Part shown: in pieces, positions 1 through 64,000 of the stretch
Layout: each line of letters starts with the position of its first letter
How positions within the stretch are numbered: the first letter of the stretch is position 1
Virus record (IMG/VR): IMGVR_UViG_3300046468_001139
Direction: 5' to 3' (one strand)
Length of the DNA: 64,000 bases
Source: a virus
Notes under the pieces: generated by a model
Seen by the model: the letters and a program-made list of their open reading frames with translations, nothing else
The model's database searches: none
Told to the model about the DNA's origin: nothing
Program-made: the position numbers and the translations under genes

Positions 1-934
1 ATTCGTTAGTTGCAAAATGGTCTATAGCAAGTGTATCTAAGTTTAATGATACAAACTCTTTACAGCCTTCCCAACAAGTATGTGTTAATAATGTGTTACC
101 ATTCATAGTTCCGTATTTGAAACCCATCTGTCCACCCATGTCATCTGTGCTAGATGAATCATACGCAACTGATTGAACTGTATCACCGTCATATACCCAG
201 AAGTTAAATTCTGTAGTACCGTCCATAATTAATGGAGCACCAACTGCTTTAGTTCCGTTTGTGTTAACATGATAAAACGCACCGTTAGTTGGCGCCATGT
301 GTGATGTAATTTTATCTGTTCCCATATCTAATGTTAACAGGACGTTAGTTGTTCTACCATATGGAAAAAATACAACTTCGTTTAGTTCTTTTACATACAC
401 ACTATGAATAGAAGCAAACTTTTCTTCTGTTTCATGTACTGTAAATGTATTAGCAACTGTATCAAACACAATAATCATTCCACTCATAATTGGTGGATAA
501 ACAATTTTAGTACCAACTGTAATTGGTCTACCAAAGTTAAAGTGTCCACAGAACGTTTTAGGAGTTTCTGAGCCGTGTACTGTTACACCTTTTTCTTCGA
601 TCATAGTAACTTCATTAGTTGTTAAATCTATTGCCGCTACTCTAATTGTGCTATCTACTTTATCTTTTTGTGTACGCATTACGTATGCTGTATTACCTAC
701 AACTGCAATGCCACGGTATCTGTCACCGTTTTCACTTTTATCAAAGAAGTCTACAAACGTAGTCTTATCAGCATTTACTCTAAGTAAGCCTGCTCTCGCT
801 CCTGCATCTTTGTTAAAATCTCTTGATTCTTCGCCTTCGTGGCGTACTTTTCCGTTAGTGATCACTGACAAAAACTCGCCATTTCCTAAGTGGTATGGCT
901 CGTCTAATACCTGTGTAAAATATGTGTTGCTCAT
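1..934 (-). CDS. Beta-propeller-like protein with PYG-type repeats (3' end runs off the window)
   Basis: Not in the ORF track. My translation from the ATG at 934 (RBS AGGAG upstream) reads MSNTYFTQVLDEPYHLGNG...KIVYPPIMSG...VVFFPYGRTT...AVGAPL..., open to base 1. The repeat pattern resembles 7947..9173 and 9166..10293. Confidence 0.7.
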   Translation of the reverse strand, partial: MSNTYFTQVLDEPYHLGNGEFLSVITNGKVRHEGEESRDFNKDAGARAGLLRVNADKTTFVDFFDKSENGDRYRGIAVVGNTAYVMRTQKDKVDSTIRVAAIDLTTNEVTMIEEKGVTVHGSETPKTFCGHFNFGRPITVGTKIVYPPIMSGMIIVFDTVANTFTVHETEEKFASIHSVYVKELNEVVFFPYGRTTNVLLTLDMGTDKITSHMAPTNGAFYHVNTNGTKAVGAPLIMDGTTEFNFWVYDGDTVQSVAYDSSSTDDMGGQMGFKYGTMNGNTLLTHTCWEGCKEFVSLNLDTLAIDHFATNE

Positions 935-952
935 TATTATCTCCTGTTACTG

Positions 953-1681
953 TTATTTATCTGCTATATTGCAGTTTATTGATAAAAGCGATTGCATAAA
1001 TGAATCGTCAACTCTGGATAACAAATGTACTCGATCTGTGTTTCCTGGGTTCTCTGTACCATGGGGTACAAGGGTGTTAATTATGTAACCTTTGCCCAAT
1101 TCCATATGATATTTGCGTTCTCTATTTTCACCAAAAGTGAAAACTGCATCAGTATTAGTATGAAATGGAACGTGTAGTTTTCTAGTTTTTCCGTCAGTAT
1201 GTGTATTAACTTTTAGCCCTGACGGGTGTAGTGCTATCAGTATTTGTCTTAGGGCTTGTAAAGATAAAGTTTCTATCATTTTATTTAGAATACCAAACTT
1301 ATAAACTTGCATTGGTACGCAATCGTAATAGAACTTTTCTTCATCAAGGTCTTGTAATTCTGGGTACTTAGAAACATTAGCTTGTGTTTTACTTGGACAC
1401 GGAATATCTCTTTCTACAGGCCAACTAACACTCCAACCACCTACGTTTCCTACATAGTTTCCTACAGCATTTTCTTTTTGAAATCTTTCGTATATATCAG
1501 GACGTAGGTATTCTTTAGAATTAAAATTAAAACAAAGATGTTGTAAACGTGATCGTAGTTCTTTATGATAAGATTCTAAGTCATCTTTGTCAATGCTAAA
1601 ATCTAATTCAATCATATCCCATTCGAGACTATCAAACAATGTATCAACGTCTGTTATATCTTTAGGTTTTAATAATCTCAT
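953..1681 (-). CDS. 2OG-Fe(II) oxygenase, aspartyl/asparaginyl beta-hydroxylase-like
   Basis: HTD (HxD)...LHVPFHTN...INTLVPHGTENPGNTDRVHL facial-triad cupin motifs. Confidence 0.75.
   Translation of the reverse strand: MRLLKPKDITDVDTLFDSLEWDMIELDFSIDKDDLESYHKELRSRLQHLCFNFNSKEYLRPDIYERFQKENAVGNYVGNVGGWSVSWPVERDIPCPSKTQANVSKYPELQDLDEEKFYYDCVPMQVYKFGILNKMIETLSLQALRQILIALHPSGLKVNTHTDGKTRKLHVPFHTNTDAVFTFGENRERKYHMELGKGYIINTLVPHGTENPGNTDRVHLLSRVDDSFMQSLLSINCNIADK
954..960 (-). promoter_or_regulatory. Putative late promoter (A)TAAATA
   Basis: T4 late-promoter-like (TATAAATA) core about 20 nt upstream of the ATG at 934; the motif recurs before many genes in the window. Confidence 0.5.
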
Positions 1682-2229
1682 ATGTAATGTTCCGCAGGCA
1701 CTTTAAAAAATAAATGTACTCTATCAGTTTTTCCGTTATTAATAGTTCCGTGTGGGCGTGTAGTATTTATTAGATATGCTTTTCCTACAGTTAGCGAATA
1801 TGTTTTATCACCAAATACAAATTTTGCATCTGGGTTAGATAATATAGGAATATGTATTTTGAGATATCTGTCAGTATCAGTATGTTGTGCTATTTCAGTT
1901 CCCGGTGGATGTCCACTAATACTAAACTGTCTTGCTTGTGGAAACTGTTTTCTAAGTTTATTAATTACGCCATGTACTAATACAGTATCTCTATAATTGT
2001 CGCTACGTTCTTTATGTACGTTCCAAGGTGGACATGGTATTGTTAAGTCGTCTAAATTACTTTGTATACCCCAACCATATACTCCATCAGTTTTATGTTT
2101 TTCACTATCAACAGTATCAGCTACATTAGTAAACTTTAAGTGTGCATAGTTTTTTTCTAAGCCTATAAGATAACTTCTAACATCACTATAGTCTATTTTG
2201 GCTGATATTTCTTTTACATCAAAGTTCAT
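1678..2229 (-). CDS. 2OG-Fe(II) oxygenase, aspartyl/asparaginyl beta-hydroxylase-like
   Basis: PGTEIAQHTD...IHIPILSN...INTTRPHGTINNGKTDRVHL. Confidence 0.8.
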   Translation of the reverse strand: MNFDVKEISAKIDYSDVRSYLIGLEKNYAHLKFTNVADTVDSEKHKTDGVYGWGIQSNLDDLTIPCPPWNVHKERSDNYRDTVLVHGVINKLRKQFPQARQFSISGHPPGTEIAQHTDTDRYLKIHIPILSNPDAKFVFGDKTYSLTVGKAYLINTTRPHGTINNGKTDRVHLFFKVPAEHYI

Positions 2230-2647
2230 CTAGTGTGTCCCTTATAATTGTATACGCATACTTTCCGTCGTGCTTGATTCTCGTATTATTTACATAATCT
2301 GCAACGGCTTTACTACGTGATTCGCCTTTCATACAATGTATATGAATTGTTCCGCAGGCGTCTTTAAGGAAATTTGAAATATGTTGAATTTGTGTTAGTG
2401 TTGGTGCAACGGCTGTGTAATAGTCTTTAATATCTTCGCCCCAATTTGTACTGTCTTTTGAAACGTCATCAAAACATAAATTTAATACATTAGGGTGAAA
2501 CTGTTCAAAGTATGGCTCTGAGTTAGGACCGCCTGTTGAATCAATACAAATATAATAGTCGTTGGTATCTTCAACTGTTGTATCTGTAATATTTTCTTTT
2601 TGCATTTTAGATACAAAGTCTTTCTTACTATAACTTACGGCAATCAT
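2219..2647 (-). CDS. Protein-tyrosine/dual-specificity phosphatase-like protein (CX5R)
   Basis: IHIHCMKGESRS P-loop motif with an upstream FDD. Start moved to the ATG at 2647 to avoid a 140-bp overlap with the upstream gene. Confidence 0.7.
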   Translation of the reverse strand: MIAVSYSKKDFVSKMQKENITDTTVEDTNDYYICIDSTGGPNSEPYFEQFHPNVLNLCFDDVSKDSTNWGEDIKDYYTAVAPTLTQIQHISNFLKDACGTIHIHCMKGESRSKAVADYVNNTRIKHDGKYAYTIIRDTLDEL

Positions 2648-3275
2648 CTGTCCAAACCTTTCCGTATAAATGTATTCTATTTGTACTACCTTTGTTTTCC
2701 ACACTATGCGGAATAGTTGTATTAACAAGATATGCCCAACCTGGTTCCATGTGATATGTTTCGCCACCTATGATCCAATTACTATCTTCATTAGTGTGTA
2801 TAGGAATGTGTACACGAAGTTTATCTGGACTGTCTTGGTGTGTAATTAGTTTAGTGCCTGGAGTATGAATAGTTACTAACCACTTCTTACTACGCATTGG
2901 CAAATTATTTACAACGTCTAGTGCATAACCTTTAAAGCATTCTCTTGGGTTAAGTTCATCATTGTCGTTGTCTCGATACTCTGGCTTTGCACAACCTTGT
3001 TCAAATGGCTTAGGTCCTGGTTCGTTACTGTTCCAACATAGTGTATAGTATGCAGTATCGTCCATTAGACGATGTCCTGTCTTTGCTTCAGGATCACTAA
3101 TAGGAAACTGCCATACGTGTTGCTGTTCTCCTATAACAAACTTCCAATCACTATAATCTCTTTCTAAGTCAGCGTACCAACTTTGCATTGAGTATGGATT
3201 AACCTTGCATAACTTTTTAACTGCCCAACCTAAGTCTGCTTGGTCGTGCTTTTCTATATAACGCTTCATTTCCAT
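2628..3275 (-). CDS. 2OG-Fe(II) oxygenase, aspartyl/asparaginyl beta-hydroxylase-like
   Basis: PGTKLITHQD...VHIPIHTN...VNTTIPHSVENKGSTNRIHL. Confidence 0.8.
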   Translation of the reverse strand: MEMKRYIEKHDQADLGWAVKKLCKVNPYSMQSWYADLERDYSDWKFVIGEQQHVWQFPISDPEAKTGHRLMDDTAYYTLCWNSNEPGPKPFEQGCAKPEYRDNDNDELNPRECFKGYALDVVNNLPMRSKKWLVTIHTPGTKLITHQDSPDKLRVHIPIHTNEDSNWIIGGETYHMEPGWAYLVNTTIPHSVENKGSTNRIHLYGKVWTDDCRKL

Positions 3276-4744
3276 TAGGCGTACCTCGGGTGTGTTAACT
3301 GTACGTTGTCACGCACTCGTGAATTCATATCAACTGCAATATAATCATGTCCATATAGTACAAGGTCGTTTGGTATTTGTGCTTCAAACTTTAACCATTG
3401 CTGTTCTAACTCTTCTGGCTCTACATTCCAATGTAACATTTCACTTGACCATATGTTAGTAGTCCACATTACCTTAGTACCATGTACACTATTAATAACA
3501 TCAAACAGTTTAGTATTATCATATATAAGATCTACTACATGAAACTCATGTTTAAGGTCTCTGTACCTACTCCATAGTCTTTGAAATGCTAATGAGCCTC
3601 CAAAGTCTTTTAGTTCTTGCTCCCAAAACTTTTTATAGTTTCCTCTGTACGTAGAACTAAAGTTATAATCTAAATCATTTTCTATTAACCACTTGTCTAA
3701 ATCGTAACCGTCCCAAGTTTCTAATAAATGTTTCTTATAATTTAAACTTGCTTCGCACCAATCAAAGTAATGTACTGTAGTACCTTCATGAAAGCCGTTT
3801 GCATTTAATATTGCAAGTGGTTTAAATCCTGCGGCCGCACTAAACAAATGATCGATTAGTTTTCCGCCTGTCCTTACTCCTTCACTACTTAAAGTTTCTG
3901 TGTTAAACGCATATACTCTATTCTTTTCTATCTCTTCTTGGTATGCTTGTTTTCTAATCCAGGCTTTTTGACTTTGATTAGTTAATTCATCTACTATAGG
4001 GCTTTGTTTGTTGTACCATACTGCACCTAACTTATCTGAATCACTATAAGGATATAAAAATACTTTGCAGGCTCGCATGTCGTTGTCTAAATTATCAATC
4101 TGTATGTTTTTACGCATAGCAATATCAATCCAATTAGAACCATCGCTAGTTGTAGCATACTTACTTGTACCTTGCATGTTTTTAATCCACTTAGGTGTGT
4201 AATTACTATGAATAGTATCTTCACTTAGACAATAATTTTGCAACTCCGGTTTTCTGTCCCAGAAAACACCCATCTCATCAAATGCTGGCTTTCCTAGTTC
4301 AACCCATTTGCTTAAATTTACAAACAAGTATTGTCTATGTAACCCAGGGTATGCACCTTTAGTAAGATAATGTTGATTCTTTTTGTCCATGATGTGACCA
4401 ACTACAAAAAACTGCGGATTGTTTTCAGCATATTCCACACTTTGTTGCACTAAACTTGGTCCTCTAAACAATAACAGTCCTTGACATGCTACCATTGCAA
4501 ACTCTTTGTCTTTTGCTAGTGCTTCTTCAAGAATTGTTTCAACACGTTTATGAAATCCTACGTAATTACACATGCCCATCTTTAACATGCGATTGATATA
4601 AAAGTATGTCATATCAAAAGAACGTTTTTGTACTGTAGCATTTGGTATGTCGCGACTAATATCAAGAATACCTACACCAACACGGTTGTCAAGGTTGAGA
4701 TTCTCGTAGTATCTATCAGCTGTGATGCTATTCCAGTCTTTCAT
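3275..4744 (-). CDS. Hypothetical protein; C-terminal half possibly a class I SAM-dependent transferase fold
   Basis: 489-aa ORF coupled to its neighbours. FSAAAGFKP...TVHYFDWCEASLNYKK resembles SAM-binding motifs I/II (DUF3419/BtaA-like); the match is weak. Confidence 0.4.
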   Translation of the reverse strand: MKDWNSITADRYYENLNLDNRVGVGILDISRDIPNATVQKRSFDMTYFYINRMLKMGMCNYVGFHKRVETILEEALAKDKEFAMVACQGLLLFRGPSLVQQSVEYAENNPQFFVVGHIMDKKNQHYLTKGAYPGLHRQYLFVNLSKWVELGKPAFDEMGVFWDRKPELQNYCLSEDTIHSNYTPKWIKNMQGTSKYATTSDGSNWIDIAMRKNIQIDNLDNDMRACKVFLYPYSDSDKLGAVWYNKQSPIVDELTNQSQKAWIRKQAYQEEIEKNRVYAFNTETLSSEGVRTGGKLIDHLFSAAAGFKPLAILNANGFHEGTTVHYFDWCEASLNYKKHLLETWDGYDLDKWLIENDLDYNFSSTYRGNYKKFWEQELKDFGGSLAFQRLWSRYRDLKHEFHVVDLIYDNTKLFDVINSVHGTKVMWTTNIWSSEMLHWNVEPEELEQQWLKFEAQIPNDLVLYGHDYIAVDMNSRVRDNVQLTHPRYA

Positions 4745-4745
4745 G

Positions 4746-5444
4746 TTACCCCTGATTAGTATAATAGCTTTGTCTTAGTACATAAAAGAAATCTCTAATA
4801 CGTCTGCCTAGTTCATAATGTATAATCATATGTATACGAGGCGTATCACTATCGTTATATACTGCATGTACGTTTGATATGTCCATAAGGAACGCACTAC
4901 CTTGGTCTTCAAACGGAACTATACCGTGGTCTTTAAAAATAAAGTTACAATTTTCTGGATTGTTTAGACTAATATTACAAACACTCAAACGCTTTTCTTC
5001 ATCTGACCTATCTTGGTGTGGAAGAATGTATCCACCTGGTTCAAGTAACATAAATCTTACACGATTTAAAAACTCTGCAGGCCACACATCTGTTAAAAAC
5101 TTTTTAGTAACAGGACATTCGTCTGCTACCCAAGTCCAATCTAGCTGTTTAATTGATTCTTGTCTATCACCGTAAGTGTTTAAACTTTGAGTATCTTCAT
5201 TTAGTCCGTGTAGTGTTAGACTTTTCCAACCTTTGCCATATGTAGTTTCTCTGTGTAAATGAAACTTGTCTGCAAGTGCTTCAGCTTCTTTGTGCATTTC
5301 TTTCCAAGGCTGGTTATCTAATGCACTTAGCCTAAAACAAGGCCAGCCACTTTCCATTATAACCCATTTAGGGTCAAATTGCTCTGGATACTTTACAGTA
5401 ACAATGTCTTTTCTACGTTTTATGTGTTCTATATCTGCTGTCAT
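4746..5444 (-). CDS. 2OG-Fe(II) oxygenase, aspartyl/asparaginyl beta-hydroxylase-like
   Basis: GWKSLTLHG...RVRFMLLEPGGYILPHQD...HAVYNDSDTPRIHMIIH. Confidence 0.8.
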   Translation of the reverse strand: MTADIEHIKRRKDIVTVKYPEQFDPKWVIMESGWPCFRLSALDNQPWKEMHKEAEALADKFHLHRETTYGKGWKSLTLHGLNEDTQSLNTYGDRQESIKQLDWTWVADECPVTKKFLTDVWPAEFLNRVRFMLLEPGGYILPHQDRSDEEKRLSVCNISLNNPENCNFIFKDHGIVPFEDQGSAFLMDISNVHAVYNDSDTPRIHMIIHYELGRRIRDFFYVLRQSYYTNQG

Positions 5445-5472
5445 AACTCTACTATGTCATTAAACTATCTGT

Positions 5473-5478
5473 TAAATA
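5473..5478 (+). promoter_or_regulatory. Putative late promoter TAAATA, 5 nt before ATG (leaderless-type)
   Basis: gttTAAATAtacttATG; no Shine-Dalgarno sequence. Confidence 0.5.
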
Positions 5479-5483
5479 TACTT

Positions 5484-6461
5484 ATGCCTTACCTAACTGC
5501 TGATACACTAGATGCGATTGTCGTTGATTTCACAAGTCATTGTAATTCTATGTGCGGAAATTGTAGTAGAAATTTAGGTGGTGTTAAGGTAAATCCTTCA
5601 ATGCCATTAAGCCACATGACTATGGAAACATGGAAAAATATCATAGATAATGCTACTACTAATGAAATAATATTTAATGGTAATTATGGTGATGCATTAA
5701 TGAATCCTATTTTGGTTGAAGCACTTGAATATGCCGCTTCAGAAGATATACAAATTATGATTCATACTAATGGTGGTGTAGGTATGCCAGAACAATATGT
5801 TGCACTAGCAAACGTATTAAAGAAATTTAAGCAACCTAGTGGCGTTACTTGGAGTATAGACGGATTAGAAGATACTAATCATTTGTACAGACGAGGAGTT
5901 ATATGGGAACGCATTATGAATAACGCTAAAGCGTTTATACAAGCCGGTGGTAAAGCACGTTGGCGTATGCTAGTGTTTGAACATAATGCACATCAGTTAG
6001 AAGAAGTAGAACAGTTAAGCAAAGACATGGGCTTTTTAAAATTTGACATTAATGGTGGTTATACTTTTACTGCTCTTAATAGTATAGTTGACGGTGCTAT
6101 TGAAAAATTTAAAGCAAATAAAAAAGACGAAGCTCGTGTAGTTAAATATGATAGTAAACATCTTGACCAAGTTGAAAGATTAGAAAAAATTAAAGACTTT
6201 AGCGAAACTACTATAAAATGCAAATGGCAAAACAAAAGAAAAATACAAATTAACCATATAGGTGAAGTATTACCTTGTTGTTACTTACTAAGTGACCGTT
6301 GGCCTAAAGACATTAATAGTCCGTATGCTAAACAACAAAATGATATTGTATGGCCAAATGTAAACGATAGATCATTAACAGATATAATTGAAGGTGAAGA
6401 ATTATTAATGCCAAGTAAAAACAGATTTAAAATATGTGAGGTAACCTGCGGTGAGATGTAA
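5484..6461 (+). CDS. Radical SAM protein with C-terminal SPASM/twitch-like domain
   Basis: CNSMCGNC; GNYGD; C-terminal CKW...GEVLPCCY...CEVTC. Start placed at ATG 5484, because the longer ORF overlaps the divergent gene. Paralog of 14435..15433. Confidence 0.85.
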   Translation: MPYLTADTLDAIVVDFTSHCNSMCGNCSRNLGGVKVNPSMPLSHMTMETWKNIIDNATTNEIIFNGNYGDALMNPILVEALEYAASEDIQIMIHTNGGVGMPEQYVALANVLKKFKQPSGVTWSIDGLEDTNHLYRRGVIWERIMNNAKAFIQAGGKARWRMLVFEHNAHQLEEVEQLSKDMGFLKFDINGGYTFTALNSIVDGAIEKFKANKKDEARVVKYDSKHLDQVERLEKIKDFSETTIKCKWQNKRKIQINHIGEVLPCCYLLSDRWPKDINSPYAKQQNDIVWPNVNDRSLTDIIEGEELLMPSKNRFKICEVTCGEM

Positions 6462-7524
6462 ATACTTAGACAATCAAGTTTGTGTACGATCAGATGGACA
6501 ATATCGTCTATGTTGTGTTAGCCTTGAACAAACTAATAAAGAAAATATTAAAACACATACCCCACAAGAATGGCATGACAGTGACTTTCATAAAAAGACT
6601 GTTAAGGAGATGGAAGAAGGTAAATGGCCAGATGCTTGTACACGTTGTGAACAACAAGAACTACAAGGTATTGACAGTATGCGTACTAGAGTAAAACCAG
6701 ACGGTACTAGATACGTTAGAAACTTTTATGGTCCTGGACTAAGTCATCTTGATATTAGATTTGGTAATAGTTGTAATCTTAAATGTGTTAGCTGTTGGGA
6801 AATGAGCAGTAGTAGTATTGCCGAAGAAGCTATCGAAATGAAGAAGGCCGGTATTGTTCCATTACACGGAGTGCTTGAAGTTCCAAACTTTAATTGGGCA
6901 TCAGAAGAAACAATGAAAAAGTTTGATGACTTGCCTATTAGAGAAGTTTATCTAACAGGTGGCGAACCTATGATGGTTAGACACTTAGATAAGTTTTTAG
7001 AAAGACTTGATCCAAGTGTAGTAGTTAGATTTAATACTAACGGAACGTTATGGAACCCTAGAATTGAGAAACTACTAAAGAGATTTAAATTAGTAGTTAT
7101 GAGTCTTAGCTTAGATGCCGCAAGTGATAAAATTAATTACATTAGAAGCGGAAGTAAATGGGACGAAATAGAAGTTAATGCACAAAAGTATGCAGAGTTT
7201 TGTAAAGTTGACGTAACTCCAACACTTAGTATTCTTAATGCGTTATACTATGACGAGCTTAAAGAATATGCTACTAAGAATAATTTTAAAATTTACGATA
7301 ACTTATTAATTCTTCCAGAGTGGTTACATGTTAAAAATGCTCCTGATAGTTTAAAGGAACAGTTTAAAGGAATACATCCAGATGTTGACGGATGGGCAGA
7401 TCATCCCAGTGATCCTAAAATTATTGAACACTTCATAAGACAAATAACAAAGCAAGATAATTGGCGTAAGATGTACATTAAAGATTACTTGCCAGAGGTG
7501 GCAAAGGCTTATGAAATTAATTAA
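6451..7524 (+). CDS. Radical SAM protein with N-terminal SPASM-like domain
   Basis: N-terminal C...DGQYRLCC...CTRC; CNLKCVSC; TGGEP; NTNGT. Confidence 0.88.
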   Translation: MRCKYLDNQVCVRSDGQYRLCCVSLEQTNKENIKTHTPQEWHDSDFHKKTVKEMEEGKWPDACTRCEQQELQGIDSMRTRVKPDGTRYVRNFYGPGLSHLDIRFGNSCNLKCVSCWEMSSSSIAEEAIEMKKAGIVPLHGVLEVPNFNWASEETMKKFDDLPIREVYLTGGEPMMVRHLDKFLERLDPSVVVRFNTNGTLWNPRIEKLLKRFKLVVMSLSLDAASDKINYIRSGSKWDEIEVNAQKYAEFCKVDVTPTLSILNALYYDELKEYATKNNFKIYDNLLILPEWLHVKNAPDSLKEQFKGIHPDVDGWADHPSDPKIIEHFIRQITKQDNWRKMYIKDYLPEVAKAYEIN

Positions 7525-7966
7525 AGAAAATACCGAATGGGGTAGAAAAGTATTTGAGCTTGAAGACAGGTTCCGTAAAGAATGGACTGTGATTGATCGA
7601 GAAAGACTTGAAGAACATATTATTATACTTGATGAAGTTATGGAAGGCTGGGTAATTGATTGGGGCGTTGATGACGAAAAGATGTTTATTGAATATCACA
7701 AAGTTCCTGGTACACCGGCAAGTGAGTTTGCTCACACACCACAGTTTATAAAAAAGATTTACGACTTTTGTAAGTTTACTATCAATGAAACTAGTCCGTA
7801 TGCACACTACGACTGGGTACTAAGTAATATTATGATTGACGGTGATAAAATGTATATGGTAGATTGGGATAACGTTGGGTTATACAACGAAGAACAAATC
7901 ATGACTAAACTACATTCTGATTTAACAAGTGCATTTGGAGATAAATTTGACCCCGCAAGCCTTTAG
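7511..7966 (+). CDS. Small protein-kinase-like/APH-family phosphotransferase
   Basis: HYDWVLSNIM (HxDxxxxN catalytic loop) and MVDWD (DFG-equivalent). Confidence 0.6.
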   Translation: MKLIKENTEWGRKVFELEDRFRKEWTVIDRERLEEHIIILDEVMEGWVIDWGVDDEKMFIEYHKVPGTPASEFAHTPQFIKKIYDFCKFTINETSPYAHYDWVLSNIMIDGDKMYMVDWDNVGLYNEEQIMTKLHSDLTSAFGDKFDPASL

Positions 7967-9173
7967 TTACGCTACACTAGGTAGTAATGGAATGATCTAC
8001 ATTCCACCATTTGGATTAAACGAAAGCATTGACTATATGCTTAAAATGGATCCAACTACATATGATATTACAAAAATTAAACTTGATGTTGACGAGTCTA
8101 CAGAAAAGTGGCAGAATGGTATTGTTTACCGTAACTTAATTTACTTCTTACCATATAACGAAAGTAAGATCCTAGTTGTTGATACAGAAACAGATGCTAT
8201 AGAATACATTGAAGTATCTCCTAAAGGCAAAGGCAAATACATACAAGGACATATACACGGTAATGAAATTGTAGCATTACCTTACGGAGAACATGAACCG
8301 TTTAGTTGGGCTATGCATCTTAATCTAAATGACCATACACTAACGCATGTGCATATAGAAGTACCAATTGAAGATTGTAAAAAATGGCATACTACACAAA
8401 TGATAGATGGAATTATTTACGGAGTACCTCGCGGTGAAGCACCTGATCCTCCTATGTTCCATCATAGAATTCATTACGATTGTAACACTATGAAATACGA
8501 AATTATTGATATGCGTAACCATTGGTTAGACGTAGCTGATATACAATACACTAATAAAAAATTTACTACGTTAGCAAAAGTAGGACGTAAATTATATGCT
8601 CCGCCATACAGCGAAAACCCAGAGTTTGATACTTTATTACGTTTTGACGGAACACGTTGGTTTAGTGAAAACACAGGATTAAAAGAAACAAGCAGAATGT
8701 ATTATTCACATACTGTTGCACGTAATGGGAAGATTTATTTTCCACCTGCAGGACATGATGAAGACTGGAGTGAAATGCTTATCATTGACAGCAACATTGA
8801 TGCATGGTACACACAAGATTTGCATATAGGAAAAGAAAGTAAAAAATACTTTGCTGGTGTAGAAAACAGCCAAGGAAAATTATATTACATTCCTCGAGGT
8901 GGTTGTGTATGCGAACCTATAGAAACTTGGAAGAGTCAAGGAGACCTTGCAGAAATATTAGTAGTTGACACTAAAGACGATTCGTACTATACTATAGATG
9001 TAGGAGATTATTTTAAAGACTCAACTACAATAGAAAAGTATAACAACTGTTTAATACATGAAGATGTAATTTTTGCATTTCCATATGGAGAAAGTGCATC
9101 ATTTCAAACTGTATTAGTTTTTGATACAGTAAAAGAACAAGTAGTACATACTGTGGATCTAAATAATGTATAA
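7947..9173 (+). CDS. Beta-propeller-like repeat protein
   Basis: Roughly 45-55 aa repeats with IYIPPFG/IYFLPYN/VALPYG/IYGVPRG/LYAPPYS/IYFPPAG/LYYIPRG/FAFPYG. Likely TTG start at 7947 after GGAG. Confidence 0.65.
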   Translation: MTPQAFSYATLGSNGMIYIPPFGLNESIDYMLKMDPTTYDITKIKLDVDESTEKWQNGIVYRNLIYFLPYNESKILVVDTETDAIEYIEVSPKGKGKYIQGHIHGNEIVALPYGEHEPFSWAMHLNLNDHTLTHVHIEVPIEDCKKWHTTQMIDGIIYGVPRGEAPDPPMFHHRIHYDCNTMKYEIIDMRNHWLDVADIQYTNKKFTTLAKVGRKLYAPPYSENPEFDTLLRFDGTRWFSENTGLKETSRMYYSHTVARNGKIYFPPAGHDEDWSEMLIIDSNIDAWYTQDLHIGKESKKYFAGVENSQGKLYYIPRGGCVCEPIETWKSQGDLAEILVVDTKDDSYYTIDVGDYFKDSTTIEKYNNCLIHEDVIFAFPYGESASFQTVLVFDTVKEQVVHTVDLNNV

Positions 9174-10293
9174 AGCATTTCAAGACTTTTACAAAGAACA
9201 ATCTATTAAGCATATGCTTCTAGTTGAGCATAACAATGAATTACTGAGCCCTCCGTTTGCTACAGAAAAATGTAAAGACTACAGTAAAGTATTTTACAAA
9301 GGTGATTATATTAATTTAGATTTGCTACCAGCAACTAGCAAGACTAATGCTGTTGCACAAATTAAAGATAGCAGTTGGTTTCTTCCATATGGTATTTGGG
9401 ACGAATTCAATACTGTTGTAGAACTACGTGGCACAACACCTTACTATCATACATTACCATTCAAAGGTAAAGGACAATTTTATAGTGTAGCAACAAACGG
9501 AAAGACTGCATTTAGTTTTCCATTAGGATATGAAGATACAAACTTTGGATTGTACATTGACGGAATAATTAAAACACATGAGTTGCCTATTAAAGGTAAA
9601 AAGTTACATATGGGAACTGTGTACTGCAACGGACGATATTGGAGTATGCCTAGAGGCGATGAACCTGGTTACAATACGCTTTTAAGTTTTGATGGTGAAC
9701 AATATCAAAGTTATGAATTAGATGTTGATCCTAATATTACTAGAAAGTACACAGACATTATTGTTAAAGGTAATACATTATACAGTTTACCGTTTGGAGA
9801 AACTAAAGGACTTAACACTATTGTAGAGTTTGATACAGAAACAAATACTGCTACGTATCATACTATCGACGGAGTAGACTTTGCTAAAAAATATAACTGC
9901 GGTGTATTACTAGGTGATAAAATTGTTGCTGTACCTTACGGTGATGAACATGCTAATGATAGTAACTGGGGATTAGTATTTGATACAGTTACAAAAGAAA
10001 CTACACAGTTTGATATCAAATTAGACTTTGGTGGCAAATATAGATTTAGATGTGGTATTGAATACAAAGGCAATGCGTACTTCTTTCCAAGCGGAACACC
10101 TAGTTGTCCTGTTATAGTAATTGACGATCAAGGGTATATTGTTAAAGACGAAACTTTCAAAGGTTTAATTTTTGGTAGACCTATTATACACAAAGACTAC
10201 ATAAATGTATTAGGATACCACATCGAAACACAGGAACATTTTATCTTTGTTTTTGGTGATAATTTGAAGGTAAAAGAGGTAACCAAAATATGA
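9166..10293 (+). CDS. Beta-propeller-like repeat protein
   Basis: Repeats WFLPYG/FSFPLG/WSMPRG/YSLPFG/VAVPYG/YFFPSG; paralog of the upstream gene. Confidence 0.65.
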   Translation: MYKAFQDFYKEQSIKHMLLVEHNNELLSPPFATEKCKDYSKVFYKGDYINLDLLPATSKTNAVAQIKDSSWFLPYGIWDEFNTVVELRGTTPYYHTLPFKGKGQFYSVATNGKTAFSFPLGYEDTNFGLYIDGIIKTHELPIKGKKLHMGTVYCNGRYWSMPRGDEPGYNTLLSFDGEQYQSYELDVDPNITRKYTDIIVKGNTLYSLPFGETKGLNTIVEFDTETNTATYHTIDGVDFAKKYNCGVLLGDKIVAVPYGDEHANDSNWGLVFDTVTKETTQFDIKLDFGGKYRFRCGIEYKGNAYFFPSGTPSCPVIVIDDQGYIVKDETFKGLIFGRPIIHKDYINVLGYHIETQEHFIFVFGDNLKVKEVTKI

Positions 10294-11414
10294 AATGTTT
10301 TGCTCCTTGGCATAGTATTACAGTACGCTTTAATGGTGATATTGTACCCTGCTGTGTGTATAAAGAACGCTATGGTAACGTGCTTAAAACACCTTTAAAC
10401 ACCGTCTTAGACAGCGTTACAGCGTCATACACAAAGGATAGCTTCCGTAATGGAGTGTTACCGCCAGCTTGTCAACAATGCACGTTAAAAGAAGAATCTG
10501 CAGGTCATAGCAGACGTTTATTCTTCCGTGATACACTCAATCCAATGTTGGAAAATACCAATTACGACTACTCAAAAAACTTCACAGATATCTACTTTTT
10601 GGAGTTTAATATGAGTAATATTTGTAATTTGAAATGTCGTATGTGTAGTGGACTTGCTTCTAGTGCCTGGGTTAAAGATGATATCAAATTACATAATTTG
10701 GACAGCAATTATCAACGCCCTGTTGACAGTCCAGAGTTTGGTTACACAAATAAAAGCGAACAAATTATAGAACGGTTGTTTGAAGATCCTACTCCATTTA
10801 TGAACTTACAATATCTAAGCATACTAGGTGGGGAACCTTACATGGAACCTGCTAACAAAATAATATTACAAAAGTTTATTGATCTTGGTATCGCTAAAAA
10901 CATTACACTTGACTGGACTACTAATGGTACTATTGTAGATGAGGAAGTACATGAACTTGCAAAACAGTTTGGTCAAACTAAATGGAATATAAGTGTTGAA
11001 GGTACTGAAGGACTATACGAATATATTAGAGGTGGTAAAAACTTTACGTTTGCAGAACTAAATGAAAATTTAAAACAGTTTAATTTTGCAACTAGAGTAA
11101 TTATTACTACAACTGTTATGGCATATAACATTGCACACTTAGATAAACTGTATTGGTGGTTTGAAGAAAATAAACAAGACAACTGGGAAATATATTTTAC
11201 AAATGTTGTAGTAACACCGCCTTACTTAAATCCGCAAGTTTTACCTAACAGCGTATTAGACAAAATTGATTTTAGATTTCCTAATATAAAGTACACTAGC
11301 AAAGACGATAGTAAACTGCTAGACACGTTTGTTAAGTATACAAAAGATTTAGATAAAATTAGAAACGAAAACGTATTAGACTATTGTCCAGAACTTAGTT
11401 TTTTATTTAAGTAA
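10290..11414 (+). CDS. Radical SAM protein with N-terminal SPASM-like domain
   Basis: CFAPWH...GDIVPCC...CQQC; CNLKCRMC; LGGEP; TTNGT. Confidence 0.88.
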   Translation: MKCFAPWHSITVRFNGDIVPCCVYKERYGNVLKTPLNTVLDSVTASYTKDSFRNGVLPPACQQCTLKEESAGHSRRLFFRDTLNPMLENTNYDYSKNFTDIYFLEFNMSNICNLKCRMCSGLASSAWVKDDIKLHNLDSNYQRPVDSPEFGYTNKSEQIIERLFEDPTPFMNLQYLSILGGEPYMEPANKIILQKFIDLGIAKNITLDWTTNGTIVDEEVHELAKQFGQTKWNISVEGTEGLYEYIRGGKNFTFAELNENLKQFNFATRVIITTTVMAYNIAHLDKLYWWFEENKQDNWEIYFTNVVVTPPYLNPQVLPNSVLDKIDFRFPNIKYTSKDDSKLLDTFVKYTKDLDKIRNENVLDYCPELSFLFK

Positions 11415-11587
11415 GCCTCTTCGAATCCCTCTTCCCGTGCATATAAAGGAGCACCATCACTTCCTGCTCTCCACAGCCTTTTAAAATAACTGTCAGCTGA
11501 TTGTAATGCTGTTTCATCGCTACAATCAATATGTCCTTTAACCATCCAAAACAGTCGGTATGCTTCTTTCAGTTCTGCTTCGTCCAT
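11381..11587 (-). CDS. Small hypothetical protein (68 aa)
   Basis: ATG at 11587 preceded by AAGGA; fills the gap between two convergent radical SAM genes. Confidence 0.5.
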   Translation of the reverse strand: MDEAELKEAYRLFWMVKGHIDCSDETALQSADSYFKRLWRAGSDGAPLYAREEGFEEAYLNKKLSSGQ

Positions 11588-12497
11588 TGCCACGGTCCTT
11601 CCGTATGTATATATCACTCAAACATCCGCATACTGTTTTTCCGCATGTAATAGGCTCAGTTGGTAATCTATATCGTTCCATATTTCCTATTGGGCCACCA
11701 AATTGACAATCTGCTCTATATAGGTTACCCCACATATCTACGTTTACTCCGTCAATGCCTGCCCAACACTTCCAACCAGCAAAGTTATTCATTCCTGATA
11801 TAATTAAATCGTTTGCTGTAATAGGTTGTTCGTCAAGTTTAAGATCGCCACGATGTAGTTTATCATCGTTAACTTCTCTAGCAAATGGCCACTGGCCAAT
11901 TATTTGTTTTTGTTCGTTACTATAAGGAGATACAGTATTAGTAATATGCTCTCCGTCTGTTTTATCTAAAATAACTTTAGGATATATTGACATCCTATCT
12001 GTTCTATCATATAGGTATTGTGCTATTTTATACTGTTCGTCAAATGCTTCTTTGCCTGGTGGCAACATTAAATTAACAATAATTTCACAAGTTGTTGCAT
12101 TTGCAATTTCTACAAAGTGTGATGCACTTGAATATTCTGGGTGGTAACTTATAAGCATACCATCAGTATATGGATCTATCTTTTTAAAGTATTCAACTGA
12201 TTGACTTCCGTTTGTAACAAAACTAAATGTGTGTCCTTGTTCTTTAACAAGTTTTGCAAGATCAATAAAGTGTTTCCAATACGTAGGCTCTCCGCCACTA
12301 AGTCTATAACAAATTTCTTTAGCAGGTACTTTAAAATTCTCAACAAAGTTTTTAACAGTTTCCCATTTAGGTTGTCCTGTTGTTCCATTGTGCAAATGGT
12401 CTGGACAATAAGAACACCGATAGTTACACTTATTGCTTAAGGTCCAACTAACTAAGAACCAATCTTCTTTTGCTTTATCTTGATAGTCTAGTTTCAT
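11538..12497 (-). CDS. Radical SAM protein with C-terminal twitch-like Cys cluster
   Basis: CNYRCSYC; SGGEP; VTNGS; FAGWKCWAG...CGKTVCGC. Paralog of 16345..17304. Confidence 0.88.
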   Translation of the reverse strand: MKLDYQDKAKEDWFLVSWTLSNKCNYRCSYCPDHLHNGTTGQPKWETVKNFVENFKVPAKEICYRLSGGEPTYWKHFIDLAKLVKEQGHTFSFVTNGSQSVEYFKKIDPYTDGMLISYHPEYSSASHFVEIANATTCEIIVNLMLPPGKEAFDEQYKIAQYLYDRTDRMSIYPKVILDKTDGEHITNTVSPYSNEQKQIIGQWPFAREVNDDKLHRGDLKLDEQPITANDLIISGMNNFAGWKCWAGIDGVNVDMWGNLYRADCQFGGPIGNMERYRLPTEPITCGKTVCGCLSDIYIRKDRGNGRSRTERSIPTVLDG

Positions 12498-13141
12498 TCG
12501 CTCATGCTATTCTTAATAATTAAATCGTGTGTACGTTGATTTAGTTTAACTGTAAGGATTAATGAATGTAGTCCGTTAGTATAACTAAACACACTATGCT
12601 CTTTTTGGAAGTTAATAAAATGTACATATTCTGGATCAGGATAAATTAGTTTCTTATCTAGTATATGTGCATAGTTCTCAGGTTGGCATTTACCAAACGT
12701 AACTAGTAATCTAAAGTACTCCGGACCTACTCCTGGAAAATCTCTATGTGGTGGAAAGAATCCTCCCTCATCAACTCTAAGTAAATGTACACGACCAATG
12801 TCAGGTGCAAATACATCTACAAGACTTGCAAGTTGCGGAATGTTCTTGTATACTTCAGTTGGTGTTGTAAAGTTTTCTTCTTTCATTTCAACATCGTGGT
12901 AGCGTTGCATATGGCCAAAGCTATTCAAATGATAGTTGTCCATTACATCACCTGTATGACTTGTTACAGGTAAACCCCAACGGTTGTTGTGTGTATCTTT
13001 TTTTGCGTTATAAGGACACCAATTATCTTCAAACTGTTCTAACTGTTGTACAAGCTCATGCCCGTTAACTTTTAGTTTTAGTTTTACCATGTCGCCTAAA
13101 TTACATAGGCTATTCCATAGTAAGGCTCTTTCGGTATTCAT
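12494..13141 (-). CDS. 2OG-Fe(II) oxygenase, aspartyl/asparaginyl beta-hydroxylase-like
   Basis: GRVHLLRVDEGGFFPPHRD...INFQKEHSVFS. Confidence 0.7.
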   Translation of the reverse strand: MNTERALLWNSLCNLGDMVKLKLKVNGHELVQQLEQFEDNWCPYNAKKDTHNNRWGLPVTSHTGDVMDNYHLNSFGHMQRYHDVEMKEENFTTPTEVYKNIPQLASLVDVFAPDIGRVHLLRVDEGGFFPPHRDFPGVGPEYFRLLVTFGKCQPENYAHILDKKLIYPDPEYVHFINFQKEHSVFSYTNGLHSLILTVKLNQRTHDLIIKNSMSE

Positions 13142-14442
13142 TATATGTGTTCTCCTAATTCGGGAAACGTTTTTCTAAAGTCCGTTCCACGTTGTTCATC
13201 TAATACTCTTAAATAATCTTGTAGTTGAGGTAGTTTATTTGACCAATCTTCGCTCATCATATATTCTATTAATCCTTCAAATCTTCTTTTGCCCATTGCA
13301 TGTTCGTTCCAAGCACTATTAAATTTTTGGCTATCAATAAACCGTTCTATATTATCTTTAGCGAACTGTTTATATGCTTGTGGTAGCACACGTATATTTA
13401 AGTATGACGGAAAGTATACTAAGTGTGTACCTATAAGCCCACCACCAAACGGCAATACGTTAATATTATTAAACTGCTGTTGGATTTTCCACTCTGCAAG
13501 TTCATGTATATATGCTACATTTAGCAACTGTACTGCACAGGCCATGTTAACTTTGATATTAGGTCCTGCTTTATCTAATTTATGTAAGTTTGTACTTATA
13601 TCTTTCCATTTACTTGGATAGCGTATATAATCATTCTTATCTCCATACGCATCAATACTAAAATTAAATGTTACTTCCTCAAAATGTTTCCACAATGCAA
13701 ATAACTTATCAGGTAATTCTAATCCATTACTGTTATAACGTATACAAATATGTTTACTAAATCCGTTATCAACCATAAACTCTAATATAGCATAATGCTC
13801 TGGTATTAGTAGAGGTTCGCCTCCTGCAAAATACAATTCTTTAATATGTTGTGCTTGGTCTTTCATAGAATCAAGGAAGGATCCTTTCTTGTACCAAGTA
13901 TAATCAAAGTCTTGATCCCAACTTTGTTCTGCAATTAAGTCTTTGTTTTTGTATTTAGGTTTTTGTAGTTTCCATTCTTTAATCCAACTGCTTGAATCAT
14001 GTGGACTACACATTACGCACTTTAATTGGCACAAGTTACCAAGGCGTAAATCAAAGTAAGGAATGTTAACAGGTAAGTTACCGTCTGCGTCTGTTTGTTC
14101 TACAATACTATCAATGTCTAAACGCTTTTCCCACACTTTAGTTTCCCATTGACGCTTACTTACAATACCTTTTTCTTCTTCTGCAAAACATTTACGACAA
14201 CTTGCAGGTACTTGGTCATTTAGCATTTGCAATCTTGTGTTACGCATATGCTCACTATTCCATACTTCTTCAATAGTATGGTCACGCATATTCATAGCAA
14301 TGCCGTCTTTCTTAACAAGCCCTACTGTTTTGTCATCTTCTATCCCTGCACCTGATGCATTAGCAGTACAACAAACTCTAACGTCACCGTTAGGTCGTGT
14401 TGCTAAATGTATCCAAGGTAAAGGACAAAATGTTTTACTCAT
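13141..14442 (-). CDS. Radical SAM protein with N-terminal SPASM-like domain
   Basis: FCPLPWIH...GDVRVCC...VWNS...CRKC; CQLKCVMC; AGGEP; NSNG. Start at ATG 14442 (AAGG 7 nt upstream). Confidence 0.9.
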   Translation of the reverse strand: MSKTFCPLPWIHLATRPNGDVRVCCTANASGAGIEDDKTVGLVKKDGIAMNMRDHTIEEVWNSEHMRNTRLQMLNDQVPASCRKCFAEEEKGIVSKRQWETKVWEKRLDIDSIVEQTDADGNLPVNIPYFDLRLGNLCQLKCVMCSPHDSSSWIKEWKLQKPKYKNKDLIAEQSWDQDFDYTWYKKGSFLDSMKDQAQHIKELYFAGGEPLLIPEHYAILEFMVDNGFSKHICIRYNSNGLELPDKLFALWKHFEEVTFNFSIDAYGDKNDYIRYPSKWKDISTNLHKLDKAGPNIKVNMACAVQLLNVAYIHELAEWKIQQQFNNINVLPFGGGLIGTHLVYFPSYLNIRVLPQAYKQFAKDNIERFIDSQKFNSAWNEHAMGKRRFEGLIEYMMSEDWSNKLPQLQDYLRVLDEQRGTDFRKTFPELGEHI

Positions 14443-15433
14443 GCTCATGCCTTTCAAACTGTGCGTTTAGTTTATCAAACGTTCCGCATTGTTTTGAACA
14501 TTCTTTAAGTCCAGTACTAGTCCAACAACTACTAATCTTGTTAAAAAAGCCGTTGTCAAAAATCTCTTCAAATGAATGATTGTGTAAATTAGGATATTCT
14601 TTAATTTTTGTCATGTAATCTATTCTTGAATGAGAGTGTTGTGGTAACCATTCTAAATCTAACCAACAACAAGGACTAACGTTTCCGTTTGCGGCAATAT
14701 ACATTTGTTTATCTTGAACTGCTTTACAATTAATAGTTGGCATAGATTCGTTCCTAGCTTTTTCTGCTGGAGCAATCATTTCTAAACTCTTTTGTGATGG
14801 TAATAGTGTATGCGTAATATTATAGTCGTCATCAATTACATCTAACTTACCATCTCTAAAACGTGTAGTATGCTTAATACTAAATCCTTTAAAGCCTAAG
14901 TCTTTACTTAATTGTTCACATGCACTTACTTGGTGTTCGTTATGTTTGAATACAAGCATATCCCATCTTGCATCTCCACCTGCTTCAATAAATGCTTGTG
15001 CGTTTTCTAAAATTTTCTCATAGTTTGTACTAATTCTATATAACGCATGAGTATCTCCTAGTCCGTCAATACCAAATACAATTTTTACTCCTACATCTGC
15101 AAGACTTTTAAACCAGTCAGTAGTTCTTGCACTTCCGTTAGTGTGCATTTGCAAGGTCATAAAAGGATTGTGCTTACGTAGGTATTGCATTATGCCTAGT
15201 GTGTCTTTGGCCATAATAGGATCGCCTAAGTTACCACACATATTTAGAAACTTTAATTGTTGTACAAAACTTACAGGAAACCATTTTGTAAATTGTTGGT
15301 AACTAATTTCTGTAAGATCTAAACTGTCAAGTTCAGGTCCACCATTGATCCTTCTTGGACACATAGGACATCTTGCTTGGCACCTTGTTGTAACTTCTAA
15401 ATGTATTGATGTAATATCTTCGTAGTTATACAT
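14435..15433 (-). CDS. Radical SAM protein with C-terminal SPASM/twitch-like domain
   Basis: CQARCPMC; GNLGDP; HTNGS; GNVSPCCW...CSKQC. Confidence 0.88.
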   Translation of the reverse strand: MYNYEDITSIHLEVTTRCQARCPMCPRRINGGPELDSLDLTEISYQQFTKWFPVSFVQQLKFLNMCGNLGDPIMAKDTLGIMQYLRKHNPFMTLQMHTNGSARTTDWFKSLADVGVKIVFGIDGLGDTHALYRISTNYEKILENAQAFIEAGGDARWDMLVFKHNEHQVSACEQLSKDLGFKGFSIKHTTRFRDGKLDVIDDDYNITHTLLPSQKSLEMIAPAEKARNESMPTINCKAVQDKQMYIAANGNVSPCCWLDLEWLPQHSHSRIDYMTKIKEYPNLHNHSFEEIFDNGFFNKISSCWTSTGLKECSKQCGTFDKLNAQFERHEHE

Positions 15434-16037
15434 CTTTTGTTCCTATAATCATAAATCGTTTATATTTTGTTAATTCTAATTCTTTTGCAACTTCAATTTT
15501 TAACTTTGATTTCTTTTCAAACTCGCCAAGCGTTTCACTACAGTTAACATGTTCTTCTAACTCGGTGTAGTTATTAGATTGTAAAATTATCTTTGTACCC
15601 TTTGGTATATTATTTAACCATTGCATATATTGTTCTTGTGTAATATGTTCGCAACTTGTATTAATAACAAAATAAGGACTAGTTGTATATTCGTAAGTAC
15701 ACATATCTGCTGTAACTGCTTCAAACATACCTTCCATCTCTTGACGCTTGTTTACTGTACTTGCAATTTCTTTACAAACAGGATCAAGGTCTACACTTGT
15801 AATATGTTTAATACCAATATCACTATTGAATAACATATTTGCTAACACACCATTCCAACCGCCATGTATAACAACACTAGCATTACTAATTGTTTTAGCC
15901 TTTGCTTGTAGAATATCAACTAACCAAGTTTTAGATTCTAACTGTCCGCCCCAAAAACTTTCTAAGGTACGGCTTCTGTCATCGCTGTTACGAATAGCGT
16001 CCATCCAAAACTTAATATCTTTAATATCTATTTTCAT
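15426..16037 (-). CDS. Class I SAM-dependent methyltransferase
   Basis: VVIHGGWNG motif I; ITSVDLD motif II; ADM; VINTSCEH. Confidence 0.7.
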   Translation of the reverse strand: MKIDIKDIKFWMDAIRNSDDRSRTLESFWGGQLESKTWLVDILQAKAKTISNASVVIHGGWNGVLANMLFNSDIGIKHITSVDLDPVCKEIASTVNKRQEMEGMFEAVTADMCTYEYTTSPYFVINTSCEHITQEQYMQWLNNIPKGTKIILQSNNYTELEEHVNCSETLGEFEKKSKLKIEVAKELELTKYKRFMIIGTKDV

Positions 16038-16348
16038 AATTCGTTAACTAACTTATCAAAGGCTTCTTCACCTAATACATTGTATAATACTACTACTAAG
16101 AATATAAACCATAATAACCAAAACACATAATAGCCTAACTTTGTCCATCCTAATCCTAGTATTTTATATACTGTTGGCATAGGCAAATACTTTTCAAATA
16201 ATGTAGTAATATCCCATACAAATTTAAGCATAAAAATCCACATCAATGCTCTAACGTATTTGTTCTTTATATCAGAAACTTTAAAGTTTGCTTGTGCTTC
16301 TTTTACTTTTTTATCATGCGCCTTATAGCGTTCCCATAACTTCTTCAT
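16034..16348 (-). CDS. Small membrane protein (two predicted TM helices)
   Basis: Hydrophobic segments ALMWIFMLKFVWDITTLF and LGYYVFWLLWFIFLVVVLYNVL; basic N-terminus; translationally coupled to its neighbours. Confidence 0.6.
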   Translation of the reverse strand: MKKLWERYKAHDKKVKEAQANFKVSDIKNKYVRALMWIFMLKFVWDITTLFEKYLPMPTVYKILGLGWTKLGYYVFWLLWFIFLVVVLYNVLGEEAFDKLVNEL

Positions 16349-17304
16349 AGTTGTACCTTTGGTATTTTATTATCTGCACTACTAACACACGTATCAGTTA
16401 CACACTTAGATGGTGTCTTAAACAGCGTAAAACCGTCTTTAAGCGTACCTAGAGGTTCATCGCTACAACTGTAAGCTCTTTTAACTTCATCGCCACGTAT
16501 GATGCAACTTTGATATCCTGCGTTACAAGTCCAGCCTTTAAACTTATTAAAGCCAAATGCATTTAATCTTTCTGCTTGGTCAAGTTCGTATTCTATTCCA
16601 TCATTTGCTTTGAGCCTAACTTGTGCGGTTTGTTGCTCTGATTCTGTTTGTAGGATTTTTGTTTGTTCTTCCGTGTAACCACTGACCACAAATGACGCAG
16701 TTGGGTCGCTTTGTGGCTTAAGAGTAACATGTATTCCTCTATCAATAAATCGTAATGATCTTTCATAATATTCCTTCCATAGATCGGGTACCATAACTTG
16801 ATTGATTGTTACTAGTACTCCTTCTTTCATAAGCTGTAAACACTTGTCTCCAAACTCTTGTTCATTTGCAAACTCTGCATGGAAACTTGCTGTAATACTT
16901 CTACGTTGTAATCCTTTAGTTGCTTCTAACCATTTGTTCCACCATTTACTTCCTGGTGATAAATTTGTAGTCATATGTAAACTTTGATATTCTGGTGCTG
17001 TATCACTACAGTAATGCTCTATGAGCTCCCCAAAGTCTTTATATGCTGTTGGTTCTCCTCCGCTAAAACTAAAATGAAATTGTGTATACCCATTGTCTCT
17101 TGCTTGACTTTTTATTTCATCAATAGTACTTTTATATAAACTTAATTCTTGATGGTCAGGCTTATCTGTATTTGCATAAGGCCAACAGTAGCTACATTTA
17201 TAATTACAAAAACGTCCAAGTATCCAACTAACATTAAACAACGGATTGTCTAACATTGTTTTTTGTCCTAAAGACGTTATGTTATTAAAAGGAATCGTTT
17301 GCAT
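16345..17304 (-). CDS. Radical SAM protein with C-terminal twitch-like Cys cluster
   Basis: CNYKCSYC; SGGEP; TTNLS; FKGWTCNAG...CVTDTC. Confidence 0.88.
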   Translation of the reverse strand: MQTIPFNNITSLGQKTMLDNPLFNVSWILGRFCNYKCSYCWPYANTDKPDHQELSLYKSTIDEIKSQARDNGYTQFHFSFSGGEPTAYKDFGELIEHYCSDTAPEYQSLHMTTNLSPGSKWWNKWLEATKGLQRRSITASFHAEFANEQEFGDKCLQLMKEGVLVTINQVMVPDLWKEYYERSLRFIDRGIHVTLKPQSDPTASFVVSGYTEEQTKILQTESEQQTAQVRLKANDGIEYELDQAERLNAFGFNKFKGWTCNAGYQSCIIRGDEVKRAYSCSDEPLGTLKDGFTLFKTPSKCVTDTCVSSADNKIPKVQL

Positions 17305-17956
17305 ACTGTAGTTCTAACCATTCAAAATCGTTTATTAACCCCAAATCAGCGCCGTCAGAAAGGCCAAACTGCATACCAGCATTAGCACCTCGTAACGCAT
17401 ATCTACTATGTATTCCATCAGCATGAGTAGTCCAAGTTTTAAGTCGTTCATTTGTTTCTTCCTCTAGTTGTCCTTGTATTGTTTTACTTGCCAGCTTTGC
17501 ACATTCTCTAAACGCACCACGCCATGTACTTAATGGATCTGTGTTGAACGCAGTAATGTTACTAACTTCTGGCATTGCTTTAAATTTATCACTAATACTA
17601 GTAGTCATATCATTTGTTGTAGTGTCCATCTTTAGTGTAAGCATACGTGGTAATAACTTAACTCCACCATATCCATACTCTAATCCGTTAACAGGATTTC
17701 TTGCTCTCCACACATGAACACAATCTAAATCGTAACTACTAACTTCGTGATCAAATTTAAAATCGTCTACTATCTGGGCGTCACCATCTACAACCCAAAA
17801 CATTTTTGTAAAACATTTTTTAGCACCTGCTACGTGTGCTTGGTGAATTCCTTTAACATCTTTAACACGCTTTGCCATCGGATATTGTTGTTTAAGTTTA
17901 TCCCAATTACTATCAGCGTTTGCTTCACCGTAACTTATAAAAACAATATCATACAT
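17285..17956 (-). CDS. Putative GT-A fold glycosyltransferase
   Basis: DIVFISY...AKRVKDVKGIHQAH...FWVVDGD (DxD). Paralog of 24749..25633. Confidence 0.6.
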   Translation of the reverse strand: MYDIVFISYGEANADSNWDKLKQQYPMAKRVKDVKGIHQAHVAGAKKCFTKMFWVVDGDAQIVDDFKFDHEVSSYDLDCVHVWRARNPVNGLEYGYGGVKLLPRMLTLKMDTTTNDMTTSISDKFKAMPEVSNITAFNTDPLSTWRGAFRECAKLASKTIQGQLEEETNERLKTWTTHADGIHSRYALRGANAGMQFGLSDGADLGLINDFEWLELQYANDSF

Positions 17957-18857
17957 GTGGTGCTATCTCGTTAGCTAGTTCCTCTTGTATTAATCTATCT
18001 ACATGACAGTTATCTGGGAACCTGTCGCTGTCTGTCATAATTTTAATTACTTTTTCGTATTCGTCAACTATAGTTTTAAACTCTGTATCTTCACCTTCTG
18101 GTATATGAGGAATATTAAGTTCAGGTTTTTGTCTAGCAAACATACGTAAACTCTCTGCCGCATTTTCTGTTAGGTCTGGTCTACGTCTACGAACATTTTC
18201 TGCTGTACCCCAACTACTAATTAATGGTACTGGTCTTCCTATTATTTTATCCATCCACTCACGATGTACATATTTTATAAAAGTATACTTACTAATATCT
18301 TTAGGTAGTTTACCCCAACCTTCAATTACTAACCAAGGTATACCTGTTTGCTCGTAAATTGCTTGTGCGCCATCTAATGCTATTGTAAGTAATTCATCAC
18401 TTATCTCTTTAATGCTATTAGCATTTTTAATTTTATCTTCGCTTTGATCGTAATACTTTTGCAAGTCATATAGTCCTGCTTCATCTGGCCATAAACTTCT
18501 TTTTAAATCTCTACAAGGCTCAGTAAGCATCCATATGATTAAATCAGGTTTATAAAATACTGGACTAGTAAAACAAGGTGCAAGACCTAATGCTTCTTCA
18601 ACTTTAAAAATTGCTTCAAAGTTACCTGATCCACCAAACGCATAGTTGGCAGTAGCATGACCCATTTGATCTAAGTTGTAACCAAATCCTGGCCATACAA
18701 CTTGAAAAGGCTTAGGTGCAGAACCTTCTAAATATTTGTCTTTATTCCACGGTTGAAATAGTTCTGGGTGTTTAGGATTTGCACAAGCAGGTCCTGGAAT
18801 AATAGTTCCCCACTCACCTAGTGCATTACTGTCACCAACAATTAAAATTTTCTTCAT
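17949..18857 (-). CDS. SGNH/GDSL-fold hydrolase or acyltransferase-like protein
   Basis: ILIVGDSN block I; NYAFGGSGN block II; C-terminal DNCH. Confidence 0.6.
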   Translation of the reverse strand: MKKILIVGDSNALGEWGTIIPGPACANPKHPELFQPWNKDKYLEGSAPKPFQVVWPGFGYNLDQMGHATANYAFGGSGNFEAIFKVEEALGLAPCFTSPVFYKPDLIIWMLTEPCRDLKRSLWPDEAGLYDLQKYYDQSEDKIKNANSIKEISDELLTIALDGAQAIYEQTGIPWLVIEGWGKLPKDISKYTFIKYVHREWMDKIIGRPVPLISSWGTAENVRRRRPDLTENAAESLRMFARQKPELNIPHIPEGEDTEFKTIVDEYEKVIKIMTDSDRFPDNCHVDRLIQEELANEIAPHV

Positions 18858-20026
18858 CGTGTGTTTCCATAATGGAATACTTCTAACTTTTTAGACTCGA
18901 ACTCTCTCCAAGGATCAACTACAACACTTCCTTCACTAAGATAACAGTAAAGAGTTGGATGTGCTAATAATGCTACGGCTGTAAAAGGACCACGTTGTGG
19001 ACTAGCCATTGGATCAACTTCAATACAATGATAGCCTGCTTCTTTACAATAATGTCCTACTAACAAACTATAACTTCCGTCAGTATATGGTACTCCTGGT
19101 TTATATGCAATGCCATTTAACAAAATAGGTAAAGATCGCTCCTCAGCAATCTTAATCAAATAATTTGCCATATTTTTAGCCTGCACTTCTCTTGCATTCA
19201 TTATAGCATCAAATATGTCATATTGCAACCCCAAATTTTGAGCCATGTAGCGTAGAGCTATATTATCTCTTGGATGACATGCTCCACCGTCGCCCATTCC
19301 TGCTTTCATATAACTTGGACCCATAATACGCTGATCACTTTTGGCAAGTGCATTAGTTACTACATCAACATTAATGTGTCCTTGCTTTTCTGCAACATCT
19401 TGTATCATATTAACTAATCCAATTTTTGCACTAATAAATGTATTGTAAAATACTTTGATACATTCGCACTCGTCCCACGTACCAATTTCATAACGTGGAT
19501 CGTTTTCCATTATAGTTTTGTAAAAGTCTACTAATTCTTTTGCATCACCTGTAGTACTTCCATCGTCTGTACCAATCATAATCATTTCAGGATTAACCAT
19601 ATCCCAAGCTACTGTACCCATAGCAATCAAATAAGGATTATAAACAAATCTAGTATTAGTTACTAGTGGTGCAAATTCTCTACGTACTGTGCCTGGTAAT
19701 ACTGTACTAATTAATACAAGTAATTGATCTTTATTCATATGCATGTTTGCTTCACGTATGCAATCAATTACAATGTCGTATCCAAAGTCTTTAGGTTCTA
19801 AATGAGCCGTAGGTGCTTTGCCATCATAGTCTGGATGATGTGGAGTAGGTACTGCAATGAATACAATATTTCTATCCTTAACAGCCTCTTTGATACTAGA
19901 ACAAACTGTTACTTTGTCGCTCTTAACATTAGCAACATCATACCCTGTTACATCATTCCCCTTTTCGGCAATAACTTCTGCACAAGGTAACCCAAGTTTT
20001 CCTATACCAATAAATCCAATCTTCAC
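18854..20026 (-). CDS. ugd: UDP-glucose/GDP-mannose dehydrogenase family protein
   Basis: IGIGKLG Rossmann motif; FIAVPTP; STVLPGT; YNP; KVFYNTF; GDGGACHPRD catalytic Cys; GIAYKP. Likely GTG start at 20026 after GGAGA. Confidence 0.9.
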   Translation of the reverse strand: MKIGFIGIGKLGLPCAEVIAEKGNDVTGYDVANVKSDKVTVCSSIKEAVKDRNIVFIAVPTPHHPDYDGKAPTAHLEPKDFGYDIVIDCIREANMHMNKDQLLVLISTVLPGTVRREFAPLVTNTRFVYNPYLIAMGTVAWDMVNPEMIMIGTDDGSTTGDAKELVDFYKTIMENDPRYEIGTWDECECIKVFYNTFISAKIGLVNMIQDVAEKQGHINVDVVTNALAKSDQRIMGPSYMKAGMGDGGACHPRDNIALRYMAQNLGLQYDIFDAIMNAREVQAKNMANYLIKIAEERSLPILLNGIAYKPGVPYTDGSYSLLVGHYCKEAGYHCIEVDPMASPQRGPFTAVALLAHPTLYCYLSEGSVVVDPWREFESKKLEVFHYGNTR

Positions 20027-20054
20027 TATGATCTCCAATCATTATATACGTACA

Positions 20055-20072
20055 TAAATATAGTAGTATTTA
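20055..20072. promoter_or_regulatory. Pair of oppositely oriented TAAATA late-promoter-like motifs between divergent genes
   Basis: TAAATA on + at 20055-20060 and on - at 20067-20072, in the gap between ugd (-) and the gene at 20088 (+). Confidence 0.5.
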
Positions 20073-20087
20073 TGGAAAGTTAAACAC

Positions 20088-21374
20088 ATGAAGTTGATTC
20101 AAGACTCTATTGCAAAGAATGATTATGTAGCTCGACCGCACACTACGCAGTCTATTGAGAAATTAAAAGAAGCTATTAGTGCCGGAAAACACAAGTTAAT
20201 TGACGCAAGTGCAATACATTGTTTAATTCAATATCCTGATTGGCATACTGATCTTAACTTGTTTAGATTTGTAAAACCCAAAGCATTAAAACAATTAAAA
20301 AACGATCCAAAGTGTTTTTTCCTTTTTGATACAAGTACAGAAGGCTTTAGTACAATACACGATGTTCCATACTTTGATGTTTTATATTATAGTTGCGAAC
20401 AAGCAGGTGTTGATCCTGAAAAAGTTATATTTTTTAGTTCTAACATGTATGACGAAAGTAACATTGTACGTTTTAATATGGAACACAATAAACAAAAATC
20501 TATTAAGGTTGTTACGTTTAATAACTTTGAATCAATGCTGTTTGGTATAGCCGGTGCTGAAAGTATTGGCGATAGTGTACGACAACAGATTGACGGCGAG
20601 ACTTGTGACCAGTATGTTGAAAGACGCATGAAACAAGAAAAACAAGAAGTTGCACAACGCTATAAGGGTAAAATATTTTTAAGTTTAAGTCGTGTTAATA
20701 GACCGCACCGTACATTGAGTGCTTACGAAATTTTTCATAGTGATTTATACTATCACGGATTAGTAAGTCATGATTTGTTTAAAAAGAAAACATTAAAACA
20801 TTGGCATAGTTATCAAATGCCAACTGGTTGTAATATATCAGGAAGTGATATTAAAAAGTGGCAGAAGAACGTCCTTCCGCTTACAATCGATACTGATGAC
20901 TTTATAACTAATCATGCTATGAGTCTAAGTAGTTACTTGCACCAACAAACATTATTTCAAATAGTAAACGAAACGTTTGCAGAAAATTGGCAAGGTACTA
21001 GTTTGTTCTGGAGTGAAAAAACTTTTAGAAGTATATATCACTTACAACCTTTCTTAATATTTGGACAACGCCATGCTAATCTAAAACTACAAGATTACGG
21101 CTATAAGATCTTTGATAACAACTTTGATTATAGCTTTGACGAAGAACACGATACATATAAACGTTGGTCTAAACTTAGAGTAGAAGTTGAAAAACATGTA
21201 AATAGAATATCAGCTTTGCCTATTACTAAACAGATTGACTGGCGTTGGAGACAAGCTGATCTACTAGCACACAACTTAAAAAATATGGTAGACGAGAATC
21301 ATACTAAGAGTCAAATGACCGGCTTAGTTAAATACATGGTAGAGAAAATAAATGAGCAAGAAACTAATACATAA
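20088..21374 (+). CDS. Putative glycosyltransferase (GT10/fucosyltransferase-like C-terminal motif)
   Basis: FLSLSRVNRPHR...IVNET...FWSEKTFRSI...PFLIFG resembles the GT10 'EN...Y.TEK...P..G' signature. Confidence 0.45.
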   Translation: MKLIQDSIAKNDYVARPHTTQSIEKLKEAISAGKHKLIDASAIHCLIQYPDWHTDLNLFRFVKPKALKQLKNDPKCFFLFDTSTEGFSTIHDVPYFDVLYYSCEQAGVDPEKVIFFSSNMYDESNIVRFNMEHNKQKSIKVVTFNNFESMLFGIAGAESIGDSVRQQIDGETCDQYVERRMKQEKQEVAQRYKGKIFLSLSRVNRPHRTLSAYEIFHSDLYYHGLVSHDLFKKKTLKHWHSYQMPTGCNISGSDIKKWQKNVLPLTIDTDDFITNHAMSLSSYLHQQTLFQIVNETFAENWQGTSLFWSEKTFRSIYHLQPFLIFGQRHANLKLQDYGYKIFDNNFDYSFDEEHDTYKRWSKLRVEVEKHVNRISALPITKQIDWRWRQADLLAHNLKNMVDENHTKSQMTGLVKYMVEKINEQETNT

Positions 21375-22224
21375 TACTCCAAAGAGAATTTTTACCTTTG
21401 GTTGTAGCTTTACAGGTTATCAATGGGGTACATGGGCTAATATTATAGGTGTAGAATTTCCCGAAGCAGAGTTTAGAAACTTTGGTCGTAGTGGTGCAGG
21501 TAATCAGTATATACACAACATGATTATGCAGGCTGATAATGTATACAACTTTACACACGAGGATCTAGTTATTGTACAATGGACTAATGTATGTAGAGAA
21601 GATAGATATCTACCTGAAAAAGACGGATGGCTAGTACCTGGTAATATATTTTCACAAGGTGACTATAATCAAAACTTTATTGAAAACTACTTTAGCGAGT
21701 TTGGATCGTATGTTAGAGACTTTGCACTAATTAAAAGTGCCCACCAATTACTTAAACATCGTTGCAATCATCATATGATTAAGATGTTAGATTTTGAATA
21801 TTCAAATCAATGGGACTTAAAACCAAACCCAGACTTAGATTTACAAACACTTACACATATGTATGAAGAAAGTATAGATCAAATACTACCTAGCTTTTAT
21901 GCTACGCTGTGGAATAATAACTTAGAAGCTAAAATATCAAAAGATAAAAAAATTGTACATAAACTTTTCCATGACGGACATCCTACTCCACTTGAACACT
22001 ACGACTACTTAAAGAACGTATTCAAACATGACTGGAGTGATAAAACTGACAAAGTAGTAGGTGCTACACAAAAGAAATGGGTTAAGTTAATGACAAGTGC
22101 ATGTTTAGGTCAACCTGGACAGGGCTTTAGCTTGTATGAAATGAAACAGCGTTGGTTGGATATGTTAAAGTACGAAACTATTATGCGTCCTAATACGCAA
22201 ATTAATCCGTTAATACGTCAATAA
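21352..22224 (+). CDS. SGNH-fold protein (GCS variant)
   Basis: FTFGCSFT, NFGRSGAGN, VIVQWT, DGHP. Confidence 0.6.
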   Translation: MSKKLIHNTPKRIFTFGCSFTGYQWGTWANIIGVEFPEAEFRNFGRSGAGNQYIHNMIMQADNVYNFTHEDLVIVQWTNVCREDRYLPEKDGWLVPGNIFSQGDYNQNFIENYFSEFGSYVRDFALIKSAHQLLKHRCNHHMIKMLDFEYSNQWDLKPNPDLDLQTLTHMYEESIDQILPSFYATLWNNNLEAKISKDKKIVHKLFHDGHPTPLEHYDYLKNVFKHDWSDKTDKVVGATQKKWVKLMTSACLGQPGQGFSLYEMKQRWLDMLKYETIMRPNTQINPLIRQ

Positions 22225-23395
22225 GTTCTGGAAACGTTTCGTCAAAAGAACGATTACGTATTTTATCAAAATACATATTTTTAGATTTAAACAAATCATT
22301 TGCACTTTGGTCAAACGTTGACTTTTGCAAGTAATCAATAACACCATTTACATATCTTAAATGTTCTGTATGCGTTACTGTATTTGCGTATGCTTGTAAC
22401 TTATCTATTGCTGTGTGTCTTTGTTCATCTGTTAGTGCATTAAAACTATAATGATTAGGTTCAACAATATTGTAAAGCGTACTATTGTTTACATCAAATC
22501 CTTTACCAGACATGTATTCTAAAAAGTCTACAAGTGTTAGTACATTAAATGCACTTACTACACAATTAAAACTAATAATTACATGCGGACTTTCTTCTTT
22601 AATAATTTTTAAGTTCTGTTCTATAGTTGGCCAGTCAGTACCTTCTCTAATATACTCACCTCTGTTTCCATAGCCGTCAATACTTGCACGTACTTCAACG
22701 TGTTTAAAATTATTCCAATACTCTGTAATACTTTTCTTCTTAAAAAATAAATTACTTAAATTACTATTATATTGCAGTACAGCATCAGTCTTTTTATTTT
22801 CAATCAAATAATCTAAAATATCATAATGCTTATCTGTAATAAGAGGCTCACCTCCTGCAAAATAATAATCTTGAATGCCTTTGAGGTATGGCTTAAACTG
22901 TTCAAAAAGGTTATCGTTGTTGTCGCCACCTGCAAAAATGTATACAGGTTTATTTTCACCTTGCTTGTTATCTTCTACAGCCCATGTAGAACTGTAAGTA
23001 CTACTACAGGTTCTGCATTTAAAATTACAAATATTACTCCAACGCACATCAAAGTATAACAACTTCATTATATCTAACGAACCGTCAAAATTGGTTTCGT
23101 CTTTTATACTAATATGTTGTGCAAATCTATTATTTTGTGCAATTCTATTGCTTTCTAAACCTGCTTCTTCGTGCTTCCAACATTGTGTACACGCACTAGG
23201 CTTTTCGTTGTTTAATAATGCAAGTCTTAATTTTTTATATTCCTCACTATTCCATATTTCTTCAATAGTGTTGTTACGTGTGTTGCCAAGAGGTTGTCGC
23301 CAATCGCCTATACAACAAGGAAGTACGTTGCCGTCTGGATTAGCATAGAAATGAATCCAAGGAAGTATGCAAAATGTATTACTTTCCGCAGTCAT
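22202..23395 (-). CDS. Radical SAM protein with N-terminal SPASM-like domain
   Basis: FCILPWIH...GNVLPCC...IWNS...CTQC; CNFKCRTC; AGGEP; NSNL. Confidence 0.9.
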   Translation of the reverse strand: MTAESNTFCILPWIHFYANPDGNVLPCCIGDWRQPLGNTRNNTIEEIWNSEEYKKLRLALLNNEKPSACTQCWKHEEAGLESNRIAQNNRFAQHISIKDETNFDGSLDIMKLLYFDVRWSNICNFKCRTCSSTYSSTWAVEDNKQGENKPVYIFAGGDNNDNLFEQFKPYLKGIQDYYFAGGEPLITDKHYDILDYLIENKKTDAVLQYNSNLSNLFFKKKSITEYWNNFKHVEVRASIDGYGNRGEYIREGTDWPTIEQNLKIIKEESPHVIISFNCVVSAFNVLTLVDFLEYMSGKGFDVNNSTLYNIVEPNHYSFNALTDEQRHTAIDKLQAYANTVTHTEHLRYVNGVIDYLQKSTFDQSANDLFKSKNMYFDKIRNRSFDETFPELIDVLTD

Positions 23396-24752
23396 TATAA
23401 AAGCCTTCTAGTTCTGGAAAAGTTTCTACCAAGTTACAGTTACGTCTACGATCAAATTCTTTGAACCAGTTATGAAAATCTCTACGTGCTTGTTCTAGTT
23501 TACGTGGTTCATAATGTGTTGTACGCATATACTCTACTACACGCTTAAACTTTTCATATTCTAATCCTGTAAACTTAGTACGGTCGTTATCGTCTTGGTT
23601 GTCTTTAATAAATTGTAAATGTTTTTCCATATACGGCATGAATTCTTCTTTAGGTAAAATGTTCATGTCATATATGCTTGGTTCTTTTAAATGAGGTGTG
23701 TCAAATCTAACACGTTGCCATTGTGTAGCATTGTCATCACTATTGTATTTTGTACGCCACTCTAGTATTTTTTCTAATAGTTGCGTAAAACTAGTTACAC
23801 CAAATATATTAAATGTAATCATAAACGTTACAGGCCAGTTTGTATTGCTTAGATAATAATCTAAGTTTTGTTCCCATAACTTAATGTCTAAACCAGTACG
23901 TGCATATTCTGCTCTTGGTCCCCAAGTATCAATACTAGTGTACAATTTAAAACTTTTAATCTTACCTTCTGCTTTTAAACGCTTAACTGTTTCAGTTAGC
24001 TTTTCAACTAGCTTAGGCTTAACACCCATGTTGCTGTTTACTTCAATTTGTATATGTGGCTTAGGATCGTTGTCTAACTTTTCTAACAGTTTCCAAAAAC
24101 TTTTATGCATTAACGGCTCACCACCTGTAATACGCAAAATGTTTAGTGTCTTACTAAGTTCAGGCCACCATTCCCAGAACGCTTTTACGTATGGATTAGT
24201 ATCTTCGTCTTTTTGTACTTCAAACCAATCAATGTCTTGCCTATGTGTGCTTGACATGTCGTATGGTCCATGTTGTTTTATTTCGTTCCAGTACCTACTA
24301 GAGGCTTTAGGATGACAGTATCCACACTTGAAATTACATTCATTACTAAAACTAATTTCAATATACTCAGGATTTACGTTAAAATCCGCCCCTTTTTGTT
24401 TTATTTCCGCTACTCTTTCAGGTGTGTATATACTTGCAGTTTTAATATGTCTATCACTTATAAAGTCTTTGCCCATTGCTTCAATTTTCCAACAGTAACT
24501 ACAACCGTCTGGTTTATCTCCACATAGCATTTGTTTACGTTGTTCTTTTTTCTCAATAGTATTATGTAACGCACTAGGATTGCCTTCTAATTCTTCTAAA
24601 GGAATTTTATGCGGAGCAGGATGGTAACAACTATGCGTTTCTCCTGTTGCAAGATAGATAGTTGTGTGATGCCATTTTGCTAAACAGAATGTTGGAGAGG
24701 TTTCACTCTCAATTTTAGGCATTACTGACTTAATTTTTTCTAATTCATTCAT
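23379..24752 (-). CDS. Radical SAM protein with N-terminal Cys/His-rich domain
   Basis: FCLAKWHH...GETHSCYH...CSYCW; CNFKCGYC; TGGEP; NSNM. Confidence 0.88.
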   Translation of the reverse strand: MNELEKIKSVMPKIESETSPTFCLAKWHHTTIYLATGETHSCYHPAPHKIPLEELEGNPSALHNTIEKKEQRKQMLCGDKPDGCSYCWKIEAMGKDFISDRHIKTASIYTPERVAEIKQKGADFNVNPEYIEISFSNECNFKCGYCHPKASSRYWNEIKQHGPYDMSSTHRQDIDWFEVQKDEDTNPYVKAFWEWWPELSKTLNILRITGGEPLMHKSFWKLLEKLDNDPKPHIQIEVNSNMGVKPKLVEKLTETVKRLKAEGKIKSFKLYTSIDTWGPRAEYARTGLDIKLWEQNLDYYLSNTNWPVTFMITFNIFGVTSFTQLLEKILEWRTKYNSDDNATQWQRVRFDTPHLKEPSIYDMNILPKEEFMPYMEKHLQFIKDNQDDNDRTKFTGLEYEKFKRVVEYMRTTHYEPRKLEQARRDFHNWFKEFDRRRNCNLVETFPELEGFYNDCGK

Positions 24753-25633
24753 TTACGAATAACTCTGTCCGTGTTAATATATACTTGTTTGAAAAAATGA
24801 CTTTGTTCATCGTCAAAAGGTGTAGACGAGAGAGGTAATCCGCACTCGCTACTAAGACGTTGACCTAATTCTTTACTGTATGCTAACGGATCTTTATTTT
24901 TTGTTTCTTCCCACAGTTTATTAAGATATACAAAGTCTCTTGTTTGTACAAAGTCCCAATCTGTACACATTGTCATGTAACAACCTTGTCTTGCTCCCAT
25001 TACACTCCATATGCCATTGTCTACATCAGCACCAACTTGCATCCATATTAACAAACGTTGATAATTTTGCCACCAAGTATCGTTTGCAAGGTCTTTAACT
25101 TTAGCACCTCTGTTCAAACTCATCTTGACTCCTTCACGGAACCCTGCTCTCCATGCTTGATGTGGAGTTGCATTTATAAGACTTGTACTATAGTTGTCAT
25201 TTAATTGATAGTAATTATCAAAGTAACAAAATTCAATACTAGTATCATCTTCACCGTCTGTGTTTTCATGCGTTTGCATATTTTTTACAAAGTCTTTAGT
25301 CCACATTTTTAAACTGCCATTACCATATTTTAGTCCGTTAACATTAATATGTCCGCACCAACTAAATTGATAATCATCGTCAACTTTTAATTCGTCTAAG
25401 TCTAATACTACGTTTAAAAACTCTGGGTCAATAATTGTATCGCCATCTACTGTAACAAAGTGTTTAGTTTCGCTTAATTCAGCACAGGCTTTGTGTGCCG
25501 CATCTGATCCTTCTACACCGTGTACACGCTTTGCCCACGGAACTTTGTTAACTAAATCAACAAAATTCTTTTCACAATTAGGTTCGTCATAAGATAGAAA
25601 TATAATATCCTGCTCTGCGATGTTTATTTTCAT
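24749..25633 (-). CDS. Putative GT-A fold glycosyltransferase
   Basis: DIIFLSYDEP...AKRVHGVEGSDAAH...FVTVDGD; AWRAGFREG shared with 17285..17956. Confidence 0.6.
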   Translation of the reverse strand: MKINIAEQDIIFLSYDEPNCEKNFVDLVNKVPWAKRVHGVEGSDAAHKACAELSETKHFVTVDGDTIIDPEFLNVVLDLDELKVDDDYQFSWCGHINVNGLKYGNGSLKMWTKDFVKNMQTHENTDGEDDTSIEFCYFDNYYQLNDNYSTSLINATPHQAWRAGFREGVKMSLNRGAKVKDLANDTWWQNYQRLLIWMQVGADVDNGIWSVMGARQGCYMTMCTDWDFVQTRDFVYLNKLWEETKNKDPLAYSKELGQRLSSECGLPLSSTPFDDEQSHFFKQVYINTDRVIRK

Positions 25634-26220
25634 TTGATTACCTCGTACATATATCTATCAAAGTTTTTAATTGTATATACGCTAACTGGTTTTGCACTAA
25701 ACTCAAAATCACTATCAAAAGGCAGTACTACGTATTTTACGTCTGATAAATCAGCAAAACTAAAACTTAATGTTTTTAATAATATATTTGGATCGTCTTT
25801 TTCTGTAATACTAAATGTTATTGTATTTTTAAAGTTAACTTTCTGTGCTAAAATGTTTGCTTTTAAATCTCCACCAATAGTAATTTTCCAACATGTATCT
25901 TTAATATTTTGTAATACATGGATATCAGGTGCTTCAGATGATACACTTGGTAATTGGTATATTAAATCATCTACTAGATAACTGTCAATACTAGTATTAG
26001 AACGTTGTCTAAGTTCATATTGTTTAGTACGTTTAATATAATGTACATAATAATAGCTAAGAGGTTCTTCGCCTGAAATCATACCTTTAACTTCATGCTC
26101 CTCTACAGGAATATAACTTCCATCTTTAGGTTTATAGTTAGGTACTGAAATAACATCTCCGTTAGTAGGATCAAATACTACATACCTTTCTTGTTTAGGT
26201 AACTCTACACTTAATTTCAT
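25630..26220 (-). CDS. Hypothetical protein
   Basis: 196-aa ORF with overlapping start/stop coupling on both sides. Confidence 0.6.
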   Translation of the reverse strand: MKLSVELPKQERYVVFDPTNGDVISVPNYKPKDGSYIPVEEHEVKGMISGEEPLSYYYVHYIKRTKQYELRQRSNTSIDSYLVDDLIYQLPSVSSEAPDIHVLQNIKDTCWKITIGGDLKANILAQKVNFKNTITFSITEKDDPNILLKTLSFSFADLSDVKYVVLPFDSDFEFSAKPVSVYTIKNFDRYMYEVIK

Positions 26221-27050
26221 ATGTTAAGATACCTTTCGTACTTTTGTATTTTAGATTCATCTAAAAATTCTTTCTCAGTATAGTGGAAAATACCTTGCTG
26301 TTGATGATTACCTATTTTTAATTTTAAGTCATCAGTTAGATATGCACCTACTCTACTACGCCATGTTTCACTAGGATTATACCAACCTTGAATTCTAGGC
26401 TTCATATGTGTAAAACTAGGAAATGTTACTTTCTTGTTTGTAATTTGATCTTCACAATCTAGTATCTTTGTAACGATTGCTGTACTTGTGTCAACACTTA
26501 AAAAGTTTTGATACTCTTTACTTGCATAGTGACCGTAAAAGAACTGCCAGTTGTTCATTACAAGCTCTAACCATGAATAAAAGTCTTTAGCAAAGTCACA
26601 TTTTTTAAAGTAATGAAAGCCTGCATACACATTTGGCAAGTTATTTGCAATATATGTTTTACGATAGTAAGTATCATTTACTACTTCGCCTCTATATGTG
26701 TATACTTTGCTAGTATAGAACACTTCATAGTTGCTTAAAAAGTTCCACCATGAGTCTATGTTTTGTAATACAAGCATATCTGTGTCCATTACAATAGTTT
26801 CATCATACGGACTAGCATGATATAACTTCCAACGGTTAGCTACCTTCCATTCCATGTTAGCGGAATCGTCTTCCCACGGTATTTCTTTGATAACATCGAA
26901 CAGATCTACATACCTAGATGGCACTTTATCGTTGGTTAACAAACAAACTTTAGTGTCATTAGTAGCTCTAATACTCATAGCTAACGCACACGCTTGTTCT
27001 ACGTAGTCATATTCGCTGTTTTGTGCTATTAAAACTATACCTTTAGTCAT
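26217..27050 (-). CDS. Nucleotide-diphospho-sugar transferase (GT8-like)
   Basis: ACALAMSI...VCLLT...FDVI...SPYDETIVMDTD (DxD)...YAGFHYFKK...FHY. Confidence 0.7.
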   Translation of the reverse strand: MTKGIVLIAQNSEYDYVEQACALAMSIRATNDTKVCLLTNDKVPSRYVDLFDVIKEIPWEDDSANMEWKVANRWKLYHASPYDETIVMDTDMLVLQNIDSWWNFLSNYEVFYTSKVYTYRGEVVNDTYYRKTYIANNLPNVYAGFHYFKKCDFAKDFYSWLELVMNNWQFFYGHYASKEYQNFLSVDTSTAIVTKILDCEDQITNKKVTFPSFTHMKPRIQGWYNPSETWRSRVGAYLTDDLKLKIGNHQQQGIFHYTEKEFLDESKIQKYERYLNI

Positions 27051-27891
27051 TATCTATGATCCTATTCAAACTAAACTTGTTCATAACGTGAACACTACTA
27101 CCTTTAATACGCAAAGGTGTGTATTCTCCAAGGTGTCCTTCTTTTTCTACTAAAAATAAAAAGTTGTCATCATTTAATTCCCACAATATATCTCTATCTG
27201 CTGTGTAATATTTTTTACCTGGTAAAGAACTTGCAAAACTACCTGTTTGATATCCGTTCATAATATGTATTGCAATACTAAACACCCAATCATTACGAAA
27301 CGATGATTTGTTAATTTGAAAAATACTGTTATAGTGTTGCCAGTTATCTTGTATGTGTTGTGTTAAGTTAAAAAATGTTTCTACTTCTTTACTTTTCTTA
27401 AAGTATACAACAGTTGCCCAGTAAAAGTCTACACTAGTTTCACTAATTCTTTGAAACTCTGTAGTATCTCTAAATCCTGTTAGGTCTTTTGCGTCTTTAT
27501 ATATTAGGAAATTGTGTTCTTGTGTAAAACAATTTTTAAGTACATCATTTGCAATGATATAATCACTATCTAACATTATTGTTTCGTCATAAGGTGTTAG
27601 TTCATATGCTTGTGTACGCAAGTCATTCTTAAAAGCAAGTTGTTTGTAAACACCCGAACCGTCATAATAACGTTTTTCACTTGCCGCTCTAGTATTTGGT
27701 ACTTCAATGACCTTATCAAATACTGTTTCGTAGTCTGTGTATGTTGCTTTTAAGTAATCAAGACTGTCTGTTACAACAGTTGTTGGTAATCCAAGATATT
27801 TTTTAATACGCTTTGCTAGATAATGTGCTTGTTTACAATAATCTACTTCTAAGTTATTTCTAGCAAATATTAATGCACCTCTATTCTTCAT
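27043..27891 (-). CDS. Nucleotide-diphospho-sugar transferase (GT8-like)
   Basis: TTVVTD...FDKVI...TPYDETIMLDSD...WATVVYFKK...RND...HVMNK; paralog of the downstream gene. Confidence 0.7.
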   Translation of the reverse strand: MKNRGALIFARNNLEVDYCKQAHYLAKRIKKYLGLPTTVVTDSLDYLKATYTDYETVFDKVIEVPNTRAASEKRYYDGSGVYKQLAFKNDLRTQAYELTPYDETIMLDSDYIIANDVLKNCFTQEHNFLIYKDAKDLTGFRDTTEFQRISETSVDFYWATVVYFKKSKEVETFFNLTQHIQDNWQHYNSIFQINKSSFRNDWVFSIAIHIMNGYQTGSFASSLPGKKYYTADRDILWELNDDNFLFLVEKEGHLGEYTPLRIKGSSVHVMNKFSLNRIIDND

Positions 27892-28234
27892 ATTCTACAA
27901 GTCCGGAAACCTTTCGCAGGCTCCTTATCTTTTCGTACTCTGTAAGATACTCGTTTGATGCTGTAAAATAAATGTCTAAAATATCACTTAGGAATGTTTC
28001 AATGTCAGCAACTTTTACTGGAATATCATTGTCGTCAATTAGCACTACAGACTCTTGTCCTGTGCTTACTAACATATTACAAAAATTCATTAGGTCTTTG
28101 TTTACTGAGAATTGACCACCATTGTGGTAATGGATTGCACTTTCGTAAAACTTTTCTTTTAAGACTCTTTTTTGGTTGTTAAGAGTAGTCATGTAATTGG
28201 CAAATTCTAATGCCTTTTCAAGACGTTCATCCAT
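27881..28234 (-). CDS. Hypothetical protein (117 aa)
   Basis: Strong RBS AAGGAG; first gene of the minus-strand GT/radical SAM run. Confidence 0.65.
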   Translation of the reverse strand: MDERLEKALEFANYMTTLNNQKRVLKEKFYESAIHYHNGGQFSVNKDLMNFCNMLVSTGQESVVLIDDNDIPVKVADIETFLSDILDIYFTASNEYLTEYEKIRSLRKVSGLVEYEE

Positions 28235-28253
28235 ACTAATTCTCCTTTAGTGT

Positions 28254-28282
28254 ATTATACACTATTTAAGGAAGAAAAGCAA
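28254..28282 (-). promoter_or_regulatory. Sigma70-type promoter TTGCTT-N17-TATAAT with a nested TAAATA late motif
   Basis: -35 at 28282-28277, -10 at 28259-28254, TAAATA at 28268-28263. A 7-bp inverted repeat, TAGTGTA-tta-TACACTA (28248-28264), covers the -10. Confidence 0.55.
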
Positions 28283-28285
28283 GTC

Positions 28286-29179
28286 TTAACTTAGATTTGA
28301 ACTGCCGTTTGTGGAGTAATTTGGAGAAGCTACTTCTACTGCCGCTCCGGTTGGACGTAATTGTGTAATTGTACTGTTTAGTACACCTAATACGTTTTCG
28401 TCTGTATTTGGGTTACCTGTATTATCATCGTTAAATGTAACTTTGAAACGTAAAACTGTATCACTTACTTTGGATCCTTCGATTTTGTAATCGTTTGCGG
28501 CATATAGCCCTGATCCTGTTTTTTCAAAAAGCTGTTGGTAACTAGCATCTAAATCATGATAACCAATTGCACTACCGTTTCCTGATCCTGTTGCTGTAGT
28601 TGATGTATAGTTCATACTAACTGTACCCATGTTAACTAACATAGTCATCCAGTCAATTGTTTTACTACTTGATCCAACATATGTAATGTTAGAAGCAAAA
28701 CGAATAGTTCCGCCTGCATTGAAATAGTGTCTTTGATGATTTGCATCTGCAAATGTTACATCAATAATATGTGAAATTGTACCGTTCCATGAAGTAGTTC
28801 TAGTACCTGCAATGGCCGCTTCAGCTGTAGTTTGACTTCCGTGTGCTACAAATTTATCATTTTCAAGTGTTGTAGCAAGATTTTCAAATTGTACAATACC
28901 TTTTTTGTTAATTGTATCACTGTCTAAAACAATATCAACGTTTTGTGTTACAATGTTAATCTCAGACGGTGTTGCACCTGTTTGATGAATACGTCCGTTT
29001 GCCATATCAGTGTATAGTTGGTTAATGTCAATTGCTTGTACATTATCATTAACGTTTACCTGGGCACTATTTAAATTTTGACCGTAACCGTCATCGCCTG
29101 ACCCTACACCCATTACAGTAGCAACACGTGATTGTAAACTGTTGTACCTTGCCGCTGTAATTATATCGCCGACTGCCAT
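28286..29179 (-). CDS. Putative virion structural (tail-associated) protein
   Basis: G/T/N/S-rich, beta-rich composition; last gene of the tail-fibre run. Confidence 0.55.
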   Translation of the reverse strand: MAVGDIITAARYNSLQSRVATVMGVGSGDDGYGQNLNSAQVNVNDNVQAIDINQLYTDMANGRIHQTGATPSEINIVTQNVDIVLDSDTINKKGIVQFENLATTLENDKFVAHGSQTTAEAAIAGTRTTSWNGTISHIIDVTFADANHQRHYFNAGGTIRFASNITYVGSSSKTIDWMTMLVNMGTVSMNYTSTTATGSGNGSAIGYHDLDASYQQLFEKTGSGLYAANDYKIEGSKVSDTVLRFKVTFNDDNTGNPNTDENVLGVLNSTITQLRPTGAAVEVASPNYSTNGSSNLS

Positions 29180-29191
29180 ATTCTTTTACCT

Positions 29192-30682
29192 CTATACTTT
29201 CAGAATGGCTTCTACTAAGCCTTCTTCTTCTGCTTCTGGTTCCCAACTCTCTAAGGCAATACCTACTAAAAAGTGTCCTTCAGCTCTAATAGTATGTCCA
29301 AGTCCTTGTGAGTCAGCATAAATTGCTTCACCTTTATTAACGATGCCTGTTACTCTTACTGGAACACGCCCTTTAAGTGCAACTGCTTGACCTTCTGCTT
29401 CGCTGTTCATTAAGAACGCCGGTTTAGCACTAATTACACCTACTGGAATTTCAGTTGGCTCAATAGCTCTTACTTCTGCGTCTGTGTCTTCGTCAAATTT
29501 TGGAACACTAACAATAGTGCCTGTTGGCAATTCATCTTCTGTTTTGTACATCTCAGCCAAGTCAGCGTATTCTGCTGATGTTGCTGTACCTGTAAATTTG
29601 TTTGCTACTAAATTACCACTTGCATCTCTAACTGCTACTGTGTTATTAGTTGCCGCTGTATCTGCACTACGGTAGTTTACACCAACTTGCATTTTTTGTG
29701 CATTTTCCGCTAACCCGTAAAAGTTAGTGGCATGCATTTCACTGAATACAGCACCTGTTCCGCCAATTGCGTATGTGTTAGTAGAACCAGGCATAATACC
29801 TGTGTCTTGTACTGTTGCTACATGTTGCTCAACACCACCTACGTTATCAACTTTAAGTTTAATTTTAGTTCCAACGTCATTTTTAATAACGCCTTCGTTG
29901 TCATTTTCAATAAAGATTTTTAAATCACTTGAGTTACCAATTGAAATACCTGCATCTGCAAAACTAACAAGTGATGTAAATGATCCTGAACCTGCTAATG
30001 CAAAGTCAGTAGCACTATAGCCACCTAGTTTTAATGAGTTACTTGCTGTACCCCAGTAATAATCCTGTGTACTTGTAACACCGCCTGTTGCGTTTGTTGT
30101 ATTTCTTAGTGTTAAACCTTTTTTAACAACGTCAAATCCTGTAATAGCATTAAGTGGGTCTGTACTATCAATAGTAAATGTTGCGCCTGAAATAATATAA
30201 ATTGTTTCATCGTTAACAATAGCCTTAATAACTAATCTGTTTACGTTAGTTGTATCTCTAACGTTAGCTGAAACCATCTGTGTAACAGTTGTACCTGCAC
30301 CCTGTGGTCCTACTAGTACATAACCTGTACCGCTATATGCATATAATTGTTCGTTTGTTGAATCCCACCATAAGTCGCCAGTTGCTAAACCAGCTGGTGC
30401 AGTTGCGGCTACTTCAGCACCGCCTGTAGTTCTAAACTTAGATCCATCATAAAATTTTAGCTTATTAGCACCTGAGTCGTACCAAACCTGTCCCGAAATG
30501 GCTTTTGGAGGCTGGTTAGCACCACTAAAGTTTTCTAATAAGTGTAAAAAGTTTTCGTTCTGAATTTCACCGTAACCGGCGTAATTTTTACCAACTAGTT
30601 TAATATCACTAGTTTGATCCACGGTTCCATCTTCAACAACTGTTAAAGTAGTTCCATTATATCTATCAATAGTATATGCCAT
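29192..30682 (-). CDS. Tail fibre/spike protein with C-terminal intramolecular chaperone (peptidase G2-like) domain
   Basis: Shared N-terminal LVGKNY.GYGE..NENFLHLLENF...GQVWYD module; C-terminal ADLAEMY...GVISAKPAFLMN...VALKGRVPVRV. Confidence 0.7.
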   Translation of the reverse strand: MAYTIDRYNGTTLTVVEDGTVDQTSDIKLVGKNYAGYGEIQNENFLHLLENFSGANQPPKAISGQVWYDSGANKLKFYDGSKFRTTGGAEVAATAPAGLATGDLWWDSTNEQLYAYSGTGYVLVGPQGAGTTVTQMVSANVRDTTNVNRLVIKAIVNDETIYIISGATFTIDSTDPLNAITGFDVVKKGLTLRNTTNATGGVTSTQDYYWGTASNSLKLGGYSATDFALAGSGSFTSLVSFADAGISIGNSSDLKIFIENDNEGVIKNDVGTKIKLKVDNVGGVEQHVATVQDTGIMPGSTNTYAIGGTGAVFSEMHATNFYGLAENAQKMQVGVNYRSADTAATNNTVAVRDASGNLVANKFTGTATSAEYADLAEMYKTEDELPTGTIVSVPKFDEDTDAEVRAIEPTEIPVGVISAKPAFLMNSEAEGQAVALKGRVPVRVTGIVNKGEAIYADSQGLGHTIRAEGHFLVGIALESWEPEAEEEGLVEAILKV

Positions 30683-30701
30683 TTCTTTTCCTCTATGTTA
30701 C

Positions 30702-30707
30702 TATTTA
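30702..30707 (-). promoter_or_regulatory. Putative late promoter TAAATA
   Basis: agaTAAATAgtaacatagaggaaaagaaATG upstream of 30682. Confidence 0.5.
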
Positions 30708-30711
30708 TCTC

Positions 30712-32523
30712 TTACCACAAGCCGCCGCTTGAACCAAGATCGTTATCAAATACCCATGCACCTGCGGCAACTCTAAAGCGTTTTAAACCACGTGATATAG
30801 TAACATTAACGTTACCTGATGCTGAAGCAAACGCAACGTCTTGTACTACACTCTGATTTAACACACCGTTAGCATCTACTGCAACGTATGAGATGTTTTT
30901 AGCCGCGTCTACGTCAATACCTGTAACTGTTGCTCCTGCAATAGTTGAAGTAGCTATGTACGCATATGTTCCGGTTTTCTTATTACTTGCTGGATAAATG
31001 TCTTCGATGATCGTTGCAATGTTACTGTTAGATAATCCAGTAATATCTAAACTCATTACAACTGGTTCTAAGTTAATCTGATCATCAACATAAAACTTAG
31101 TAGCGGCATCTGTATTAGTTGTTGGTTCCGCTAGTCCAGTAATTTTTTGGTTATTAGTAATTGTAATACTTCCAGTACTTTCTAATTGTAATGGAGTACT
31201 AGTTGTAATCTTTGCGCCTTGGATATTAGTTTGATCAACATTAAGCTGATTCAATGTACCAATGTCTGTAAGTCCAAGTGCTTGTGTTACTGTTGAACCT
31301 AATTCTGTTTTGTTTAATACGTTAACACCTTCAGCTTTGTACCACTTAGTTGCAACAACGTCAATGTTTTCACTTGATGTCCAAGCACCTGTAGCATTTC
31401 TCCAAAGCCATTCTTTATCAAGATCGCTTGATTTAAGAATAACTCCGCCAAGGTCTACGTTTGCATTATCTAATGATGTACTATCACTAGTAATACCTAA
31501 TTCAATATTTTTATCTTCAACTCTTAAATTTTGTGTTTCAATGTTAACAGCTGGTGATGTTAAAAATAAGTTACCATCAACTCTCATATCGCCACCAACG
31601 TGTAACGTATGCTGTGGAGTATCTTTAAATATACCTAAGAATGATTCTGATGTGTCAATAGTTACTGCATCTACAAAACCTGTTGCTTTTCTAACTCTAA
31701 TTTTATAATCATGATTTGATAATTGGTTTTCGTTAACAACGCTAGTTCCAACTACCTTTTGAATATTGTTTTGTGCAGTACCAATTGTAATACCACCACT
31801 GTTAGCAACTGTTACTGTTCCAGTTGTAACTGAGTTAGAGTCTGCTGATAAAAACTGCGAAGCACTTTTGGCTACGCCTGCATTATCAACTAGTGCCGCG
31901 GCACTATCTGCTGAGCCTCTAAATACAAAGTCTGTAACACTTGAAATAATGTTAAAGCCTTTCTTAATATTATCAAGTCCAGTAATAGCATATGAAGCCG
32001 CTGGTGTAAATTCATTGTTCGAAAATACTCCTATTAGTGTTCCTGCTATTGAAAACTTTATAATAGTTTTACTATTGTTTTGATTATCTAATACTGTTAC
32101 AGTTTCAAACCCTGACTTGCCTTGGTCATTTGTATAAATTGGACCTGCTAAATTAAACTGTGTACCATCATAAAAATGTAATTGTCTTGTATCGTTGTTA
32201 ATCCAAAGATCACCTGCAACTACACCAACACCTGGTTGTGAATTTTGTACAATAGGGCCACCACTGGTTCTAAAATTTGTTCCGTCATAAACTTTAAGTC
32301 TTGCTTCTGTACTATCAAACCATAGCTGACCTTTTAGTGGTAAGCTAGGAGCCGATGTGTTAGCAAAATTTTCTAGTATCTTAATAAAGTTTTCGTTAAT
32401 ACTTTCACCAAACCCTGAATAGTTTTTACCTATTAAGGAAATATCAGTACTTGTAGTATCTAAACTACCGTCGACTAAGTCTACTAGTAATGAGCCGTCC
32501 GTTTTATTTAATTTATAACTCAT
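30712..32523 (-). CDS. Tail fibre-like virion protein
   Basis: Same N-terminal module (LIGKNYSGFGE..NENFIKILENF...GQLWFD...GDLWIN); KITGLAEPTTNTDAATKFYVD fibre motif. Confidence 0.7.
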   Translation of the reverse strand: MSYKLNKTDGSLLVDLVDGSLDTTSTDISLIGKNYSGFGESINENFIKILENFANTSAPSLPLKGQLWFDSTEARLKVYDGTNFRTSGGPIVQNSQPGVGVVAGDLWINNDTRQLHFYDGTQFNLAGPIYTNDQGKSGFETVTVLDNQNNSKTIIKFSIAGTLIGVFSNNEFTPAASYAITGLDNIKKGFNIISSVTDFVFRGSADSAAALVDNAGVAKSASQFLSADSNSVTTGTVTVANSGGITIGTAQNNIQKVVGTSVVNENQLSNHDYKIRVRKATGFVDAVTIDTSESFLGIFKDTPQHTLHVGGDMRVDGNLFLTSPAVNIETQNLRVEDKNIELGITSDSTSLDNANVDLGGVILKSSDLDKEWLWRNATGAWTSSENIDVVATKWYKAEGVNVLNKTELGSTVTQALGLTDIGTLNQLNVDQTNIQGAKITTSTPLQLESTGSITITNNQKITGLAEPTTNTDAATKFYVDDQINLEPVVMSLDITGLSNSNIATIIEDIYPASNKKTGTYAYIATSTIAGATVTGIDVDAAKNISYVAVDANGVLNQSVVQDVAFASASGNVNVTISRGLKRFRVAAGAWVFDNDLGSSGGLW

Positions 32524-34553
32524 TATACTGCTCCCGTGTTTTGCCCAGCGTATATGATCATGTTTATTGCCATATATGGATTCATAACATCAATTGGTTG
32601 TCCAATTGTGCTATTTGTTAGTACACCACCTGATGATGGATAAGCCTGTCCTGCTTGTGTTCCTGTTGGAGCATCGTATTGTATACCTTGTGGATCGTTT
32701 GGTACTCCGCTAATATCTCTAGTAGTATAGTACTGGTCTCCACTTGGTCCACGTAAATCATGTTCGTGTTCTGGTAAGTTAGTAAGTCCAATTGATTGTG
32801 TTTGTTGTCCTTCAACATTACCTAATGTATCTGCCGCCGCACTAGTTACACGGTTAGCACTTTCGCCGCCCATGTTATCTAAGCCTAGCATAAATCTACC
32901 ACGTAAGTCTGGTAACGCAAATTTACCTGCTGTTACAAGTGCTTGTGCTTTAAAGTTATATTCAATAACGTTAAACAAGTTTTGATATTCAGCAATGCTA
33001 ACTTCTCTACCATCACATATTAACCAATCTGCTGGTAGTACGCCTGCCGCAAATGCAGTAATCATACCAACTGGTAATTGCGGAATAGCTTTAAACAAGT
33101 TAGTTCTTGATATTTTAAATACACCAGTGTCACCTTGGACTCTGTTAAACATGTATTCATCTGTTGGTTCACTTAATGCTTGTTCTGTTTTAGCCGCAAT
33201 AAATGTGTTGTCAATTGTTGTAGTAAAAGTTTTTACACTAGCATCTTGTCCATCAAAGCTAAACTCAGGAGCACTTACATCGCCAACCATTCTAAATGTT
33301 GTTGCACTTGCTAGTTTATCAGTTGATCCTGATCTACCACTAATTGATCCTGTTACGTTACCTGTTAAGTTACCAACAAAGTTTTGTGAAAATACATTTA
33401 AGAACTGTTCGTTTGCAGTACCAATATTTCTTGTTGTTGTAATGTTTGGAACAATATTACCTGTAGTTAATAATCCTGCAATGTTTGTATCGCTACCTAC
33501 ATACAATCTTTTAGCAATACCAACACCACCTCTAGCAATAATACTACCTGTGTTTATAGTTGAACTGTCTGTTGTTCCGTTAACTAATACGCTACTGTCT
33601 GTTTGTATATTTCCAACTACGTCTAATGACTCAACTGGTGCTAAATTATTAATACCAATTTTGCTTGTTGAATCAACACGTAAAACTGTAGTAGTTGTAC
33701 CTTCGTTGTTAACTCTAATATCAATGTTTGATCCACTTGTTTGGTGACCAATAATACCTGCTTGTCCTTCAATACCAATGTTCAATGCACTATCTGCACC
33801 TACTGTGATACCTGAATTATTTTTAACATTAACAGCAACTAGGCTGTTAGTTTCTTTGTCAGCTCTAAGGAAGTTTGCCGCTGGAACATTTTCTGCTCCT
33901 ATAACTAATGATTCTGCTTTTTCTGCTGTACCTAAATATTTTGCAGTACCTGAACCTGTAATATCAAACGTACTTAAATTATAACCTGGCTTAATACTTG
34001 TAAAGCCTTGTATTGTTGTTTTAGGTGTAAATGCATCTGTTGAAATAATTGCAAGTGTTTTTGCTTTTACTTCAATAATTAAAACTGTGTAAGTAATATT
34101 GTCTGTGCCAATAATAGTTGTAGGCTTAACACCTGTTGAAAGACCATCACTAAATGTTGGTCCAACTAATATCCATCCAGAACCTGTATACAAATATAAT
34201 TGTTGGTTGTCTGTATCAACCCAAAGGTCACCTGTAACTGATTGGTTTGCTTCTGGTGCTGTAGTAGCTTTCTTTAAACCTGATGCACTAACCCAGTTAG
34301 TACCATCATATAATTTTAACTGATCAACACCTGGAGTTGTATCATACCACAACTGTCCTTCTACAGGATTTGTTGGTGCTGTGTTAAAAGCAAAGTTTTC
34401 TAATAAGTGTAAAAAGTTTTCGGCAATAGCTGTACCATACGCAGTTGTATTTCTGCCTGGCAAGTCCAAGGACGTTTGTTGGTTAATAGTGTTGTCTTCA
34501 ACAACAATAGTACCTTTTTGGGATAAGTCAGTATATTGTACAGTATATGCCAT
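32523..34553 (-). CDS. Tail fibre protein with tail-collar domain (short-tail-fibre-like)
   Basis: Shared N-terminal module; collar motif PVGMITAFA...PADWLICDG...YQNLFNVI...FALPDLRGRF; NLPEHEHD; NPYMAINMIIY. Confidence 0.8.
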   Translation of the reverse strand: MAYTVQYTDLSQKGTIVVEDNTINQQTSLDLPGRNTTAYGTAIAENFLHLLENFAFNTAPTNPVEGQLWYDTTPGVDQLKLYDGTNWVSASGLKKATTAPEANQSVTGDLWVDTDNQQLYLYTGSGWILVGPTFSDGLSTGVKPTTIIGTDNITYTVLIIEVKAKTLAIISTDAFTPKTTIQGFTSIKPGYNLSTFDITGSGTAKYLGTAEKAESLVIGAENVPAANFLRADKETNSLVAVNVKNNSGITVGADSALNIGIEGQAGIIGHQTSGSNIDIRVNNEGTTTTVLRVDSTSKIGINNLAPVESLDVVGNIQTDSSVLVNGTTDSSTINTGSIIARGGVGIAKRLYVGSDTNIAGLLTTGNIVPNITTTRNIGTANEQFLNVFSQNFVGNLTGNVTGSISGRSGSTDKLASATTFRMVGDVSAPEFSFDGQDASVKTFTTTIDNTFIAAKTEQALSEPTDEYMFNRVQGDTGVFKISRTNLFKAIPQLPVGMITAFAAGVLPADWLICDGREVSIAEYQNLFNVIEYNFKAQALVTAGKFALPDLRGRFMLGLDNMGGESANRVTSAAADTLGNVEGQQTQSIGLTNLPEHEHDLRGPSGDQYYTTRDISGVPNDPQGIQYDAPTGTQAGQAYPSSGGVLTNSTIGQPIDVMNPYMAINMIIYAGQNTGAV

Positions 34554-34556
34554 TTA

Positions 34557-35174
34557 TTAAACCTCGTTAAAACCTGTTAAACTCTGTACTCTAACAGTAT
34601 AATCAATTTGGATTAGTCTGTTTAGTGACTTCTGTACAGGGTGGAAAATTACGTGTGTTAGCAATCTGCCTGTTCCGCTAGTTGCATAACTTACAAGTCC
34701 TAACTCGTCAAACACATACAAACTGTCGTTTGCTGTTGCGTTATCAAGAGCATCTTGCCCACTAGGCTCACCGTAGTCTAATAAACAAGTTGCTACAATA
34801 TCTGTGTAGTTAGTTCCGCTTACGTGTCTAGTTTCTAATTTGTTTCTAGTAGGATCAACGTTATTAACATTGTTGTTGTCAATAACTTTAGCATATGTTT
34901 GATTATACAAACTAGCATTAGTTCCTGTTGAGTTTGGTGACAAGTACGTAATAATACCCGTTGGGTCTACGTTAGTACCGCCATTACCAAATGCCATTTG
35001 GTAGACCATACCCTGTCCTTGATTAGATAAACTTTCCGCTAATGAAATACTCATGTTTTCGTAGTGAATAGCATTACGCTTGTCCACCAAGATTTCACCA
35101 GTCTCTGGATTGTGTATCTTGATGTGCCCTTGCAAAAGAACACCTTGTTTATCATTAAATTTGTCTGTCATCAT
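34557..35174 (-). CDS. Baseplate/tail-fibre attachment-type structural protein
   Basis: Lies between the giant wedge-like gene and the fibre genes; MAFGNGG...FDELGL...FHPVQKS...IDYTVRV pattern typical of fibre-anchoring domains. Confidence 0.5.
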   Translation of the reverse strand: MMTDKFNDKQGVLLQGHIKIHNPETGEILVDKRNAIHYENMSISLAESLSNQGQGMVYQMAFGNGGTNVDPTGIITYLSPNSTGTNASLYNQTYAKVIDNNNVNNVDPTRNKLETRHVSGTNYTDIVATCLLDYGEPSGQDALDNATANDSLYVFDELGLVSYATSGTGRLLTHVIFHPVQKSLNRLIQIDYTVRVQSLTGFNEV

Positions 35175-35189
35175 TATTTCCTACAAGTG

Positions 35190-35199
35190 TATTTATTTA
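35190..35199 (-). promoter_or_regulatory. Putative late promoter TAAATA (overlapping tandem copies)
   Basis: cTAAATAAATAcacttgtaggaaataATGATG upstream of 35174. Confidence 0.45.
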
Positions 35200-38100
35200 G
35201 GTAACGCCACCTCTGTTGTTCTTAAGAACCTTGCAATGTCATTTTCTTGCCTATGTAGAGGAATTCCACTGTCAGTCCAAGGTTTACCAATGCGTCTAAC
35301 CACCACTATCTTGGTATTAATAGGTGGTGTTTCAGCTAATACAACAGTTGAAGTTGTTCCATCGACACTAAACTCCGCGGGCGACACAATATCTGCCTCT
35401 GGGCTGTCTAAATCAACAGTTGGATCATATGTATTTATTGCATTTTTACGCAGGCGCTTACCAGCGACAAATATTTCAAATTCATGTACTGAATTTGGAA
35501 TAAAGTCTACTACAATGCTACTAGTTGAGCCATCTGCTGTAAATGTTTGCTGAAGTGTTCTATCTTGATATGGAACAGTTTGCTTGTTACTCTGATCTAT
35601 TAGTTCAGTTCCTTTAGCATGTACTGTTGCAATACCAGTTCCTAGTGTACCTCTACGTAATTGTCTAAGTACTCCGCCTTCTTTTAAGTAATATTCAATA
35701 CGCTCTCCGTCAATAAACACAATACCTGGAATACTACGGTCTTTGTTTGGTTGAGGTAGTGTATCAGAGTTAGTAACTTTGATACTAGTATCGTAATAGT
35801 TTAAATCTTCAGCTAAGAAGTAACGTGATTCATCACCTAAACGTTTAAAGTGTGTTCTATTAAGCATATCTTTGAATTGACTAAACCCAAACTTAGGAAT
35901 AATAGTACTATTACTAAAGTGTATTACTTCCATTTCGTCATTTGCATCAATATCAACTGCTACTCTAATAGTTACTTTGTCTTCTAGTAATGCATATTCA
36001 ACATTTGGACTTAATAGTTCGCCATTTTTAGTTAACCATACATAACTTGTATCAATTGCAGGAGTTCTTAGTTTAATAAATCCGTTTGCTAATTGATGAT
36101 ATTCGTTATATTCTTTTGTATCTGTTGTAAGTGTAGCTCTTGCAACAACATCTAAATTAATTCTTTCAATTTTTGCAACATCATGATTACTAAATTGATA
36201 AACAGTTACCTTTTCACCATTTTGTGGAGCAGTTGTTAACTGTACTTGATTAGGTGTTTCATTCCAATAACCATTAGCATCAAACACACCAAAGTCATAC
36301 TCTCCATCACCTAGTAAGTAAACATCTAAAATGTCTCCGTTGTTACCAACACCAGCAAATAATTCAACACTTGAATTAAATCTATTCCAAATATAACTTG
36401 TTGATAATATTTGCTCTACGCCGTTTAAGAATACTTTAATTTTTTCTGCTGGTATCTGTGCAAGTCCAACTTGCCAATCACGCAGTTTGTATTCTCTAGT
36501 TGATGAAACTGTATACTGTTGATTGTATCCAGGTGTAAGTATTTTATTACCTACTTTAACAACTACGCTGTTTGCTAATGGGCGTTGTGTAAACGGTGCA
36601 TTAGCTAAATTAAATGTTTGTAATGATCCTGAACCTGTAAACTCATCAATTGATATCTGTGAGAACGACTTAGCCGCACTATCATAAATTACATACTGTA
36701 TAAGCTCTCCTGGAAGAGGAGCAATCGGTAGTCTAAGTAATACTTGACCTGCTGTTTCGTATGTTGAATCTGTTTCTGCAAGTACAGCATCAATTGGAGC
36801 ACCGTCTTTTGTAATAAACAAACTTAGTCCTTGTTTAAACTTAACTGATGTAACAAATACTGATGTTGATCCGTCACCTGTAAATGTGTCTGCATCAAGA
36901 ATGTTTTCACCGTTAGCTGACATTGTAATAATGTTAACACTTTGACCGTTTGCTATTGCAACGCTGTTATCTAATGTTAATGTTTTATCCTGATAATTTA
37001 CAGTAAACAAACTGTTATTACCTGAATCTAAAATTGTTCCGTTAGCTTTAACAAACACATCTTTGCTACTTGCTGGTACTCTATCAAGTTTAAATGTACG
37101 GCTTCCTGTGTAAATGTAGTTGTAATTATTAATTATACTTGAACCATCATTAATTCTATCGTATACTTTAATGTTTACACTATCAAGTAATTGTCCTGGA
37201 ACAAGTTCTTCAGGTCCTTTAGATGTTAACGGAGTTACAAACCCATCACCATCAACTACAATTTCTTCTGCACTAATACCTTTTGCAGTTGAGTACGCTA
37301 TGTCACCACCTTGTAACATTGTGTCATATGCGTCTGCATCTGGTAAGAAGCTACCATCACTTGTTGATTTTCTAATAACAATTACATCGTTACCTGCTGT
37401 TGGAATCTTATCATTGTCAATAACAAATGTATCTGTTGTACCATCACCTACTAGTGAATTCATTACTGCATTTGGATTACCTGGAACTGTTGATCCATCA
37501 TATTCAGGATCGTCAATTCTAATACCATTTTTATATACGTTATATGTTACGCCATTAACTAATGGAGCAGACAATGTTAATACTTGTGTACTTCCGTCTA
37601 GTTGGAAAATTTCATCTTCGTATGTTGCATCATATGAATCCCAAGTAGTTGTGTAATAAGGTTCGTTACCATATCCTGTACCTGTATTAAATGCAAAACT
37701 CTTAACTTGTACTCCACCGTAATCAACACCGTCCATTAACTGTGAAATATCGTTACCTAACTGTCCTGTTGAAGGATTGTAGAACAAGTTAATTCTATCT
37801 TGTGCTTGTAGCATTGATACATCTTTTTTGTATGTAACAACAATAACTGCATTGTTTGCCGGAGGATTATCAAATGTAATACGTCCTTTGTATCTTGTGT
37901 AAGACTTATCAGTATATTCTTCATTGCTAACTGAATAGTTACCTTGTAATTCTTCAATGCCGTTAACTGTAATAGTAACTTGGTTACGTCTTACGTCCAT
38001 TGGCCATTTAACATCAAAAAATGTTTTACTGTTATTACCTGCAAACGTTTGTGTTTCTGCTAATGAAGTAATTAAAAATGTTCCTGTTACACGGTCAAAC

Positions 38101-41100
38101 TTACTACGCAAGTGCATAGCTCTAATTTTACTATTACCTAGTTGTGCTGATGCTTTAGCAATTCTACTTTCGTTAACAGTTGACAAACTACCTTCAATTT
38201 CAATAGTTGGTGCTGACAAGTAACCTGAACCTGGATTTGTAACTTCAATGCTTACAACACTTCCGCCTGATCCTAATTTAGCAAGTCCTTTAGCACCTGT
38301 TCCGCCTCCGCCTACAAATTTAATAACAGGTATTTCAGTATAGCCTAAACCTTTATCACTAATATTACAACTAGCAACTTCAAAGCCTACATTGTCTAAC
38401 CAATGCTTGTTTGGATAAGTGTTTAATGTTGCATCTTGTCCGTAGATTAAATTGTCTTTAACTTTAAGTGATGCTGGTTCAATACGCTGTGTATCTTCGT
38501 TGTATTGTGGAGCAAAGTCAAAGTCGCTAATACTACTTGAAGTTAAATCTGTCTTAGTATAGTTACTTAGGTATTCTCTAATTTTTGTTTTGAAAGGTTT
38601 AGTTTCTTTAACAAATTCTTCGTAACTTGGTAAGCTATCATTTTGGAATGTAACTTTTTGCTGTAAATCACCAGCATTGTGTTTTGCTTTAATGAAACTA
38701 GTTTTAAATGCCCAATCAACAAACGGTTGCTCTGCAAACGCATATCTAATACTTGCTAGGAATAACTGATTGTATTCTACTTCTAAGCCATCAACAAATA
38801 TATCATCTCTAAGTGATTTTAAAATAATACGCAATTCGTTAGTTGGTTGATTATCGTAGAATGCTGTATCATAACTTAATCCGTCAAAGCCTACAAAGCT
38901 CTTAGTAAAGTTATACAGTTCTTCTTTAAATTCTATAGTTCCGTCTTGTCTACCAATAGTTCTATAGTTACTTGTGTAATCACTTGCTTCTTCATTACTA
39001 ATTTTTTCTAGTAACAACCAACCACCAGTACCGATGTTTTTAATTTTAATAATATCACCAATGGTGTCATTCAACGATGTTAGTAAGTAACTTTCATCAA
39101 TAGTAAAATCAATATCAGTAAATTTACTGTAACCAGCATCGTACCAATCAATGTAGTTCCACCAGTTGCTTACATCATATGCTTGAGTTGCTGTTCTTTG
39201 GTACTCAGCTAATACTGTGTTATATGAAAATATTGACCATTTACTGTTTACAGTTTCATCACTCTTAACAAGTACACTAAACAATCTTACTGATAAGTTT
39301 GTGTTTGGTGAATAGTTTTTACCTGGATTTCTAACTGTTACGCTACCAATACCACCTGCGGTATTAAGTGTTAATGTAACTTGTGCTTTTTCACCATCAC
39401 CAACTTGTTCAAACTCGTATGTTGGTACTGTGATATAGCCCGAACCTGGATTTGTAATATCAACTCTAACTAATTTTCCTTCTTCAAATACAGGAGTTAG
39501 TGTTGCTGGCTTAACCTTTGAAATATTAACAAAACTAAGTTCAGAATATGTATCAATTGCTACATCATATTTAGAACTAATAATATCTGGTTGTGGATCT
39601 GATGATAACAAATTAGTAAAGCTGTATTCATCTACAATTAATTCTTTAGCCAACACTCTATTAGTACGTTCAATTACTTGTTTAAGTGCTTCAGTACTAT
39701 TTTTAAACATTGACTGTCTAGGTCTATTAAGTACACCGTATTTCTGCTTAGGCGATAACGCTGGATCAGGAACTGGTCTATTATAAATGTCTACACCAAC
39801 TAAACTATCAATCCATTTAGCTTCTAAGTCTTTGTTAGGTTTACTCGTTGCTAATCCATCAGTAATAAGTTGATATTGATTATGTTGATTAATTTCTTGA
39901 TTAGGGATTGTCCAGTATCTAAAGTTAATTGCTTTTTTATCTTCTTCAACTAAACTACCACAGTTGTATAATCCAAATCTATCATTAGAGTAAACTGCAA
40001 CAAATTTATAACCTTGTCCTGCAGGATCATTAATTAATTGTGCAACATCGTATGCACTTGATCTTCTGTTTTCAAGTGTTGGAATAATTTTAGTATTTTT
40101 AACCCAATAGTAATATTTGTTATAGAAACTTGAACTTACACTATTATATAATCTTTTAGTTACAAATGTAGTAGTTCCGTATTTAGGTGTTCCACTAATA
40201 CCTCTTGCTAATCCATCTTCTGTATCAGCTAGTTCTAACCACTGTGTTGGTGTTAATGATGTTTCAACCCATTCATATACATCTATACTAGATCCAACCA
40301 TTTGTTGATTAAAGTTAGCTGTGTTATAAATGATATTGTTTTGATATGGTTCAATCCATTGTACTGTACTAATATCCCACCATAGTTTACCTACATGCTC
40401 GTTAGCCCAATAATTTTCTGTATCTACATTTACATTAGATTGATCAGTTTGTGTATAAGTTGCAGGATCAAACGGAGTTGTAAATGCTAATTCTTCTTCA
40501 GCCGGTCCAGCAATTTTTCCTTGAATAGGATCAATATAATCTAATTGTGTTGCTGTTCCGCTTCCGTCTTTACTGTAAACAAATACTCCTTTGAACTTAT
40601 CTAAGTCAACTTGTCTAGTTGGACTTCTATATGTTTTCCATGGAAGTTCGTTACGTTGACGTTTGTAATCTACAACTGTACCAATAAAATTATTACCTGT
40701 ATTAGATGCACTAAGCTCTGGCATTGAAACATATATGTGGTTGTTTGACGCATGGATAAATTCTCCAAAGCGTTCAACGTTGCTGTTATTAAATGCTAAT
40801 TTCTCTGCATATAATAAGTATCCACCAACATACTGGTAAATGAATACTTCACCACTGTCTAAGTTTTCTTTACTAAACTGTGTTAAGTTATTATCATATG
40901 TAGTTTCAACTGCTAAATCAGATTCTTTACTGTTAACGTATTGTGCCGTAACAAGTGTACTATCATCTAAGTACGTCTGTGGTTGCGGATCCATTGCGGC
41001 TGTATATCTATCAAAGGAAGTATTATCAACCAAGTTACCACCTTGTGATGATATCATTAGTTCGTTACCTGAGAAGTCAACTGTTTGACCAAAGCGTTCT

Positions 41101-44100
41101 GCTACAGAACTATCTGGACTATAAAGCTCTTGGAATAAGTTAAATGTACCTTCTGTATTTTTGTATACATAAACTTTACCGTTGTCATTTGCTATTGAGT
41201 CATCTAACGGAGCACCAACTGCAATTAATTCACCATCGTCACTTATTGCTATTGCTGATGCATATTTTGTAGACGCAACAGGAGTATCAATAACTTGTGA
41301 ATATTCATAATGGTTATTGTTAAATCTATAAATTGCAATCTTAGGAGTTGCATTTTCAAAGTCAGCTACAGTTGCTAATACGTTTCCGTTTTTATTTACA
41401 GTAAACGGATGTGCAAAATTATATAAAGTGTTGCTTTCGTTATCAAATGTGCTATCGCCATCTGGCTGATAACCTGTATCATTTGGAACATAACCTATGA
41501 AATCAATATTCTGTGCTAACAATATCCAACTTGAACTAAACGCACTTGCTACTTGGTTAGTTAAACTTTTGTAAAACTGATTATTATAAAGTACAATGTC
41601 ATCTGTGTAATATGGTACTGCATCACTAAACACACCCTTGTATGAAGGATTATTAGTAAATGCCCAATTAAATTCACTACCGTCACTATCAACACCGTGT
41701 TTAATAAAATGTATTCTACCCGGATTAGTTCCGTTGCCAGCGCCTGGCGCACTTACAAACAATCTGTATAGATTGTCTTGTTTAGTCATTTCAATCTGTG
41801 TACCTAGGTTTTTATTATTACCTCTTTCAAGATTTGTATAACCGTGTTGTAAACTGTATTCACCACTGCCTGTTTTATTATAGATAAAGTATGCACCTTC
41901 ATTACTGTATGAACTTGCAACACCGTCTTTAGGGTCAATTGGCAAATTAAATATTTGTGTATATTCTTTGTTTAACGGACTTGGAATATTTGCTGTACGT
42001 GCCGCACCTGTTACAGAGCGGTTTGTATAAAACTGGAATTCAATTTCATTTTTAAATGATGGTGTTACAACTTGCAACAACGTACTATCGTTATTTCTAA
42101 CAACAATATACTTACCTGAGAAATCAGTTGTTAAGTCTGTAGATTCAATACGTCCTGTTAATCTATTAAATCCTTGGCCTTGCCAGTTACTAATATGTAA
42201 GTCGCCAGTTGCACCATGTGTGTTACCATATGCAAATACTCCTGCACTTGTGTTTAAGTTTTTAACAAATACTCTTGCACCAAGTAATCCTTCTTGTACA
42301 TACGCTACTTCTGCATAAGCACCTGTAAATAATTGTGTTACAATATCTCCTTCAACAGGAACATATGGTACTTGGTTTGGTGGTGGTGTAAAGTTAGTAA
42401 ATGTAATATCAATATAACCGTCCCACAAGTCATGTACTGTGTGAGGTGAATTTATATAGTTAAAAGACAATCCTAATGCTGACGGATCATAAAGTGTATT
42501 CAAGCTATCTCTAACTTGGTTCATTGACATTGTAAAATTATCTGTAGGACTTAATGTATCCGTAATTGCTTTTGGTGCTCTAACAAACCAATACGGCTCT
42601 GTTACTGGAAGTCCTTGTTTATCGTAATAACTTAGTATTCCAATCTTACCGCCCTTAGTTGGGTTACCAATGTCGTTGTTAAACGCATTTACATCGTCCA
42701 TTGTATTTGCCGCAACTTCTGGTGTTCTACTTTCTGTTTCAAGTATAAAGTCACCTATTACAAGGTTTGGAACTGTAATTGTTTTTTCTGTAGTTGTAAA
42801 GCTATTAATACCATCAATTCTCCACCAACCGCCATACGTTGTATTTGGATTAGCAAATTCAACAGCTTCATATGTACCCATATCAACGCCGTTAGTTATT
42901 AATGAACCTGTAGACTCAAACTCACCATTAACATCTGTCATGTACAACATTGCTGAGTTAACATTATCAATAATGATATCTTGTACTGTACCAATTGCTG
43001 TTGGTGTAGATACAATGTCGCCTACTGCTGGTGTTCTTAAAATATTATCAACATATAAGATAGCATCAATCTTTCCAGCAATAACTTTAGTGCCTTCAAA
43101 TGACGCAGTACCTGGACCATTAACACCAAACGGTAAAATACCATTTGGATAGTTTTGTGAATATTGATTCCATTGTAAACTAATTTTATCGTTAACGCTT
43201 GAACCTTCGTAAGGATCTTTTGGAGCTCTAACTAATATATGATCTGTTGCTCCATCAAAACTGTAACGTCCTCTAATTGCATATACTGTTTCTGGATATG
43301 CTCCGTCGGCATAACTTGCAACTGCAACATCATGTGATGCTTGGTAGCTGTTAAATGTAAACGACCCTGATGCCGCTGTAATACCATAATTTGCTTTCCA
43401 TAGATTCTGTTTATATGATACAATATCGTTTGTTGCATAGTTTGAAGAATCTGAAAACTCACCTTTGTATAATGTTTTAACATTACTTGCTTGTGGTGCA
43501 CCTATTGCTAAAAATTCTCCATCTTCTGCAATAGCAACTGACTTACCAAAGTTTCCGTTACCGGAGTAATAAGTTGAACCTGGATCTTCAATTGTTTGAA
43601 GGTGTGTAAAATCTGTTGTGTCTGTAGTTCTGCCAAACAAGTATACTTCACTGTTGCCTGGCGCACTAATTGCAAGTGTTGTGTTTCTTTGGTCTGCCGC
43701 AATTACTTTACCAAACTCTACACTTGAATCACTAGTTTTAATATTTGATAAAACCTGTTGCTCAGAGTGTACAGGCTCATTTTTTAATACTAGCCAGTTG
43801 TCTGTAATATCTTTATCAATCCAAATAGTTTCTCCAACTTTTAGATCGTTGTTATAATCTGATAGCAATAAGTTTGCACTATCAAAACTAGTTGTTCTAT
43901 TAGAATTAAACTTAGTAACAAAACCATTAACAAGTTCAGCATCTTCAACTGTACCGTTAGGATAACAAATTAATGTATCAAGTTCGTTACGTTTAACTTT
44001 GAAAAACTTCTCAGCACCTTCAACGTCAACTATACCAATAATTTCATCAACTTCGTATTTTGATTGTTTACCAAGTGTAATTACAAATTCTTCTACACCA

Positions 44101-47100
44101 GTAATTGATGTTGTTTGAATAGCAAGTACTCTATCATTAGATCTAATATACTTTAGAACGTCCCATTCAATACCCTTTTTACCAATCCAAACATAATCAC
44201 CAACGTTAAGTGCTGACGGTGATTCTGCTAATAAATCCTCATAGGTTGGTACTGATAATTTTACATCTTGCGGATTTACATATCCTGCTGTCGGTAAAAC
44301 ATTTTTTTGAACATCGTTAGTTGGAAACGGTTTATGATTATATCCTTGAGGTTTTAGATATGTTTCAAAAGGACGTATTCTATAAATTAAATCTGTTTCT
44401 TCACCTGTAACTGTGTCAACTAATTCAACAGGCTGTGGACTTAGTCTAAAGTTTGCTTCGTCAAGTGTATATTCAACTTCATCAAACGCTGTTGATGATC
44501 CATATTGACCTAATCTAAATCCCCATTCTTCATAAAAGTCTAAACTGTCTGCATCTGTGTTAGACAATGCATCAAACAATTTAGTTAAACTGTTTTTTGT
44601 ACCTTTATCTTGAATAAATCCTTGATAGAATTTATACTGACTTACATCATCATTAATAATGTTTTCTAAGTACTTACGCTTTTGATATCCAATTAAATGC
44701 TGTGCTAGTCTTTGCTGATCATTATCAAAGTTGTCTGTATCAAGATCATAAAAATCTCCAAACTGTTTTGCTTTATAATCTAAGTTTGCTTTCAATCCTG
44801 CTTCAGGACGAACTTCTAACTTTTCCCAGTCTGCATTATTAAATATATTTGTTCCAGGTATCTTTACCTTTGCAACATAATAAAATTCTTTATATTTAAC
44901 TGTGTCGCCAACTGCATAATCTTTCCATTGCTCCCAAACAGTAGTAGTAGCACTATCGTAAATAAATCCTGGAATATTAAATCCACCTGTCCAAGCATCA
45001 GTTCTATATCCCATGACTTTAAGTCTTGCTTGACGATAGCCTGGAGCTTGGTCGTAAATTACATCTTTGAATACTGTTGTATTATCAAGTATTACTACAT
45101 GTTCTTTTTGTACTAAAGGAATATTAACATTGTAAATACCATCAGCAGTATTTCTAGTTGATACTGTAAATTCATTATCATTATCTCTACCAACTCTTAC
45201 ATATTCTGGTATTAATTTCTTACCGTCTGCTTTTAATAAACTGTAGTCGTAAAATGTATCAAAAATATTGTCTGCTACATTTTTCTCTTTGTAAAACTTT
45301 AATTGGTTTGCACCCGGACTTAGTGTAATAACACTATTTTCTGCCCAACCTTGTGTTGTCCAGAATAAAAATTCTTTAGCACTTACTCTCCAGTTTTCTA
45401 CATCTAAAATCTTATCACTAAAGTTATTAAATGAAAATCCTTCACTTTCTAAATACTTGCTATAACCTAATAAAAAGTCAACCACTTGCTGTACTGTTCT
45501 AAACATTGTACCATATGCAAGTTCTGCTGGCTCTTTAATTAGTTCAGTATTAAACTCACGTCTAAAGAATGCACTACGGCCGCCTTTCATAGGAAGTTCA
45601 GGTAACTTTTGATATAATGACTGGTCAAAGTCTGATCCAGCTACGTGTTGAGCTTTAGCAACATAATATTCATTGCCAAATTGAATAATAGAACCTTCAG
45701 CGTATGTTTTATTCTCAGTCCATTTTACAAAATCTTCACTAATACCGCCTACTGTAACAATTGGATCATCTGCTTTTGGTGTTGGTGTAAAATACTTAAA
45801 GTACGGATTAACTTTATCGTATCCTCTAATAATAAATCCTTCAGCTTTCTTTTCAATAATTACACCACTGTACGAAACTAGTTCTGTAACAGAACTTGTG
45901 TTTAAGAAAATTTGATAATTTTCTTCTGGTACAAAAACATTGCCTTCATTGTAAGGAGTTCTTGAATCAAGTATTAATTTAAATTTACTCTTTTCAGTAA
46001 ATCCACCAAGTTTAATTCCTAACTTGTTGTCAACAGCTTTTATATTTGTTCTGTACTTTGTATAAACATCAGTATCTTTACTGTTTAAATAGTTTGCAAT
46101 TACGTTTATTAATCCACAAGTGTTTACTCTTGTTTCATCTGTTGAAGTATTTGGAAATACTAAATCTTCTAATCTTAAACGCTTGCCTGTTGGACTATAA
46201 ACAATAGTGCCTGCACTATCTCTAACAATTCTACTTCTATCCCAACCAAGACCACATACTCTACTTGGCTGATTTAACATTAAGGAAATTAATAATGCAA
46301 ATGGATATTCGCTACTTCTTCTCCAAGCAGTTTCTGTTGGTCCTTCGTCACCAAAGTTAAATGGATTTTTAGTACTACCTAATACAAATTCTTTTGCATA
46401 GTTAGCATCAACAGGACTTAATAAATTACCTGCATCATCAACCGGTATCCAATTAGTAAGACCTGGACGTTTGTAATGTTCTAAGTATTCTGCCGGAGCA
46501 CCTGGCTTTCTGCATATACCATCTTCAAGGTCTTGCCATAGCAACATGTTTTCACTTGTGTATGGTGCTTTACCATATTCTGTTTCCCACCATGTAGGCT
46601 TAACACTTAGTCCTAACATTTCCCATGGATGTGTATGTGGACGATCAGTATCAAATGCTTGTTTGTAAACTGCTCTCCAGTATCCTGGATTAGTAGTATT
46701 GTTTGCTCCTAGTGTTGAAGAATAGTTATACGTAAATGTATCTGATGCTTCATAGAAATCATAGTTTGTATAATCTGGATTTCCTACAATTGATAGCCAA
46801 TCAATAAATTCTGTAATCATTCCTTTATCAATAGCCCATTTAGGAATGCCTGTTTCTCTATTTGAGCCGCCAACAAAATCGTGTATATCAAATAGTGATG
46901 TGTTGTATGGAACTTTTAAGTTGTTATAAATTCTTTTTTCTAATTCAAGTAATAACTCATCTCTAAAGTCATTGTATGCTACAAAGGTAGATCCGTCATG
47001 TCCTCTAATAACAGTTTGGTCAACTCCGTAAGTGTTGTCAATAAACTTTTCAGGAACATATGCAGGATATAAACCTAACTTGGTAGGTGTTTCTGGAATA

Positions 47101-50027
47101 TACGATCCGTCTGTGTTTTCGTATTCATATATTGTAATAACATCGTTAATAGCATTTGGAGTTAAAAACTTTACAAAGCCTTCAAACCCTACTTCAAATT
47201 CATAATCTTGTCCGTGGCAAAGTAACTCTCCGTTACGGTAAACACTTATTGCTTGGTTTGATAATGAACGCAAACTAAACTCTGCTGTTAAGCTATAGTA
47301 TTCTTGCGATGCACTAAAAACTGTATGAACAATTTCATTACTAATACCATGACCGATCATATCACTAAAGTAAAACGGCATGTCATTTGTTTTGTTTAAA
47401 TTTAGTTCAGTTATTACTTTATCAAAATGGATTCTTGATGATCCATCATAACCTAAGTTTTCAGCTATTTGTAAAAACTTTCTTCTAAACTTACCATACT
47501 CTGCTCTTGAAAATTTTAATGCGTTAACAATGTTTGCAGTTTTATCTGTTATATGATATACTGCAAGGTTAGCTAATCCACTATGCTGTGTAAATCTACT
47601 TCCGTATGGTGATAAGTTTCCTAAATCTCTTAGGTTACTTGTTCCAGGAAAAGATCCTGTCCAATCATTTCTAAATTCAGTAATACTTTCAACATGGTCA
47701 TTAACTTCGCCTAGTGTAAACGATTCAATATTTTCGTTCTTAGGATTACGCTCATAGTTAATTGGAAATTCGTAAACACCGTTAGCATTTTTCTTTGTAG
47801 CACTATCAGTTTTAATTACTAAAATATCGTCTTTTACAAGATCTTTTGTAAACGTAACATATGCTACACCATTGATTCTGTTTATAGCATAGTCTGTATT
47901 TTCTAATTTACGTTTATCGTTAACATAAACTCTAACCCAAAGGTCGTTTAAGTCTCCACTGCGATCATATACGTCAATAGCAAAATCATTAAACTGTGTT
48001 GCTACAACATATTGCCTGTTGACTAATTGTTTACTTTCTGTATTACCTTTTATCCAACCACTTACATATGTAAATGTTTCTCTGTCGCTATACTGTCTTA
48101 GTACACCGTTATCAGACTTTGCAGTAATAACTGCATTATTTTGTTGGTATGTATGTGTTGTGTTTAACAAGTTAAAGTCAAACTCAATATCACCTGTATT
48201 TTCTAATGCTCTATAACTTAAAGGAAATCCTAATTCAACATCATTAGTTCCTGTACCTTGCTTGTAACTAAACAGTTTATTACCAATGAACGTTGTGCTA
48301 GGATATGTTGTTGTATTAGAAAAACTAACACCATTAGTATCAAACAAGTCAAACATTGGTGTTTGATTAGTTGCTGTTTTTTCTTGTGCTACACACCATT
48401 TAGTTCCGTTGTAATACCACATTTTACCTTTGTTAGTATTACCAGCTTCAACTAGTACTACTTCATTTAACAATGGTGCTGTATCAGTTTCTTCAATTAA
48501 ACTAATTTGTCTAATATTGTTATGAGTAATAAAGTTTACTTTGTAAATTTTACCGTTAACTCTTGTATCAGGATCACCTGTAAACAAGATACGCATACCG
48601 TCTGCAATATCAACTCCGTCAATATTATAACCTAATGAACCTTCAATAGTACTAAACACATCAGATGTAAATGTATCAATTAAGTCTACATTATCTTTTG
48701 CTGAAGTTCCAAACTCATGTAATTTAATATTTTCGTTAAATTCAACGATTGGACGTTTGGCTCTGTTTGCTTGATCTATTTCTGGAACAATTCCATTAAT
48801 AGTTGCTGTAGTTTCGATAACAGATTTGTGTGTCCATCTGTTATATCTTGACCATGGATTTAAATCATTACTTGATCTGTTCATACAAACATAATCTTTT
48901 GTACCTGCAAAACTATTTGCATTACTAAACGGTACTCTGTCAAATGCTTCTGAATCAAACGGTACTGGTTTGTCTGTAGAATATGTTCCAGGTATTTGTA
49001 CGTTTGCTTCGGATACTAATTTAATTTTATCTCCTACACCTTCAACATACCATTCGCCTTCGGCATATTTTGCAGGAGTTACATCACCTTGGAAATATAC
49101 TTTCATTCCATTTGATAACGCATACCCGTTTGACATTGTATAACTTTGTTTGCCAAGTATTTCTGCTTCAACATCAATTTTACTGTTTTCTACAATATCA
49201 TAAATTTTAATTAATCCACTTGTATTAATATCATTACCATTAATATAATATAATGTATCTGGTGCATTAATATCAACTTCAAATGTAATTGTACCAACAT
49301 CAGTTGTTTGTGTACTATCGTCAACGCCAGTTGTATATAATACTTCAGCATCTAAACTTCTAGCAGTTCTAAATGTTAAAGGCATACCTGGAGTATTAAG
49401 AACAAACGTATATGTTTGTCCTCTATATAATTTTAATGATGGGTTTTGTGTTTTGCCATCTGGGGAAAATACATATGCAGTATTATCAAGATTGTCTTGA
49501 CTAGTAACAGTAAATGTACTGTCAATATCTTTGGCTTGTCCTGCAACACCAATACCTATTGGACCGTTTGGTAACCAATAATATTCTCTGTAGTTAGTAA
49601 ACTTATCCCAATTAATATGTGGGTTCCAAGAATAGTATTCTTGTTTGTTTAGTACGCTATCGTTATTAACTGTACCATTGAATGCTTTAATTTGATTTTT
49701 AAAATCGTTATAATCTTTGTAGAATGTAACGTTGTTTAATTCATCTTGAACTATTGTAGCAGGTTCAAACTGATAGTTTTCTCTATCAGCATTAGTATCT
49801 GAAATATAATTATCAGATGCAACTCTAGCTTTTGCAATACGTCTTCCGTAGTATGCTGATATCTTTTCAGCAACTCCTGGATTTAAAAGTTGATCGAGTG
49901 TAGCACTAAGAAACTTTTTATTCGACTCCGTTCTAAAATACTTAGGTAGGTGATCTGCACTAGTTCTTTTAGATTGATTTGCTCCAACTGGAAGAGCAGT
50001 ATCGGATTGATTATCGTTAAAAGCCAT
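35193..50027 (-). CDS. Giant (4944 aa) virion structural protein, probable baseplate wedge (gp7-position) with propeller and Ig-like repeats
   Basis: 14.8-kb uninterrupted ORF directly after the gp6-like gene; FG-GAP-like repeats (FGKSVAIAEDGEFLAIGAP), ITNPGSGY repeats and FTGDGST repeats. Confidence 0.75.
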   Translation of the reverse strand: MAFNDNQSDTALPVGANQSKRTSADHLPKYFRTESNKKFLSATLDQLLNPGVAEKISAYYGRRIAKARVASDNYISDTNADRENYQFEPATIVQDELNNVTFYKDYNDFKNQIKAFNGTVNNDSVLNKQEYYSWNPHINWDKFTNYREYYWLPNGPIGIGVAGQAKDIDSTFTVTSQDNLDNTAYVFSPDGKTQNPSLKLYRGQTYTFVLNTPGMPLTFRTARSLDAEVLYTTGVDDSTQTTDVGTITFEVDINAPDTLYYINGNDINTSGLIKIYDIVENSKIDVEAEILGKQSYTMSNGYALSNGMKVYFQGDVTPAKYAEGEWYVEGVGDKIKLVSEANVQIPGTYSTDKPVPFDSEAFDRVPFSNANSFAGTKDYVCMNRSSNDLNPWSRYNRWTHKSVIETTATINGIVPEIDQANRAKRPIVEFNENIKLHEFGTSAKDNVDLIDTFTSDVFSTIEGSLGYNIDGVDIADGMRILFTGDPDTRVNGKIYKVNFITHNNIRQISLIEETDTAPLLNEVVLVEAGNTNKGKMWYYNGTKWCVAQEKTATNQTPMFDLFDTNGVSFSNTTTYPSTTFIGNKLFSYKQGTGTNDVELGFPLSYRALENTGDIEFDFNLLNTTHTYQQNNAVITAKSDNGVLRQYSDRETFTYVSGWIKGNTESKQLVNRQYVVATQFNDFAIDVYDRSGDLNDLWVRVYVNDKRKLENTDYAINRINGVAYVTFTKDLVKDDILVIKTDSATKKNANGVYEFPINYERNPKNENIESFTLGEVNDHVESITEFRNDWTGSFPGTSNLRDLGNLSPYGSRFTQHSGLANLAVYHITDKTANIVNALKFSRAEYGKFRRKFLQIAENLGYDGSSRIHFDKVITELNLNKTNDMPFYFSDMIGHGISNEIVHTVFSASQEYYSLTAEFSLRSLSNQAISVYRNGELLCHGQDYEFEVGFEGFVKFLTPNAINDVITIYEYENTDGSYIPETPTKLGLYPAYVPEKFIDNTYGVDQTVIRGHDGSTFVAYNDFRDELLLELEKRIYNNLKVPYNTSLFDIHDFVGGSNRETGIPKWAIDKGMITEFIDWLSIVGNPDYTNYDFYEASDTFTYNYSSTLGANNTTNPGYWRAVYKQAFDTDRPHTHPWEMLGLSVKPTWWETEYGKAPYTSENMLLWQDLEDGICRKPGAPAEYLEHYKRPGLTNWIPVDDAGNLLSPVDANYAKEFVLGSTKNPFNFGDEGPTETAWRRSSEYPFALLISLMLNQPSRVCGLGWDRSRIVRDSAGTIVYSPTGKRLRLEDLVFPNTSTDETRVNTCGLINVIANYLNSKDTDVYTKYRTNIKAVDNKLGIKLGGFTEKSKFKLILDSRTPYNEGNVFVPEENYQIFLNTSSVTELVSYSGVIIEKKAEGFIIRGYDKVNPYFKYFTPTPKADDPIVTVGGISEDFVKWTENKTYAEGSIIQFGNEYYVAKAQHVAGSDFDQSLYQKLPELPMKGGRSAFFRREFNTELIKEPAELAYGTMFRTVQQVVDFLLGYSKYLESEGFSFNNFSDKILDVENWRVSAKEFLFWTTQGWAENSVITLSPGANQLKFYKEKNVADNIFDTFYDYSLLKADGKKLIPEYVRVGRDNDNEFTVSTRNTADGIYNVNIPLVQKEHVVILDNTTVFKDVIYDQAPGYRQARLKVMGYRTDAWTGGFNIPGFIYDSATTTVWEQWKDYAVGDTVKYKEFYYVAKVKIPGTNIFNNADWEKLEVRPEAGLKANLDYKAKQFGDFYDLDTDNFDNDQQRLAQHLIGYQKRKYLENIINDDVSQYKFYQGFIQDKGTKNSLTKLFDALSNTDADSLDFYEEWGFRLGQYGSSTAFDEVEYTLDEANFRLSPQPVELVDTVTGEETDLIYRIRPFETYLKPQGYNHKPFPTNDVQKNVLPTAGYVNPQDVKLSVPTYEDLLAESPSALNVGDYVWIGKKGIEWDVLKYIRSNDRVLAIQTTSITGVEEFVITLGKQSKYEVDEIIGIVDVEGAEKFFKVKRNELDTLICYPNGTVEDAELVNGFVTKFNSNRTTSFDSANLLLSDYNNDLKVGETIWIDKDITDNWLVLKNEPVHSEQQVLSNIKTSDSSVEFGKVIAADQRNTTLAISAPGNSEVYLFGRTTDTTDFTHLQTIEDPGSTYYSGNGNFGKSVAIAEDGEFLAIGAPQASNVKTLYKGEFSDSSNYATNDIVSYKQNLWKANYGITAASGSFTFNSYQASHDVAVASYADGAYPETVYAIRGRYSFDGATDHILVRAPKDPYEGSSVNDKISLQWNQYSQNYPNGILPFGVNGPGTASFEGTKVIAGKIDAILYVDNILRTPAVGDIVSTPTAIGTVQDIIIDNVNSAMLYMTDVNGEFESTGSLITNGVDMGTYEAVEFANPNTTYGGWWRIDGINSFTTTEKTITVPNLVIGDFILETESRTPEVAANTMDDVNAFNNDIGNPTKGGKIGILSYYDKQGLPVTEPYWFVRAPKAITDTLSPTDNFTMSMNQVRDSLNTLYDPSALGLSFNYINSPHTVHDLWDGYIDITFTNFTPPPNQVPYVPVEGDIVTQLFTGAYAEVAYVQEGLLGARVFVKNLNTSAGVFAYGNTHGATGDLHISNWQGQGFNRLTGRIESTDLTTDFSGKYIVVRNNDSTLLQVVTPSFKNEIEFQFYTNRSVTGAARTANIPSPLNKEYTQIFNLPIDPKDGVASSYSNEGAYFIYNKTGSGEYSLQHGYTNLERGNNKNLGTQIEMTKQDNLYRLFVSAPGAGNGTNPGRIHFIKHGVDSDGSEFNWAFTNNPSYKGVFSDAVPYYTDDIVLYNNQFYKSLTNQVASAFSSSWILLAQNIDFIGYVPNDTGYQPDGDSTFDNESNTLYNFAHPFTVNKNGNVLATVADFENATPKIAIYRFNNNHYEYSQVIDTPVASTKYASAIAISDDGELIAVGAPLDDSIANDNGKVYVYKNTEGTFNLFQELYSPDSSVAERFGQTVDFSGNELMISSQGGNLVDNTSFDRYTAAMDPQPQTYLDDSTLVTAQYVNSKESDLAVETTYDNNLTQFSKENLDSGEVFIYQYVGGYLLYAEKLAFNNSNVERFGEFIHASNNHIYVSMPELSASNTGNNFIGTVVDYKRQRNELPWKTYRSPTRQVDLDKFKGVFVYSKDGSGTATQLDYIDPIQGKIAGPAEEELAFTTPFDPATYTQTDQSNVNVDTENYWANEHVGKLWWDISTVQWIEPYQNNIIYNTANFNQQMVGSSIDVYEWVETSLTPTQWLELADTEDGLARGISGTPKYGTTTFVTKRLYNSVSSSFYNKYYYWVKNTKIIPTLENRRSSAYDVAQLINDPAGQGYKFVAVYSNDRFGLYNCGSLVEEDKKAINFRYWTIPNQEINQHNQYQLITDGLATSKPNKDLEAKWIDSLVGVDIYNRPVPDPALSPKQKYGVLNRPRQSMFKNSTEALKQVIERTNRVLAKELIVDEYSFTNLLSSDPQPDIISSKYDVAIDTYSELSFVNISKVKPATLTPVFEEGKLVRVDITNPGSGYITVPTYEFEQVGDGEKAQVTLTLNTAGGIGSVTVRNPGKNYSPNTNLSVRLFSVLVKSDETVNSKWSIFSYNTVLAEYQRTATQAYDVSNWWNYIDWYDAGYSKFTDIDFTIDESYLLTSLNDTIGDIIKIKNIGTGGWLLLEKISNEEASDYTSNYRTIGRQDGTIEFKEELYNFTKSFVGFDGLSYDTAFYDNQPTNELRIILKSLRDDIFVDGLEVEYNQLFLASIRYAFAEQPFVDWAFKTSFIKAKHNAGDLQQKVTFQNDSLPSYEEFVKETKPFKTKIREYLSNYTKTDLTSSSISDFDFAPQYNEDTQRIEPASLKVKDNLIYGQDATLNTYPNKHWLDNVGFEVASCNISDKGLGYTEIPVIKFVGGGGTGAKGLAKLGSGGSVVSIEVTNPGSGYLSAPTIEIEGSLSTVNESRIAKASAQLGNSKIRAMHLRSKFDRVTGTFLITSLAETQTFAGNNSKTFFDVKWPMDVRRNQVTITVNGIEELQGNYSVSNEEYTDKSYTRYKGRITFDNPPANNAVIVVTYKKDVSMLQAQDRINLFYNPSTGQLGNDISQLMDGVDYGGVQVKSFAFNTGTGYGNEPYYTTTWDSYDATYEDEIFQLDGSTQVLTLSAPLVNGVTYNVYKNGIRIDDPEYDGSTVPGNPNAVMNSLVGDGTTDTFVIDNDKIPTAGNDVIVIRKSTSDGSFLPDADAYDTMLQGGDIAYSTAKGISAEEIVVDGDGFVTPLTSKGPEELVPGQLLDSVNIKVYDRINDGSSIINNYNYIYTGSRTFKLDRVPASSKDVFVKANGTILDSGNNSLFTVNYQDKTLTLDNSVAIANGQSVNIITMSANGENILDADTFTGDGSTSVFVTSVKFKQGLSLFITKDGAPIDAVLAETDSTYETAGQVLLRLPIAPLPGELIQYVIYDSAAKSFSQISIDEFTGSGSLQTFNLANAPFTQRPLANSVVVKVGNKILTPGYNQQYTVSSTREYKLRDWQVGLAQIPAEKIKVFLNGVEQILSTSYIWNRFNSSVELFAGVGNNGDILDVYLLGDGEYDFGVFDANGYWNETPNQVQLTTAPQNGEKVTVYQFSNHDVAKIERINLDVVARATLTTDTKEYNEYHQLANGFIKLRTPAIDTSYVWLTKNGELLSPNVEYALLEDKVTIRVAVDIDANDEMEVIHFSNSTIIPKFGFSQFKDMLNRTHFKRLGDESRYFLAEDLNYYDTSIKVTNSDTLPQPNKDRSIPGIVFIDGERIEYYLKEGGVLRQLRRGTLGTGIATVHAKGTELIDQSNKQTVPYQDRTLQQTFTADGSTSSIVVDFIPNSVHEFEIFVAGKRLRKNAINTYDPTVDLDSPEADIVSPAEFSVDGTTSTVVLAETPPINTKIVVVRRIGKPWTDSGIPLHRQENDIARFLRTTEVALPK

Positions 50028-50040
50028 TTAGCTTATCCCC

Positions 50041-53000
50041 TTAATAAGATGAACTACTGTAAGTAGTGCCACTTGTAATTCCGCTGTTTGTTGACGTACT
50101 TGACGCTGTTACAACATTTCCTGTTGCTTGTATTCTACTTGCCGTAATTGCATCAATAACTTGAACATCATCAACTGTCGCACCACTGATAAAAATTTCA
50201 TCTGATTCGCTACGTATTTCAAACAAACTACCAAATGCTTGTCCTGTTTGTTTTGGAACAATAATCAAACTTACTAAGTCCGGGTTAACTGCGTTCATTA
50301 CGTATGTGCTTAATTCTGTAAAGTAAAAAGTATCACCAAAGTCCCAGTTCTCTAATGCAAAGAATTGGTTGATTGCATTAATAACTTTTGATTTAATATC
50401 ATTATCATTAACAACTTGTTCTGGGTTTTTTACAATTTTAAATGTTGCCTGCATATTAGTTTCTGCTTTATCTCCGAACAGTACTTTATACTTAACTGGA
50501 TGATAAATTAGCTCATCACTAATTGACTTAATTTTATTAATTTCAGCACCATAACTATTAAACAAGTTATCACTACTTGGAGGCAATGGTAAACTTGATG
50601 TTACACCACTTAAATATTGTCTAAAGTTTGTATCGTATGTTTTTGTTAACAAGTAACAATCATTAATATTAGAACTACTTGGATCAATACGAGCATCATC
50701 ATCTGCTGTATGCACATAATGGAATTTTAATTTATCTCTACCTGTGAATGCTTTGTAGTCTGTTGTTTGTGTTAGTAACAATGTAGTTGCATCATACTTT
50801 TTAAATACATCTGTTTTTACAACATAAAATACTTTTCCTGTTGGCATGCCTGAAGTTTGAATAAAACTATCATTAGTAACAACTGTAATTTTTTCAATAT
50901 CATTGTCAACATATTTAAAATCTTCAATATTATCTGATGTTATGTATTTCTTTAAGAAAACAAATTTATCATTAACATTAGTTTCAGGTGCAATTAATAC
51001 GTTAAATGTATCTGGATCATCAACAACTGAATCATCGTCTGTATCAAAGAACCCAACTTCAACTTTTTTGCTATCAATATATCCTTCAGGATCTCTATAC
51101 TCTTTTGTAATTTGCCAAGGATAATCAATAGTAAATGGTGTAATAGCATCTGGAACTGTATTAATAGATAGTACTTCAATTTTATCTTTAACAATTTGTC
51201 CTGTTTTATTATCGTAAATTTTTTGTTCGCTATCGTAAAAGAATTTAATTTCTTGATTACTTTCAAACACATATCGTAACCCTCTGTAACTTACAGTATA
51301 CTGAGCTCCGTCTGTTTCAAATAGTAACAACCAACTTGCATCTAATTGCTGGTTAGTAATATCACCTGTTTTACCTGTACTAAAGTTACTTGTGATATCT
51401 AAATTGTTTTCTGTAATTAAACGCCATTGTCTTAAATTCGTATCGTATCTTAATCCAAATGTTTTGTATGCAAAAATTTGATCAATAATTTGTGTTTTAA
51501 CATCAGTAACAAGTGCTTTACTAAACTTTGGTCTAATCTCTGAAAGTACTGCACCTGTTGGTATTACATCGTTAAATGCAATTGGTCCACTACCGTCAGT
51601 ATTATCAGTTCTGCCATCGCCTACTACAGAAATAACTTTAGTCCAAGAATATGTTTTTGTTCCTGCTGGTAAAATATTTCCAGTTGCAAGTGTACCATCT
51701 TTAGCAAAATACTGTCCTGCTGGTGCAACAAATTTAATTAAACTTCCTGGTTCAATAAAACGTAATCCACTACCTGTAAATGTTCCAACTTGGTATGTAG
51801 AACTAACTGAATCTAAAAACTTACCTGTACTGTAATTTGTACTTGTTGACGACTGTGACCAACTTGCTTGTAAATCAGAAACTAAAACTTTTGGAAACTT
51901 ATCTAAGTAATAATTAATAACTGATGTTTTTGACAGTATTGGAGTAATTGTATTTTCAATAGTACCTTCAACATCTGTTCTAGTACTAAAAGTAAACGAC
52001 TCTTTACTGTCTGTTAATTCTTTGTATAGCAAACCGTCTGTACCAAACAAACTAGTATTTGAATACTTTCCTGTTGCATCAAGTAAATCGTAATATCTAC
52101 TAATACCACTTGCTGTTCTATTAACAGTTTTTACTTTAATAATTTCTTGGCTAACTCCTAATGGTGCAACTTGGTAATCTTCACCAGTTACCATTCTATT
52201 TTGTGTGTAGTACGTTGCAGGAGCATTTGCTTTAATACTTGCGTTTGATTCACTTAAACTTGCATTGTCAACTGTATACTTTAAAGAAAATACTAAGTTT
52301 AATACTTCAGCGTTTCCTGCTTTAGATGTATAAGGAACTGTTACAGAAATATTTGTTAAGTCTTTAGGAACAACATTAAATGTATCATTTGCACTAGTTC
52401 TAAAAAATGCTTTAAATTGTCCTTTAGGAAGATTACCAAATGTTCCATCACTAAAGATCATATCAATTGAATCTTGTGCTTTTGTTAATACAGCATAAAT
52501 GTTTCTTTGATTTTTTCTTGTACTATTATAAACAATGTTGTTTCCTTCAACTGCATCAACCTTTGTCCATAACTGATCCTCAGCGCCAACTGAGTTTAGT
52601 TTGTAAAGCCAAACATCGTCATTGTTAACGTTAGTTGCATCAATGCTTACTGTTTGGTTAGTGCTTGGTGTATCAACATTAAATACTCCGCTGTCAAGAG
52701 TACCTTGACGGAAGTGTGCAAAAAATCCTGAGTTTGACGAACCTGGTCCTCTGCCATCATCTCTATAAAGAAATCCTAAACTGTTTCCTGGAAGTGGTGC
52801 TTCTTCTGATATAACACCATCAACGACATCAGTACTAACAAGTTGAAACTGTAAACTTCTACCGTCAACATTTTTACTAAAAGTGTAAACTGGAACATCG
52901 GTGTTTGATCCGTTAAATCTATACTGGTCTGTTGGAACACCTTCTACTTTATCTTTTTTAATTGGTTTTCCGTATTGCGAATTAAGTGGCAATGCGGCAT

Positions 53001-53481
53001 TAAGTACTCTTTCAAATTGCTCTCTCCAATTAGAATTACTAGGATCGTTCCAAATAACTCCTTGGTTAGCAAGATTTGTACCATTACTATCTAATATATC
53101 TTCTGACGTTGAAGCACTTTCCATTTTAAGCAATCCGTTAGCTGGTTTATTACGCTTTGGATTGTAAGAAAGCAAACGTGCTAAACGTAGAACACTTTCT
53201 CTACGTGATGCAAGTTCTAAAAAGTTTTCTCTAGCATTTAAATCAACACGGAAAGCAACGTTTTGTCCTAGGAAAGCAATAAGGTCAATTAGTGCCAAGT
53301 ATTCACTTGATTCAATGTAATCGTTAAAATCTTCTGGATAGTTTTGACGCAGATAGTTAATCATTGTTCTACGTAAGTTGTCAAAATCGTAAGATTTAAA
53401 TTCAGCATTACGGAAAGATTGGTATACTTTAGCCCAATCTTCTGCTATTAATAATCTATTCTGTCTATCTGTTGCCGCCAT
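50041..53481 (-). CDS. gp6: Baseplate wedge protein, T4 gp6-like
   Basis: DFDNLRRTMINYLR...FNDYIESS...ENFLELASRRESVLRLARLLSYNP; FSDGTFGNLP; QNRMVTGEDY. Confidence 0.85.
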   Translation of the reverse strand: MAATDRQNRLLIAEDWAKVYQSFRNAEFKSYDFDNLRRTMINYLRQNYPEDFNDYIESSEYLALIDLIAFLGQNVAFRVDLNARENFLELASRRESVLRLARLLSYNPKRNKPANGLLKMESASTSEDILDSNGTNLANQGVIWNDPSNSNWREQFERVLNAALPLNSQYGKPIKKDKVEGVPTDQYRFNGSNTDVPVYTFSKNVDGRSLQFQLVSTDVVDGVISEEAPLPGNSLGFLYRDDGRGPGSSNSGFFAHFRQGTLDSGVFNVDTPSTNQTVSIDATNVNNDDVWLYKLNSVGAEDQLWTKVDAVEGNNIVYNSTRKNQRNIYAVLTKAQDSIDMIFSDGTFGNLPKGQFKAFFRTSANDTFNVVPKDLTNISVTVPYTSKAGNAEVLNLVFSLKYTVDNASLSESNASIKANAPATYYTQNRMVTGEDYQVAPLGVSQEIIKVKTVNRTASGISRYYDLLDATGKYSNTSLFGTDGLLYKELTDSKESFTFSTRTDVEGTIENTITPILSKTSVINYYLDKFPKVLVSDLQASWSQSSTSTNYSTGKFLDSVSSTYQVGTFTGSGLRFIEPGSLIKFVAPAGQYFAKDGTLATGNILPAGTKTYSWTKVISVVGDGRTDNTDGSGPIAFNDVIPTGAVLSEIRPKFSKALVTDVKTQIIDQIFAYKTFGLRYDTNLRQWRLITENNLDITSNFSTGKTGDITNQQLDASWLLLFETDGAQYTVSYRGLRYVFESNQEIKFFYDSEQKIYDNKTGQIVKDKIEVLSINTVPDAITPFTIDYPWQITKEYRDPEGYIDSKKVEVGFFDTDDDSVVDDPDTFNVLIAPETNVNDKFVFLKKYITSDNIEDFKYVDNDIEKITVVTNDSFIQTSGMPTGKVFYVVKTDVFKKYDATTLLLTQTTDYKAFTGRDKLKFHYVHTADDDARIDPSSSNINDCYLLTKTYDTNFRQYLSGVTSSLPLPPSSDNLFNSYGAEINKIKSISDELIYHPVKYKVLFGDKAETNMQATFKIVKNPEQVVNDNDIKSKVINAINQFFALENWDFGDTFYFTELSTYVMNAVNPDLVSLIIVPKQTGQAFGSLFEIRSESDEIFISGATVDDVQVIDAITASRIQATGNVVTASSTSTNSGITSGTTYSSSSY

Positions 53482-53506
53482 TTGTTTGCTTTCCTTAGTA
53501 TAATAC

Positions 53507-53512
53507 TATTTA
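53507..53512 (-). promoter_or_regulatory. Putative late promoter TAAATA
   Basis: cacTAAATAgtattatactaaggaaagcaaacaaATG upstream of gp6. Confidence 0.5.
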
Positions 53513-53534
53513 GTGTAATCTGTTAAGTGTGTAG

Positions 53535-53972
53535 TTAATTCATTCCCGAGTTTTCATCAAACGTTAAACGCATTTTTTCGCTGATATTATACGGCAAATA
53601 TGTTAAATCACAATCTATAATGATACCACTTTCGTATGTGTCAATAATAACTGAATTTGCAGTAACTCTTGGGTCTGAATTTACAATTCTTTTAACATTT
53701 TCTGCTATTGCTTCTTCCATTGACGGCGTCATTGGCTCAAATATTGCGTCCCAAATAATTGTTCCAAACTCAGGATTCATTAATTTTTCACCTTGTCTAA
53801 TATGAAAGTGATTAAGCAAGTCTTGTTTAATTAACCCAATGTCGTACAATGTTTTACTAACATTTTCCGGATTAACTGTACTAAGACCTTTGTAAGCACG
53901 ATTAGTTGTCGTTGGATTAGGTGGTGCTAAATCGCTGTTAACTTTAATGTTTTTGTATAGTTCGCTTGCCAT
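53535..53972 (-). CDS. gp25: Baseplate wedge subunit, gp25-like
   Basis: IKQDLLNHFHIRQGEKLMNPEFGTIIWDAIFEP...DPRV, the GPW/gp25 signature. Confidence 0.9.
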   Translation of the reverse strand: MASELYKNIKVNSDLAPPNPTTTNRAYKGLSTVNPENVSKTLYDIGLIKQDLLNHFHIRQGEKLMNPEFGTIIWDAIFEPMTPSMEEAIAENVKRIVNSDPRVTANSVIIDTYESGIIIDCDLTYLPYNISEKMRLTFDENSGMN

Positions 53973-53977
53973 ATCAA

Positions 53978-53983
53978 TATTTA
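53978..53983 (-). promoter_or_regulatory. Putative late promoter TAAATA, 5 nt before ATG (leaderless-type)
   Basis: ggTAAATAttgatATG. Confidence 0.5.
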
Positions 53984-53992
53984 CCTTACTGG

Positions 53993-55570
53993 TTATTCAT
54001 TAGCTTTACTAGTTTTCTTAAATGTATCAGGAATACTAGGTGTTGGTTCATCGTTTTTAGTTGTAAAATTATTATCCCTATCAGTAGCAACTGGTTTAAA
54101 TGCTTGAGGATTTAAATTTTCATGCCATGGCCACGGTTCATGCTGTGGCATACGCTGAGTTAACCATCCTAATGCTGATGGTCCTGGGTTAATATGTGTG
54201 TTCAACGGACTAACTTGTTCAGCTGTTGCGGCTGTTGGGCCGTTCATATCAATCTTAGGTGCTGTTTCTGTATGGTTTCCTCCGCTGAGTATATCAGTAG
54301 TTGTACCTGCTGTAAACTTGTTTGCAGAACCTGTGTTTAGATCAAAGTTAGTTGATGTTGTAATCTTACCGTTAGCACCAATTAAAATATTTGTATCAGC
54401 GGCAGATTCTATTTGTATTTTACCGCCTTTCTTTGAACTAGCATTGTGATTGTCACTTGCTTTTAAGTATAAATTTGCACCAGCTTCAATAGTAACATTA
54501 CGATTTGCTGTAAAATTAAAATCATTACCACTATACATACTAATACTATCTTCTGCATAAATGTCAATTTTACCATCACTTGTCATTTCAAGCCAAGCAG
54601 TTCCTCTAGCATTAGCTATGTAGATTAGATCTTCTGTATTATGTAAAAGTATTTGGTGTCCTGTTCTAGTACGCACACGGAATAATTCGTTGTGTGGTAA
54701 TTCCCTTTTACCATCTGTTTCATTTTGCATTACATCAGCATACTCTGGTGGACCTTTGTCTGCTGTTGTTTTTCTTAAAAATTTATCATCTCCGTCATCT
54801 GCTACAAGAGAAGTTCCGCCAAGTCTTGATTTATAAACGTCAACAAATTCTTCGTTAGTACCTATTCTTGATTTAGGAGCACCAGGACGTTTATCAATAG
54901 GTCCAGGAGTATTAAATCCAAAGACTGCACTTGGTACTTCACGTCTTGCACTTGAAGTTGTAATTCCTCTTGTTTCGTCAAATATTAATCCTGAGTCAAC
55001 TAAGCCATTTACAAATTCTTTTTGGTGTGGCTTTTCAAACTTTGTAGGATCTTGTGCAAGTCCTGTTTCAGTTACTTTGTTGTATTCACTAACCGGCAAT
55101 TTAGCAGGTTTCATTTTTTCGTCAATTAGATCATTCCCATCAGCATCAACTTTTTTAGTAAATGACGTTGCGGCATTTCCCGGTACAGAAAAATTCATAT
55201 ACCTATCTTGAACACAGCCTAACCAGTAACACATATTTGGGTTACCTTCTGCAAAAATTATAAGAACCTGTGTTCCAATGTCAGGTGGAATCATCCACAT
55301 ACCATATGCTTGTTGACTATCTCTATAACCGTCGTTTGCTGTTACTCCGTTTCTTGGAGTTTGTCCTGTAAACGGTGACAAGTATTTTGCTTGGTACATT
55401 GATCCGCCAGCAAAGTTTGGGTTACCTGTTGTGGTAGTTTTTAATAACTGTACTTGTAAAGTACCCATGTACTCAGAATCAATAAAGCTCACTACCTTAG
55501 CAAGGTATGGCCCTGGCATCATTATTGGAGTTTTATCTTTTGAAACTTTATCTAGTAATGGATTCATCAT
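53993..55570 (-). CDS. Baseplate central spike, gp5/VgrG-like (OB-fold plus beta-helix)
   Basis: GPYLAKVV...GTLQV...YGMWMIPPDIGTQVLIIF...YWLG OB-fold; RTRTGHQILLH and beta-helical repeats; His-rich tip HEPWPWHE. Confidence 0.75.
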   Translation of the reverse strand: MMNPLLDKVSKDKTPIMMPGPYLAKVVSFIDSEYMGTLQVQLLKTTTTGNPNFAGGSMYQAKYLSPFTGQTPRNGVTANDGYRDSQQAYGMWMIPPDIGTQVLIIFAEGNPNMCYWLGCVQDRYMNFSVPGNAATSFTKKVDADGNDLIDEKMKPAKLPVSEYNKVTETGLAQDPTKFEKPHQKEFVNGLVDSGLIFDETRGITTSSARREVPSAVFGFNTPGPIDKRPGAPKSRIGTNEEFVDVYKSRLGGTSLVADDGDDKFLRKTTADKGPPEYADVMQNETDGKRELPHNELFRVRTRTGHQILLHNTEDLIYIANARGTAWLEMTSDGKIDIYAEDSISMYSGNDFNFTANRNVTIEAGANLYLKASDNHNASSKKGGKIQIESAADTNILIGANGKITTSTNFDLNTGSANKFTAGTTTDILSGGNHTETAPKIDMNGPTAATAEQVSPLNTHINPGPSALGWLTQRMPQHEPWPWHENLNPQAFKPVATDRDNNFTTKNDEPTPSIPDTFKKTSKANE

Positions 55571-57921
55571 GCGTGGTGTCCTCCGCCATAGCCATAACCA
55601 GGTTGATGATTTTTTGCTATAGTGCCTTCTTCGGCTGGTCCTTGATCTTCTTCAGGTCCTTTTTGTTTTTTGTAATCTAATTCTGTTTGTGTATTCATTC
55701 TTAACAATGATAGTGTTTGTATAAACTTACCTTGATTAAATTCAGACTTAACATAAGTTACTTTATATAATCCACTAAATTGTCTAACTTTAACCCCACC
55801 GGCTTCATCGTTAGTTACAGGAAATTCTACTGTACTTGATGATGCACTATAATCATAAGGTGTTTTAAAATTTAATTCAATAAACTGTTGACTACGTACA
55901 TGATCAATATGTCCGTTTTCGTCTGCAAACCAAGTTGATCCTTGTGCTGACATATAATTTCCTGTACCACTATCACTAATGTAATAAGGATCTCCCATTA
56001 TTTGCAATTCAACTCTTACTAAATCTACCATACTATAGACCAATGCTTTATGGAAAGTACGTGCAATTACTTCTTTAGCATCTGATGGTACAGCTCTCAT
56101 ACCTGATGTAATAATTTCAATATCAGATTCAATAATTGATTTTAAAGGATCTAATGACGGTGTAGGGTCGCCTTCTTTTTGTGCTATTATATTTGATTTG
56201 TCTTCACTATTAGCTGTAGCACTTGCTCCATCATTCTGTGCAGTTTCTGTATCTGCACTACCATCTCTTGGAACAGGTGTTAGATATCTGTTATTAAATG
56301 TTAGATCAAATTCTAATACATTTTTGTTTTTACCTGTGTACAAATAATTGTATTCTTTTGCAATATGATCTATTGGTGTTGCCGGTGCAACATCTCCAGG
56401 ACCCATCCAAGTACTAGCATGTACTTCATACGGTATTACTTTAAAAATATAGATAAACGGTGGACGGCCTTTACTTGCTTCTATATCCTTTACCGGAACT
56501 TGAAACACCATTGGCAATATACTAAACCAAGGACGGAAGCCGTCAACTAATTTTTGATCTAATAAACTTTTACCATATTCACTTGATAAAACCATTTCCT
56601 CAATAATGCTGTTAATCTTTGTACCCTTTTCAAACTTAAAAGCACGTTTGCCTTCTGGTATATAATTTGCTTTTTGTTCATAAACATCTTTTTGTTCATC
56701 ATAAACTTTATCGGCTCCAGCACTTTGAATACTACCATTTTGCAATTTATCAGTAACTAGTTTTGATGTTCCGATAGGATTTATATTTCCGGTTGCTAAA
56801 CTTTGTGATACAATAGCTTCGCCAAGGTCTGACCTTTTTACTGAAACACCTGCAATTTTTTCTAAAAATGCTTCGTAGTCAATTATTTGTGTACTTTGAG
56901 ATTTACCTGTTAATGACTCAACTTTTTCTTGAGCAGTTATATCGTTAACTGTAGCATCATCTTCTTTCTTAGTAGCTAGTTTTCTACTTTCTAAAGCATC
57001 ACCAGGTGGAAATAATATAATGAATTGATCAGCAAATTTCTTTTTATTACCTTCTTCACGTTTTAACAAATTAGTATTAAGCACAGTAGTTAAACTTTGT
57101 ATTCCACTTTGTAATGCTTCTTGGAGATCGCCTCCAACAATTTGAATGTCTGATGGAATTTTTTGTACTGAATCACTGTTAGCACTAGAATTTGCAGAAA
57201 TAAATGTTGTTTCGTAAACTGTACCAGAAGAACTAACAGACATTGTTGAATCTGTTATCTTAATTGGTATTTGTCGTTTTGCAATACGCTTCATTTGATT
57301 GTCATCTGTATATCCTACAAATTCAATTGTTAATAAAAATGTTGCAAACGTATAAGTTAAGTGTCCAGCCATAACAGCCGCAACTTGTAAAGTTTCAAGA
57401 AACTGTCCCATGCTGTAAGGTTCTGTTACTGAAAATCCACCCTTGTGCATTTGCATTGCACGAGTTTCACTATTATATCCTATTACAGATTCAATAGTAA
57501 CATCATCCATAAAGTATTCAACTCTACCTCCGGCTTTTTCTAACATAGTTTGAGCTTTACGTTCGCCCATAGCTCTAGTTCCGCCGCCACTTTTAATAAT
57601 AACTACTTCTGGTTCGCCTTGGGCACCCATATATGTATTGTCAGGGTCTAATATTTCGTCTGTGGATAAACAGTATAATCCAAACATATGATTTACTGAG
57701 GTAAATTGTTCTAGTTCATTATCTATTGTGTTTCTTTGAATCTTATTAACACGCTGACTTCTTGCTAAATCTTGCTTAACTTTAGATAAAGATTGTTTTG
57801 CCGCTTTAATATCTTCTTCAGACATAAAGCTATGAGGATTTCCGCCAAGCTCGTTTTTGACTAAGTTTTCAAGTCTTATTTTTTCGTTTTTAAGTTTGTT
57901 TATTTCACCTAGGAGAGACAT
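55567..57921 (-). CDS. Baseplate hub protein (gp27/late-control D-like)
   Basis: Lies before the spike gene; C-terminal VELQIMGDP...FSGLYKVTYVKSEFNQGKFIQTL pattern. Confidence 0.6.
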   Translation of the reverse strand: MSLLGEINKLKNEKIRLENLVKNELGGNPHSFMSEEDIKAAKQSLSKVKQDLARSQRVNKIQRNTIDNELEQFTSVNHMFGLYCLSTDEILDPDNTYMGAQGEPEVVIIKSGGGTRAMGERKAQTMLEKAGGRVEYFMDDVTIESVIGYNSETRAMQMHKGGFSVTEPYSMGQFLETLQVAAVMAGHLTYTFATFLLTIEFVGYTDDNQMKRIAKRQIPIKITDSTMSVSSSGTVYETTFISANSSANSDSVQKIPSDIQIVGGDLQEALQSGIQSLTTVLNTNLLKREEGNKKKFADQFIILFPPGDALESRKLATKKEDDATVNDITAQEKVESLTGKSQSTQIIDYEAFLEKIAGVSVKRSDLGEAIVSQSLATGNINPIGTSKLVTDKLQNGSIQSAGADKVYDEQKDVYEQKANYIPEGKRAFKFEKGTKINSIIEEMVLSSEYGKSLLDQKLVDGFRPWFSILPMVFQVPVKDIEASKGRPPFIYIFKVIPYEVHASTWMGPGDVAPATPIDHIAKEYNYLYTGKNKNVLEFDLTFNNRYLTPVPRDGSADTETAQNDGASATANSEDKSNIIAQKEGDPTPSLDPLKSIIESDIEIITSGMRAVPSDAKEVIARTFHKALVYSMVDLVRVELQIMGDPYYISDSGTGNYMSAQGSTWFADENGHIDHVRSQQFIELNFKTPYDYSASSSTVEFPVTNDEAGGVKVRQFSGLYKVTYVKSEFNQGKFIQTLSLLRMNTQTELDYKKQKGPEEDQGPAEEGTIAKNHQPGYGYGGGHHA

Positions 57922-57923
57922 AT

Positions 57924-58229
57924 TTAAACTCCCAGTCTAGACTTGATATCCGATGCCTTTGGAAGATAAATTTTAGTTCCCACTTTTAAATCATAAATAG
58001 GATCTTTAATAGTATCCATATTGCGTTGTGCAAATACCCACCACAGTTTTGGTGAACCGTAAAGGTCATATGCTAATAAATCTGGACGATGATTGTATTG
58101 AGGTTCAACTTCATATAACGCATCGTCTGACGAAGCCGGTACTGTTCGAATCCTCAATAGATCCATATGTTCGCCACTTTCGTTTTCAGGCGTATTGTGC
58201 CACGGGCTTGATTGGCTGTAAACTGCCAT
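57924..58229 (-). CDS. Baseplate wedge protein, gp53/LysM-like
   Basis: YEVEPQYNHRPDLLAYDLYGSPKLWWVF...GTKIYLP. Confidence 0.75.
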   Translation of the reverse strand: MAVYSQSSPWHNTPENESGEHMDLLRIRTVPASSDDALYEVEPQYNHRPDLLAYDLYGSPKLWWVFAQRNMDTIKDPIYDLKVGTKIYLPKASDIKSRLGV

Positions 58230-59113
58230 TAAATAAATCCTCCGCCATTTTTAATATATTCACCGTTAACATAATTCTGTAAACTAAATTTTTCAATTTC
58301 ACGTCTACTGTAAAGCGGTTGTACTGTAACTGTTATTAAACTTTGTGTTGGTGCCCAACTTACGCTATCTCGTTTTTCTTTTATCGTTTGCCCAGCGGCT
58401 CCTGATACACTTTTTTCTGTTGACATCGCTTTACCAAGTCCTGTTGCAATATAGTCAACATCTTGTGGTAAGTCAACTGTAAAGTTTGTTACTACAACTG
58501 GCACATTATTAAAAATAAAATCTCCGTATCCATTAAGTTTAACAACTGGTGGCGGTGCACCTAATGTTTCAGCTTCTCCACCATAAAACATTTTAGTTGC
58601 TGAACGTAGATAATGCAAAGCCGCTACCCAATACTCTGCTTCAACGCCATTTTGTACAAAAAAGTCACCTGTAATAACAAGTTGATCCACTTGTGAGTTC
58701 TGGTAAGCAAAATACGGATAATTAGTATGTGTAGGGGTAATTGCTTGATAGTTTGCTGAGTGTGCTACAATAATTGTAGGGGTAAACGGAAAAACTAATC
58801 CATTGGTTTGTTTTAATGGACTTAATAACGGAGATGCTTTGAAACTTGCCACATTAGGAATACTTAATCTAACACGCCAGTCTCGGTTAACTGGCTTCTT
58901 AAACCCAACCGTTTCAGTTGCAGTACCACCAAGTTTCGCTAGAGAACCGTCTGGCAAATTTTTAGATCGAATATCTTTAGCAAACCCATCTACATTTACA
59001 AAATCAGACACAGCATTGGCCGCATCTTCTACTGCACCTGTCAGGTTGCTTGTAAAATCACTCACCCCGTTTTTAATACTGTTTCCTAGTTTTGCAAAAT
59101 CAAATGATGACAT
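58229..59113 (-). CDS. Tail tube initiator/baseplate protein (gp48/gp54-like)
   Basis: FPFTPTI...ITGDF...PPPVVKLNGYG...VPVVVTNFTVDLP tube-like motifs; first gene of the baseplate operon. Confidence 0.55.
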   Translation of the reverse strand: MSSFDFAKLGNSIKNGVSDFTSNLTGAVEDAANAVSDFVNVDGFAKDIRSKNLPDGSLAKLGGTATETVGFKKPVNRDWRVRLSIPNVASFKASPLLSPLKQTNGLVFPFTPTIIVAHSANYQAITPTHTNYPYFAYQNSQVDQLVITGDFFVQNGVEAEYWVAALHYLRSATKMFYGGEAETLGAPPPVVKLNGYGDFIFNNVPVVVTNFTVDLPQDVDYIATGLGKAMSTEKSVSGAAGQTIKEKRDSVSWAPTQSLITVTVQPLYSRREIEKFSLQNYVNGEYIKNGGGFI

Positions 59114-59132
59114 TTGGCGATCTCCTTTACAT

Positions 59133-59138
59133 TATTTA
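59133..59138 (-). promoter_or_regulatory. Putative late promoter TAAATA for the baseplate/tail operon
   Basis: acTAAATAatgtaaaggagatcgccaaATG. Confidence 0.55.
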
Positions 59139-59139
59139 G

Positions 59140-59168
59140 TTGACTTTATTATCTACGTAGTTTATAAT
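59140..59168 (+). promoter_or_regulatory. Sigma70-type promoter TTGACT-N17-TATAAT
   Basis: Near-consensus hexamers with a 17-nt spacer upstream of the gp55-like gene. Confidence 0.75.
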
Positions 59169-59194
59169 AGAACTTTAATATGGAGAATTCTTAC

Positions 59195-60046
59195 ATGAGA
59201 AAAGTAAATTACTTAAACAACAGAGATCTGCTTTCTGAAATACATAAGTCAAAGAGTACATACAGTAGTTTTACAGACGACAGTTATGCCCAATATGATA
59301 TTATTTTACCTGATGTGTCAAAAATTAACATCAGAACTATAGCAGAAGCAAAAAGAAACCAGGCGAAACGCATTGGTTACGCTGAATATGAGCGAAGGAA
59401 GAAGGCTGGAGAGAAGGTAAAGCAGGCAGATACAGAAATAGACTACCGAAAAATAGCTAAAACAGACTTAATTTTCCGTGTTATGACGTATGATCACATT
59501 CCAGAAGAAAAAGGTAGGAAGAAAAATCCTAAAACGATAGCAGATACCAAGGTAAAATTAAACTTTCCCCCATTTGTACACTACAGGTTCAATGACAATG
59601 ATGAATTAGAGCTTGTAGGTAAAAGTCATTGGGAAGGCGGAATGGAGAATGGACACTTTAGTTTAAGAGGCGGACAAGCAACTAATAAACTTGCTTTGAT
59701 GTGGATGAAATTGTGTGAACGATATGCTACACGTGGTAACGTAAGAGGTTATACTTATAATGACGAAATGCGTGGCCAAGCAATTTTACAGTTAACACAA
59801 ATAGGATTACAATTTGACGAGTCAAAATCAAATAATCCATTTGCATATTATACTGCCGCTGTTACAAATAGTTTTGTTAGAATTATTAACATTGAAAAGC
59901 GTAATCAAAACATTCGTGATGATATCTTAGAAATGAATAATATGAATCCTTCCTTTACTAGACAGAATCAAGGACAATGGGAAGCTCAACTAGAAGAACA
60001 CAATCGAAAGAATGCAGTAGCTAAAACCGCTCCTGTTAAAAAATAG
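59195..60046 (+). CDS. gp55: Late-transcription sigma factor, T4 gp55-like
   Basis: NYLNNRDLL...GYTYNDEM...FDESKSNNPFAYYT...SFVRIINIEKR; T4-like 55-47-46 synteny; ATG at 59195 follows GGAG. Confidence 0.85.
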   Translation: MRKVNYLNNRDLLSEIHKSKSTYSSFTDDSYAQYDIILPDVSKINIRTIAEAKRNQAKRIGYAEYERRKKAGEKVKQADTEIDYRKIAKTDLIFRVMTYDHIPEEKGRKKNPKTIADTKVKLNFPPFVHYRFNDNDELELVGKSHWEGGMENGHFSLRGGQATNKLALMWMKLCERYATRGNVRGYTYNDEMRGQAILQLTQIGLQFDESKSNNPFAYYTAAVTNSFVRIINIEKRNQNIRDDILEMNNMNPSFTRQNQGQWEAQLEEHNRKNAVAKTAPVKK

Positions 60047-60047
60047 G

Positions 60048-60076
60048 TTGACAGTAAAATCTATATGTTGTACAAT
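60048..60076 (+). promoter_or_regulatory. Sigma70-type promoter TTGACA-N17-TACAAT
   Basis: Perfect -35, near-consensus -10 and a 17-nt spacer upstream of gp47. Confidence 0.75.
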
Positions 60077-60101
60077 AAAGTATAAATCGTGAGGTATAAT
60101 T

Positions 60102-64000: not shown

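Follow-up and report, generated by a model that had tools for sequence, protein, structure and literature searches.

A fiber-linked island of radical SAM, iron oxygenase and sugar transferase genes in an uncultured marine giant phage

Results

Organization of the island

The window, by which we mean the whole 64,000-nucleotide stretch analyzed (IMG/VR record IMGVR_UViG_3300046468_001139), comes from an uncultured and abundant marine giant phage. By Pfam and profile annotation, bases 1–28234 form a tightly packed island with nine radical SAM genes. The block is real: it holds about 32 soluble enzymes, including the nine radical SAM proteins, five iron oxygenases and four sugar transferases. Intergenic DNA amounts to only 789 nt, 1.2% of the window, and overlaps of 1–23 nt join the genes nearly everywhere in the island, which bears out the preliminary description of the genes as mostly translationally coupled. 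That the island directly follows the fiber genes was likewise confirmed, as the two abut. The broader statement that nearly every gene is a modifying enzyme or a repeat scaffold held for the main enzyme classes, but not for the propeller scaffolds, methyltransferase, SGNH and GT10 calls, which had no model support. Beyond base 1, the island runs on for about 8 kb in a relative of about 90% identity (G001), where it includes an AMP-binding fragment and a gene resembling tryptophan halogenases (E 3e-72).

In a hydropathy scan, the sole clear membrane segment of the island lay in TM104, a small protein (16034–16348, minus strand). The island enzymes showed none, and a marginal hydrophobic stretch in NTwi4 was read as buried. 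Pfam-type searches and hydropathy detected no flippase, polymerase or initiating transferase in the island. Near-identical contigs with island genes occur in the RNA libraries of three studies.

Radical SAM enzymes

All nine radical SAM genes counted in the preliminary description are intact, match PF04055 in a Pfam search of the island, and carry the CX3CX2C motif (9/9). They form three subfamilies. Five of the nine belong to the uncharacterized N-terminal-twitch family NF033640 (cut-off, 170 bits): NTwi1 (6451–7524, plus strand; 230 bits), NTwi2 (10290–11414, plus; 245 bits), NTwi3 (13141–14457, minus; 427 bits), NTwi4 (22202–23395, minus; 386 bits) and NTwi5 (23379–24752, minus; 328 bits), the last being part of the conserved core. 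rSAM_C1 (5484–6461, plus; CX3CX2C) and rSAM_C2 (14435–15433, minus), 30% identical, match Pfam Radical_SAM and a C-terminal SPASM domain. The remaining two are short and 25% identical: rSAM_s1 (11538–12497, minus; Pfam E 3e-11), which has a C-terminal Cys cluster, and rSAM_s2 (16345–17304, minus; Pfam E 1.6e-12). In a 268-kb relative, nine radical SAM genes score above the Pfam cut-off, all of them within the island, and one weaker match (E 0.004) is located elsewhere.

At E<1e-10, NTwi3 has 4341 homologues, most of which come from ocean data. Homologues of NTwi5 are found joined to domains of the GT2, GT-A and carbamoyltransferase types. Natural fusions join an N-twitch radical SAM domain to GT2 (P0352; PF00535 E 6e-17), to GT2/GT7C (P0279), to a GTA1-like domain (P0292, with the NTwi5 type) and to a NodU/CmcH carbamoyltransferase (P0368), and one 29-kb contig interleaves nine radical SAM genes with five GT2 genes.

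2OG-Fe(II) oxygenases

Five 2OG-Fe(II) oxygenases had been proposed, and four exceed the cut-off for PF05118 (AspH type): AspH1 (953–1681, minus; E 9e-6, HxD...H conserved), AspH2 (1678–2229, minus; E 4e-13), AspH3 (2628–3275, minus; E 6e-14) and AspH4 (4746–5444, minus; E 7e-13), which is kept in the relative L047. The fifth, the proline-hydroxylase-like ox215 (12494–13141, minus), is called solely from profile matches to L-proline hydroxylases (4p7w, E 2.6e-4; 1e5r, E 3.3e-4); its H131-x-D133 and H181 are invariant. A profile of the four AspH paralogs matched the Cpz10-type beta-hydroxylase 7v4f best (E 2e-9), so the AspH-like enzymes look closer to small-molecule hydroxylases than to protein AspH (E 0.02–0.06). 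The structural proteins scanned contained neither an EGF-type hydroxylation site nor a collagen-like run.

Sugar enzymes

About five glycosyltransferases had been claimed, of which two GT8-like enzymes stand by profile and fold and two GT-A-like enzymes by fold. GT8a (26217–27050, minus) is a glycogenin-like core transferase with an invariant D89-x-D91, and GT8b (27043–27891, minus) is a core paralog 25% identical to it. The GT8-like genes gave a profile match to glycogenin at E 5e-6, and in a predicted structure (pLDDT 84) the top Foldseek matches were all GT8. The closest structural neighbors of GT8a are protein-directed: glycogenin, GlyE, Skp1 galactosyltransferase, LARGE1 and UGGT.

GTA1 (17285–17956, minus), GT2-like with a DxD motif, is 30% identical to the core enzyme GTA2 (24749–25633, minus; AF2 pLDDT 77, D62-x-D64 invariant). 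GTA1 scored 0.98 in Atlas against a cluster auto-named NDP-sugar transferase, and GTA2 matched SunS/ThuS, PBCV-1 A64R and HddC in Foldseek (E about 1e-4). The GT-A-like fold aligned with GT-A transferases at a VIA Z of about 10 (rmsd 3.2–3.4 A over 131–140 residues), and the GTA1/GTA2 fold equally matches nucleotidyltransferases.

The claimed UDP-sugar dehydrogenase proved sound. The gene at 18854–20026 (minus) matches all three Pfam domains of an NDP-sugar 6-dehydrogenase (UDP-glucose/GDP-mannose dehydrogenase family) and scores 165 bits against TIGR03026, slightly below the cut-off of 189.8; its likely start is a GTG at 20026, preceded by GGAG. The fifth proposed transferase, the claimed GT10-like unk428 (20088–21374, plus), was not supported as such: it had no PDB, Pfam or NCBIfam match, and its Atlas score of 0.77 to GT10 clusters is a lead only.

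Other island genes

The repeat scaffolds of the preliminary description are three repeat proteins, whose propeller label is not sustained by a single Kelch match at E 0.0096, with no PDB match. That match belongs to prop3 (9166–10293, plus). Its weak paralog prop2 (7929–9173, plus; 27% identity) has no Pfam or PDB match and is missing from L047. prop1 (2–934, minus), beta-propeller-like by motif and without a Pfam match, is truncated by the window start and measures 415 aa at full length in G001; it gave no BLAST match to prop2 or prop3, and 15% identity in alignment.

A small protein (2219–2641, minus) with an HCxxGxxRS (CX5R) motif may be dual-specificity-phosphatase-like. It matches Pfam DSPc at E 0.0067, below cut-off, has no PDB match, and is 90% conserved in the relative L019. 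A minimal kinase-like protein (7511–7966, plus) has HxDxxxxN...DWD motifs that are invariant in seven homologues, and gave weak matches only, to protein-kinase chains (E 0.14), GntI and Bud32. The "MTase" of the preliminary description is MT203 (15426–16037, minus), a Rossmann-like core protein; with Methyltransf_25 at E 0.056 and no PDB match, the proposed methyltransferase is motif-based and unproven. The same applies to the two SGNH enzymes. SGNH1 (17949–18857, minus) has GDS...GxN...DxxH motifs and neither HMM nor PDB support, and SGNH2 (21352–22224, plus), a weak paralog at 20–23% identity in alignment, was also called by motif. Three genes are of unassigned family or function: unk489 (3275–4744, minus), with no Pfam, PHROGs or NCBIfam match and 52–91% conserved across relatives; the core gene unk196 (25630–26220, minus); and unk117 (27881–28234, minus), with which the core operon begins.

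Fiber genes and control signals

Three tail-fiber genes (29192–34553, minus), recognized by PHROG tail-fiber matches and a Collar domain, share an N-terminal attachment domain. Between them and the island lies str297 (28286–29179, minus), a structural protein rich in S/T/N/G (40%) and, from its composition, a candidate acceptor. In this phage and all relatives compared, str297 is the final structural gene ahead of the core. The fiber/island junction (28235–28285, minus) has a promoter-like TTAAATAGTGTATAAT followed by AAGGAG, and resembles the region upstream of gp6 (53482–53534).

TAAATA, which had been noted ahead of several island operons, was found at those places. It is depleted 2.5-fold overall (54 found vs. 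137 ± 9 expected), and 9 of the 54 fall within the intergenic 1.2% of the window (p = 5e-8). One copy lies 5 nt ahead of the rSAM_C1 ATG, and sequence reading shows ATAAATA on both strands of a divergent control region (20027–20087). The motif is real, but the idea of a dedicated late pathway was not supported. At the same junction, two relatives (L051 and L052) have near-perfect sigma-70 promoters, TTGACA-N17-TATAAT or TATAGT, with which expression need not be late.

Conservation in relatives

The proximal order str297-like, unk117, GT8b, GT8a, unk196, GTA2, N-twitch radical SAM recurs in L051 and L052 at 50–60% identity, with unk117 at 48–58% and unk196 in its kept position. The same order is found at 33–45% identity in the cultured soil phage RsoM2USA, a Ralstonia jumbo phage with an eight-gene core behind its fiber genes. 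From marine contigs to RsoM2USA, the order reads fiber, str297, unk117, GT8b, GT8a, x, GTA2, NTwi5, GTA1, MT203. In RsoM2USA, unk117 corresponds to ORF354 (34% identity), GT8b to ORF353 (36%) and NTwi5 to ORF349 (39%); a gene of the same size occupies the unk196 position, and an MT203 homologue follows GTA1. The gene neighborhoods thus support the proposed tie to the fiber genes, which extends to divergent metagenome contigs and RsoM2USA.

The distal content is mosaic: in one relative, the identity of neighboring genes varies between 66% and 99%. In other relatives, distal genes are replaced by an aminotransferase, a flavodoxin-like reductase or Hexapep/GMPPB_C. A class III aminotransferase occurs in relatives, a PqqD peptide-binding protein in one related cluster, and a faint QueC match in one relative.

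Discussion

The island is best read as making something sugar-based because it combines GT8 and GT-A folds, an NDP-sugar dehydrogenase, and radical SAM enzymes of a type found fused to GT2 and carbamoyltransferase domains. The preliminary view that the island builds and decorates a glycan is retained to that extent, without its dedicated late timing. More specifically, we see about an even chance that the genes encode a pathway in the cytoplasm that makes a glycoconjugate and tailors it radically, the likeliest acceptor being a fiber-associated protein of the phage itself. The enzyme families, their solubility, the fiber linkage, the mosaic distal part and the radical SAM–transferase fusions are features of the genomes themselves; for the pathway order, acceptor and expression timing, we infer the following. 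The NDP-sugar dehydrogenase, possibly with the kinase-like protein, would supply unusual donors, from which the two glycogenin-like GT8 and two GT-A/GT2-like enzymes would assemble a short glycan. The nine radical SAM enzymes and five or six 2OG-Fe(II) hydroxylases could then perform C–H chemistry on the sugars or attached groups, on which a few unproven acyl and methyl enzymes may likewise act. The acceptor would be a fiber-associated protein from the genes just upstream. If this is true, each lineage would have a differently decorated particle.

Some observations count against this glycoconjugate pathway. GT8 enzymes also take part in LPS synthesis, the GT-A fold could equally be that of a nucleotidyltransferase, the AspH-like enzymes look most like small-molecule hydroxylases, and PqqD occurs in a related cluster. 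In its left arm, and in the stretch that prolongs this arm in G001, the island looks more like a secondary-metabolite cluster than a purely glycan one. The sigma-70-type junction promoters suit early rather than virion-coupled expression.

Those promoters in L051 and L052 would fit remodeling of the host envelope, in which altered nucleotide-sugar pools or cytoplasmic LPS or capsule intermediates change the surface of the infected cell and lead to superinfection exclusion or a shift in recognition. Analogous glycosyltransferase islands in pelagimyophages and cyanophages have been published with this reading (PMC7029224, PMC12801897), and GT8 with UDP-glucose dehydrogenase are classic LPS/capsule enzymes. 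We nevertheless consider it unlikely: the island lacks membrane enzymes, flippases, polymerases, ligases and lipid-carrier transferases, the core stays with the fiber genes in phages that are very distantly related and infect different hosts, and the nearest structures to GT8a are protein-directed rather than LgtC or RfaJ. The conserved fiber linkage also speaks against a diffusible or packaged small molecule (a modified nucleoside, amino-sugar compound or RiPP-like peptide) acting on the host or competitors. Such a product is suggested by the similarity of AspH-like enzymes to the caprazamycin hydroxylase Cpz10 and of ox215 to free-proline hydroxylases, the halogenase and AMP-binding fragment in the island continuation, the aminotransferase and PqqD genes of relatives, and SPASM/twitch radical SAM enzymes, which are typical of RiPPs. 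However, no precursor-peptide candidate, PqqD/RRE, NRPS or PKS core was found in the window, with its 789 intergenic nt, no exporter was detected, and the radical SAM family is fused to glycosyltransferases, not peptide-binding domains, making this distinctly unlikely.

It is also possible that there is no single pathway, the island being a hypervariable dumping ground for unrelated accessory genes near the fibers. The mosaic content, the identity varying among close relatives, and two arms of different flavor (hydroxylase/halogenase vs. transferase/radical SAM) would agree with this, but gene order and translational coupling are kept across 60–99% identity, the eight-gene core persists in RsoM2USA, and domain fusions link the enzyme families; we regard it as improbable. 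Kinases, transferases, PLP enzymes and radical SAM enzymes can occur together in the gene clusters with which phages hypermodify their DNA. The kinase-like gene and the faint QueC match could hint at sugars or amino-acid-derived groups placed on phage bases for restriction evasion. Yet the known T4 DNA glucosyltransferases have folds other than GT8 and GT-A, neither a ThyA-family hydroxymethylase nor TGT/DpdA turned up in the three relatives searched, of which the largest is 75% complete, and the island sits inside the structural region, so that we give DNA modification very little credence.

This kind of island has already been published at the annotation level. The preliminary description knew of no characterized equivalent, which calls for qualification, since kindred islands are described from annotation (PMC7029224, PMC2853527). 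In pelagimyophages, fiber-linked islands termed a "host recognition cluster" carry GT8, UDP-glucose dehydrogenase and radical SAM cassettes (PMC7029224), and Campylobacter phages have 11–12 radical SAM genes (PMC2853527). As for decorated particles, virion glycosylation has been shown in mycobacteriophages (Freeman 2023, as cited in PMC12582341), and virion glycoproteins are reported for XacN1, a close relative of RsoM2USA (PMC5852040).

Conservation of the island and its link to the fibre genes

The island (bases 1-28234) is a real, conserved feature. The source phage is an uncultured marine jumbo phage, with a G+C content of approximately 34% in the window, and minus-strand structural genes fill the right half of this DNA: gp25, a gp6-like wedge gene, a hub gene, the gene for a giant protein of 4944 aa, and three fibre genes with a common N-terminal domain. 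The gp6 product is 35-37% identical to its counterparts in Sinorhizobium phage Phosso, Salicola SCTP-2, Agrobacterium Atu_ph07, and the GAP32/Asteriusvirus group, which places the phage in the Atu_ph07/SCTP-2/GAP32 supergroup of jumbo phages. When 25 kb of island DNA was compared by megablast with 50,697 phage records, zero matches were returned. IMG/VR and Tara data contain many close relatives (46 loci), and a single radical SAM (rSAM) enzyme, NTwi3, has 4341 homologues at E<1e-10. A search for GT8a in short IMG/VR fragments gave no match, which is uninformative. One relative's contig measures 268 kb and is estimated to be 75% complete, and the genome would therefore be approximately 350 kb.

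Dozens of relatives, with identities as low as 60%, retain the gene order of the island. In the related contigs L051 and L052 (50-60% identity), the giant protein is followed by p205, three fibres, a str297-like gene (28286-29179 in the window), unk117 (27881-28234), GT8b (27043-27891), GT8a (26217-27050), unk196 (25630-26220), GTA2 (24749-25633), and an N-twitch rSAM gene, and then by a variable, rSAM-rich tail. The cultured soil phage RsoM2USA has the order gp6, giant protein, fibre/str297-like ORF355, unk117, GT8b, GT8a, one other gene, GTA2, NTwi5, GTA1, and MT203. Its core genes are 33-45% identical to those of the window and are all annotated as hypothetical, and it is the sole deposited phage with a clear NTwi5 homologue by tblastn. 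The preliminary description had asked whether related phages always tie the island to fibre genes, and the fibre-linked order is indeed kept in L051, L052, and RsoM2USA. This shared order argues that the linkage between island and fibres is ancient and that the distal part is the variable one. Just past the core module of RsoM2USA (ORF313-336, positions 1-14057 of the locus) lie about 20 consecutive hypothetical ORFs of approximately 190-220 aa each, which resemble a large paralogue array.

In the relative G001, the island extends approximately 8 kb past the start of the window and includes the full gene for the propeller-like protein prop1 and a sixth AspH-like gene. The far end of this continuation (7143-9451 of the locus) encodes a flavin-dependent protein resembling tryptophan halogenases (PF04820, E 3e-72) and an AMP-binding fragment of 222 aa. 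A receptor-binding-like protein with an Mtd_N domain ends the island, and a MoxR AAA+/VWA pair and a 5'-3' exonuclease follow. In L047, a relative at 71% identity, the propeller genes are replaced, and a class III aminotransferase, a faint QueC-like gene, and a flavodoxin-like/FMN reductase are added (11296-13612 and 19434-20075). Electrons for the rSAM enzymes could come from this reductase.

Radical SAM enzymes and their candidate substrate

The nine rSAM genes named in the preliminary description were all recovered: each matches Pfam Radical_SAM (PF04055) and carries the CX3CX2C motif. Eight score above the Pfam cut-off; NTwi4 (22202-23395) reaches 21.7 bits in Pfam, yet passes NF033640 (N_Twi_rSAM, twitch domain-containing radical SAM protein, NCBIfam), a full-length HMM with a curated cut-off of 170 bits. 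Three old subfamilies can be told apart, comprising five N-twitch enzymes (22-29% mutual identity), two with a C-terminal SPASM domain (5484-6461 and 14435-15433, 30%), and two short proteins (11538-12497 and 16345-17304, 25%). The NF033640 scores of the N-twitch enzymes are 230 bits for NTwi1 (6451-7524), 245 for NTwi2 (10290-11414), 427 for NTwi3 (13141-14457), 386 for NTwi4, and 328 for NTwi5 (23379-24752). The remaining four, at 25-54 bits, are non-members. All five match the full length of the model, and Pfam SPASM falls at residues 3-90, preceding Radical_SAM, with the Cys-rich twitch/SPASM-like domain thus N-terminal of the CX3CX2C core. What sets this locus apart within NF033640 is the presence of five ancient paralogues in one place. 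None of 14 control genomes had a protein above the NF033640 cut-off, and we found no characterised member. In the 268-kb relative, all nine rSAM genes over the Pfam cut-off fall inside the island, with one weak match elsewhere.

As to substrate, NTwi5 was searched against 1.8 billion representatives for natural fusions. N-twitch rSAM domains were found fused to GT2 (P0352; PF00535 E 6e-17), to GT2/GT7C (P0279), to a GTA1-like domain (P0292, in one short contig only), and to a NodU/CmcH carbamoyltransferase (P0368), as well as to extra copies of themselves. Furthermore, a 29-kb JGI contig (L053) has nine rSAM genes interleaved with five GT2 genes. Together, these “Rosetta stone” fusions and the interleaving point to carbohydrates rather than peptides as the predicted substrates. 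A counter-sign is the presence of a PqqD gene in one related cluster, L054. A RiPP biosynthetic cluster would be expected to have a precursor peptide and an RRE/PqqD-like recognition domain. In the window itself there was no PqqD or RRE match, the 789 nt of intergenic DNA showed no conserved small ORF, and a small-peptide search of the 123-nt convergent gap at 11415-11537 gave unconvincing ORFs only.

We offer as a tentative proposal, and one that we think rather unlikely as it stands, that N-twitch rSAM proteins form a new class of radical enzyme that edits carbohydrates, acting together with glycosyltransferases and sometimes fused to them. With arrays of such enzymes as a combinatorial engine, giant aquatic phages would give each lineage's tail fibres a different radically tailored glycan, with effects on host range, defence, or grazer evasion.

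Two features of the metagenome homologues may be recorded here. P0241, P0242, P0246, and P0390 are single proteins of 866-1203 aa with two to three complete N-twitch rSAM modules head to tail. L054, an 82-kb Logan contig, carries eight rSAM genes (one B12-binding), PqqD, GT1, an amidohydrolase, a carbamoyltransferase fusion, and a Peptidase_S74 fibre-chaperone domain.

Glycosyltransferases, oxygenases, and other enzymes

The gene at 18854-20026 encodes an NDP-sugar dehydrogenase. Of the approximately five glycosyltransferases originally proposed, two are GT8-like by profile and fold, and two more have a GT-A (GT2-like) fold. A profile of the GT8a/GT8b pair matches glycogenin (E 5e-6), D89-x-D91 of GT8a is invariant, and the top Foldseek matches to its AlphaFold model (pLDDT 84) are all GT8 with probability 1.0. 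In fold space, its neighbours are protein-directed GT8 enzymes. Neither gene matched anything in Pfam at E up to 10, PF01501 (Glyco_transf_8) included, and none of 120 homologues carried a Pfam domain; the two are therefore a divergent GT8-like group, not certified CAZy GT8 members. For GTA1 (17285-17956) and GTA2, Pfam and PDB sequence searches were without match, and the DxD motif is invariant. The predicted fold is that of GT-A-type nucleotide-sugar transferases (VIA Z approximately 10, rmsd 3.2-3.4 Å over 131-140 residues), and it fits nucleotidyltransferases too (VIA Z approximately 9 to MobA and IspD).

The “GT10-like” gene unk428 (20088-21374), the proposed methyltransferase, the two SGNH genes (17949-18857 and 21352-22224), and the three propeller-like proteins kept motif-level support only. 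The alleged glycosyltransferase, SGNH, and methyltransferase genes, unk428, and unk489 (3275-4744) were compared with Pfam (E up to 10), PHROGs, and NCBIfam without a significant match, and profile searches of the PDB were likewise empty for GTA1/2, MT203, unk428, SGNH1/2, the propellers, the kinase-like gene, and the DSP-like gene. The candidate methyltransferase MT203 (15426-16037) reached E 0.056 with Methyltransf_25, and its best PDB match was a Rossmann segment of shikimate dehydrogenase at E 0.017. SGNH1 has GDS, GxN, and DxxH motifs, without an HMM or PDB match. Two small proteins that no model confirms could also be noted: a 151-aa minimal kinase-like protein (7511-7966, plus strand), with HxDxxxxN...DWD invariant in seven homologues, and a 140-aa protein (2219-2641, minus strand) with the phosphatase signature HCxxGxxRS (CX5R). 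From these motifs, a phosphorylation/dephosphorylation pair inside the island is possible.

Five 2OG-Fe(II) oxygenases had also been described. Four (all within 953-5444) are PF05118 proteins above the Pfam cut-off with an invariant HxD...H triad, and the fifth, ox215 (12494-13141), was recognised by a profile match to L-proline hydroxylases. EGF-type CxD/NxxxxF/YxC sites and collagen-like runs were absent from all structural proteins. The role of the AspH-like enzymes may be to hydroxylate some small substituent or to provide a hydroxyl group as acceptor. The Skp1 pathway of Dictyostelium and Toxoplasma has a comparable logic: a cytoplasmic 2OG hydroxylase makes an acceptor hydroxyl, and a short glycan is assembled on it by GT-A and GT8 enzymes, one of them a galactosyltransferase similar to glycogenin. 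The Skp1 galactosyltransferase (6mw5) matches GT8a, and ox215 resembles proline hydroxylases; however, the analogy is one of logic only, as no orthology was found.

Comparison with known viral systems

A close published counterpart is the host recognition cluster (HRC) of pelagimyophages and cyanomyophages, which are abundant marine T4-related phages. In pelagimyophages it is a large hypervariable island within the structural region, adjoining the giant VrlC/gp7-substitute and tail fibres, with GT8, UDP-glucose 6-dehydrogenase, and movable rSAM cassettes (Zaragoza-Solas et al. 2020, PMC7029224). The present island has the same general make-up, being hypervariable, placed beside the giant protein and the fibres, and equipped with glycosyltransferase, sugar-dehydrogenase, and rSAM genes. 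No enzyme was characterised in the pelagimyophage work. The HRC phage is a Tevenvirinae-type pelagimyophage of approximately 150 kb, whereas the jumbo lineage here includes a relative of at least 268 kb at 75% completeness. The present island also has far more rSAM genes (nine), and the HRC is bounded by the neck gene gp14, unlike the Mtd_N protein, MoxR, and exonuclease boundary of G001. Large cyanomyoviruses have up to 13 glycosyltransferase genes, sugar enzymes, and an rSAM gene (PMC12801897). The T4-related Campylobacter phages CP220 and CPt10 carry 11-12 rSAM genes, including an interchangeable five-gene module, with no function assigned (Timms et al. 2010, PMC2853527). Their modules carry amidinotransferases, fibre linkage is unreported in that paper, and tblastn with NTwi3 and NTwi5 found no Campylobacter phage match and thus no detectable homology to the CP220 module.

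Decoration of virions has precedents. Capsid and tail glycosylation has been described in mycobacteriophages (Freeman 2023, as cited in PMC12582341), and virion glycoproteins were reported for XacN1 (PMC5852040). In mycobacteriophages and chlorovirus PBCV-1, virus-encoded cytoplasmic glycosyltransferases beside structural genes decorate virion proteins, and the PBCV-1 capsid glycosyltransferase A64R is among the Foldseek matches of GTA2. Those systems have a few glycosyltransferases and no rSAM enzymes, and for the present phage virion glycosylation is a prediction. Given these reports, the kind of island is already known at the annotation level, which tempers the earlier statement that no characterised equivalent was known. 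In the literature searched, we found no description of so dense a set of N-twitch rSAM paralogues, of a coupling between these and glycosyltransferases, or of the conserved eight-gene core.

Probable destination of the product and alternative readings

In a membrane scan of the island, the only flags were a protein of 104 aa and a marginal stretch of NTwi4, with no clear membrane segment in any enzyme, and no flippase, polymerase, or lipid-carrier transferase was detected there. The chemistry would therefore be cytoplasmic. The gene always directly upstream of the core encodes an S/T/N/G-rich structural protein. We give about even chances to the reading that the island is a cytoplasmic pathway for building a glycoconjugate and tailoring it by radical chemistry, probably aimed at the fibre proteins. 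If true, very abundant ocean phages would devote approximately a tenth of a genome of about 350 kb to oxygen-sensitive sugar-editing chemistry without a characterised enzyme, a new class of radical SAM reactions on carbohydrates would be opened up, and glycosylation of the phage particle would be a major, variable trait of Gram-negative jumbo phages.

Four rivals to a fibre-directed pathway remain. Remodelling of the host surface is how the HRC has been read, as modification of the host O-chain; if the fibre-directed pathway is right, this published assumption about such islands becomes testable, and the eight-gene core in the cultured RsoM2USA provides a direct experimental handle. A small-molecule product is another rival. 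Compared with human AspH, the caprazamycin hydroxylase Cpz10 and proline hydroxylases are nearer to the AspH-like enzymes, whose closest solved relatives are small-molecule hydroxylases. DNA modification likewise remains; the entry enzymes of the known hypermodification routes based on hydroxymethyl-pyrimidines or 7-deazaguanine, a ThyA-family hydroxymethylase and a TGT/DpdA transglycosylase, were not found in the relatives G001-G003, contigs that are incomplete (the largest at 75%). Finally, the island could be a mixed bag of genes. Neighbouring genes differ in identity between relatives, in a mosaic manner, within the order that these relatives retain.

Regulation and timing

The T4 late-promoter octamer TATAAATA has zero occurrences on either strand of the window, versus 12 ± 3.4 expected. 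TAAATA occurs 2.5-fold less often than expected overall, but its copies cluster in the few intergenic gaps, ahead of structural and island operons alike. The sequence upstream of unk117 resembles that upstream of gp6. L051 (8751-8807) and L052 (8741-8804, and also 7475-7528) have near-perfect sigma-70 promoters, TTGACA-N17-TATAAT or TATAGT, exactly at the fibre/island junction; in the window, a TAAATA-type element takes this place. The regulatory signal at this junction appears to have been swapped between lineages. A sigma-70 scan of the window itself found no more sites than in shuffles. For the late pathway of the preliminary description, the shared placement of TAAATA is favourable and the sigma-70 junctions of L051 and L052 are not, and late expression of the island is plausible.

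Island and fibre sequences are present in RNA libraries, as contigs only, which speak to presence and not to strand, ends, or level. Operon limits drawn from a higher fibre-gene depth in one RNA run, or from a contig end at 28306, were rejected, since contig data are unusable for that purpose. At 5473-5486 and 53973-53992, TAAATAT lies 4-5 nt ahead of the ATG of rSAM_C1 (the SPASM enzyme at 5484-6461) and gp25, respectively, and at gp25 AAGG is instead upstream of TAAATAT. If these are promoter elements, a nearly leaderless mRNA would result.
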